Shown here piece by piece: positions 1 through 40,914 of a DNA stretch of 40,914 bases. The stretch's first letter is position 1. Each line of letters starts with the position of its first letter. The stretch comes from a virus (lineage: Duplodnaviria; Caudoviricetes), in IMG/VR virus record IMGVR_UViG_3300020045_002072, positions 1-40,914 of that record. One strand, given 5' to 3'. The translations under genes were made by a program, and so were the position numbers. Below the pieces are notes generated by a model. It ran no database searches. It was not told where the DNA came from and worked only from the letters and a program-made list of their open reading frames with translations.

Positions 1-121
1 GATCGGAGCTAAAACTATAGCGGCAGTTAGCAAACTGGAAGATCTGCAAATCGTCATGCTATTCAATGCAGAGCGTATCGAGTTTTACACGGCACTTAAA
101 ACATTTTCAGCGTTCGGTAAA
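1..121. repeat. Terminal direct repeat, left copy (circular assembly overlap)
   Basis: 1-121 (gatcggagct...cgttcggtaaa) is identical to 40794-40914, and the endolysin frame continues across the join. Confidence 0.97.
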
Positions 122-169
122 GGCTGGGCTCGACGTGTGGCGTCAAACCTAAAATTAGCAGCAAAATAA
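2..169 (+). CDS. 3' part of GH108 endolysin (continues from 40474)
   Basis: Frame reads IGAKTIAAV...FGKGWARRVASNLKLAAK* and is in frame with the ORF starting at 40474; FGKGW..R is typical of the GH108 C-terminal peptidoglycan-binding region. Confidence 0.9.
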   Translation: MGAKTIAAVSKLEDLQIVMLFNAERIEFYTALKTFSAFGKGWARRVASNLKLAAK

Positions 170-181
170 AGAGGGTAAAAT

Positions 182-355
182 ATGGCTTACTTACTAGCTC
201 GATTGAAAGAGGCATCAACATGGCGCGGTATCGCGCTGTTACTAACAGCGTTCGGGGTTCAAGTTGCGCCAGATGTGCAAGAAGCGGTCATTAGTGCTGG
301 CGTCGCGGTAGCTGGCGCGATTGGTGTCTTCTTCCCTGACGCCACAAAGAGTTGA
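182..355 (+). CDS. Small holin-like membrane protein (57 aa, not in ORF track)
   Basis: MAYLLARLKEASTWRGIALLLTAFGVQVAPDVQEAVISAGVAVAGAIGVFFPDATKS; two hydrophobic segments, GAGG RBS, directly after the endolysin. Confidence 0.7.
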   Translation: MAYLLARLKEASTWRGIALLLTAFGVQVAPDVQEAVISAGVAVAGAIGVFFPDATKS

Positions 356-451
356 CGCAAACGAAAACAAGGACTAACATTAACTAAATTGCTCCACTCC
401 ATCTCCATCTGGTTGTTTCATCCTTGTTGTTCATTTGCTTACTCCTTGTTT

Positions 452-480
452 AAAAGCCCTCTCGCTGAGGGCTATTTTTT
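452..480. terminator. Bidirectional intrinsic terminator between converging lysis and early-left genes
   Basis: AAAA-GCCCTC-tcgct-GAGGGC-TATTTTTT. Confidence 0.65.
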
Positions 481-1017
481 GCTTGCAAATCCACGCTCAA
501 AATTAATCATGATCGCTTCTTTGGTGTGGAGCGGCGTAAATACCACAAAGCATGAACAGAAATTAACTCCTTTTACTTCCTTCTTCGTTTCGTCATCGAC
601 GAAATTATATCGACCGCTTGGCACATAAACTAACGTTGCCTTATCGCTAACAAGCTCACGCCACCACTTCGTGCATGGCTCGAAAGGTATCATGCAGCAC
701 ACGGTTAGATTATGACCTATCGATTGCTCTTTTGCTCGTTTCAAAAATAACTCTTTCTGCGAGAATGGCGGGTTGCACCAAACTGTGCGGTTAGCATCAG
801 CAAATGCGTAACCCCATTCTATCTTGAGTGCATCCTTTTCAGGTGCAATGAAATCAGCGCCTTTTGATTCCATGATTGACGTTGCGCAAGCATCTAACGA
901 AAAATATTTAACACCACATACCGCCAGCGCATCATTGATGGCCAGATCACTGGTATTCCAGAAGTCTTTTTTGCTTATCTGCGTTTTTGATTTTTTACCT
1001 GCTGTTACATGACTCAT
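472..1017 (-). CDS. dam: Phage DNA N6-adenine methyltransferase (Dam-like family)
   Basis: W.T start region, FSLDACAT, DAL...W and catalytic WCNPPFS motif. Confidence 0.85.
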   Translation of the reverse strand: MSHVTAGKKSKTQISKKDFWNTSDLAINDALAVCGVKYFSLDACATSIMESKGADFIAPEKDALKIEWGYAFADANRTVWCNPPFSQKELFLKRAKEQSIGHNLTVCCMIPFEPCTKWWRELVSDKATLVYVPSGRYNFVDDETKKEVKGVNFCSCFVVFTPLHTKEAIMINFERGFASKK

Positions 1018-1196
1018 AACAATCCAAGCCTCCGATCAATCTCTTTAGCTGCTTCATCGTAGAGTTTATATTCAACAATCGCTGCCTGCTGCATCTCCTG
1101 CCAGTTCTGCTTGCGACGATCTCTCAGTTTGATTAGCTTATCCGTTGACTGCGCTTTGATGTCGCTAAAGTCTTCTGTTTCAAATGGCTTTGTCAT
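1014..1196 (-). CDS. Hypothetical protein
   Basis: 60-aa ORF with 4-nt overlaps to both neighbours. Confidence 0.7.
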   Translation of the reverse strand: MTKPFETEDFSDIKAQSTDKLIKLRDRRKQNWQEMQQAAIVEYKLYDEAAKEIDRRLGLL

Positions 1197-1627
1197 TTTC
1201 CGCTACTCCCAAAACCACCGGTTCCGCGATCGCTTTCTGACAGTGAATCGACCTCTTCAAACGTGACAACAGGGACTGGGATCAGCATGGCTTGTGCGAT
1301 GCGATCACCCTCTGCTGGATGGTAGGTTAACTGACGATCACATGTTAGCTTGACCATCAGTTCACCTTTAAAGCCTGAATCAATAACGCCAACGGCATTA
1401 GATAATCGCGTGTTATGGTTAAAACCATGGCCTGATCGACTGTAAACCATCAACGCATAACCTTGCGGAGTGTCAAATGACAGCCCTGTGCTACACATGA
1501 AAACTGTTCCGCCGCATAAGCTGGTAACGCTGTCAGCGTACAAATCAAAGCAAGCATCTCCATCGTGCGCGTAGGTCGGAAGTTTTGCGGTTTCTGTCAG
1601 ACGTTTTACTTTTAGCGTTAAAGTCAT
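1193..1627 (-). CDS. dut: Trimeric dUTPase
   Basis: Motifs ACFDL, RSG, GVIDSGFKGE, RIAQ and RGTGGFGSSG. Confidence 0.96.
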   Translation of the reverse strand: MTLTLKVKRLTETAKLPTYAHDGDACFDLYADSVTSLCGGTVFMCSTGLSFDTPQGYALMVYSRSGHGFNHNTRLSNAVGVIDSGFKGELMVKLTCDRQLTYHPAEGDRIAQAMLIPVPVVTFEEVDSLSESDRGTGGFGSSGK

Positions 1628-1658
1628 TTTGTTTACCCCAATTAATTACAGCGCCTTA

Positions 1659-1700
1659 ATAATATCAGCGCTGGTGGTTATTTCTTTGATATGGATCACT
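1659..1700 (-). promoter_or_regulatory. CRP/FNR-type box plus extended -10 driving dut
   Basis: Minus strand AGTGAT-CCAT-ATCAAA (1700-1685), 20 nt, then TGA-TATTAT (-10 at 1664-1659). Confidence 0.6.
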
Positions 1701-1932
1701 AATCTCTATCCTTATAAACGCCATTCATCACACCCATGCGGTAGATGAACTGGTGATGACTAAAGCCAAGCAACTTCACCGTCTCTCTGTGCTTATCTAT
1801 GATCTGCAAAACTATTTCCATGTTTTCTTTTTTGCACATAGACTTTTCAGTCGCATTCGGTATGCGCCTCTTAACTTCCAGATTGATAGACTTGATAATA
1901 GCTATCAGTGCGTTGTCGTTTTCACAGCTCAT
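1699..1932 (-). CDS. Hypothetical protein
   Basis: 77-aa ORF packed in the leftward operon. Confidence 0.7.
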   Translation of the reverse strand: MSCENDNALIAIIKSINLEVKRRIPNATEKSMCKKENMEIVLQIIDKHRETVKLLGFSHHQFIYRMGVMNGVYKDRD

Positions 1933-1934
1933 TG

Positions 1935-2744
1935 CTAAACCTCACGCCACTGATCTCCATACTTGAACCCCATAATCTCTAAAATGGCATCCATTTCTGA
2001 AATAAATTTAGGGATCGCATCTTCTAATTTCCTGAAAATCTCATCGCGTGGATACTGAGGAATGACAACAAGTCGATTATCAGCGCAGCCTCTAAACTCA
2101 TTATGATATGAGCAGAAATCCCAATTTTGATATCCGGTCACATACATAGAGAATTGACACTGAATGTCATATTCAGGCTTTATTTCACCTTTCAGCTTTG
2201 CCCGCAAATGCACTGAGTCGGTGACTGGGTTTTTAATCTCAAGTCCACATAGATCTGTTAATCCGTCAGGGCTGCAACCAACTCGCAACGATTCGTCCTT
2301 GTAGATGAACCCGCACTGTTCAACGCGCTCAAACTTTAACGCCTCGTATGCCTCACGCGCTACAGGCTCCCATAGGTGACCCCACTCAGCTTGTTTGAAT
2401 GAGGCGTTATCTCTTGGCTTTCCACGGCAAATCTCACCAACGAGATCGAGCATGTAATTCTCTTTCATAAGTGAAGGGATTCTTGGCAAAGAATCTCGCA
2501 CAAAGTCGATGCACTTTGCCTTTGTGCCAATGAATTCCTTTCCTTGGAAAATTACGATATTTTCTCCGCGCTTGCTACCTTCAATGATTTTTATGCCTTC
2601 AGGCAGCGGCGCCCTTGCATCCTCCATTAAAAGAATTTCTGCATTTGACGCGCTAATAACTCCAAGCCTAGATCGCTTCCATTCTTCCGTTCCCTGCTCT
2701 ATCTCAAATGTGTTAATGCCAAGAATGTTATTTTCGTAAATCAT
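1935..2744 (-). CDS. YqaJ/lambda-exonuclease family recombination nuclease
   Basis: EQGTEEW..R.G.ISAS, WG...EP.AR, GCSPDGL, LEIKNP and Q.QFSM motifs; adjacent to RecT. Confidence 0.92.
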   Translation of the reverse strand: MIYENNILGINTFEIEQGTEEWKRSRLGVISASNAEILLMEDARAPLPEGIKIIEGSKRGENIVIFQGKEFIGTKAKCIDFVRDSLPRIPSLMKENYMLDLVGEICRGKPRDNASFKQAEWGHLWEPVAREAYEALKFERVEQCGFIYKDESLRVGCSPDGLTDLCGLEIKNPVTDSVHLRAKLKGEIKPEYDIQCQFSMYVTGYQNWDFCSYHNEFRGCADNRLVVIPQYPRDEIFRKLEDAIPKFISEMDAILEIMGFKYGDQWREV

Positions 2745-3628
2745 TTCATAGCCTCCAGCTTGCGAGCGAATCCTTGTAATTCAGCGTCAGATAAGTCGTC
2801 AATGGCTTTAACTTCACGTTTAACCATCTTTGACGCCCACTCAAGGAATGATTGCATCGCCTTTCCTTGACGCTCCAGTGATGCTTTTATCGAATCAATC
2901 GGGTTGATGATGATTTCAGGCTTTTGATCCCCTTGCTTCTGGTGATTGAATGAAATGCCTTCCTCTCCTTCGGTATTCAGCAAGTCAATTGCAGTATTCA
3001 GGCGATCAACCTTAGGCCAATACTTCGACGCCCGCTTGATCACTGTTTTTCTCACCATTTCAAAATAGTCAGTTACCCATGGCCCCTTCCCTGATTTTCC
3101 AGACTCTGATCGCCCCTTTATCTGATTTACTTCTTCGATCGTCATTTCTTCTGTTAGATATGCGCCAGTATTGGTTCTGACAACACAATAAACGCCAACC
3201 AGGTTTCCGCGATCGCCAAACGTATTTGATTTATGAACTGGAGGCTTATCGATACCGACATTCTCGTAAGTGTCTTTTTCATATACCAGCTTTGCCTGGC
3301 CGAACTCGATTGATCCGGTTGACATCGCAAGGTGAAGTAACCCCATATAAGAAATGTCTAGGCAGATATTCCCTTTTCTAGGTACAAGGTAGGCGTGTTT
3401 ATTTGCCGGATTAAGACTGATCCCGATAGCAGACGCATTGCGCAAAGCATTCTGAACGGATATCGGATTACCCAATGCGATCTTGAGCGCAAAGTCATTG
3501 GCATACAGCAACTGCATCGCATAGTTTGCCTCAGCTCCGAAATCAACATCGTTATGACGTGCAATTAATTTTGTGCATTCTTGCTCTACCGATGAGACGA
3601 CATTCTCGATTGTTAGTTGGTTGCTCAT
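2741..3628 (-). CDS. recT: RecT-family single-strand annealing protein
   Basis: G.SLNP...AYLVPR, L.ISY.GL, GPW.T...EM.RKTVIKR..KYWP. Confidence 0.92.
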   Translation of the reverse strand: MSNQLTIENVVSSVEQECTKLIARHNDVDFGAEANYAMQLLYANDFALKIALGNPISVQNALRNASAIGISLNPANKHAYLVPRKGNICLDISYMGLLHLAMSTGSIEFGQAKLVYEKDTYENVGIDKPPVHKSNTFGDRGNLVGVYCVVRTNTGAYLTEEMTIEEVNQIKGRSESGKSGKGPWVTDYFEMVRKTVIKRASKYWPKVDRLNTAIDLLNTEGEEGISFNHQKQGDQKPEIIINPIDSIKASLERQGKAMQSFLEWASKMVKREVKAIDDLSDAELQGFARKLEAMK

Positions 3629-3643
3629 TGCTTTTACTCCTTG

Positions 3644-3865
3644 TTATTGATTTATTAATTGATTCAGTTTTTCAGTGACCAACTCAAACCCCTCTCGGAC
3701 TGAAAACGGATCTTCACTGCCATCAACATAAACCTGCGTGTAGATCTTTTTGCTTTCATGCGTTCCAGATGACTGAGTGCTTTTTACGCAAACGATAGCT
3801 GAGATTTTATTTACTGGAATTGCAATTTCTCCACAAAGACAACTCAAAAACATTAACTTACTCAT
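3644..3865 (-). CDS. Hypothetical protein, first gene of left operon
   Basis: 73-aa ORF with AAGGAG RBS directly below the left promoter. Confidence 0.75.
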   Translation of the reverse strand: MSKLMFLSCLCGEIAIPVNKISAIVCVKSTQSSGTHESKKIYTQVYVDGSEDPFSVREGFELVTEKLNQLINQ

Positions 3866-3892
3866 ATCAATACTCCTTGTTAGTGTTCGCTA

Positions 3893-3953
3893 ACTATAAA
3901 TCACAATAAATTCAAAATCAACTATTGATTTTAATATATTACAGTTGTAGCAT
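3893..3953. promoter_or_regulatory. Back-to-back divergent sigma70 promoters (PL/PR-like)
   Basis: Left: TTGATT(3921-3916)-17-TATAGT(3898-3893). Right: TTGATT(3925-3930)-17-TAGCAT(3948-3953). The two -35 boxes form the inverted repeat AAAATCAA-cta-TTGATTTT. Confidence 0.7.
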
Positions 3954-3979
3954 TGGTTAATCACAACAGAGGAATAAAC

Positions 3980-4183
3980 ATGAACCTATCAAAATCAACA
4001 AAAATGCTATGCGCAATCAAAGAAACCACTCAGGAAGGAGTTGCAACAGGTGCAGGTGTTAGCGTGTTCACAGTAACAAGAATGATCCACAAGAACGTAG
4101 CAAGCACAAAAACGCTTGAAGCTATAAGTAAGTGGGCGGAAATGGAGGTTTCTGAATTTATTGCGCTAGGGGAAAAGAAGTAA
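3980..4183 (+). CDS. Cro/XRE-like HTH regulator
   Basis: TQEGVATGAGVSVFTVTRM HTH and TLEAIS....M.VSEFIALGE tail; ATG 3980 with GAGG RBS. Confidence 0.8.
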   Translation: MNLSKSTKMLCAIKETTQEGVATGAGVSVFTVTRMIHKNVASTKTLEAISKWAEMEVSEFIALGEKK

Positions 4184-4376
4184 CTAACTTCCATAGTGAT
4201 AGATGTTACACCACTGGTGGATAATCCAAGACACCAATGGTTAGCTGGTTAAACTCCTGAGCTGCAATGGTTGAATAATTAATTGGTGTACGCCAATGGC
4301 GCATACCAGTAAATCAATTATGTAGAATTCAAACAAACAGATATTATGATAAAGGGTGATTAAATATGGAAAAAGA

Positions 4377-4405
4377 TTGCCGGTATTATATTACTGGTTT
4401 ATTAT
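4377..4405 (+). promoter_or_regulatory. Sigma70 promoter for KilA-N gene with palindrome in spacer
   Basis: TTGCCG-17-TATTAT; CCGGTA-ttatat-TACTGG overlaps the -35 and spacer. Confidence 0.5.
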
Positions 4406-4436
4406 ATCCATAATTAGTCACCAATAAGGGCGCAAG

Positions 4437-5042
4437 ATGAAAACTGAAGTCATAATGAAACGCAGATTGTTTGGAAATGAGATCTCGCAAAAAAGTCAGA
4501 GCGAAATGTTTTCAGCAACAGATCTTGTGAAGGCTGGGAACATGTGGCGGATAGCAAATGGCCTTTCTCCTTTTGACGCCAAAGCATGGTTTAAGAATAA
4601 ATCCACATCCGAATTTATCGCTGAGCTTGAGATTAAATACGGAAAAGTGAAGGTTTCAGGCAGAGGGAAGGGATCTCATACATGGGTGCATCCATTGCTA
4701 TTTATTGATATGGCACTAGCAATAAACCCAAAACTAAAGGTTGAGGTTTACGAGTGGTTATTTGATAACCTTATTAAATTCAGAAATGAAAGCGGCGATT
4801 CTTACAAGAAAATGTGCGGTAATTTATACGCCAATCAAGGAGATAAGCGAAATTTTCCCGCATTCGTTTCTGATGTTGCGAACAAAGTAAAATTAGCTTG
4901 CAGAGTTAATGACTGGAACAAGGCAACGGAAGAACAGTTAAACAAAAGAGACAAGATCCATAACAACATAGCCCTTTTATCTGATGTGCTTAGAAATAAC
5001 GATCAGGCAGTTAGAATTGGCATATTGAAGGCAATTGATTAA
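4437..5042 (+). CDS. KilA-N domain DNA-binding protein
   Basis: F.ATDL, WF.NK.T.EFI.EL, GRG....TWVHPLL.ID.A....P...V.VY.W. Confidence 0.88.
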   Translation: MKTEVIMKRRLFGNEISQKSQSEMFSATDLVKAGNMWRIANGLSPFDAKAWFKNKSTSEFIAELEIKYGKVKVSGRGKGSHTWVHPLLFIDMALAINPKLKVEVYEWLFDNLIKFRNESGDSYKKMCGNLYANQGDKRNFPAFVSDVANKVKLACRVNDWNKATEEQLNKRDKIHNNIALLSDVLRNNDQAVRIGILKAID

Positions 5043-5160
5043 TGGTAGAATAGAAAAACCGCTCCATCATTGCCTTGCCGGGCTAGGAGCGGTCCGAATG
5101 TTCAGGTTCAATTATATACCATTCTCCTGAACTCTCATTAATTTTTTGAGGGTTATCTAA

Positions 5161-5883
5161 ATGTCTATGCTTCTAATGGTTAAAGCAATGCAAACCAAGG
5201 TTGGTAATCCATTGCGCAAACTCGTATTACTTAAATTAGCAGACAATGCAAACGATCAAGGTGAATGCTGGCCTTCATTGCAGTACATCGCCGATCAATG
5301 CGAGATCAGCAAGCGATCAGTTATATCTCACATATCTGCACTTTGTGACTCTGGCTTGTTAAAAAAAGAGCACAGAGAAGGAAAGTTTAAAGCCAATGCA
5401 AGCAACCTATACACGCTAACAATACATAGTGAAACTCCTGCACTACATAGTGCAAATAATTCACTAGGTGGTGAAACTCCTGCACTACCCCCTAGTGAAA
5501 CTCCTGCACCCAGAATCAGTAACTCTTTAGAACCAGTCATTGAATCAGTCATAGATCCTAAAGATAGCGCGATTAGCAAAAAGACCTTTTCACTTCCTGA
5601 AAAACTAAATCTAGCCGCATGGTCACTCTGGGTTGAATACCGCAAACAGCAAGGATTCAAGCCATACAAACAAGTCGCACTCGGAGAGGGAGCGGCGGCA
5701 AGCAAGCTGATAGAGTTAGCTGGGGGCGATCCTGCAAAACAATTGGCGATAGTGAACCAGTCAATATCAAATCAGTGGAAGGGCCTTTTCGAACTAAAGG
5801 CAGAGCAGCAGCAGAAATCAGCAATTCGACAAACCGGATTCACTGCCAGCGACAATCCATCTTGCACCGTGGGGAAGATCTGA
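5161..5883 (+). CDS. Phage replication initiator (O-like, N-terminal HTH)
   Basis: KLVLLKLADNANDQGECWPSLQYIADQCEISKRSV N-terminus, internal iterons, C-terminal QSISNQWKGLF; precedes DnaC-like and DnaB genes. Confidence 0.88.
   Translation: MSMLLMVKAMQTKVGNPLRKLVLLKLADNANDQGECWPSLQYIADQCEISKRSVISHISALCDSGLLKKEHREGKFKANASNLYTLTIHSETPALHSANNSLGGETPALPPSETPAPRISNSLEPVIESVIDPKDSAISKKTFSLPEKLNLAAWSLWVEYRKQQGFKPYKQVALGEGAAASKLIELAGGDPAKQLAIVNQSISNQWKGLFELKAEQQQKSAIRQTGFTASDNPSCTVGKI
5427..5511. repeat. Replication origin iterons within the initiator gene
   Basis: Four TAGTG-N9-CACTA-type units at 5427, 5448, 5469 and 5493; three carry GTGAAACTCCTGCAC. Confidence 0.8.
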
Positions 5884-5884
5884 A

Positions 5885-6676
5885 ATGACGAATCAAATAA
5901 GCCTGTCAGTGCTATCTTCCGCTAAATCAATAACGGCGAAATGTGAAATTCACGGCATTGATTATCAGAAGCATGATTTTTTTGGTCGCGGATATCACGG
6001 CATTTGCCCTGAATGCGCAAAAGAAGATGATCAAGCAAAGTTCGACGCAGAACAGAAGGCTATCAAGGAAAGCAATGACGCAAAACTGAATGAACTCAGA
6101 AATGATCGGATTAAGTCATCTGGACTGCCTGCCCGCTTTGCATGGAAAACATTTTCAGACTATGTACCAACAACGCCAGATCAAGAACACGCGCTTACGG
6201 TTGTTGCTGGATACGCTAAAGACACCACAAAACTAAAACTAGGTCGCGGGATGATCATCACTGGCACGGTCGGGGTCGGGAAAACTCACCTGGCGGCATC
6301 AATCATCAACGAAATTATTAAGCCTGATAATTCAGTAAATGCGATCTATGTCACATTCAGCGACATGATCCGTCATATAAGATCGGCATGGCGCGATCGT
6401 AGTGTTGATGAGCAGTCACTGATAAACAAATACTCATCGGTATCAATGCTAATCATCGATGAGATCGGTGTTCAGTTTGGAAGCGATAGCGAGATGGTGC
6501 AGATGTTCGAGGTTATGAATAAGCGGTATGGTGAAATGCTGCCGACTGTTTTGATTTCTAACCTGCAAATGGATGAATTATGCAAGCTGCTAGGCGACCG
6601 CATAATAGACCGTATGCGCGAAGATGACGGCATAGCGGTGCGGATGGATTGGGAAAGCAATCGGAGTGCGGCATAG
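5885..6676 (+). CDS. DnaC/IstB-like AAA+ helicase loader
   Basis: C..H...CPEC Zn motif, Walker A GTVGVGKT, LIIDEIG, SN, RIIDRM. Confidence 0.92.
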   Translation: MTNQISLSVLSSAKSITAKCEIHGIDYQKHDFFGRGYHGICPECAKEDDQAKFDAEQKAIKESNDAKLNELRNDRIKSSGLPARFAWKTFSDYVPTTPDQEHALTVVAGYAKDTTKLKLGRGMIITGTVGVGKTHLAASIINEIIKPDNSVNAIYVTFSDMIRHIRSAWRDRSVDEQSLINKYSSVSMLIIDEIGVQFGSDSEMVQMFEVMNKRYGEMLPTVLISNLQMDELCKLLGDRIIDRMREDDGIAVRMDWESNRSAA

Positions 6677-8037
6677 TGGCTAATATTGCGTTAAATGATA
6701 TTAAACAGGCCCCGTTTAGTCATGAGGCTGAGCAATCAGTTATCGGCGGGCTTCTTTTAGATCAATCTGCATGGGATGACATAAGCGTTATTGTTTCTGT
6801 AGATGATTTTTACAGCAAAATTCACAGAACAATTTTTCAGGCAGTATCAGTGATTTTATCGTCAGGTAGAAGCATTGACCTGATCACGCTGCAAGAGGAG
6901 TTGGAAGGATCTGGATTGCTTGAGTCGGTAGGTGGGTTTGTTTACCTGGTTGAGATAGTTCGAGTAACGCCAAGCGCAGCGAATATCACTGCTTACGCAA
7001 AGATAGTAAAAGAGCGATCATTAACTAGATCTATGATTGCTATCGGAAATGAGATGGTAGAGGCCGGATATAACACACAGGGCCGCGCAGTATCGGAAAT
7101 ATCTGATTCATTTCAAGTTAAATTAAATTCACTCGTTGAAACTGGATCGCCAGACGATAAACCGTCAAACATGAATCAGGCGTTAAATAGTGCGCTTGAT
7201 AAAATTGAAGAGGCCCAAGCAAGAGGAGGGTCAATAACTGGGCTGTCAACTGGATTTACTGATCTGGATAAGCTGACGAGCGGTTTACAACCTGCTGACA
7301 TGATTGTATTGGCAGGTCGTCCGTCGATGGGCAAAACTACGATAGGCATGAACATCGCCGATCACGTTGCGCAAACTAGCGGAAAGCATGTAATGGTATT
7401 CTCTCTTGAGATGCCAGAAGATCAATTAACCCGCAGGTTATTGGCATCAAATGGCATGGTTAACATGACAAAGATCAACAACGCCAATTTGGATGATGAT
7501 GATTGGGGCAGGTTAAGCATGGCAACTGGTAAGCTCATGGAAAGTAAAATGCTGATCGATGATGCTGGCGGGTTAACGCCATCTGAGCTGCGAGCACGAG
7601 CAAAGCGCGCGCACAAAGAAAATGAGTTAGGGTTAATAATTATCGATTACCTTGGCTTAATGCGTGTTCCGCAGTTGGCCGGAAATCGCAATGCTGAAAT
7701 ATCTGAGATCTCGCAGTCAGTAAAAGAGTTGGCAAAGGAACTGAATGTGCCGGTAATCGTGCTATCTCAGTTAAATAGAAGTCTTGAGCAGCGAGCAGAT
7801 AAACGACCAATCAACTCAGACTTGCGAGACTCTGGCGCAATTGAGCAGGACGCTGATTTGATTTTATTTGTTTATCGGGATGAGGTTTACAATGACAATT
7901 CGCCTGATCGCGGAACGGCTGAATTGATTATCGGAAAGCAGCGTAACGGGCCGTTAGGGAAAGTTAGACTAACGTTTCAGGGTGAATACTCTCGGTTCTG
8001 CAATTTCGCAGGGCCAAGATTTAATGATGAATATTAA
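6676..8037 (+). CDS. dnaB: Replicative DNA helicase DnaB
   Basis: EAEQSVIGGLL, GRPSMGKT, FSLEM, IIDYL, LSQLNR, DLRDSGAIEQDAD, KQRNGP; likely GTG start at 6676. Confidence 0.97.
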   Translation: MANIALNDIKQAPFSHEAEQSVIGGLLLDQSAWDDISVIVSVDDFYSKIHRTIFQAVSVILSSGRSIDLITLQEELEGSGLLESVGGFVYLVEIVRVTPSAANITAYAKIVKERSLTRSMIAIGNEMVEAGYNTQGRAVSEISDSFQVKLNSLVETGSPDDKPSNMNQALNSALDKIEEAQARGGSITGLSTGFTDLDKLTSGLQPADMIVLAGRPSMGKTTIGMNIADHVAQTSGKHVMVFSLEMPEDQLTRRLLASNGMVNMTKINNANLDDDDWGRLSMATGKLMESKMLIDDAGGLTPSELRARAKRAHKENELGLIIIDYLGLMRVPQLAGNRNAEISEISQSVKELAKELNVPVIVLSQLNRSLEQRADKRPINSDLRDSGAIEQDADLILFVYRDEVYNDNSPDRGTAELIIGKQRNGPLGKVRLTFQGEYSRFCNFAGPRFNDEY

Positions 8038-8054
8038 TTAACGGAGTATGAAAA

Positions 8055-8558
8055 ATGAACGTGTTAACAATTGCTGGGAACATTGGCAAAGACGCAAAAA
8101 TTAATCAAGTTCAAACATCAACCGGATTTATTAACGTTGCCAATTTTTCGGTTGCGGTGGCAACAATGAAAAAAGATCCATCAACCGGCAAAGCGATCAG
8201 TCAGTGGTTTGATTGTGCTTTGTGGGGTGATCGCGCAGATAAGATCGCGCAGTTTCTGACTGCTGGTACAAAAGTTTGCGTATCTGGTGAAGTGGGGGTT
8301 GATTCATACCAAGACAGCCAAGGCGTAATGAAGCCTAAGATGACCGTGCGAGTTGGAAGTGTAACGCTGCAAGGAAGCGCAAATCAGCAGCAAGGCCAGC
8401 AGCAATCGCATCCAATGCAGCAGCAGCGACAACAACCAGCGCAGCAACAACCACAACAGCAGGGCTATCAATACAACCACCAGCAAACGCAGCAGCCGCA
8501 GAATGCCGGTGGATTCAATGAGCCGCCAATGGACTGGGAAGACCAAATACCGTTTTAA
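8055..8558 (+). CDS. ssb: Single-stranded DNA-binding protein
   Basis: OB-fold motifs, Q-rich linker, acidic DQIPF C-terminus. Confidence 0.95.
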   Translation: MNVLTIAGNIGKDAKINQVQTSTGFINVANFSVAVATMKKDPSTGKAISQWFDCALWGDRADKIAQFLTAGTKVCVSGEVGVDSYQDSQGVMKPKMTVRVGSVTLQGSANQQQGQQQSHPMQQQRQQPAQQQPQQQGYQYNHQQTQQPQNAGGFNEPPMDWEDQIPF

Positions 8559-8568
8559 TTAACAATTT

Positions 8569-8590
8569 GCGGCCTTTATTGGCCGCTTAT
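8569..8590 (+). terminator. Possible weak terminator after ssb
   Basis: GCGGCC-tttatt-GGCCGC-TTAT; poor U-tract. Confidence 0.4.
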
Positions 8591-8599
8591 CGGTGACTT

Positions 8600-9052
8600 A
8601 TGACAATACCAATTAAAGATCTCGCTCTGATAGTAAAAACAAAGCAAGACTTGATCGATGCTCTGGAGCCTTTCGATTTTGAAAGTGCGGTAGAAGTGGT
8701 TATCAGGCCGATCGCAGCAAAGCGAACGCTGTCACAGAATGCGCTGTTTCACATGTGGTGCAATGAGCTGTCATCGTATCTGCTAAAACACGGCAGAAAG
8801 TGGGCCGATCCTGAGTTCGTGAAGGATATGCTGAAACATAGCTTTCTAGGCTACAAAGACACAATGCGGCTAGATGTGTCGACAAATCAGCCAGCAAAGG
8901 TTCGCGAATTGATTCACACAAGCGATCTATCCACTGGCGATATGCTTCACTTCATGGAGCAGTGCGAGGCTTACAGTGTCGGCATAGGCTGTTTGCTGAC
9001 GATACCGGAAAAGTCGGAGTATATGCAGAATAAGCGAGCACAAAATCAATGA
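8600..9052 (+). CDS. NinB/YbcN-like recombination protein
   Basis: KRTLSQNALFHMW and TSDL....M..F motifs. Confidence 0.8.
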   Translation: MTIPIKDLALIVKTKQDLIDALEPFDFESAVEVVIRPIAAKRTLSQNALFHMWCNELSSYLLKHGRKWADPEFVKDMLKHSFLGYKDTMRLDVSTNQPAKVRELIHTSDLSTGDMLHFMEQCEAYSVGIGCLLTIPEKSEYMQNKRAQNQ

Positions 9053-9663
9053 GGAAAAAGAAATGTAAGGTGTGCACTGAGTGGTTTATTCCTGAAAGAA
9101 ACTTCCAGCCATGCTGCAAACGGCACGAATATGAATATGCTATCGATCAGCTGAACAAGAAAAGGAAATCAGATGAAGCAAAGAACAAGAAAGATCAGCG
9201 CGAGAAGAAGAAAATATTTCACGCAAAGTCAGAAGAGCTTAGAAAAAACGACAGGCCATATCAATTCCAGCTCACAAAGCGAGTGATCCAGCGATGGGTT
9301 AACAATGTTAGGGATGAAGGGCTACCGTGTATTTCATGCGGAACTACAAAGCCGGTTCAATATTGTGGCGGTCATTATAAATCGGCTGGCGGTCATCCTG
9401 AGCTAGCGTTAGACACGAAAAACATTAACAGGCAATGCAACCAATACTGCAATATGCGGCTATCAGGGAATATTCATGGAAACAAAACGTCACCTGGTTA
9501 CATCAAAGGAATTATTGAGCGATTCGGGCAAGCGCGGCTTGATTATCTAGACGGATACCACGAGCCGAAAAAGTACACCTGTGAGCAGTTGATAGAGCTG
9601 AGGGCTTTCTACTCAAAACTAATCAGAGAAGAAAACAAAGATGACTCACAGCGACCATTCTAA
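9049..9663 (+). CDS. NinG/Rap-like endonuclease
   Basis: KKCKVC..WF, RD...CISCG, GHY, NI..QC...CN...SGN. Confidence 0.88.
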   Translation: MRKKKCKVCTEWFIPERNFQPCCKRHEYEYAIDQLNKKRKSDEAKNKKDQREKKKIFHAKSEELRKNDRPYQFQLTKRVIQRWVNNVRDEGLPCISCGTTKPVQYCGGHYKSAGGHPELALDTKNINRQCNQYCNMRLSGNIHGNKTSPGYIKGIIERFGQARLDYLDGYHEPKKYTCEQLIELRAFYSKLIREENKDDSQRPF

Positions 9664-9665
9664 TT

Positions 9666-9708
9666 TGTGATCTAAATCAAATTTCGCAATCACAATATGA
9701 TTTATAGT
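9666..9708 (+). promoter_or_regulatory. CRP/FNR-type box at -41.5 plus -10
   Basis: TGTGAT-CTAA-ATCAAA (9666-9681), 21 nt, TATAGT (9703-9708). Confidence 0.65.
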
Positions 9709-9738
9709 TTCACCACTGAGTTAGCAAAGGAGTGCAAT

Positions 9739-9888
9739 GTGTCAATCGTAAGCAACAAGGCAGTAAAGCGCGATAAGGCCGCAGAGGCAGCAATCAAGAA
9801 GCTCCAGCAAGCGCGACAGGTTATTGAGCGAATTAAAGAGCTTGAATCGTTAATTTTTGAATGTTCGACAATTGGGGTGTGCAAATGA
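9739..9888 (+). CDS. Small hypothetical protein (GTG start)
   Basis: AAGGAG at 9727-9732, GTG at 9739 in frame with the tracked ORF 9697..9888. Confidence 0.6.
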   Translation: MSIVSNKAVKRDKAAEAAIKKLQQARQVIERIKELESLIFECSTIGVCK

Positions 9889-10139
9889 AAACAAGAATAG
9901 TAGTGCGTATTGCGTTAAATGCTGAAAATGAGCGGGTTGGTTATCTGGTTTACGCTGCTGGGCGGTTTATTCCGTTCCAAGGAGATACAGATTTTGAGTA
10001 TGACAGAAATGCCCGGTCGTCATCCTGCTTGGAAGGTTTCAGCAGCTTTCGTGGCGTTCATCACTTCAAGTCGTTCGCCAGGCAGTGGTTTAGAGCAGTC
10101 CGCTTCCAGCGAGTAACACTGATCGGAGAATCAAAGTGA
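9885..10139 (+). CDS. Hypothetical protein
   Basis: ATG 9885 overlaps the upstream TGA; MKTRIVVRIA... Confidence 0.65.
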   Translation: MKTRIVVRIALNAENERVGYLVYAAGRFIPFQGDTDFEYDRNARSSSCLEGFSSFRGVHHFKSFARQWFRAVRFQRVTLIGESK

Positions 10140-10279
10140 TCGAAGAATACAAACAACGCAGCAGTGAAGAGTTAATCGCATTAAGTGAGATGCTTGAAGA
10201 TTCAATCTTTCCAGTAACAAAAGAATGGTTTCAAGGTGAAGTAGATAAAATTAAACAGGAAAAGGAGCAAGCAAAATGA
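10136..10279 (+). CDS. Small hypothetical protein (47 aa, not in track)
   Basis: GTG start after GGAG; MIEEYKQRSSEELIALSEMLEDSIFPVTKEWFQGEVDKIKQEKEQAK; coupled on both sides. Confidence 0.65.
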   Translation: MIEEYKQRSSEELIALSEMLEDSIFPVTKEWFQGEVDKIKQEKEQAK

Positions 10280-10857
10280 CAAAGAAAAAACGCGAGTTGA
10301 TAGATCTTATGTTTGAGGCCGGAATAACACCAGAAACGTGGCCAAAAAAAGCAATTTACGCGTGCCAGGATAAAGAGACGCTTACTTGGGGTAAAAGCGC
10401 ATTAATGTTTTATACAAATTATGAGGTTCCGCATGTAAGAGAAGGTCGGAATAATTTTGTAGGAGAAAAAATAGGCCCAATAATTGAACTACCAGAACTC
10501 TGTCACAAGTGGAACAAAACAATCGTGCATCGCGACGAGTTTATGAAGCGATGGAATGAGTGCATACACAGCGATCAAACAGCATTGCTACGCGAATCAA
10601 TGCCACCATGCAGCGAAGAAATTCCGTGTCGTTTTGTTAATGAAAAATCACCGCTAGAAACACAAATCGGCGGCGATCACTACACGAAACCAGCTATCCA
10701 GCCAATGCAATACAGCATGAAAAACAAACTCGATCCATTGCAGCATACGATTATCAAGTATGTAACTCGATTCCGTGATAAGGCAGGAATTGAAGATCTT
10801 GAAAAGGCGAAGCATTGCATTGATATGCTGATTGAGTTTGAAAAGGAAAGTAAATGA
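10276..10857 (+). CDS. DUF3310 (T7 gp1.7-like) domain protein with N-terminal extension
   Basis: C-terminal QIGGDHY....IQP...IIKYVTR...K.GIEDLEKAKH. Confidence 0.8.
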   Translation: MTKKKRELIDLMFEAGITPETWPKKAIYACQDKETLTWGKSALMFYTNYEVPHVREGRNNFVGEKIGPIIELPELCHKWNKTIVHRDEFMKRWNECIHSDQTALLRESMPPCSEEIPCRFVNEKSPLETQIGGDHYTKPAIQPMQYSMKNKLDPLQHTIIKYVTRFRDKAGIEDLEKAKHCIDMLIEFEKESK

Positions 10858-11321
10858 CAACTATCGTTTTTGACGGTAAGACGCTGGCGGTTGATACCGG
10901 AATGTATAGCAATGAAACATACAGCGGCGAAGTCTCAAAAGTGCGTGAAATTGAGTTAAACGGGAAGAAATGCTTGATCGCTATGTGCGGAGAGTTTGCA
11001 GACTTTGAGCCGTTTATCAGTAAGATCACGGGCGGGGAGTGTAGTCACGATACAAGCGGATCCGCGTTCATTGTTATCAACATCAACAATCCATCTGATT
11101 ATACAGCTTACGAGAAAAACGCACCGATGCAGCACCCGTTGCCATACTGCAACGGCAGTGGGCATCAAATAGCGATGGGCTCAATGCACCAAGGATCTGA
11201 TCCGGTTTACGCAGTGAAAGCCGCCTGTAAGTATAACGCCTTCACGGAATACCAGATTGAAGTATTCCGCTTTAAGAAAAAAGGCGGTTACAAGTACAGC
11301 AAGATCGAAAAGCCCGCTTAA
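10854..11321 (+). CDS. Proteasome/HslV-like Ntn-hydrolase fold protein
   Basis: M-TTIVFDGKTLAVD start, conserved K, CG, GSG...A.G, AV.AA...D/N..T. Confidence 0.7.
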   Translation: MTTIVFDGKTLAVDTGMYSNETYSGEVSKVREIELNGKKCLIAMCGEFADFEPFISKITGGECSHDTSGSAFIVININNPSDYTAYEKNAPMQHPLPYCNGSGHQIAMGSMHQGSDPVYAVKAACKYNAFTEYQIEVFRFKKKGGYKYSKIEKPA

Positions 11322-11337
11322 TGCGGGTTTATTTTTT
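11311..11337 (+). terminator. Intrinsic terminator
   Basis: AGCCCGC-ttaat-GCGGGTT-TATTTTTT. Confidence 0.7.
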
Positions 11338-11387
11338 GGGGCTGTGGTAATATTTTATGTAATTCTGACAGGAATAAGGCCTTAAAA

Positions 11388-12605
11388 ATGAGCGATTTCC
11401 CTTCTATAAAAAAGGTCAAGACTGTTGACCTAATCCCTTACGCAAGAAACAGCAGAACTCATTCTGATGAGCAGGTTAATCAAATTGCATCATCGATTAA
11501 GGAGTTTGGGTTTCTGAATCCAATCATTATCGATGGTGAAAACGGCATCATTGCCGGTCATGGCCGAGTCATGGCAGCAAACAAGTTGCATATAAAAGAG
11601 CTTCCGTGTGTCGATGCGTCACACCTATCTGAAACGCAGCGCAGAGCGTATGTGATTGCGGATAATAAGCTAGCGCTTAACTCTGGGTGGGACATCGAAA
11701 TGTTGCGCGTTGAGTTCGACGAGTTGCAAGAGGCGGGCTTTGATTTGGAGTTAACTGGCTTCTCAATGGATGAAATTGCAGACCTGCAAATTGAAGAGCT
11801 AACCGAAGGATTGACCGACGAAGACGACGCTCCAGAATGTCCAGACATCCCGACGGCCGTATTAGGTGACATTTGGCGACTTGGGAATCATCGGTTGATG
11901 TGCGGGGATTCAACTAGCATTGATGAAGTTGAAAAACTGATGGATGGCAAAAAGGCGCAAATGGTACACACTGATCCGCCTTATGGTGTCTCATATCAAT
12001 CAAATATGAGAACAAAAACAGATAAGTTCGACCAGCTGAAAAACGATGACGTCTTCCTTGATATCGCTCCAGTTATTGATTCTGTTTCTGATGGGTGGGT
12101 ATTTGTATGGACATCGTGGAAGGTGATAACTAAATGGATAGAGCAGTTTTCATCGTTCGGATACCCGACAAATCAAGTGATCTGGCATAAGCCGGGCGGT
12201 GGAATTGGAGATCTAAAGAAAACATTTTCGAGCGACTACGAGACGGCGTTAGTCTGGCACAGAGGGGCCGAGTTAACTGGCAAGAGAATAGGTAGCGTTT
12301 GGAAGATAAACAAAGACGGGGCCAATGAATATGTCCACCCAACTCAAAAGCCGGTTGCATTGCCTGAAGAGGCTATTGATAAAACAACAAAGGCGGGGTA
12401 TCGCGTTCTCGATCTTTTTGGTGGTTCTGGATCTACGCTTATTGCATGTGAAAAAACAGGCCGCAACGCTTATCTCATGGAATTAGACCCGAAGTACATA
12501 GATGTTATCATTACTCGCTGGCAAAACTTTACCGGAAAAGAAGCTGTGCATATCGAAAGCGGAAAGACATTTTGCGAGCTGAAAGCGGAGCGTGCTAATG
12601 CCTAA
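11388..12605 (+). CDS. ParB-N domain fused to N6A/N4C DNA methyltransferase
   Basis: LIPYARNSRTH...IIAGHGR...IADNKL (ParB-like); HRLMCGDS, DPPY, HPTQKP, LDLFGGSGST. Confidence 0.92.
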   Translation: MSDFPSIKKVKTVDLIPYARNSRTHSDEQVNQIASSIKEFGFLNPIIIDGENGIIAGHGRVMAANKLHIKELPCVDASHLSETQRRAYVIADNKLALNSGWDIEMLRVEFDELQEAGFDLELTGFSMDEIADLQIEELTEGLTDEDDAPECPDIPTAVLGDIWRLGNHRLMCGDSTSIDEVEKLMDGKKAQMVHTDPPYGVSYQSNMRTKTDKFDQLKNDDVFLDIAPVIDSVSDGWVFVWTSWKVITKWIEQFSSFGYPTNQVIWHKPGGGIGDLKKTFSSDYETALVWHRGAELTGKRIGSVWKINKDGANEYVHPTQKPVALPEEAIDKTTKAGYRVLDLFGGSGSTLIACEKTGRNAYLMELDPKYIDVIITRWQNFTGKEAVHIESGKTFCELKAERANA

Positions 12606-12939
12606 AATTCACGTGCCAACGGAAAAAACACGAGCAGAGGTTTCGGCGCTTACATCATTTGGGATTGTGCAAGATGAGATATCGACATACCTTGATATCG
12701 ACCTTAAAACGTTACGCAAGCACTACCGAAGAGAGCTTGATACTGGTACAACTCGCGCCAACGCAGCTATGGCAAAGCGCTTATTTGATGCAGGCATAAA
12801 AGATGGCTCAGTTCCTGCGATGATCTTCTGGCTAAAGACGCGAGCTAGATGGCGCGAGACAGATAATCTTGCATCTGAGTCAGACGACACGATCACAATC
12901 AACATAACAAAAGCCGCGAAGCCAAAAGATGAAGATTGA
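12598..12939 (+). CDS. Terminase small subunit (HTH)
   Basis: KTLRKHYRREL..G, AMIFWLKTRARWRE; immediately upstream of the large terminase. Confidence 0.8.
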   Translation: MPKIHVPTEKTRAEVSALTSFGIVQDEISTYLDIDLKTLRKHYRRELDTGTTRANAAMAKRLFDAGIKDGSVPAMIFWLKTRARWRETDNLASESDDTITINITKAAKPKDED

Positions 12940-14167
12940 TATCCCGCTAACTGTCCCCCAGGAACAGTTTGTTTTCAGTGATGCGAAAGCACCGGCAATT
13001 GTTGGAGGGTTGGGTTCAGGGAAGAGTCAGGCTGGTATCACAAGGCTTATTCTTTTGATGCTGTCAGACAAAGGCGCTAACGGCGCATATTACATGCCGA
13101 CCTACGACCTGCTTAAACTGCGAGCCATGCCGGGTGTCGAAGATTTCCTTTTGCGCTTGAATTTGCCGTTCAGTGTTAACAAGTCAGACTACATGATCTC
13201 GATCAAAGGTTATGGCGATATCATTTTCCGCAGCTACGACAAGCCAGAGCGCATTATTGCCTATGAGACGGCGCATTCTATAGTTGATGAGCTTGACACA
13301 ATAGCAAAAGATAAGGCGGCACTGGTGTGGCGAAAAATAACGGAGCGTAACCGCCAAAAGAGAAAAGGCAAAAACACAATCGGCTTAGTAACTACGCCAG
13401 ACCAAGGCTATAACGGCTTTGTGTTTCAAAAGTGGGTTAAAGAAAACAATGACGGCTACGTGATCATCAAGGCTAGTACATATTCAAACCCGTATCTTCC
13501 TGATGATTATATTCCGCAGATCATATCCAACTACGATCCAATACTTGCAGATCTGTACCTTAACGGCGAGTTCGTCAGCCTATCAGATAAAAAGGTCTAT
13601 CACTTCTTTGGCAGAAAAAAACACCACTCGGATCGCGTTATCAAGCCTGACGACCGCTTGTTTATTGGTTTGGATTTTAATATTGGTGGCTGTTGTGCTA
13701 CTACATTCATTATCGATAGCAATACGCCAATTGCCGTAGATGAGTTTGTCAGTCACGACACATACGACTTTGTTAACAACCTGGCGCGATATAAAGGCCA
13801 TAAGCTATGTGTTTATCCTGACGCTAGTGGCAAGTCAGGAAGAACAAACGCCAGCGCGTCAGACATCGACATTATTCGACATGCCGGATACGAGTGCGAT
13901 CCGCCGAACGAGAACCCGTTCGTCCGTGATCGCATTAACTCAGTAAATGCATTGCTATCTCACGAAACATTGCTTGTTAACACTGATAAATGCCCCGAGT
14001 TAACATTTGCGCTAGAATCGCAGGGTTACGATAAAAACGGCGATCCTGAAAAGTTCAAAGATCACCCAGCGATAGACGATTGGGTTGATTGCGCTGGCTA
14101 TTTCATTCACAGAAAATACCCTGTAAGAAAACCAATTTCAGACGTCAAAATCAAATTCTCATGGTAA
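12929..14167 (+). CDS. Terminase large subunit
   Basis: Walker A GGLGSGKS, VDE, TTP, nuclease GLDFN, YPDASG, D..D...Y. Confidence 0.93.
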   Translation: MKIDIPLTVPQEQFVFSDAKAPAIVGGLGSGKSQAGITRLILLMLSDKGANGAYYMPTYDLLKLRAMPGVEDFLLRLNLPFSVNKSDYMISIKGYGDIIFRSYDKPERIIAYETAHSIVDELDTIAKDKAALVWRKITERNRQKRKGKNTIGLVTTPDQGYNGFVFQKWVKENNDGYVIIKASTYSNPYLPDDYIPQIISNYDPILADLYLNGEFVSLSDKKVYHFFGRKKHHSDRVIKPDDRLFIGLDFNIGGCCATTFIIDSNTPIAVDEFVSHDTYDFVNNLARYKGHKLCVYPDASGKSGRTNASASDIDIIRHAGYECDPPNENPFVRDRINSVNALLSHETLLVNTDKCPELTFALESQGYDKNGDPEKFKDHPAIDDWVDCAGYFIHRKYPVRKPISDVKIKFSW

Positions 14168-14177
14168 GGAAATAATC

Positions 14178-15593
14178 ATGCCAATTAGTAGCGTTCATCC
14201 AGAGTACGAGCAGAAGATACGGCGCGTTAAATTTGTGCGTGATATGTGCTCAGATGAAATGACAGTGAAGGATAAGAAAGAGCATTACATGCCTGCCGCT
14301 TTTGCTAAAGAAGAACCTGAGCGTTATGAGGCGTATTTGAAGCGGGCATATTTCTTTGGTGTTACCAACAAGACGCTGCGAGATATGGTTGGGGCTGGAT
14401 TTCGTAAGCCAGCAACGCCGAATCTACCTGATGCACTGCTACCACTTGTTGATAACTTTGACGGCGCAGGTAATGGAATTGAGCGCGTGAATAAGTCTGG
14501 CGTGAGTAATCTTTTGCAGGCTGGTCGTCATTGCATCCTGGTTGACTATCCATCTGTCGAAGACGGCATGACAGCAGAACAAGAGGCCCGATTAAACCTG
14601 ATGCCTTATGCGGCTGAATACACAGCAGAAGCGCTTGATAATTGGTCTCATGAGCTAATTTTCGGGCGTGAAATGCTGACTATGGTAAAGCTTGTAGAGG
14701 AGGCTAAAATTCCAGTCGATGAGTTTAGCTATGAAACCAAAAAAACCTATCGAGTCTTGCGGTTGCGATCACCAGATGAAGCAAGTGAGATTTTCGGTAG
14801 CGAGTTCGGCGATTACGTTTACACGCAGGCGCTTTATGATGAATCCGGAAAGGCTTTAACCGAAGAGTACATCCCTAAAAAGCCATCCAGCACGGCCAGA
14901 GGCGTTGGTATTCCGTTTAATTACATTCCATTTTTCGTTGCTGATTTAGATCAAATTCCGCTGATGGATATTGCTGTTGTTAACCTGGCGCATTACCAGG
15001 TGTCGGCAGATTACCGGGAGAACCTGCATACCCATGGACAGCAAACACTAGGTATCCGCACATCAATGAGTTGGGAGCAGTTCCAGACTGCAAACCCTGA
15101 CGGAATTAAGGTGGGCGCAACAAAAGGCCACTTCCTGGGTGAGAGTGGCGGCTTTGAAACTACCAGCGCGCCAGAATCCAGCAGCCTAAACAAATCGCTT
15201 GACGACCTGCAAAAGCAAATGGAATCCATGGGTGCCAAGCTGATGACGGAAGGCGGAGAGAAGACCGCAGAGGAGGCTCGCATCAATGCCAGCTCGCAGA
15301 CGTCAGCACTCGACATGGTTGTGTCGCTGTGGGATTCAGTTGTTAATGCAGCATTAAAGGCTTGCGCAGAGTACAAGGCTATTGATCCTGAATTAGTAAG
15401 CTACACAATGAACCGTGACTACTACGATACAACGCTATCAGCTCAAGAGGCGGGGGCTATTGTGACGATCAAGGATAGTGGGGCCATTGCCGTGAAAGAC
15501 ATGCGCTACATGCTGCGAACTGGGCGCATTAAGCTAGATCCAAGCCGGACTGACGATGTCATTGACGCTGATATTGAGACTGAGACTATTTAA
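14178..15593 (+). CDS. Portal protein (DUF4055-like)
   Basis: HPEY start, Y..YL.RA, LVDYP, NLAHYQ.SAD; follows terminase. Confidence 0.88.
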   Translation: MPISSVHPEYEQKIRRVKFVRDMCSDEMTVKDKKEHYMPAAFAKEEPERYEAYLKRAYFFGVTNKTLRDMVGAGFRKPATPNLPDALLPLVDNFDGAGNGIERVNKSGVSNLLQAGRHCILVDYPSVEDGMTAEQEARLNLMPYAAEYTAEALDNWSHELIFGREMLTMVKLVEEAKIPVDEFSYETKKTYRVLRLRSPDEASEIFGSEFGDYVYTQALYDESGKALTEEYIPKKPSSTARGVGIPFNYIPFFVADLDQIPLMDIAVVNLAHYQVSADYRENLHTHGQQTLGIRTSMSWEQFQTANPDGIKVGATKGHFLGESGGFETTSAPESSSLNKSLDDLQKQMESMGAKLMTEGGEKTAEEARINASSQTSALDMVVSLWDSVVNAALKACAEYKAIDPELVSYTMNRDYYDTTLSAQEAGAIVTIKDSGAIAVKDMRYMLRTGRIKLDPSRTDDVIDADIETETI

Positions 15594-15604
15594 TTTGTGA
15601 CGCA

Positions 15605-15628
15605 GGCCGCATTTATTGCGGCTTTTTT
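15605..15628 (+). terminator. Intrinsic terminator after portal
   Basis: GGCCGCA-tttat-TGCGGCT-TTTTT. Confidence 0.7.
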
Positions 15629-15639
15629 GTGAGTATCGC

Positions 15640-15668
15640 TTGTAATTACACTATGTAAGTACTATTAT
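15640..15668 (+). promoter_or_regulatory. Sigma70 promoter of moron cassette
   Basis: TTGTAA-17-TATTAT; CRP-like TGTGA-N6-CCGCA at 15596-15611 is centred near -71.5. Confidence 0.6.
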
Positions 15669-15707
15669 TAGTTTAAGAGTTAAGGCAAAGCAACTAAGGA
15701 TATAAAA

Positions 15708-16016
15708 ATGAAAGCATATGTAAGTTACGATATCAACTGCGAAGAAATATACGATGAAGATGGTGAAGTTTCTTACGGCGATGATTACTGGTTGATCAGT
15801 AACGTTTTTGTAGAGAAAGCATTCCGCGGTCAAGGCGTCGCTCGCAAGATGATGGCTGAGGCTATCGCAGAGATGAAAGCTGAACGCCCAGAACTGAAAA
15901 TAAAACTGGTTGCGATTCCACAGGATGATGAAACAGAGATTGAATTGTTGGGAGCCTTCTACGAATCATTGGGATTTGAAGCAATCGGCGACGAAATCGG
16001 AACAATGGAGCTGTAA
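15708..16016 (+). CDS. GNAT-family acetyltransferase (acidic, single domain)
   Basis: VFVEKAFRGQGVA (acetyl-CoA motif A) and FYESLGF. Confidence 0.88.
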   Translation: MKAYVSYDINCEEIYDEDGEVSYGDDYWLISNVFVEKAFRGQGVARKMMAEAIAEMKAERPELKIKLVAIPQDDETEIELLGAFYESLGFEAIGDEIGTMEL

Positions 16017-16192
16017 TGAACCAAACACAAAAGCAGAACATAAAACGGCGCAATACACCGCGCATGCCAATCGTCTATACAACCGCAGAAATTATGCAAA
16101 AGCTGGACTATCTAGCCGGAATTCACGGCAGCAAGAAGGCCGCTATCGAGGCGGCTATTTGTGAGTTATTCAACAAGGAGAAAGAAAAATGA
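16016..16192 (+). CDS. Small ribbon-helix-helix-like protein, copy 1 (58 aa, not in track)
   Basis: MNQTQKQNIKRRNTPRMPIVYTTAEIMQKLDYLAGIHGSKKAAIEAAICELFNKEKEK; TAATG and ATGA coupling. Confidence 0.75.
   Translation: MNQTQKQNIKRRNTPRMPIVYTTAEIMQKLDYLAGIHGSKKAAIEAAICELFNKEKEK
16095..16184 (+). repeat. 90-bp direct repeat, copy 1
   Basis: 89/90 identical to 16828-16917. Confidence 0.95.
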
Positions 16193-16737
16193 AACTAAAA
16201 GTTAATATGCAGCAACTTAAATCAGCAATGCTTTGCAATGCAAAAAATGACGTGAGATGGTTTCTTAATGGCGTTATGTTTGCAAAAGATGGCGCGCTTG
16301 TTGGAACTAACGGTCATGTTATGTTTGTTGGCCAACATGAATCAGAAATAGAATCTGATTTAATAGTCGATTTTGTTTGTTCAATTCCTCGTAACTTTCA
16401 ATATGCAGAAATAGAATTTAATTCAGATGAAAAACAGGGGGTAATTAAATTCTATGGCCAACTAGAAGGAAATGTTATCGGGTGCGGAATGGCGCAGATC
16501 GTTGATGGCAATTACCCTGATTACACAAAGCTAACTCAAAAGGTTATAAGTCCATGTACTGAAATCGGATTTAACGGAAAATACCTTAAATTACTTTCTG
16601 ATATTTCAACTCTGTTTAATCCAAGATTCTCAACCGTAAGGTTGAATTTAAATGGTGAATCTGGATGTGCTTTCGCTGAAATTCCAAATCCAGAACAAGA
16701 GAAAGCAATGCTTGTGATTATGCCGTGCAGATTGTAA
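16189..16737 (+). CDS. Truncated DNA polymerase III beta-clamp-like protein
   Basis: AKNDVRWFLNGV...GTNGH, DGNYPDY, GFN..YL and terminal VIMPCRL resemble DnaN domains 2-3. Confidence 0.8.
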   Translation: MKLKVNMQQLKSAMLCNAKNDVRWFLNGVMFAKDGALVGTNGHVMFVGQHESEIESDLIVDFVCSIPRNFQYAEIEFNSDEKQGVIKFYGQLEGNVIGCGMAQIVDGNYPDYTKLTQKVISPCTEIGFNGKYLKLLSDISTLFNPRFSTVRLNLNGESGCAFAEIPNPEQEKAMLVIMPCRL

Positions 16738-16739
16738 AT

Positions 16740-16925
16740 ATGAAAAAACAAACACCACAGCAACGTCAAAACATTAAGCGATCTGGCGATCCAAGATTGC
16801 CAACCGTTTACACAACAGCAGAAATACTGCAAAAGCTGGACTATCTAGCCGGAATTCACGGCAGCAAGAAGGCCGCTATTGAGGCGGCTATTTGTGAGTT
16901 ATTCAACAAGGAGAAAGCAGAATGA
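16740..16925 (+). CDS. Small ribbon-helix-helix-like protein, copy 2
   Basis: MKKQTPQQRQNIKRSGDPRLPTVYTTAEILQKLDYLAGIHGSKKAAIEAAICELFNKEKAE; paralog of 16016..16192. Confidence 0.75.
   Translation: MKKQTPQQRQNIKRSGDPRLPTVYTTAEILQKLDYLAGIHGSKKAAIEAAICELFNKEKAE
16828..16917 (+). repeat. 90-bp direct repeat, copy 2
   Basis: 89/90 identical to 16095-16184. Confidence 0.95.
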
Positions 16926-17425
16926 AATATGAAATGATTTTCGGGGATGATGATTTTAGCGGACAAAGTAACGAACTGGCAGAGGTAAAGCTTTGGAATG
17001 ATTTGCTAGGCCCGAACTTTGTTAGCATGGAAGAGTTGCATTGCATGAGTGCTGGAGGATTAATTCCTCGCGGCTCAGTCATACTAGCCATGCGCCGCAT
17101 CATCGCAGAGCCAAAGCGATGGACATTGGAAGATAAGAAGGCGGGGCAGTTGCCGGATGTTGGTGCAAAAGTCGATGGCGGGAAGGTTGTTTTTGTTAAC
17201 GGTTTCAATGTCGTAACTGAGTTGAAAAGTGGCGCAGTAATCGTTAGCTCACCAAAAACATTCTTAAACATATTCAAGCCAATCGAAACGCAAGAAGAGA
17301 GGGCGAAGCGAGAGGAAGATGAGTTTGTTTCTCTTGTTGAATTTGAATACAACAAAATGCCAAACGAGATCTCATTCAGGGCTGGTATTCGCGCAGCATA
17401 TCGCAAACTGAAAGGTGGTGAGTGA
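16922..17425 (+). CDS. Hypothetical phage protein
   Basis: 167 aa, AAGGAG RBS inside the repeat, coupled. Confidence 0.75.
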   Translation: MKYEMIFGDDDFSGQSNELAEVKLWNDLLGPNFVSMEELHCMSAGGLIPRGSVILAMRRIIAEPKRWTLEDKKAGQLPDVGAKVDGGKVVFVNGFNVVTELKSGAVIVSSPKTFLNIFKPIETQEERAKREEDEFVSLVEFEYNKMPNEISFRAGIRAAYRKLKGGE

Positions 17426-17844
17426 TGACACAGCGCGAAGAGTTAAACGCCGACCAGAAAGAATTAAACTGGCTTCTTGGTTTGGAAAAAGAAACACTGG
17501 CAGATATGGTGCGCCAGCAATCAAAGATAATTAAAAAATTGCAGAACACCGCAAAAGCGCAGGTTGTGCCGGAAGGATTAAAGGTTGTTCCGGCTGAGCC
17601 AAATCAAGCCCAGTTTGGTGGAATGGCGAGAGACGTCATTCAGTGGATGCGATTCACAGAATCAAAAAATCAACATTCTGAATCACTTGTTAAATGGCTT
17701 AAAGATATGGGGAATGAAATTCCAGAATGGCTTTATAGTGAGCCAGAGATAAACCACCTATCAAAGCACGTTATTAGTAAAGGAACTATTGCAGCTATTA
17801 TATATAAAGCCATGCTTGCGGCTGCACTGGAGCAAAATAAATGA
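17422..17844 (+). CDS. Hypothetical phage protein (mosaic accessory type)
   Basis: VPEG.KVVP.EP ... YKAMLAAA segments common in lambdoid accessory genes. Confidence 0.7.
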   Translation: MMTQREELNADQKELNWLLGLEKETLADMVRQQSKIIKKLQNTAKAQVVPEGLKVVPAEPNQAQFGGMARDVIQWMRFTESKNQHSESLVKWLKDMGNEIPEWLYSEPEINHLSKHVISKGTIAAIIYKAMLAAALEQNK

Positions 17845-18887
17845 GCGCCAACGAATACCTGATCGACGCATCAACCCGCCATCAATTAATGTTGCAACGA
17901 CTCTCTGGAGGGTCGTTCAATAAACTTAAACCACTACTAGAAAAGCTGCAAAAAGATATCAGAGCTAGGCTTTCTGAGAATCCAACTGATTTTCAGATGA
18001 ACAGGCTGACTTCATTGATGCGAGATATTCAATCTATATTCGATGCAGCTAACTCGGAGGTATCAAAGCAGCTAAATCTTGATCTCGAAGAGTTCATTCC
18101 ATACGAAACCGATTTTCAATATCGGATGCTTGGCAATGCCGTTACTACTGAATTGACACTGCCAGCAGTTGAGCAGGTTGTGGCGGCTGTTACTACTGCA
18201 AAGGCTGAGCTGATTAGCGGTAAGGTAACAAAAAAATTAACTATTAGCGGGATGGTTAAAACTCTTGGCGAAAATCCAAAGACCATAGAAAACAAGATCC
18301 GCGCCGGAATCATCGAAGGCAAATCAGTTGATCAGATGGTACGTGACATCATGCGAGTTGCTAATCAGGCGCATAAGCGAGATGTGCGAACCGTTGTTCG
18401 GACGGCGTTTAACTTAGCTGGCAGTGAAGCACGAAGAGAGGTTAATGCGGCTAACTCTGATGTGTTGATTGGCGAGCGGTTAATTGTCACTCTTGATTCA
18501 CGTACCAGCGTTACATGTTACGGGCTGTCAGTAAAAGGCATCATCTATAAGATCGGAGAAGGCCCACAGCCGCCGTTACATTTTGGATGCAGGACGGTAA
18601 GGGTTGGTGTAGTTGATCCGCGCTATGCAGTACCTGGTATTAAGGGCCTTAAATCCGCTCGTGGTGATAATGGTGTAGAGAAAATTGATGTCGATGTCAC
18701 TTTTGATCAATTCCTGAAAAACCAATCAGTTGCATTCCAGAAAGAGTTCTTTTACAAGTTCTCCGGCGGTCATTACAAATACGATGCATGGAAGGCTGGC
18801 AAGATTTCAGGAGCTGATTTCGTTGATGGAAAAGGCGCAGAGATTGATCTGAGTTATTTAAAATCACTCGACAGCATCACTTTGTGA
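17841..18887 (+). CDS. Minor head protein (SPP1 gp7/Mu gpF-like)
   Basis: TVVRT, TLDSRTS..C, PPLHFGCRT. Confidence 0.88.
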   Translation: MSANEYLIDASTRHQLMLQRLSGGSFNKLKPLLEKLQKDIRARLSENPTDFQMNRLTSLMRDIQSIFDAANSEVSKQLNLDLEEFIPYETDFQYRMLGNAVTTELTLPAVEQVVAAVTTAKAELISGKVTKKLTISGMVKTLGENPKTIENKIRAGIIEGKSVDQMVRDIMRVANQAHKRDVRTVVRTAFNLAGSEARREVNAANSDVLIGERLIVTLDSRTSVTCYGLSVKGIIYKIGEGPQPPLHFGCRTVRVGVVDPRYAVPGIKGLKSARGDNGVEKIDVDVTFDQFLKNQSVAFQKEFFYKFSGGHYKYDAWKAGKISGADFVDGKGAEIDLSYLKSLDSITL

Positions 18888-18924
18888 TGTAGATCAATGT
18901 TTGTTTTTGCATGAGTGGTATTGT
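18883..18924 (+). promoter_or_regulatory. CRP/FNR-type box plus extended -10
   Basis: TGTGAT-GTAG-ATCAAT (18883-18898), 20 nt, TGG-TATTGT (-10 at 18919-18924). Confidence 0.6.
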
Positions 18925-18941
18925 TTTATCAAGGAGTGAAA

Positions 18942-19064
18942 ATGACAGCCACCGAACTTTCCACCTTATACATTCTTTGCTGTCTGCTTATGATGGTAGT
19001 GACAGTAAAAGTTATTCTAATGGCCTGCAAGCCTGTTTTGTGGAGTGATATAAAAAATAATTAA
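18942..19064 (+). CDS. 40-aa single-TM peptide (not in track)
   Basis: AAGGAG RBS; MTATELSTLYILCCLLMMVVTVKVILMACKPVLWSDIKNN. Confidence 0.65.
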   Translation: MTATELSTLYILCCLLMMVVTVKVILMACKPVLWSDIKNN

Positions 19065-19299
19065 GACACCAGTTAGTTATGAAGACCGATTCAGCAGAAT
19101 AGGGGATGCTGATGGAGATATTATTCTGTATGACGTATCTGACAATATTGGTGATGAGATAGCAAAGCGCATCAATATGCACGATGAGCTTGTTGCTGCT
19201 GTCAAAATGTTAATTCCATCGTTCATTCACGAGTCATATACAGAAGATGATGGAAAGAAGATTATGTATCTTTATGAACTACTGGAGAAATGCAAATGA
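19054..19299 (+). pseudogene. 81-codon ORF lacking a canonical start
   Basis: KIIKTPVSYEDRFSRIGDADG...INMHDELVAAV...LLEKCK*; GGAG upstream but only ATA/ATT at the expected start. Confidence 0.45.
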
Positions 19300-19421
19300 T
19301 CATCGACTACATTAATCGAACAAAGAAGCAGAATGAAGAATCTGCAAGCGATGCGATTAAAGCTGGAGCGTGTGCGGCTTTGTGCGTTGTTGTATTTGGA
19401 TTGCTGGCGGTGATGCTATGA
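19296..19421 (+). CDS. 41-aa peptide with C-terminal TM (not in track)
   Basis: GGAG RBS; MIIDYINRTKKQNEESASDAIKAGACAALCVVVFGLLAVML; ATGA overlaps on both sides. Confidence 0.6.
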   Translation: MIIDYINRTKKQNEESASDAIKAGACAALCVVVFGLLAVML

Positions 19422-19630
19422 TTCAAGTAGATGAAATGCCAACTAGCGGTCGATTTGCGGTGGTGTTTGAATGCGACAATGGTATTCATACATTTAAGAT
19501 GCTATGGATTGGAGATGTACTGTATGAGGCTAGTGAAAAAGATGGCTCCTTGGATTACATAGAGGATGCCGAATCACTCAAAAAATATCATAAAAAGTCC
19601 AGCGCTCGGTATTTTATTGAAGAAGACTAA
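19418..19630 (+). CDS. Hypothetical protein
   Basis: ATG 19418 (MIQVDEMP...) with GGTGA RBS. Confidence 0.65.
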   Translation: MIQVDEMPTSGRFAVVFECDNGIHTFKMLWIGDVLYEASEKDGSLDYIEDAESLKKYHKKSSARYFIEED

Positions 19631-19786
19631 CCATCACCACAAAAACTAACCAACCTTCGCGCTGGTTTTTTATTGCCAACCATCTGTCAATAGTCTTTAT
19701 CAATTAAACTTTCCATTATCAATAGGTTTGGGCTATCATATCGACAGTGCAAGCGGTGCTTGTTAATTGATGATACGGGGTATCAA

Positions 19787-20446
19787 ATGGCTTTAGCTTT
19801 TGAAGTTGATTCGCTGGATGGATTGGATGAATCCGTCAAATCTTTATATAAAGAACACAACGGTAAATTCCGACTTGATGTGTCAGGCATTGATCCAGCT
19901 GATGAGTTGAAAGGCGCGTTGCAGCGAGAGCGTGAAGAGCGCAAGGCAGCCAAAGCCCGCGCAGATCAACTTGAGCGTGAAAAGGCAGAAGCAGAAGAAG
20001 TTCGATTGCGTGAAAAGAGCGAATTCAAAGAGCTTTATGAGCGCGAAAAATCAGCAGCTCAAAAGATGAAAGAAGACTGGGAGGCTGAAAAGCTGACCAC
20101 CAGGAAAGAAAAGATTTCTAATGCCGCTTTGCATATCGGCGCTGAATTAGGCGATCAAGAATCATCTATCAAACTGCTGACGCGCGAAGCAAAGGACTAC
20201 ATCGAAATCGAAAACGGTCTGGTGAAATATTTGATCGGCGGCGTTGAAGTAACCAAAGAAGTTTTGGTCGATACGCTGGCAAAGCAATACCCGCAACTTT
20301 GTAAAGGTAGTGGTGCGTCTGGCGGCGGTGCTGCTGGTGGAAAGAACGGCGGTGCCGCGAAAAAACCCGAAGAATATAGCGAGGCCGAGCGAATGCAAAT
20401 GTATCGCAGTGAGCCAGCTAAATTTAAAGAACTTTTTGGAAAATAA
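19787..20446 (+). CDS. Capsid scaffolding protein
   Basis: Charged coiled coil with C-terminal GSGASGGG linker, directly before the major capsid gene. Confidence 0.82.
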   Translation: MALAFEVDSLDGLDESVKSLYKEHNGKFRLDVSGIDPADELKGALQREREERKAAKARADQLEREKAEAEEVRLREKSEFKELYEREKSAAQKMKEDWEAEKLTTRKEKISNAALHIGAELGDQESSIKLLTREAKDYIEIENGLVKYLIGGVEVTKEVLVDTLAKQYPQLCKGSGASGGGAAGGKNGGAAKKPEEYSEAERMQMYRSEPAKFKELFGK

Positions 20447-20461
20447 TAGAGGTTTTAAATT

Positions 20462-21487
20462 ATGGCTACTGTACGTCTTTCCGATGTTGTCGTACCTGCG
20501 GTGTACGAGACATATAAATCCGTTGATTCACCTGAAAAAACAGCGTTTTTCGAATCTGGCGTAGCTGTCACCGATGCAATGCTGACCGCAAAAGCATCAA
20601 CCGGCGGTAATTTGCTGGACGTTCCATTCTGGAATGATATCGATCCAACGCTGGCACCAAACCTGTCAAGCGACGATCCAACTGCGTCTGCCACACCAAA
20701 CAAGATCACCGCTGGCACGCAGATCGCGCGCATGGCCTATCTGAACCAAGCGTTTTCAACTGCCGATCTAGCTGGTGAATTGGCAGGCTCAATGCCAATG
20801 CAGCACATCCGTAACCGCTTTGGTCGTTACTGGATGCGTCAATGGCAGCGTCGCGTTATTGCTACTTTGGAAGGCGTTCTGGCTGACAATATCGCATCGA
20901 ATGGTGGCGACATGGTTAACAGCGTTGCCGGTGCGTTGAATTCAAACGTTAGCGCGTCAACTCTGTTCAGTCGCTCAGCGTTTACCGGTGCGGCGTTTAC
21001 CTTGGGTGATGCGTTCGAAGGCACTACGGCAATGGCTGTTCATTCGGTTGTGTATAAGCGCATGATTGATAATGACGACATCGAGTACATTCCTGATTCA
21101 CAGGGCGCAATGACAATCCCAACATTCTTGGGTCGCCGCGTTATTGTTGACGACTCACTGCCAGTAACTCCGGCTGGCGGCGCACTGAGTACGGATACAG
21201 CGCCGAAATATACATCAATCCTGTTTGGTGAAGGTGCTATCGGTTACGGCGAAGGCTCCGCACCAATGGCGACAGAAGTCGAACGCCAAGCGTTGCAAGG
21301 TAACGGCGGTGGTGTTGAATACCTGATTGAGCGTAAATCATGGTTGCTTCACCCGTTCGGTTACCAATGCACCGGCACTCCATCGGCGACTTCTTTGTCG
21401 CTGACAGAGCTAAAGGCTGCCACCACTTGGGCGCGTGTAGTTCCTCGCAAGTCAGTTCCGATTAGCTTCTTGATCACCAACGGTTAG
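20462..21487 (+). CDS. Major capsid protein
   Basis: 341 aa, T.LSDV..P, PFWND, AVHSVVY, IPTFLGRRVIVDD, HPFGY; strong RBS and following terminator. Confidence 0.9.
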   Translation: MATVRLSDVVVPAVYETYKSVDSPEKTAFFESGVAVTDAMLTAKASTGGNLLDVPFWNDIDPTLAPNLSSDDPTASATPNKITAGTQIARMAYLNQAFSTADLAGELAGSMPMQHIRNRFGRYWMRQWQRRVIATLEGVLADNIASNGGDMVNSVAGALNSNVSASTLFSRSAFTGAAFTLGDAFEGTTAMAVHSVVYKRMIDNDDIEYIPDSQGAMTIPTFLGRRVIVDDSLPVTPAGGALSTDTAPKYTSILFGEGAIGYGEGSAPMATEVERQALQGNGGGVEYLIERKSWLLHPFGYQCTGTPSATSLSLTELKAATTWARVVPRKSVPISFLITNG

Positions 21488-21493
21488 AAGAAC

Positions 21494-21520
21494 AAAGGCG
21501 GCTTCGGTCGCCTTTTCTTT
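21494..21520 (+). terminator. Intrinsic terminator after capsid gene
   Basis: AAAGGCGGC-TTCG-GTCGCCTTT-TCTTT. Confidence 0.8.
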
Positions 21521-21531
21521 GAGAGATTATT

Positions 21532-21690
21532 ATGGATATCAAACAGCAATTAGAGCTTCAAAAAAAATTCAATGATGGGAGCTTCCAGAATGCAACCGAA
21601 TCAGGATCAGGATCAAAAAAGAAACCTTCCAGATCCAAACAGCCAGCAGTACCGAGCTCATCTGAGCCGGAAGCGCAGATTGAAACGTAA
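21532..21690 (+). CDS. Small hydrophilic protein (52 aa, not in track)
   Basis: MDIKQQLELQKKFNDG...AQIET*; fills the gap after the capsid gene. Confidence 0.55.
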   Translation: MDIKQQLELQKKFNDGSFQNATESGSGSKKKPSRSKQPAVPSSSEPEAQIET

Positions 21691-21705
21691 AGAAGAATTG
21701 CCGGT

Positions 21706-22299
21706 ATGAACTTTTTAAGTTGGTTCACATTACCCGGCATCCCATCCGACACATTAACTGACGAGCAGCCGGGCATTCGTCGTATCGCAGTTGATCCGCA
21801 ACAGACTAGCTTTGAAAAGAATCTCCAGTTCGGTTTTTTCGATCAGTTCCTTAATGTTCCATCTACTCAGCAACTTGTTTATAAGGTCACGGTTGGACGG
21901 GATTCGATTTTATTTAACCGATCGAATGAAATCTGGACCGGCGGGCGCGAGTTGCTTGTTTATGGCGATGTTGGTGTGACGTTCACAGGAGCTCTTACAG
22001 CAACTGGAAATGTAAAATTCATGAACAGAATTGTCTCTGACATTTACGAAACTCACCCTGTGCCTGAAATTACTTTCCAGCGCGCAATAGGTCCTGCAAT
22101 TTTCAGTGCAACAAGCAAGCCGATCGCTGGCGCGGCTCTGGTGACGTCTGGAGCAACCGCACAAAAAGCTGCTGAATATTCGGCATCTGAAATCCGCATC
22201 GGGTGGCCAGCTGGGACGGTCTTATGGTACGTATACAGCCCAATAATAACCAACGAAGCAACCAGTGGGCATACGGAACTAATCTGGGAGCAGCGTTAA
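21706..22299 (+). CDS. Putative virion-associated protein
   Basis: 197-aa beta-rich ORF in the head block; function not recognised. Confidence 0.55.
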   Translation: MNFLSWFTLPGIPSDTLTDEQPGIRRIAVDPQQTSFEKNLQFGFFDQFLNVPSTQQLVYKVTVGRDSILFNRSNEIWTGGRELLVYGDVGVTFTGALTATGNVKFMNRIVSDIYETHPVPEITFQRAIGPAIFSATSKPIAGAALVTSGATAQKAAEYSASEIRIGWPAGTVLWYVYSPIITNEATSGHTELIWEQR

Positions 22300-22499
22300 T
22301 GCTTATCACGCTCGATTCACATCAAATGCACTCACTAGACGGAAATGCACTGATTAAATCAGCTTGCGATAAGTTATCAGAATATGGAATTGAAAACTTC
22401 ATTCACTGGCGCGATGAGATAAGCGTAGATATTGCTGGAGAATCGCACGGCGTTATGATTGATTATGTCGCAGGCGGAGTGCGTTTTTTAAAGTCATAG
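22299..22499 (+). CDS. Hypothetical protein
   Basis: TAATG coupling, GGAG RBS; MLITLDSHQ... Confidence 0.6.
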   Translation: MLITLDSHQMHSLDGNALIKSACDKLSEYGIENFIHWRDEISVDIAGESHGVMIDYVAGGVRFLKS

Positions 22500-22535
22500 C
22501 GTACAATCAAATAACACATTTCATGGGGAAATATC

Positions 22536-22886
22536 ATGCCAGCAATTGTTGCAACATCGATGCAGGGCGCTGGAAAGCGCGCCGTAACTCTAACGACATT
22601 AAGCGGTACTGCTGATACGCTGACTTATAAGTCTGGCCAAGGTCAGATTTTGGTATTAAACAACATCACCGCAGGCGCACTGACACCAATCATCGACGGC
22701 GCTGGTTCTACCACTCTGCCTGTTCAAGGCGTTGGTAGTGTCGATGTGTCAGGCGGTTATGCTGTCGGTTCAATCGCAGCTGGCTCGGAAGTGGCAATTC
22801 CACTGGATACAATTCGCGCTTATTTGGTTGGCGTGGTGTCAATTACTGGCGGCACTGGCTTATCAGCATCACTGCTTGAGTTTTAA
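22536..22886 (+). CDS. Putative head decoration/structural protein
   Basis: G/S/T/A-rich 116 aa in the head-neck block. Confidence 0.55.
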   Translation: MPAIVATSMQGAGKRAVTLTTLSGTADTLTYKSGQGQILVLNNITAGALTPIIDGAGSTTLPVQGVGSVDVSGGYAVGSIAAGSEVAIPLDTIRAYLVGVVSITGGTGLSASLLEF

Positions 22887-22925
22887 TTTCAACAGACAAG
22901 GACGGCAGTAAAACAAGGGGCTACA

Positions 22926-23345
22926 ATGACAACAATTGGTTACACAACGGACGATGAGTATTCTGCCTATGCGATCTCGCGTGGCTATGTACTATCTGGC
23001 GACTCGTTAGTGCAGTTACAGTTGGGGCTTGATTGGCTCGAATTGCAGCCATTCAAGGGCGAGAAAACAGATCCAGATCAAGCGCTTGAATGGCCGCGCG
23101 ATGGTAACACTGAGATCCCAGATAAGATTATACAGGCCCAGCTTGAGGCGGCGCTGGTTTACAATGCCGGCGGAAACCTCATGGCATCAATCGGCAAGAT
23201 AGTCACCGAGAAAACCGTGGGCCCACTGACAACAAAATGGTCTGAGAATGGCCCTCAAACTATCGCATATCCAAAACTTTCTATGCTGTTGCGCGGATAT
23301 GTCAGCAATGGCTATGGATCAACGCAGTTTAATGTGAGCCGATGA
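22926..23345 (+). CDS. Head-tail adaptor/connector
   Basis: FKGEKT...QALEWPR....IP..I..AQ.E.A, EKTVGPLT..W. Confidence 0.8.
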   Translation: MTTIGYTTDDEYSAYAISRGYVLSGDSLVQLQLGLDWLELQPFKGEKTDPDQALEWPRDGNTEIPDKIIQAQLEAALVYNAGGNLMASIGKIVTEKTVGPLTTKWSENGPQTIAYPKLSMLLRGYVSNGYGSTQFNVSR

Positions 23346-23346
23346 C

Positions 23347-23712
23347 ATGAGTCTAGCAGACGCACAAGCAGATATTGTTTCCGCACTTGAGATGTTGCAA
23401 GAGTCCGGCGAGCAGGCTGTTTTCAGCTATCAAACAGATCCTGTTTTTGATAATGATACCGGCGATCTAATTTCTGGCGGAACTAGCGGAACGCAGGTCG
23501 CATACGGTTATCCTGAAAGCTATTCTAACTCAGAGATTGACGGAACCAGCATTCAGCAAGGAGATATTAAGCTGATCTGTAGTGCTGGCGCATTGCGTCC
23601 TGTTATTGGATGGTTGTGCCTGCTTGATTCTGTTAATTATCGCGTCATGAACTGCGAACCGATCCGAGAAAGCGGCGTTGATGTTATTTACTATGTGCAG
23701 CTGAGGAAATAA
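23347..23712 (+). CDS. Head closure protein
   Basis: EIDGT.IQ.GD.KL and terminal Y.VQLRK. Confidence 0.78.
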   Translation: MSLADAQADIVSALEMLQESGEQAVFSYQTDPVFDNDTGDLISGGTSGTQVAYGYPESYSNSEIDGTSIQQGDIKLICSAGALRPVIGWLCLLDSVNYRVMNCEPIRESGVDVIYYVQLRK

Positions 23713-23714
23713 TT

Positions 23715-23900
23715 ATGCCATTCATTAATATTTACACAAAAGAAAGTGAAAAAGAAAATACAGTAAAAACAGCACGCGATGTAAAGGTTATGTGTGGTGA
23801 TCGTGAGATTGAAGGCGTTGAAAGCATTATTTTTGATGAAATCAGAAGTGGCGATGTTGTTGCCGCAACAATAAAATGCTTTGTTCATCTTGGTAAATAA
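23715..23900 (+). CDS. Small hypothetical protein
   Basis: 61-aa ORF with GAGG RBS filling the gap. Confidence 0.6.
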   Translation: MPFINIYTKESEKENTVKTARDVKVMCGDREIEGVESIIFDEIRSGDVVAATIKCFVHLGK

Positions 23901-23902
23901 CC

Positions 23903-24283
23903 ATGAACCAAGCCATCTACAAGGCAATGCGAGCCCACTTAAACACACTGTCGAATAAGCCGCCGATTGCATATCTTGATCAAGCGTATTCGCCTACTGG
24001 TGTACAGTATCTGCGGGAAGGTTTCTATTCAGCCGGCCCTGATCATCTTGCTATTGAATACGGCGGAGCAACTGACTATCGCGGATACTACCAGATCGAG
24101 ATCTTAACTCCGAGTAATAGTGGCGCGGCGGCTGGAATGGATAAGGCGACATTACTGGCAGAACACTTCAAGCGCGGGCGATACACTGGATTTGAAGTGA
24201 TGCGCGTTGAGTGGGTTCCGACGGGCAGCGAAGGTGCTTATTCTGTGATTCGTATGTCAATTTACTATCGGGCATTAGCATAG
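23903..24283 (+). CDS. Tail terminator-like protein (DUF4128-like)
   Basis: PIAY....Y.P....YLR, G.YQI....P...G, A..LAEHFKRG. Confidence 0.75.
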   Translation: MNQAIYKAMRAHLNTLSNKPPIAYLDQAYSPTGVQYLREGFYSAGPDHLAIEYGGATDYRGYYQIEILTPSNSGAAAGMDKATLLAEHFKRGRYTGFEVMRVEWVPTGSEGAYSVIRMSIYYRALA

Positions 24284-24304
24284 GCGCATCCGTGCGCCAT
24301 TTTG

Positions 24305-24625
24305 CTAATACTTTCCAATTAATTTACTAAGCATTTTCCCTGCCTTTGATTCTTGATGAATTCCTGTTTCTCCGGTAAATATCCACTTAATCCAACATAC
24401 AGATAACCATAAAGGAATAATCCAGAAGTGATTAATTCGCTGTAATGTAGTTCTATTTTCATATTGATAAAACCGGGGGATAACAACATATCCGCCGCGA
24501 TAGTCATCATCAAAAAGATAATCCAGCAGTTGATTTTTTGTGTAATTTTCACCGTGCAGCGTTTTCATTTCCTTTTCAATTATATGGCGATATGCGCTGT
24601 TTTTTCTAACATCGAAAATACTCAT
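24305..24625 (-). CDS. Hypothetical membrane-associated protein (AT-rich moron)
   Basis: Coupled to rha; W-rich hydrophobic segment FWIIPLWLSVCWIKWIF. Confidence 0.65.
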   Translation of the reverse strand: MSIFDVRKNSAYRHIIEKEMKTLHGENYTKNQLLDYLFDDDYRGGYVVIPRFYQYENRTTLQRINHFWIIPLWLSVCWIKWIFTGETGIHQESKAGKMLSKLIGKY

Positions 24626-25131
24626 TATTTTGCATCCTTAAAATTCAGCAGCATTTGCACGTCTTCCTGTAGTTTATTCACTCTTTCCATGTGCTCTTTT
24701 CGTATTTGCTTCCACTCGTTCAAACCACTACCGAAAACGCTTGCCTTATCTTTGTCTGATTCCATCAGCAAATAAGCCTTATTCAGCTCATCCATAACTG
24801 ATATCTCTTTCGTGCGATTAGACAAGATCTCAGATTCCATTGCATTAAATGCAGTGATGTACTTGATTTTCCATTGCTGTGCATCTACGCCATTAAAACC
24901 CATAGCCAGCAATGAAAACCCATCGCGAGTCATTTCATAACATGGAAGAGTTTTATTTTGTTCTGATACGTAGGAGGACTGGCGAAAGTTCGCCTCTCCA
25001 AATTCTCCAGCTGTTTTAATCTCTTTGCGTATGGAGTCGAGCACATGGCGGTGAATCTTGCCGAAAGCATCTGCAACTTGCTTTGACGTCACAACGACCT
25101 TACCATTACTAACTGATACTAAATCATTCAT
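24625..25131 (-). CDS. rha: Rha-family phage regulatory protein
   Basis: TS..VA..FGK.H.HVL..IR, Y.MTRDGF.LLAMGF.G..A..WK.KYI.AFN.ME. Confidence 0.92.
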   Translation of the reverse strand: MNDLVSVSNGKVVVTSKQVADAFGKIHRHVLDSIRKEIKTAGEFGEANFRQSSYVSEQNKTLPCYEMTRDGFSLLAMGFNGVDAQQWKIKYITAFNAMESEILSNRTKEISVMDELNKAYLLMESDKDKASVFGSGLNEWKQIRKEHMERVNKLQEDVQMLLNFKDAK

Positions 25132-25167
25132 AATAAAAACCTCATGATAGTTATGTTTGCACTCTCT

Positions 25168-25195
25168 ATTATGAGGTTTATTTTTTGACTGTCAA
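25168..25195 (-). promoter_or_regulatory. Sigma70 promoter for rha
   Basis: TTGACA(25195-25190)-16-CATAAT(25173-25168). Confidence 0.65.
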
Positions 25196-25211
25196 TTAAG
25201 AGGGTTAAAAA

Positions 25212-25598
25212 ATGGCAATCTACCAACTGCGAAATCTAGACAAGTGGGTCAAGAAAGTCGGCAGCGATGCTGAGAAAGTGACACGCGCAGTTGCACTGCA
25301 AATGACAAATGAAGTCATTCAGCGTACCCGCGTTGATACTGGTCGGGCGCGCGGGAATTGGCACGCAGAAATAAATACGGCGGAAGAGAATATTTTTGAG
25401 TTTGCTAGCGGTGGTCAGGCGGCAATCCCATTTGCATTAAGTCACTGCAATCAGGCTATAGAAAAGATGTACGGGCATCGGTGGATTCTGAGCAACAACC
25501 TGGCCTATATTTCTAAACTTGAGTCACTTGATAGCATGGTGCGTGGCACGGTGCTGGAGTTTAATCGTGCTATTGATGCGGCTGTTAAAGGCTTGTAA
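25212..25598 (+). CDS. Neck/tail-completion protein (HK97 gp10-like)
   Basis: T.VDTGRARGNW and LSNNLAYI..LE. Confidence 0.85.
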   Translation: MAIYQLRNLDKWVKKVGSDAEKVTRAVALQMTNEVIQRTRVDTGRARGNWHAEINTAEENIFEFASGGQAAIPFALSHCNQAIEKMYGHRWILSNNLAYISKLESLDSMVRGTVLEFNRAIDAAVKGL

Positions 25599-25603
25599 AT
25601 GAT

Positions 25604-25677
25604 TGGAGCGAGTGGCGGGAATCGAACCCGCGCATAATGATTGGAAGTCACCAGTTCTACCACTGAATTACACTCGC
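25604..25677 (-). tRNA. tRNA-Gly (TCC)
   Basis: GCGAGTG acceptor/CACTCGC-T-CCA, D-loop AGTGGTA, anticodon loop CTTCCAA, T-arm GCGGG-TTCGATT-CCCGC; 74 nt with encoded CCA. Confidence 0.93.
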
Positions 25678-25810
25678 TTTGCACAAATGAAAACAAGCGC
25701 GTAAGTCGTTAAACTCAGAGGCGCTTGTCTGTTTCCGCATATCTAAATCAAGGTTTTGCAGGCCAACAGATTAGAGTTCTATGCGCTAAGTTCGTAAAAG
25801 TAGCCAAGTA

Positions 25811-25839
25811 ATAATACAACACCATCAAAACTTTACCAA
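25811..25839 (-). promoter_or_regulatory. Sigma70 promoter for the tRNA transcript
   Basis: TTGGTA(25839-25834)-17-TATTAT(25816-25811). Confidence 0.55.
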
Positions 25840-25918
25840 TCGTTAAAACCTTTCAATAACTACACATCAATAGTTTTATGCTATCATTGTGCGTCATGAC
25901 AACTCAGAGGACGCTCAA

Positions 25919-26368
25919 ATGACTGTTTCAACCAATGCCGGTAATAAGTTCTATGTATCGACAACATCAACACCGCCAGCAACATATGATGCGGCAGGTT
26001 ATGGCGCATTAACGTATGCCGAAGTTGGGGAGATCACTGATCTTGGCACTCTGTCTGCTGAATATGCAGTAACAGAACATAACCCGATCGGTGATCGAAA
26101 TCTGCAAAAACTGAAAGGCACTCGCGACAACGGATCTCAAGACTTAACGCTTGGCTTTGATACTGTTGATGCTGGTCAGGTGGTAATGCAAGCTGCATTA
26201 CTATCTGACAGCGACTACCATTTTAAAATCGCGCTGAAATCTGGCGATACCGTGTTTTATTCTGGATTAGTCACAAATTTTAACATCGTTTTCGGTGCTG
26301 CAGACGACGTTGTTGGTGCTGAAACATCAATCGCCATCAATAAGCCGCGCGTTTACGATCCAGCCTAA
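25919..26368 (+). CDS. Major tail (tube) protein
   Basis: P.TYD.AGY.AL....VGE.TD.G, K.KG....G, D..DAGQ; precedes chaperone and tape measure genes. Confidence 0.87.
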   Translation: MTVSTNAGNKFYVSTTSTPPATYDAAGYGALTYAEVGEITDLGTLSAEYAVTEHNPIGDRNLQKLKGTRDNGSQDLTLGFDTVDAGQVVMQAALLSDSDYHFKIALKSGDTVFYSGLVTNFNIVFGAADDVVGAETSIAINKPRVYDPA

Positions 26369-26453
26369 TCCTAGCGGATAGCCTGCTAGTTGGCCTGTCA
26401 GCGGCTAGCGGGTTCTTTATTACTGACAGATTTAATTTACTGACAGGTGATTT

Positions 26454-26843
26454 ATGACATTCGATCTGGCAACATTAGACACGGCAAAAGTAGCAGAAGA
26501 AGGCGCGGAGTTACTCGTTGCGCATCCTGCCACTGGTGAAGAATTGGGCATTAAGATCTCATTGATCGGCATGGACTCGAAAACATTCCGTGACATTTCA
26601 AAGACTCGCGCCACCGCATCACTGAAAAAGAAATCACGTGATATTGATTTAGATCAAGGTGAGGTTGAGTCAATCGAGCTGCTGGCAAAATGCACCAAAG
26701 GATGGGAAGGCATCACAGAGAATGGGATTGAAGTGCCATTCAGCTATGAAAATGCCGTGAAGCTTTACGCTAAATACCTGTGGCTGAAAGAGCAGGTTGA
26801 TCGCTTCATTGTGGATCGCTCAAATTTTTTGCCGAGTGCGTAG
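26454..26843 (+). CDS. Tail assembly chaperone (gpG-like)
   Basis: HPATGE.LG..I...G.DS, W..I, WL.EQVD.F..DRSNFL. Confidence 0.85.
   Translation: MTFDLATLDTAKVAEEGAELLVAHPATGEELGIKISLIGMDSKTFRDISKTRATASLKKKSRDIDLDQGEVESIELLAKCTKGWEGITENGIEVPFSYENAVKLYAKYLWLKEQVDRFIVDRSNFLPSA
26822..26831 (+). other. Programmed -1 frameshift site producing the gpGT-like fusion
   Basis: In-frame A AAT TTT / T TTT TTG; the -1 frame is open into ORF 26855..27280. Confidence 0.8.
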
Positions 26844-26854
26844 AGTCGTGGAGA

Positions 26855-27280
26855 TTGTATGTTGCGCATCAGGCGTGGCTCGATACCGCGCCTGAACCAA
26901 GAGATCAGAAAAAGCCCAGCAAACAAAAGCCGGTTATCCGGCGTAAATCGCGGCATATCTCAGAGCAACAAAAAGAACCACCGGAAATCTACGCCACCCG
27001 ATTTTATATTGACGCGCTTTGGCAGGTTGGGCCTGCTGAGTTCGGCGGGTACGGAACCAAGCCGATAGGTTGGACTGAGCTGCAAAGCTGGAATCTGGCT
27101 GCTGAGTTAGATCTAAAAGGCTGGGAGCTTGAGACAATCCGTGATCTGAGCTGTGTTTATAGTTCTTGGTCTAATCAAGCAAGGTCACCCGATTGCAGAT
27201 CACCACTAGCACCAGCCGTGCAACAAAGCGCAGAAGACATTGAAAATAAACTGCTTAAACAGTTTGGAATTATGAAATAA
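26855..27280 (+). CDS. Tail assembly chaperone frameshift extension (gpT-like)
   Basis: -1 frame relative to upstream gene; PI.W.EL..W.......L..WE...I..L. Confidence 0.8.
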   Translation: MYVAHQAWLDTAPEPRDQKKPSKQKPVIRRKSRHISEQQKEPPEIYATRFYIDALWQVGPAEFGGYGTKPIGWTELQSWNLAAELDLKGWELETIRDLSCVYSSWSNQARSPDCRSPLAPAVQQSAEDIENKLLKQFGIMK

Positions 27281-27290
27281 GGGGCGTTAG

Positions 27291-30200
27291 ATGGCCGATA
27301 TTGCGCAACTAGGCATTGAAATTGACACGCGTAAACTCAAGTCAGGCGAGAAGGATCTCGCCTCTTTTGCAAATAGCGCAAAGACTGCCACAAGTGCGGT
27401 AATGGCTCTTGTTGGTGCGGCCTCTGTATCTCAACTTATAAAGATTGCAGACGGTTACGCGCAAATGGAAGCCAAGGTTTCCAGATATACAAAATCACAG
27501 ATCGAAGCTAATAACGTCCTGCAACAACTCAATGGTTATGCTAATAAATCAGGCTCTGCCGTATCTGACGCCGTGAATGTTTTTAACTCACTAACCGCAT
27601 CACTAGAAAGCGTTGGCGCATCAAAAAATCAAATCCTCACTGTCACAGAAGAGATCAATAAACTTGGCGTCATCGGTGGTTCTTCTGTATATGATATGCG
27701 CAACTCAATGCGCCAATTCGGGCAGTCAATGGCTGGAGGAATAGTTCGCGCAGAAGAATTCAATTCAATCATAGAAAACACACCTGAAATTGCACGCGCT
27801 ATTGCGGCAGGCATGGGTGTGTCTATGGGGCAATTACGGCAAGATATGCTTGCCGGAAAGCTAACATCTGACGCTGTATTCAAAGCTCTGCTATCTCAGG
27901 TTGGAACCACCAATGACGCATTTGCAAAAATGCCGCGCTCTGTCGCGCAAGCCATGGGGCAGATATCAAATAACTTCCAAGTCGTTGTTGGCGAGCTAAA
28001 TAAAACAACTGGCGCAACAGCAACGCTTGCGGCTGGACTTGATTCGTTTTCATCATCAATGCTGTCAGCTTCAAATTACACTGACGAGATCATAACTGGC
28101 GTTGAACTGCTGGCGTTGGCGTATAGCTCAAAGCTTGCTGGAGCTCTCGCCAATACCATAGCAACAAGATTACAGGCTGCTGCGGCTGATGCGCGCGGAG
28201 TCGCAAGCGCTAACGCACTGACGCTGGCAAATGTTGAGCTGGCAAACTCAGAGCTTGCAAAGGTACAGGCAAGCAAGGCTGAGTTGCTGCTTAATCAGCA
28301 GTTGTTGGTGTCTCAACTTCAATTGGCGCAAAGTGAAACCACTAGAAACGCGATCCGCCGACAACTAGCAGCAAATAGTGCTGCATTGGTTGCAACTGCA
28401 AGGCTTGAGCAAGCGGCTTTGGCTGGTGTTGCGGCAGCTAACGAGGCGGTGACTGTAACATCATATGCTGCAACGGTAGCGACAAGGGCTCTTAACGGAG
28501 CCATGTCTTTGCTTGGCGGCCCAGCGGGCGCGATCATACTGGTGGCTAGTGCGTTTATGTACTTCACCAGCAAAACGGATGACGCAGCTACTGCTGCGGA
28601 AGAGTTTACGAAGTCGGTAAGTATCACGCGTGACGCACTAAGTAACTTGACAACGATCCAGCGCCAGGCTCTGGAAGTGACGCTGCAACAAAATCTCGTT
28701 AAGCAAAATGAGGCTTATATTGAGCAGGCTAAAAACGTTTCATCGCTGCAAAAAGAGCTGAACAATTATTCATACTGGACTGACTCACAGAAACAGGCGT
28801 CAACATCCTACCTTGAGCTTCAAGATCGCATAACGCTAGCCACTGCCGAAATGGAGCGCAGAGAACAAGAGGCAAGCAAAACAAAATCGGCCCTGTACGG
28901 CGTACAGCAAACTCTTAATGGTAACGTGAAGGAAAATTACGTTGCCATGCAGAGCATGAACTCAATCACCGGAATTGCCTCAGGCATTCAAAATGTATTC
29001 ACTGGAACTCTGAATACTGGAAACCAAGCGCTAGCGACTAGAAACGAGTATGTGACAAGGTTAAACAATCTGACAACCAAGGCTGGTCAAGCGGCGCTAC
29101 TTTCCCTTGATCAACAGATAAAACTTGAGAATACACAAGGCGTAGCGCGCGCAAGATTGCAGGCTCAGTACGAGGCGGAGCAAAAAGGACTAACAGGCAT
29201 TGAGCTGCAAAAATACATCGCAAAAAGCGAAGAACTTTATAATATACAGCAGAAAAATGCACAAGCATCAAAAAGCGTATCATCTGCAAACGCAGGAACG
29301 GCATCATCGTATAAAACCGCAGCAAAAAGCGCAGAGGAATATGCACAATTCTCGCAAGAATTATCGAGATTAAACGCAACCGAAGCGCAGCAGATCCAAA
29401 ACTGGCAGGCCGATAAATTGGCCGATCTTGATTCATATCACGCACAGGGTCTTGTTAAGGCTGGTGAATACGAATTCGGCAAGCAAGCGATCATGGCGGA
29501 GTCAAACCGCCGCACTAAAAAGCTAAACGATGATCAGTGGTCTGAATACTTAAACGGATCATCTGCTGCATTACTTAAACTGAAACAGCAGGCGCAAACG
29601 CAACTCACTGGCCCAAAACAACAGGTCGTAGTTTCAGGTATCGACCAGAAATTAAAAGAGCAAACATTCTCCGGCCTGCCAACGATTGACGGCGGCGCTC
29701 AATCTAACGAGCAAAACCAGATCGCGCAGTTGCAGACGCAAACAACTGCAATGAATGATGCTTACAATCAGCGGATAGCAGACTACCAGCGGTTTAGGTC
29801 GCTTGAGGTCGAAAATGCGGCTTATTATGACTCGCAGATCCAAGCGTTAGAAGACAAGAAGAAAGCCAACAACGCAGCCGCACAATCAGCAATGCTTAAC
29901 CTGCAATTATCGGCAGGTGAAAGCATGGCGGCAAGCGCAGCCGATAGTTTCAAGTCGGTGCTTGGTGAGCAGTCCGCTGCATATCAAACAATGTTTGCCG
30001 TACAGAAGGCGTTCAGCATAGCACAATCAATGATCGCCATTCAGACTGGTATCGCTCAGGCCGCAGCATTGCCATTCCCTGCAAACCTTGGAGCAATGGC
30101 TACCGTAGCTGCTGCAACGGCTAATATCGTATCCAGCATTATGTCTATCGCATCACCTAGCTTTGACGGTGGCGGATACACGGGTAACGGATCGCGTTCT

Positions 30201-30494
30201 GGCGGGCTGGATGGTAAGGGCGGTTTCTGGGCAATGATGCATCCGCAGGAAACAGTTATCGATCACACTAAATCAAACAGCTCTGTAAGTTCAGGATCAG
30301 TTAGCGGCGGAAATGTAACCGTCAACGTCTCACTGCAAGAAACAAGCGACACAAGCAAGCAAGGAACTACGCAGCAATCAACAAACGATGACGGCTCAGT
30401 GCAGATCAATGTTTTCGTAGCTGATATTCGCAGTGAAGGAAGCATGGCGCAAGTGCTAGAAAGAACGTACGGCCTAACTAGAATGGGGGCATAA
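27291..30494 (+). CDS. Tail tape measure protein
   Basis: 1067 aa, A/Q-rich helical, Q..Q.MA.G..RAEEFNSI.EN, LLGGPAG, FDGGGYTG...HPQE.V. Confidence 0.95.
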   Translation: MADIAQLGIEIDTRKLKSGEKDLASFANSAKTATSAVMALVGAASVSQLIKIADGYAQMEAKVSRYTKSQIEANNVLQQLNGYANKSGSAVSDAVNVFNSLTASLESVGASKNQILTVTEEINKLGVIGGSSVYDMRNSMRQFGQSMAGGIVRAEEFNSIIENTPEIARAIAAGMGVSMGQLRQDMLAGKLTSDAVFKALLSQVGTTNDAFAKMPRSVAQAMGQISNNFQVVVGELNKTTGATATLAAGLDSFSSSMLSASNYTDEIITGVELLALAYSSKLAGALANTIATRLQAAAADARGVASANALTLANVELANSELAKVQASKAELLLNQQLLVSQLQLAQSETTRNAIRRQLAANSAALVATARLEQAALAGVAAANEAVTVTSYAATVATRALNGAMSLLGGPAGAIILVASAFMYFTSKTDDAATAAEEFTKSVSITRDALSNLTTIQRQALEVTLQQNLVKQNEAYIEQAKNVSSLQKELNNYSYWTDSQKQASTSYLELQDRITLATAEMERREQEASKTKSALYGVQQTLNGNVKENYVAMQSMNSITGIASGIQNVFTGTLNTGNQALATRNEYVTRLNNLTTKAGQAALLSLDQQIKLENTQGVARARLQAQYEAEQKGLTGIELQKYIAKSEELYNIQQKNAQASKSVSSANAGTASSYKTAAKSAEEYAQFSQELSRLNATEAQQIQNWQADKLADLDSYHAQGLVKAGEYEFGKQAIMAESNRRTKKLNDDQWSEYLNGSSAALLKLKQQAQTQLTGPKQQVVVSGIDQKLKEQTFSGLPTIDGGAQSNEQNQIAQLQTQTTAMNDAYNQRIADYQRFRSLEVENAAYYDSQIQALEDKKKANNAAAQSAMLNLQLSAGESMAASAADSFKSVLGEQSAAYQTMFAVQKAFSIAQSMIAIQTGIAQAAALPFPANLGAMATVAAATANIVSSIMSIASPSFDGGGYTGNGSRSGGLDGKGGFWAMMHPQETVIDHTKSNSSVSSGSVSGGNVTVNVSLQETSDTSKQGTTQQSTNDDGSVQINVFVADIRSEGSMAQVLERTYGLTRMGA

Positions 30495-30495
30495 A

Positions 30496-30954
30496 ATGAC
30501 TTTAGCGGTATGGCCTGAACAACTACCACTGCCGGAGCAATCCGGCTATGCAATCCAGCACGTTAGCCCGTTACAGCGAACTGAGATGGTGTCTGGTCGC
30601 GCAAGACAGCGCAGAATTTACACGTCCGTTCCGTCCATGGTCGCGGTTCAGTTTTTTTGCACTGAATTGCAAGCAATGGCTTTTGAAGCTTGGTTTAGAG
30701 ACGCTATAACAGATGGCGCGGACTGGTTCTTATGTACGCTAAAAACTCCGATCGGATTAAAGAAATATGAAGCAAGATTTTCTGGAATATACGAAGGCCC
30801 TGTTTTAGTTGCATTTAACAATTGGACGTTTTCAGCTACTATCGAGATCAGAGAAAGGGAGATAATGACTGCTGGATGGGGCTTATTCCCGCAATTTATA
30901 ACAAACAGCAAAATAATAGACGGCGCATTAAACAGAGAGTGGCCAAAGATTTAA
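30496..30954 (+). CDS. Distal tail/minor tail protein
   Basis: WP..LPLP...GY, RT.M.SGRARQRR, FEAWF......GADWF; directly after the tape measure gene. Confidence 0.8.
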   Translation: MTLAVWPEQLPLPEQSGYAIQHVSPLQRTEMVSGRARQRRIYTSVPSMVAVQFFCTELQAMAFEAWFRDAITDGADWFLCTLKTPIGLKKYEARFSGIYEGPVLVAFNNWTFSATIEIREREIMTAGWGLFPQFITNSKIIDGALNREWPKI

Positions 30955-30972
30955 CTTAACACTGAGGGATTT

Positions 30973-32844
30973 ATGACTACATATAATACGGGAAATCCGG
31001 TCGAATCAGCCGATCCGCTTGATCTTTATGATAACGCGCAAGATCTGGACGCAAGATTAAATAGCGATTCACCATCTACAACAAACAGACTTGGTGAGAG
31101 CGTAAAAACGTGGGCTGGCGCAATGATTGATGTCGATACTGCGATATCATCAATATCCTGGCTTTCCGCGTCGGGTAACCTTTTCGCGTCAACGTCTTCC
31201 GGCGTCTCTGCTACTACAAACGGACAATTTTTTTCCGTCGTGACAAGCGACTCAGATTACATTGACTTATACTTAAACTCTTCTGGAGTTGCAGTTTTTC
31301 AGAAAACGTACAGAAGCGTATCTGACGTTGATGATGCCGCAACTGAAATAACCAAAGTAATTCTAGACGAGCAAAATTCAGCGTCTTTCGACGACTCAGT
31401 GGCAAGCGGTGTGACTCCGATAGCTGTTGATAAATACTTAAATATCCTTCTCGGCTACAACAAGGATTCGGAGAAGATTGTAGGCAATGGGATCGAGAGC
31501 GTTAGCGAGATATTAGACGAGCAGAATTCAGGAAGCAGCACGTCTTCTTCCGTTATACCAGTATTAGTTGATGCAGACTTGAATGTCCTGCTAGGTTATG
31601 ACGTTGAGAATCAGCAGGTTATTGGGGCCGGAATAAACTCTGCCGCTAGCGGCTCCGATGGTGACTTGCCTTCAGGCATAAAACCTATCGCAAAGGCGAC
31701 CAACCATCTGCTGTCATATGGTCAGTCACTATCAATAGGCAGTCGCGGGTTTCCGGAAATATCAGTTAGCCAGCCATACGCTAACTTGTCGTTTTCTGGC
31801 GGTCCTCGCGCGGATGACGGGGTATTTACCTCAGCAGGCGCATTGATTGAGAATAGCGATACGTCTCCGCTAGGTGAAACCGTATGTTCAGGGGCGGCAA
31901 ATTACGCCTGCACTCTCGCTGCTATCGAAAACGGCATCAGTCCAGATTCACACGTTATTTTTGCTAGTGCCGCGGGCGTCGGCGGACAAAGTATTACGTC
32001 ATTAAACAAAGGTTCTGCTTATTACGACTCCAAGCTGCTTGCTCATGCTAGTGCTGCTCACGGCATTAATGCTGACCATGCTGTGCAGGTTGTGGCGTGG
32101 GAACAGGGCGAGGCCGACTTAGATGCAAGAATGACGAGAGGCGAATATTTATCGCACCTTCTAACGTTGCAGGAGGATAGCGAAATGGATATAAAGGCCA
32201 TTACTGGTCAAAAGAATCCGCCTTTCTTCGTCACATATCAAATATCATATGGCGCAAGAGCCCACAAAGACATAGCGCTCGCTCAGCTTGATGCTGTTAA
32301 AGCTAGTGATCGGTTTTATTTGTCAACTCCATGCTACATACTCCCGTATTACACAGATAACGTTCACCTGACGAATGTTGGGTATAAACTTTTGGGTTCA
32401 TACATCGGACGAGCATACAAGCAGCTTGTGATCGACGGAAGAAAACCAGATTATCTTGAACCAGTTTCCGCATCACTAAAAGATAATACAGTAACTGTTA
32501 AATTTAACGTTCCGGCATCGCCGCTGGTTTTTGATACTACGCTAATGGCAGCAACGGCAGATAATGGCTTTTGTGTAAAAGATGGTGTCGGGGCAATGCT
32601 AGGAATCGCTAGTATGTCAACAAGCGAAGACAGCGTTATCATTACACTATCATCAAACCCGTCTGGTGATGTGGTGGTAAGATACGCCCTTGATTATGTG
32701 GCTCCGTCGATAACCGCAGCAGGCTGTGGGTCTGGAAACTTGCGAGATAGCACAGACGATGTCGCTACAGTAAACGGTATCGATCATAAGCTTTTCCATG
32801 CTTGCCCACATTTTGAATTAACCGCTTACAAACTAGGGGAATAA
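30973..32844 (+). CDS. Tail fibre/spike with SGNH (sialate O-acetylesterase-like) domain
   Basis: Anchor MTTYNTGNPV.S.DP.DLYDNA..LD; catalytic blocks GQS, QGEAD and DNVH. Confidence 0.82.
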   Translation: MTTYNTGNPVESADPLDLYDNAQDLDARLNSDSPSTTNRLGESVKTWAGAMIDVDTAISSISWLSASGNLFASTSSGVSATTNGQFFSVVTSDSDYIDLYLNSSGVAVFQKTYRSVSDVDDAATEITKVILDEQNSASFDDSVASGVTPIAVDKYLNILLGYNKDSEKIVGNGIESVSEILDEQNSGSSTSSSVIPVLVDADLNVLLGYDVENQQVIGAGINSAASGSDGDLPSGIKPIAKATNHLLSYGQSLSIGSRGFPEISVSQPYANLSFSGGPRADDGVFTSAGALIENSDTSPLGETVCSGAANYACTLAAIENGISPDSHVIFASAAGVGGQSITSLNKGSAYYDSKLLAHASAAHGINADHAVQVVAWEQGEADLDARMTRGEYLSHLLTLQEDSEMDIKAITGQKNPPFFVTYQISYGARAHKDIALAQLDAVKASDRFYLSTPCYILPYYTDNVHLTNVGYKLLGSYIGRAYKQLVIDGRKPDYLEPVSASLKDNTVTVKFNVPASPLVFDTTLMAATADNGFCVKDGVGAMLGIASMSTSEDSVIITLSSNPSGDVVVRYALDYVAPSITAAGCGSGNLRDSTDDVATVNGIDHKLFHACPHFELTAYKLGE

Positions 32845-32845
32845 C

Positions 32846-33631
32846 ATGAGTCTTTTTACTCAAATAAACGCGGTGTCTAGCGACTCGACACTGACAAAAG
32901 TTAATGCTAACAAAATCCGATTTTTTGGAGAAGAGGAGAAGTCTGCTTACGCGCACTGGATTTTAGCGGGAGACTCAAGCAGTCTGGTTGATATTGTAAA
33001 TGCTAAAGCGCTAACTCCGCAGCAAGCCGAATTTGCTCCCAGCTACAAATACAATCATTTGTCGATTAGCTCAAAATACAACAAGTCATTAATGACGGAC
33101 AGATACGAGGGCGCTACTACTGATGCATATACATTAGCAATGGTGTGCCGCTTCCCAGTTCTCCCGGGTGGTGGAGCGGCTGTTGTTTTGTGTGGAAATA
33201 TGACCTATGGATTAGCAACAAATACCGGCGGTTCGCCGTACATGTTCTTGAATACAGGAACTGAAACAATGGGCCTCAATGAAACATTCAACGGCGCGCT
33301 GTCAGCTAGAGATACCGCGCTTGATATCACCAGGAATGTTTGGGTGTTTTTTGCGGTTTCAGTATCGTACCCAACACTTAATTCGCTACACCCAATTATT
33401 GCGCTGAATGCGGTTAATTATGACGCTGGTGTGCAGACTGGAGCATACCGACCAAACACGCTACAGCCACTTTCACTTGGTAATGTAGCTTATAATCGCG
33501 GAACTGACGCAGATGTCACTATTGATATCGCCGAGTCAATGCTTTTCAATAAAGCGCTTTCTAGTGCTGAATTGTCAGCTCTTTATTCTAGATCACAAAA
33601 AAGAATGAGTCGTCGAGGAATAACCATTTAG
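32846..33631 (+). CDS. Putative ConA/LamG-like lectin tail accessory protein
   Basis: W.F.AVS, LSLG and ALS.AE...LY pattern; adjacent to the esterase fibre. Confidence 0.6.
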   Translation: MSLFTQINAVSSDSTLTKVNANKIRFFGEEEKSAYAHWILAGDSSSLVDIVNAKALTPQQAEFAPSYKYNHLSISSKYNKSLMTDRYEGATTDAYTLAMVCRFPVLPGGGAAVVLCGNMTYGLATNTGGSPYMFLNTGTETMGLNETFNGALSARDTALDITRNVWVFFAVSVSYPTLNSLHPIIALNAVNYDAGVQTGAYRPNTLQPLSLGNVAYNRGTDADVTIDIAESMLFNKALSSAELSALYSRSQKRMSRRGITI

Positions 33632-33720
33632 TTGTAGTTGTTTTTAATGTCATCAACGGCGGAGTAAATAACTCCGCCAATTAAAACCAGAATGATTGTG
33701 ATAATTGAAACTGTCAGCAT
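33628..33720 (-). CDS. 30-aa single-TM peptide (not in track)
   Basis: AAAGGAGA RBS, MLTVSIITIILVLIGGVIYSAVDDIKNNYN*, own promoter. Confidence 0.7.
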   Translation of the reverse strand: MLTVSIITIILVLIGGVIYSAVDDIKNNYN

Positions 33721-33746
33721 GGTAAGTCTCCTTTGTTTGTTTTTTA

Positions 33747-33788
33747 ATTATACACATAAGCATGTGGATTTATTTGATCTGCATCAAG
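33747..33788 (-). promoter_or_regulatory. FNR-consensus box plus TATAAT
   Basis: TTGAT-N4-ATCAA (33774-33787), 20 nt from the 16-bp core to TATAAT (33752-33747). Confidence 0.65.
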
Positions 33789-33796
33789 GAATTCAA

Positions 33797-34285
33797 ATGC
33801 CAATAGTAGAAGTAACATACGCATCATCACCATCAAGCGACTTGCTAATACCAACGCTTGAGTTTAACAACGAGACAGCCGGAGTGATCCGGCTTTCCCA
33901 GTCTTTTAATGATGTAACCGCAACGACAGAACTCGCTGAAACAGTAATTTTTATAGAGTCAGCATGGGATGTTTCGCTACCTAATAAGGACGCAACGGGT
34001 CAGCAGACGCTGCAATTCCAGATCTGTAATGTCACTGGAGAGGCACAGCGATTTATCGATGATTGCTTAAAATCAGGCAAGCCGACAAGTGTCATTTATC
34101 GGGAGTTTTACGCTAGTGATTTATCAGCGCCGGCATCTACTCCGATCAAAATGACGTTGCGAGGTGGTTCTGCGGAAGGGATCGTTGTTGGCATTGAGGC
34201 TGGTTACTTTGACTTGTTGAATGTCGGCTGGCCTCGATTCAGATATACACCTGAATTTGCACCAGGTCTTAAATACTTTGAATAG
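33797..34285 (+). CDS. Minor tail/hub protein (DUF1833-like)
   Basis: YAS......I.TLE, LP......Q.L.F.I.NV.GE, YR.F...DL.AP, WPR.RY...FAPGL.Y; ATG 33797 with AAGGA RBS. Confidence 0.8.
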   Translation: MPIVEVTYASSPSSDLLIPTLEFNNETAGVIRLSQSFNDVTATTELAETVIFIESAWDVSLPNKDATGQQTLQFQICNVTGEAQRFIDDCLKSGKPTSVIYREFYASDLSAPASTPIKMTLRGGSAEGIVVGIEAGYFDLLNVGWPRFRYTPEFAPGLKYFE

Positions 34286-34679
34286 CCTCTCATGGTATCA
34301 CATCAACGCAAAATATCACCCACTTGCGGCTTCATTGCCGCCTTTGTTCAATTGTTGGTCTCTTGTTGTTGATATGCGCGTTAATCTTTTTGGATTGCCA
34401 TTACTTCCCCTGCATGGCGGTATTCACGCAGACGATAAGCGCGAGTTATCCAAAGCCGCAAGGTCAACTATCGATAGCCATCTGGTGGAATCAAAAATAC
34501 AAATAGGCGCTATTGCATCCGCTTATCGCGCATCGCTTTGCGTGCATGCAGGCATTGTAATTGATATTGACGGAAGGCTGCATATCGCTGAAATAGGCAG
34601 TAAAACAGGGTTCAGAATTCAATCTGTTGAACGTTTCGAGGCCAGCTACACAAAAGTACGGTATTATATCGATAGATAA
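34278..34679 (+). CDS. NlpC/P60-like tail assembly protein (gpK-like)
   Basis: NCWSLV and HAGIV motifs; probable TTG start at 34278. Confidence 0.72.
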   Translation: MNSLSWYHINAKYHPLAASLPPLFNCWSLVVDMRVNLFGLPLLPLHGGIHADDKRELSKAARSTIDSHLVESKIQIGAIASAYRASLCVHAGIVIDIDGRLHIAEIGSKTGFRIQSVERFEASYTKVRYYIDR

Positions 34680-34702
34680 AACCTATCAATCAGGCGGATT
34701 TA

Positions 34703-37486
34703 ATGGGTAAAGTTTCGATATACAAATCAGCATTCGACAAAGATCCAGCGCATGAACTGCAAGCAGAAGGAAAGCTGCTTGATTGGCTTGTAGAAAACAT
34801 CGGCGGATTCGATCCGCTGTCTAGTTGGCACCCATTCACTGTTTTGATTAACGGGGCGCTGATTGATCAAAGGTGCTGGCCTATCGTGCACATTAAATCG
34901 GGCGATGTTGTCGAGTGGCGGGCAATGCCTCAAGATCCTGCAAGCTGGACAATTGCAACTTGGATCATGATTGCATCAGCGGCGGTATCTGTTGGATCGC
35001 TTATTTATGCGCTATCAATGAAAAAAGGCGTCAGCGGATCAAGCGCGAGCGCGCAAGGCTCTGCGATCACATCAGCATCAGCAACAGCGAATCAGCCTAA
35101 ACTTTTCGGAGTTGTCCGTGAATTATTCGGGCAACACATCTGTTATCCAGATTATCTTAATCAGCCTCGCAAGTGGTTTTCTGGCATAAAAGAGCAGTCG
35201 ATGGATGTCTTAATGGCTATCGGAGTTGGATATTATGATCTGCCAATTTCAAGAATGTTCATTGGTGAGACTGGTTTTGCAACCTTCGGTGAGTTTTTGA
35301 ATTACTCGCTATTCGATCCTGGTGTCAACATTTCATCACACCAAGCACATAAATGCTGGTATAACGCGCCAGAGGTTGGCTATACAGACTCATCATCAGG
35401 TCTTACATTGACCGCCGGAGCTTATGGCACTCAATACATGAGCGGCTCGCAGTATGCAGTATCTGGTCAGCAAATTACTATTCCTATCGGTAGCGGATCA
35501 CCTCCGGCAGATTGGGAAATTGGGAATAAGGTATCAATAAGCACGCCAAACATTCCGTTTACGGTAACAAACGGGACAACTAGAGATATCGTTTCTGGTG
35601 AATTCAGCAAATTATCATTATCTACTGGCAATACCATTGCGATATCTGGCGCACCTAGCAATAACGGGCTATACAAAATTTTCAGCTATACTGCTGGAAT
35701 TGATCCAGCATTAGATCAGATGACGCTAGATGTATGGGATACGAGAATTGTAAATAATATTGAGGTTACAGGTTGGTATCCTGCTGACTCGCTAACCACT
35801 GGCTCGAATAATGGCGACATACAAAAGCAGGGGCAGCGTTATGAGATTGACTCGATAATAACCGAATCGGTTGACGGAAGTGATGTTTCCATAGGTTTCT
35901 CTTTTACTAGGCTTCTTCTTGACGGTGAGAACGTAGATCCATCATGGGTTGGCTTTCAATATGAAAGCACTCTTCCTGACGCAATTATAGAGCTAGATCA
36001 ATCACAGGTCGTTGGCGGCTGGCTAGGCTGGTTCCCCGTTTGTCCGTCAGGCGAAACAACATCGCTGATCGAGTGGGATTTAACTACACCTAACGGTTTC
36101 GGGAAAATAAACAGCAGCGGAAGCATTGAAGGTAGATCTCGACGGGTTCAATATCAAATTAGGGTTGTCGGTGAGGCTGATCCGCTGATTAACGATTATT
36201 ACACCATCTCCGGAGCATCGCGGGATCAGCTCGGTTGGTCGCCACAGCTGGTGATTGCTAATGGTCGATATGAAATGCGCGTCCGCCGTATTGGTGCAGA
36301 AGACACAGCCACTAACTCAATGGACACGATTAATTGGTTCGGCCTGAAGTCACTACTTCCTACACCGACAAGCTACGCAGGCATAACCACGCTTGCTTTA
36401 ACTCTGACCGGCTCAGACACTATCGCGTCACAGACCGAAAACAAGATCAATGTCGTACCGCAACGCAAGCTGCAAATAGTGCAAGATGGCGCATTTACTA
36501 CCACACTTTATCCGACTAATGACATCGCGCCAGTTGTTAGGTATATCGCTCATTCAGTTGGTTATGACGACACGCAGATCGATATTGCCGAACTGATCCG
36601 CCTCGATGCGATCTGGAAAGCGCGCGGAGATACCTTCAAATACATCTATGATTCAAATGTCGTTGTGCGTGACGCCATTAACACAGCTTTGAATGTCGGC
36701 TTTTCTGAAATGACGGTAAGCCAAGGCAAGATCAAGCCGGTGCGCGATGAGCCGCGCGATATGCTGAACGCTCACATGTACACGCCACAAAATATGACAA
36801 AGACTCTAAAGACCAGCTTCTCGGTCGTTACGCCAGAGGAATCAGACGGCATTCGCGTGACTTATGTTGATGAAGATACATGGGAAGAGGCAACCGTGCT
36901 TTGCTTACTGCCAACAGATACCGGATTCAAACTTGACGAGATCACAATTGACGGCGTGACTACCCGCGATAAGGCTTATCAGTTAGGAATGCGCCAGCGC
37001 TCTATTCAATTCCACCGCCGCAAGAAATACACATTCAGCACAGAAATGGATGCACTAAACTCTGAATATTTTTCCACTGCCGTGCTGGGTGATGACATTC
37101 CAAGTTATGCGCAGTCAGGAATTATGTGGAGTATTCAGTCGCAAGGAGCCGACAAAGCTCTGATCCAATCTTCTGAAATGTTCACATGGAAAGATGGCGC
37201 GTCTCACGTTGTTTCATGGCGCAAGGCTAACGGCAAAATTGCAGGCCCATTTCCATGCACTAAAGTTAGTGATTTTTACCTGCTAGCAACCATCGGATCT
37301 GAACCGCTACCGACGATTAACGGCACACAAGAGCCGCCACATCTGCTATTCGGTACATCGACAGAATACGGCTATCCTGCAATCGTGACAAAGGTTGCCC
37401 CGTCGGGACGATTCGATATTGCAGTTGAGGCGGTCAATTACACAGATTCAGTGTACGCATATGACAACGCAACAGCTCCGGATTAA
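34703..37486 (+). CDS. Central tail tip/host-specificity protein (gpJ-like with fused gpI-like N-terminus)
   Basis: 927 aa; VRELFG....YPDYL, YE.RVRR, PVRDEPR, terminal AVNY...VY.YDNA. Confidence 0.87.
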   Translation: MGKVSIYKSAFDKDPAHELQAEGKLLDWLVENIGGFDPLSSWHPFTVLINGALIDQRCWPIVHIKSGDVVEWRAMPQDPASWTIATWIMIASAAVSVGSLIYALSMKKGVSGSSASAQGSAITSASATANQPKLFGVVRELFGQHICYPDYLNQPRKWFSGIKEQSMDVLMAIGVGYYDLPISRMFIGETGFATFGEFLNYSLFDPGVNISSHQAHKCWYNAPEVGYTDSSSGLTLTAGAYGTQYMSGSQYAVSGQQITIPIGSGSPPADWEIGNKVSISTPNIPFTVTNGTTRDIVSGEFSKLSLSTGNTIAISGAPSNNGLYKIFSYTAGIDPALDQMTLDVWDTRIVNNIEVTGWYPADSLTTGSNNGDIQKQGQRYEIDSIITESVDGSDVSIGFSFTRLLLDGENVDPSWVGFQYESTLPDAIIELDQSQVVGGWLGWFPVCPSGETTSLIEWDLTTPNGFGKINSSGSIEGRSRRVQYQIRVVGEADPLINDYYTISGASRDQLGWSPQLVIANGRYEMRVRRIGAEDTATNSMDTINWFGLKSLLPTPTSYAGITTLALTLTGSDTIASQTENKINVVPQRKLQIVQDGAFTTTLYPTNDIAPVVRYIAHSVGYDDTQIDIAELIRLDAIWKARGDTFKYIYDSNVVVRDAINTALNVGFSEMTVSQGKIKPVRDEPRDMLNAHMYTPQNMTKTLKTSFSVVTPEESDGIRVTYVDEDTWEEATVLCLLPTDTGFKLDEITIDGVTTRDKAYQLGMRQRSIQFHRRKKYTFSTEMDALNSEYFSTAVLGDDIPSYAQSGIMWSIQSQGADKALIQSSEMFTWKDGASHVVSWRKANGKIAGPFPCTKVSDFYLLATIGSEPLPTINGTQEPPHLLFGTSTEYGYPAIVTKVAPSGRFDIAVEAVNYTDSVYAYDNATAPD

Positions 37487-37505
37487 GTAAAGATATGATA
37501 GTATT

Positions 37506-37841
37506 ATGAAAATTTTGCACGAGAGGGCGCGGGAGATGATCAACTGGTTACGGGAAGTTGATAGTTCATTATGGGGTGTAATTATGTCGATAACTATGGC
37601 CGTGTTGCGAATTGTGCGCGACAAAGAGGAAGATAAATTTTTCCGAATTGCAGTAGAGGCGTTACTCTGCGGGGCTATTACGTTCACTATCGGGTCAGGC
37701 GTTAAGGCGCTAGGTTATGAAGGTTGGGATTTATTTATTGGTGGCGCTGTTGGAATGGCTGGTAGTCAGTATGTCAGGGCGCTTGGTCAAGCATGGATGA
37801 AGCGTAAAGCCGGAAGTGTAGAAGAAAATAAAGCCCCGTAA
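37506..37841 (+). CDS. Holin, lambda S-like family
   Basis: Three hydrophobic segments, A.LR...D, EALLCG, FIGG.VG..G, basic C-terminal KRKAG. Confidence 0.82.
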   Translation: MKILHERAREMINWLREVDSSLWGVIMSITMAVLRIVRDKEEDKFFRIAVEALLCGAITFTIGSGVKALGYEGWDLFIGGAVGMAGSQYVRALGQAWMKRKAGSVEENKAP

Positions 37842-37851
37842 CGGGGCTTTT
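37830..37851. terminator. Bidirectional intrinsic terminator
   Basis: AAAGCCCC-GTAAC-GGGGCTTTT between converging genes. Confidence 0.75.
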
Positions 37852-37886
37852 AACTGACCGAATAAAGCATAAACGTTAAAACAACA

Positions 37887-38135
37887 TTAACCGCCAACAC
37901 GATCAGAATTAACGGAAATAGATTTCTCATTATCTTCTCCACCAATCGCAGTAACCTGCATAATTGTTTTGCTTGCGGAATCGACCTCATCAAGCAGAGA
38001 ATCGAGATACTCATGCGGCGTTAAAATGTCGTTGCAGCCAGTTGTAATATTAACCGCTTCAATTTGATGCACAGATTCAAGCAGTTTTGATGCTGCATAT
38101 TTCAGTGTTGCCAGTTCAAGATACGTGAAATTCAT
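37887..38135 (-). CDS. Hypothetical protein
   Basis: 82 aa, coupled leftward cluster. Confidence 0.65.
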   Translation of the reverse strand: MNFTYLELATLKYAASKLLESVHQIEAVNITTGCNDILTPHEYLDSLLDEVDSASKTIMQVTAIGGEDNEKSISVNSDRVGG

Positions 38136-38323
38136 GCTTTGCGCTCCTGCAAAATCAACCGACAGCCTTGCTGATCTGCTAGCGTCATGCTGTTATGGTT
38201 GCGCTCAGTTACTACAGGCCATGATTCTTGCAATGCCAGATAAGCCTCGTTCATTGTCGCGTAACCAGTGATAAACGGATTGCGCGGATTTCCTGCTGCA
38301 TCAACTAATTTTCCTGTGATCAT
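38132..38323 (-). CDS. Hypothetical protein
   Basis: ATG 38323 (MITGKLV...) with AACAAGGAG RBS below a boxed promoter. Confidence 0.65.
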   Translation of the reverse strand: MITGKLVDAAGNPRNPFITGYATMNEAYLALQESWPVVTERNHNSMTLADQQGCRLILQERKA

Positions 38324-38351
38324 TTTTGTTACTCCTTGTTTTCGTGTTTTA

Positions 38352-38393
38352 ATAATAGCAATCACCACAGAACAAACATTGATCAAGATCACA
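38352..38393 (-). promoter_or_regulatory. CRP/FNR-type box plus extended -10
   Basis: Minus strand TGTGAT-CTTG-ATCAAT (38393-38378), 20 nt, TGC-TATTAT (-10 at 38357-38352). Confidence 0.65.
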
Positions 38394-38607
38394 CTTTCGT
38401 TAATTCGTAATATCTCAATACATCATCTTGAGTGATAGCCGCTGAATCAATAATGTGCCACAGATCAGGATTGCTTCCGCTTGCAATATCCAATCGCACA
38501 ACAGGCTCAACTGGTGATAATTTGCCCATCACTAATACGGTTCGCTTATGCTGATCCATGCTGCGAAATACACTGAACCGATCGCCTTGCTTGTCTAATA
38601 CAATCAT
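38389..38607 (-). CDS. Hypothetical protein
   Basis: 72 aa, AGGAG RBS. Confidence 0.65.
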   Translation of the reverse strand: MIVLDKQGDRFSVFRSMDQHKRTVLVMGKLSPVEPVVRLDIASGSNPDLWHIIDSAAITQDDVLRYYELTKV

Positions 38608-38798
38608 ACAATCTTAAACTCCTGTACTAAAAATTTACCAGACGGCATTTTTTTGGATCTTTGCAACCGAACTTTGCTTAGTCCATGCGCTAACACAGTC
38701 GCGATACTCACCACGCGCCAACCTTGAATATCCACCAAGCTTAAGCCATAATCCAGCACTTTTAAGATCATTAAATTTAGCATCGTTAAATTCAGCAA
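38604..38798 (-). CDS. Hypothetical protein
   Basis: 64 aa, coupled. Confidence 0.55.
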   Translation of the reverse strand: MLNLTMLNLMILKVLDYGLSLVDIQGWRVVSIATVLAHGLSKVRLQRSKKMPSGKFLVQEFKIV

Positions 38799-38801
38799 TC
38801 A

Positions 38802-39302
38802 TCACGAAACCTCATAAAAACTAACAATGAAAACAATTGGCTTTATTGTTTCAACAACAGCCAGGCTTCCGTGTTTTATATAGCAAACGCCTTTAGGAAC
38901 CGCGATTTTACCGAACTTAATTTCAGCGTAACTTCTTCTTAGCCATCGATATCCAGAATCTAAAAGACGCTGCTTTGCTTCACCGAAAGTATCAGTTATC
39001 TCATGGCGCTTGAATTCGATCTTCATTTTTCTGCGCGGAGCTTTCCGAATTCTGATTTTATACGTTACGCATGAAGCATAAATAATACTGCATCGCATCA
39101 TAATCTCTGATGAGCGAATCAGTTTTTTTGCTTTAACTGGTGACAGTCCAAGCATCTCATAAACGCATTCGATGCTTTGACCCTGCTCAACCATATTGAT
39201 AAACTCGCAAGCAAGATCATCATCAATGGCAGTGAATGGCTGCAATTTCTCGCAGCGCTCCATTAGTTCAGTTATGCAAATCATCTGCTTTACTCGCTGC
39301 AA
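38802..39302 (-). CDS. Hypothetical protein, possible HTH
   Basis: GQSIECVYEMLGLSPVKAKKLI resembles an HTH; start uncertain. Confidence 0.55.
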   Translation of the reverse strand: MQRVKQMICITELMERCEKLQPFTAIDDDLACEFINMVEQGQSIECVYEMLGLSPVKAKKLIRSSEIMMRCSIIYASCVTYKIRIRKAPRRKMKIEFKRHEITDTFGEAKQRLLDSGYRWLRRSYAEIKFGKIAVPKGVCYIKHGSLAVVETIKPIVFIVSFYEVS

Positions 39303-39585
39303 TATCCCATTCGTTAGATTCGCGCTCTGACTTTGCGAAATTAGTCAGCAACAGCCAGGCGTGTTTGTTGCCGTCATCCAGCATACGGAAAACATGCTGC
39401 TTCCACTGGTTACGCTTAATAAAAACACCAACCTGCTGGCAGTGCTTATATTCATAAGCAGCGTCAAACATGCACCACATCGCCTCATAAAGATCAGTTT
39501 GCGTTGCCAGATAGTTAAAGAAATCATCGAGCCGAGTTTCGTAAATTAGCTGCGCATGTTCGTCTGCGTTGTATTGTTGTTTCAT
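39268..39585 (-). CDS. Hypothetical protein
   Basis: ATG 39585 (MKQQYNAD...) with AAGGA RBS under the leftward promoter. Confidence 0.65.
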   Translation of the reverse strand: MKQQYNADEHAQLIYETRLDDFFNYLATQTDLYEAMWCMFDAAYEYKHCQQVGVFIKRNQWKQHVFRMLDDGNKHAWLLLTNFAKSERESNEWDIAASKADDLHN

Positions 39586-39615
39586 TCTGTTATTCCTTGC
39601 CGTTTCGATGAGATA

Positions 39616-39685
39616 ATTATCATTCACTACCGATAACAAAACAGTGATCTAGATCAACTAAATGCGATTATGTTTGAGTTATTAT
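39616..39685. promoter_or_regulatory. Divergent promoter pair sharing one CRP/FNR-type box
   Basis: AGTGAT-CTAG-ATCAAC (39643-39658); TATTAT 21 nt to the right (39680-39685) and GATAAT on minus 21 nt to the left (39621-39616). Confidence 0.65.
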
Positions 39686-39714
39686 TTTGATAACAAAATA
39701 AGGAGTAAAACAGC

Positions 39715-40176
39715 ATGAGCAAAAAACGAGTTATTGAGTTCACAGAAGATGAAATTCGCGGTTATCTCGCAAAGCGCCACACTCTGGCGACACTGGGCGA
39801 GGCGCACAACGCAGCGAAAGACACGGTATCGCGCAGCCTGTTAGCGTTGGGCCGTGAAGATATAAAGGCGCGTTTTGAGGAAAACCGTGTGCGCGGGTCA
39901 GCTAAGTTATCTTTACGCCAGCTGGAGGAGATCGCCGCCCGGGTAGAATCAGGTGAGTACATCGTGGATTTTTGTTCAGAGTATGATGTCACGGCGTGCG
40001 CGATCCGCTATCATTTCAAAAAGAACGGCATCAAACTGAAACGAGCTCCCAAGCCGAACACATGGCAAGAGCCTGTCGGAAAGACAATAACCATTAAAAG
40101 CAAAATGCCAGCAATAATTCCAAAAACACGCTTTACGCAATTTCATTCAATGATGACGAGAGCAATGCAGTTATGA
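39715..40176 (+). CDS. Putative DNA-binding protein with two HTH-like segments
   Basis: TLATLGEAHNAAKDTVSRSL and IVDFCSEYDVTACAIRYHF; AAGGAG RBS. Confidence 0.6.
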   Translation: MSKKRVIEFTEDEIRGYLAKRHTLATLGEAHNAAKDTVSRSLLALGREDIKARFEENRVRGSAKLSLRQLEEIAARVESGEYIVDFCSEYDVTACAIRYHFKKNGIKLKRAPKPNTWQEPVGKTITIKSKMPAIIPKTRFTQFHSMMTRAMQL

Positions 40177-40388
40177 AGGAACTATTCGCCATATTGTTGC
40201 TGGTTGGCTGCAATGATCCAATAAAGCACGAAACAAAGACCTACACCGGTAATTCTGAATGGATCAGGCTGCATAAGCTGGTAACCGAGATCGAAAGCAA
40301 GGAGGTTGAACGATGCATCAAAGACAAATCAACTTGCCAGTCTGCATCTAAAGACGCGCAAGACATGGTGCGATCGCTAGAAAAGTAA
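40173..40388 (+). CDS. Small lipoprotein
   Basis: MKELFAILLLVG-C signal peptide II with lipobox. Confidence 0.65.
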   Translation: MKELFAILLLVGCNDPIKHETKTYTGNSEWIRLHKLVTEIESKEVERCIKDKSTCQSASKDAQDMVRSLEK

Positions 40389-40400
40389 AATTTCGTTAAT

Positions 40401-40422
40401 GGCCGCCTGGTGCGGCTTTTTT
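40401..40422 (+). terminator. Intrinsic terminator
   Basis: GGCCGC-ctggt-GCGGCT-TTTTT. Confidence 0.7.
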
Positions 40423-40473
40423 GTGCCTGTAATTTCCAGATGGTGATAGAATTAGCAAAACACAGGGGGATTT

Positions 40474-40914
40474 ATGAGTAATTTTGACAAGGCATTCGAT
40501 CTGCTAATTGGCAATGAAGGCGGATATGTCAACAATCCAGCGGATCCTGGCGGGGAAACCAACTGGGGTATAACTCGAACAGTTGCAGTAGATAATGGCT
40601 ATGCCGGCAGCATGAGGCTAATGCCGAAAGAAACAGCAAAGCAGATCTACAAAAAAATGTACTGGGACAAGTTACAATGCGATCAACTTCCGTTTATTGT
40701 CGCATTTCAGTTGTTTGACGCTGGCGTGAATCACGGTAACGCGCAGGCCGCGAAGTTTTTACAGCGAGCGTTATCGGTTGCAGATGATGGCGTGATCGGA
40801 GCTAAAACTATAGCGGCAGTTAGCAAACTGGAAGATCTGCAAATCGTCATGCTATTCAATGCAGAGCGTATCGAGTTTTACACGGCACTTAAAACATTTT
40901 CAGCGTTCGGTAAA
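40474..40914 (+). CDS. Endolysin, glycoside hydrolase family 108 (5' part; ends at 169 after wrap, 162 aa total)
   Basis: EGGYVNNPADPGGETNWGIT, Y...YW, FDAGVNHG, LQRAL, DDGVIG. Confidence 0.93.
   Translation, partial: MSNFDKAFDLLIGNEGGYVNNPADPGGETNWGITRTVAVDNGYAGSMRLMPKETAKQIYKKMYWDKLQCDQLPFIVAFQLFDAGVNHGNAQAAKFLQRALSVADDGVIGAKTIAAVSKLEDLQIVMLFNAERIEFYTALKTFSAFGK
40794..40914. repeat. Terminal direct repeat, right copy
   Basis: Identical to 1-121. Confidence 0.97.

Follow-up and report, generated by a model that had tools for sequence, protein, structure and literature searches.

Dispersed promoter boxes in a Tolumonas phage genome as probable sites for the host oxygen sensor FNR

The window analysed here, a stretch of 40,914 nucleotides, is the complete 40.8-kb genome of a sewage phage of the 41-kb, siphovirus-like type. 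Six copies of a 16-nt box are dispersed across it at gene boundaries, which raises the question of what reads them. A first-pass annotation had described the boxes as CRP/FNR-type sites in class II promoter geometry, and their coordinates, strands and letters are all as it gave them. Every box has the form TGAT-N4-ATCA and is followed, after spacers of 20, 21, 20, 20, 20 and 21 nt (boxes 1700, 9666, 18883, 33788, 38393 and 39643), by a good -10 element without a -35. TGn precedes the -10 at 1700, 18883 and 38393, and an open reading frame (ORF) follows in each case. When the start of the -10 is taken as -12, the box is centred at -40.5 in four promoters and at -41.5 in two. The reported half-site pattern was also recovered, with GTGA as the upstream half in five of the six boxes and ATCAA as the downstream half in all of them. 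Seven promoters with a box were found, as the box at 39643 also serves a leftward promoter.

1659..1700, minus strand: P1, hybrid box 1700-1685, 20-nt spacer, TGn and -10 TATTAT at 1664-1659, weak ribosome site (GGGGT); genes dUTPase 1193-1627, a 60-aa ORF 1014-1196 and a Dam-family methyltransferase 472-1017
9666..9708, plus strand: P2, directly after ninG, hybrid box 9666-9681, 21-nt spacer, -10 TATAGT at 9703-9708; ORFs 9739-11321 with start GTG at 9739, terminator-like hairpin 11310-11330
18883..18924, plus strand: P3, hybrid box 18883-18898, 20-nt spacer, TGn and -10 TATTGT; small ORFs from 18942, hairpin 19648-19667
33747..33788, minus strand: P4, perfect FNR-type box TTGAT-N4-ATCAA at 33788-33773, 20-nt spacer, -10 TATAAT; 30-aa hydrophobic ORF 33628-33720, antisense to tail genes
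38352..38393, minus strand: P5, hybrid box 38393-38378, 20-nt spacer, TGn and -10 TATTAT; ORFs 38132-38323 and 37887-38135, terminator-like hairpin 37850-37830
39616..39685, both strands: P6, one box (39643-39658) between back-to-back -10s, 21 nt on each side; rightward (plus) -10 TATTAT at 39680-39685, leading to the tandem-HTH gene 39715-40176; leftward (minus) -10 GATAAT at 39621-39616, ribosome site and 105-aa ORF 39268-39585
39715..40176, plus strand: tandem-HTH protein with HTH features, the main phage-encoded candidate reader

The layout recurs far above chance expectation. Seven of the 20 orientations of TGAT-N4-ATCA have a -10 at 20-21 nt (score of at least 5, with E. coli weights), against a mean of 0.067 and a maximum of 2 in 300 order-4 Markov genomes, and none of 29 other spacings tested gave more than 2 sites. 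Six of the ten words are wholly or mostly intergenic, intergenic DNA making up 6.4% of the window by our own gene list. This frequency comparison bears out the first-pass observation. The looser pattern TGA-N6-TCA recovers the same seven sites, and the search with it found no CRP-only promoter in the window. Scored for a -35, the seven promoters reach at best -1.7 to 0.4, which is background level (median -0.6), and four of the seven lack both TGn and a -35. One point against a functional reading is that, in IMG/VR as a whole, most of the raw peak in spacing at this distance came from two clusters resembling coding or gene-end coincidences.

CRISPR spacer matches identify Tolumonas as the host genus of the phage family. 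Of 91 type I-F spacers in the Tolumonas genome G033, 19 match the family with at most 5 mismatches, three of them exactly, and a CC PAM lies beside 11 of the 15 best matches; neither reversed spacers against the family (0/91) nor the spacers against 1.09 Mb of other phage DNA (0/91) gave a match. Contigs of the family are present in two of 11 Tolumonas genomes. In 10 of these 11 genomes, a top-scoring CRP/FNR-family HTH was found within a 256-260 aa open frame. FNR and CRP of the genus are canonical. The four cysteines of FNR follow the expected pattern, its recognition helix reads V-E-T-I-S-R, and the protein from G032, a metagenome-assembled genome (MAG), scores 473.6 bits against the NCBIfam Fnr cut-off of 228. 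According to one study, Glu209, Ser212 and Arg213 of FNR read TTGATCTAGATCAA (PMC4505428). Host CRP carries the E. coli R-E-T-V-G-R helix, and the CRP-type G is described as read by Arg180 (PMC1274295). The phage itself has no HTH_Crp_2 match in a profile search, in line with the first-pass statement that it encodes no CRP-family gene.

The same box-to--10 layout is found, at 21 nt, in the host adhE, ackA and fsa promoters. The adhE box lies 21 nt before TATAAT in all four larger genomes searched, and the MAG has the same promoter. Perfect FNR words in G033 are intergenic in six of ten cases, five of these belonging to adhE, grcA, fsa/glycyl-radical activase, nsrR and norR. Because the box layout is that of host fermentation genes, FNR is likely to switch on the phage accessory genes. 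Against this reading, exact hybrid words in the host are mostly coding (12/17), and the five outside genes all lack a -10 at class II spacing; no box at this spacing was found before the G033 cas genes.

The boxes and their spacing persist in relatives, with P4 as the exception: it is missing from all ten relatives covering the gene junction. The P1 box is present in 6/6 records covering the dut start (window included), and the P5 box in 10/10. The P2 box lies within 330 nt of the first ORF in 6/8 records, and in the remaining two a gene has been inserted and the box lies upstream of it; the P6 box lies within 330 nt on each side in 7/8, and in the eighth, too, it precedes an inserted gene. 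The TGA of the P3 box is the stop codon of a head morphogenesis gene, and the box occurs in four of five records covering that gene end, the relative G001 lacking the promoter. In P5 the TGA belongs to ORF 38389-38607 as its stop codon, and wastewater contigs, which part from the window sequence at the edge of the box, still have the -10 at 20-21 nt. The six promoter classes are in part mutual duplicates, as with P3 and P5, and hence represent fewer than six independent events.

Spacer letters and downstream genes change among relatives. Within promoter classes, identity is 100% in the half-sites (eight of ten half-site letters being fixed by the search pattern), 45-95% in the spacer halves and 55-100% in the four central bases. 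Different genes follow the same promoter, and box chimeras occur in four records: a shared -10 and leader has a TTGTAA -35 before it in G001 but a box in G007. Four box promoters are retained in G001, although its replication module is a different one, its Cro is unrelated and it has no KilA-N, dut or dam, which rules out Cro and KilA-N as box readers. The box promoters appear to behave as exchangeable cassettes.

The main early operons are driven by ordinary -35 promoters (3893-3921, 4377-4405, 15640-15668 and 25168-25195), and several regulators are encoded by the phage.

3865..4183, both strands: divergent control region without a box, comprising a leftward promoter and a Cro-like gene
3893-3921, minus strand: leftward promoter to recT/exo, -35 TTGATT at 3921 and -10 TATAGT ending at 3893
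3980-4183, plus strand: Cro-like HTH gene, 67 aa, with profile matches under their cut-offs (LacI-type HTH, E 6e-5; HTH_26, E 0.034)
15640..15668, plus strand: second promoter class, -35 TTGTAA, 17 nt, -10 TATTAT
16016-16192 and 16740-16925, plus strand: two paralogous small proteins, likely ribbon-helix-helix

The phage had been called repressor-less, which is incorrect given the Cro-like gene and also faces the tandem-HTH, the two likely ribbon-helix-helix, the Rha and the KilA-N proteins. Similarly, the boxes had been assigned to accessory and early cassettes; the accessory part stands and includes dut and dam, whereas the early part fails on the ordinary -35s of the main early operons. As replication and recombination genes are on ordinary promoters, oxygen would gate a shuffled accessory layer and not the whole lytic cycle. 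The promoter at 15640-15668 holds two 8-bp GTAA(T/G)TAC words and heads the cassette with the likely ribbon-helix-helix genes, whose products match NikR, PutA52, AmrZ and antitoxin domains weakly over residues 17-58 (Z about 3). This pair (16016-16925) likely represses through the GTAA(T/G)TAC word, an operator assignment that we infer. The lower half of the promoter is fused to a box in some relatives, and the putative repressor may overlay some box promoters via this separate word.

A host CRP/FNR-family activator at the class II position is supported as the best reading of the boxes. The earlier proposal of a host carbon or oxygen sensor therefore survives in narrowed form, with FNR likelier than CRP and CRP a possible second reader. 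The exact FNR box is found once in six (P4), and the other five differ by one mismatch, G for the first T. Only one box is within one mismatch of the CRP site TGTGA-N6-TCACA, and five have one good half; one poor half is common in natural CRP sites. It is unlikely that CRP-cAMP matches or exceeds FNR as a reader, such that the hybrid boxes fire on carbon starvation as well as anoxia. The idea draws on the GTGA upstream half of 34 of 35 forward family sites, whose G stands where the FNR consensus has T and puts the sites one off the FNR optimum, and on TGTGA in three window boxes. The hybrid form is also kept at wobble positions and in the distant relative G004, the host CRP helix is that of E. 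coli, and G033 shows an excess of CRP-type words (108, with 36 in the control). Hybrid half-site sequences reportedly respond to both FNR and CRP (Bell et al. 1989). Against a leading role for CRP, the inner bases read by FNR, T at position 6 and A at position 11 (T6 and A11), are both present in 44 of 46 distinct TGA-N6-TCA sites with a -10 in the family (331,946 bases; the two exceptions lack a ribosome site), but in only 19 of the 90 host CRP-type words counted by hand from the 108, which makes FNR the likelier reader. P4 is moreover a pure FNR word, and no family promoter has a full CRP word lacking the FNR bases.

Phage-encoded readers of promoter boxes are known, such as T4 MotA and lambda CII, and the tandem-HTH protein could in principle act as a middle-gene activator here. 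Its gene stands behind P6 in all eight records holding it (one with an inserted gene between), and the IRYH-like region of its second helix shows fair conservation. This alternative is nevertheless improbable, as identity among relatives is 31-56% and the first recognition helix varies widely while the half-sites are constant. The protein would also have to activate its own promoter, which lacks a -35, and the word and spacing are identical to those of host adhE. Furthermore, perfect FNR words with this spacing occur in G015 and G016, unrelated phages that gave no tblastx hit against the window. Candidate readers common to this phage and G001 are the tandem-HTH, ribbon-helix-helix, Rha and P6L proteins. 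Still less probable is that the promoters are activator-independent (extended -10) and the box a repressor site, regulator sink or cassette recombination handle. TGn at three of the seven means that these could fire without an activator, two boxes contain the stop codon of the upstream gene, and cassettes are shuffled between loci as are PeSL cassettes (PMC2839356). However, four promoters have neither TGn nor a -35, the spacing is fixed at 20-21 nt although spacer letters change, the box replaces the -35 in chimeras, and the four central bases vary where the contact bases are constant.

Judged from the letters of the DNA, the boxes are thus probably host FNR sites that would activate seven accessory promoters of this Tolumonas phage in anoxia. 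FNR would bind the boxes about 41 bases upstream of the start and substitute for the missing -35, allowing sigma-70 polymerase to initiate there; at the five sites that have a GTGA half, CRP-cAMP may be a further reader. The gated layer would comprise dUTPase, DNA methyltransferases, small ORFs, the tandem-HTH regulator and, in relatives, PAPS-reductase-like genes, which are among the accessory genes there. Box-promoter targets have no obvious tie to anaerobic metabolism, and most are without a family. A more tentative proposal is that the half-FNR, half-CRP boxes form an either-or switch that responds to anoxia or to carbon starvation, replacing the -35 of exchangeable cassettes in a phage with no recognisable CI or integrase, and that unrelated T4-like G015/G016, and G018, converged on the FNR-box design. 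If so, the products of DNA-modifying and host-takeover genes would appear only when the host is fermenting or starved, and the convergence would mean that FNR feeds into the transcription of lytic phages in general, a role so far overlooked.

Phage work is nearly always done in the presence of oxygen. If FNR activates the box promoters, the phage takes a direct reading of its host's redox state, and standard plaque assays in air would leave one layer of its genes unexpressed. The case is directly testable, as the host genus is known from spacers and the FNR and CRP helices match those of E. coli; natural promoter pairs differing only by box or -35 would aid such tests. In the text searched, a review of phages in anaerobic systems names FNR solely for its part in regulating host metabolism and lacks the word 'promoter' (PMC7599459). 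FNR was recently reported to switch on a Citrobacter CRISPR-Cas system under anoxia (PMC12669028), which makes an anoxia-timed phage accessory layer a plausible counterpart.

The closest known systems are class II FNR promoters, namely host adhE and the semi-synthetic FF-41.5 (as far as described in PMC4505428), which share the TGAT-N4-ATCA core, a TCTAGA-like centre, the -40.5/-41.5 position, a good -10 and the lack of a -35. The phage set differs in being phage-borne, with six boxes and seven promoters known from sequence, in the CRP-type G in one half of five boxes, and in one box that serves two back-to-back promoters. CC-41.5 is a class II CRP-dependent promoter. Class II CRP promoters such as galP1 (PMC2613000) share the GTGA upstream half, the position and, at some promoters, TGn, whereas the six forward phage promoters have ATCAA and not TCACA downstream, with T6/A11 invariant.

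The first-pass annotation knew of no comparable genome-wide phage programme. The general idea is in print, as CtrA in Alphaproteobacteria phages, Spo0A in phi29 and LexA in several phages are co-opted host regulators, likewise with several global-factor sites controlling small uncharacterised genes in unrelated phages (PMC9437464, available text, in which neither FNR nor CRP occurs). For FNR/CRP, no case of co-option was found in the literature searched. Features in common with host-regulator regulons are intergenic enrichment, a host with both regulator and motif, and a phage that does not encode the regulator. Here the factor would be an oxygen sensor on which dispersed cassettes, having no -35, depend for activation; CtrA binding was demonstrated by EMSA, whereas the present boxes are read from the DNA letters. 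PeSL cassettes of T4-type phages likewise place repeated promoters before exchangeable, hairpin-bounded, non-essential genes (PMC2839356). A PeSL joins a strong sigma-70-like promoter to a stem-loop, whereas the box promoters have a putative activator box and no -35; the hairpins listed above lie at cassette ends, not at boxes.

Analysis of the window found all six boxes described in the first-pass annotation exactly where it had placed them. Each consists of a TGAT-N4-ATCA core followed, after 20 or 21 nt, by a good -10 element, with a TGn motif at three of the six. Counting the -10 from -12, the box centre is located at -40.5 (P1, P3, P4, and P5) or -41.5 (P2 and P6), and even the best -35 candidates at these promoters score at background level (the -35 and -10 scoring weights are those of E. 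coli). On the opposite strand, a GATAAT lies 21 nt from the box at 39643 and leads to a ribosome site and an ORF of 105 aa; the six boxes therefore serve seven promoter-like sites, with P6 divided into a rightward (P6R) and a leftward (P6L) promoter. A -10 at this class II distance is found for 7 of 20 word orientations, compared to an average of 0.067 and never more than 2 in order-4 Markov genomes (n = 300), and any other spacing between 8 and 38 nt yields at most two sites. The looser pattern TGA-N6-TCA recovers the identical seven sites, and 6 of 10 words are non-genic in a window with 6.4% non-genic DNA. An explanation through Dam was considered, as each box contains GATC and GATC is 1.7-fold enriched, but was rejected because the Markov control preserves GATC frequency and still gives the low mean. 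A perfect FNR word (TTGAT-N4-ATCAA) at 26644-26657 was also set aside; it falls within the tail assembly chaperone gene, lacks a -10, and is likely due to chance. The P1 spacer (1659-1700) contains a short inverted repeat around the -10 that is kept in relatives and is possibly a hairpin or a second operator.

The window is an entire virus record with direct terminal repeats at its ends, and it encodes a siphovirus-type head and tail gene set together with replication and recombination genes (RecT, exonuclease, O-like, DnaC-like, DnaB, NinB, and NinG). A tRNA-Gly(TCC) gene (25604-25677, minus strand) lies antisense between the neck and major tail genes. A scan of 67 ORFs revealed no integrase or CI, and a search of the window for a CRP-family HTH was negative, in agreement with the earlier statement that the phage has no CRP-family gene. 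The accompanying description of the phage as repressor-less did not hold, as a 67-aa Cro-like gene (3980-4183) adjoins an ordinary divergent promoter region, and further regulators include KilA-N, Rha, a tandem-HTH protein, and two likely ribbon-helix-helix proteins. Within 3865-4183, where the Cro-like gene is adjacent and CI is missing, both -35s of the divergent promoters sit inside one palindrome (about 3913-3931). For the model of the small likely ribbon-helix-helix repressor, Foldseek returned no match and a wide search gave Z below 4. The proposed regulon of accessory and early cassettes would be confined to the accessory ones, since ordinary -35 promoters precede recT/exo and kilA-N/replication; such promoters also precede the acetyltransferase cassette and rha. 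The cassettes headed by box promoters are short and hairpin-ended, and carry dut and dam, small unknown ORFs, a 30-aa hydrophobic peptide, and the tandem-HTH gene. Few of the target genes are named by PHROGs, and Atlas returned no function for the P6L protein.

Among GenBank phages, nothing close was found by blastn with the tail region or by tblastn with the capsid, RecT, and portal (proteins less than 50% identical). The element is mostly missing from IMG/VR relatives (57 by capsid, 80 by terminase), of which only locus L182 has an orthologous box promoter. Scanning IMG/VR for the pattern gave 86 loci, and 20 records were then taken for comparison; nucleotide identity to the window is 77-90% in 12 of these and 69% in one more. 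The family DNA (331,946 bases including the window) contains 50 sites (46 distinct) in which a TGA-N6-TCA word has a -10 placed 20-21 nt away. When counted with gene anchors, window included, the P5 box is present in 10 of 10 records, the P1 box in 6 of 6, and the P3 box in 4 of 5 (one incomplete record being left out of each of the latter two counts), with no promoter at the P3 position in G001, a near-complete relative. The P2 box occurs within 330 nt in 6 of 8 records and the P6 box within 330 nt, on each side, in 7 of 8; in the exceptions an extra gene is inserted and the box lies upstream of it. The P4 box is seen only in the window and is absent from all 10 other records. Half-sites are constant, and spacers and central bases are variable. 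In four wastewater runs, all six loose contig ends downstream of box 5, read by hand, keep a -10 at 20-21 nt with different spacer letters. Relatives carry other genes in the cassette positions, including DNA methyltransferases and PAPS-reductase-like genes, and most of the 46 cassette proteins scanned are without a family. G001 shares the tail and portal of the window, with different lysis genes, a different Cro, and a different capsid (40%), and its replication module looks like a primase-polymerase and helicase. G001 is a case of module exchange around conserved box promoters.

A second promoter class is also present in the window:

15640-15668, plus strand: TTGTAA -35 with tandem 8-bp GTAA(T/G)TAC words, heading a cassette with two likely ribbon-helix-helix genes.

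This class also occurs in G001, G003, G011, L181, L708, and L712, and it recombines with the box promoters. The GTAA(T/G)TAC words are probably a phage autorepression site and appear to be specific to the ribbon-helix-helix proteins. The same -10 and leader are preceded by a box in G007 and by a -35 in G001, and chimeras occur in four records. The box would therefore supply what the -35 supplies, i.e. activation, and of the sequence evidence for that role this natural exchange is the strongest. The alternative that no activation occurs through the boxes is very improbable.

FNR contacts TTGAT-N4-ATCAA via Glu209, Ser212, and Arg213 (PMC4505428), and the G of the CRP half-site is associated with Arg180 (PMC1274295). 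Canonical FNR and CRP are both encoded in the host genus; a third CRP/FNR-family protein in the host MAG (G032:C348, L633), unnamed by NCBIfam, has a different recognition helix. Perfect FNR words in G033, a single 3.47-Mb contig of this genus, are intergenic in 6 of 10 cases, and five of these six are next to adhE, grcA, fsa (together with a glycyl-radical activase), nsrR, and norR. Across four genomes of the genus the class II pattern has 12 sites: adhE in 4 of 4, fsa four, ackA and ppsR one each, and two with no ORF behind them. The pattern is shared by the phage and host adhE, fsa, and ackA, and the phage promoters therefore appear to copy the fermentation promoters of the host. The layout would work like a class II FNR promoter set, with membership resting on predicted binding.

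FNR is rather likely to be the reader of the boxes. T6 and A11, the inner bases read by FNR, occur together in 44 of 46 distinct family sites (the other two have no ribosome site) versus only 19 of 90 listed host CRP-type words (a hand count; 90 of 108), which favours FNR over CRP. A CRP-type G is found upstream in 34 of 35 forward family sites, counting against a pure FNR reading, and hybrid sites reportedly answered to both FNR and CRP in the hands of Bell et al. in 1989; a main or equal role for CRP is unlikely. Exact hybrid words in the host are coding in 12 of 17 cases, and of the five intergenic ones, two lie ahead of a D-lactate dehydrogenase and a DASS transporter; a -10 at class II spacing is missing from all five. 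That a phage protein reads the boxes is less probable still, as G001 has four box promoters although its replication module differs, its Cro is unrelated, and KilA-N is missing. Furthermore, six copies of the tandem-HTH protein share 31-56% identity and vary in the first helix, and the ribbon-helix-helix proteins seem to have their own word. Cro was rejected because its control region has no box and the Cro of G001 is unrelated.

Of the 11 genomes in the genus to which G032 (titled Tolumonas sp.) belongs, two contain family contigs. In G033, a CRISPR array adjoins type I-F-like cas genes, and 19 of its 91 spacers hit the family with up to 5 mismatches; three are exact, and three hit the window itself within 5. 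The controls, reversed spacers and a 1.09-Mb set of other phage DNA, gave 0 of 91 matches, and an upstream CC is present at 11 of 15 best spacer matches. Within the array (G033:C1, 1497899-1503360), 14 of the 19 family-targeting spacers are among the first 19. In the cas region of G033, no box of FNR type was found at class II spacing. Wastewater metagenomes account for 18 of the 24 best-matching public runs listed (share 0.25-0.42), and the four wastewater runs examined cover all 30 bins. With the host genus of the phage identified, the box system is open to clear experiments.

Host regulator sites in phages are established for CtrA, Spo0A, and LexA, with CtrA binding demonstrated (PMC9437464). 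Salmonella studies that include FNR place few prophage genes under host regulators (PMC7380047), one predicted EtrA site precedes LambdaSo prophage genes (PMC3078092), and PeSLs are known promoter cassettes that shuffle accessory genes (PMC2839356). No description of an FNR/CRP promoter programme across a phage genome was found in the literature searched, which covered few subscription journals. The box feature is real, and it would be a co-option of a host regulator by a phage that is narrower than the genome-wide programme originally claimed.

Perfect FNR words at class II spacing also occur in two T4-like fragments with no tblastx match to the window (five in G015 and three in G016, where five further hits have other spacings):

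G015, 5155, 6496, 15000, 41104, and 43330: small-gene cassettes, 20-21 nt before TATAAT or TACAAT.
G016, 196, 28605, and 32548: small-gene cassettes, 20-21 nt before TATAAT or TACAAT.

Some genes of G016 are similar to anaerobic ribonucleotide reductase. G018, a complete 38-kb phage with similarity to the window in the dut region and NinG, has two or three such words at class II spacing, including 3755 and 33010, one possibly bidirectional. No G033 spacer matches G015-G020. In an IMG/VR spacing test with the perfect FNR word and TATAAT (at least 122 loci, from 50 of 64 parts), 87 of 122 loci make up the raw peak at class II distance. Dereplication into 43 groups leaves 13 and 8 clusters at class II distance versus 0-6 at the other ten spacings; G015 supplies three, and two large clusters seem to be coincidences of coding sequence or gene ends. 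The modest excess weakly supports generality and does not count as main evidence. In L265, L274, and related loci (clusters 0-2), a large set of AT-rich contigs carries a perfect palindrome of FNR type, either in frame or where genes end, which looks like a coding coincidence and inflates motif scans.
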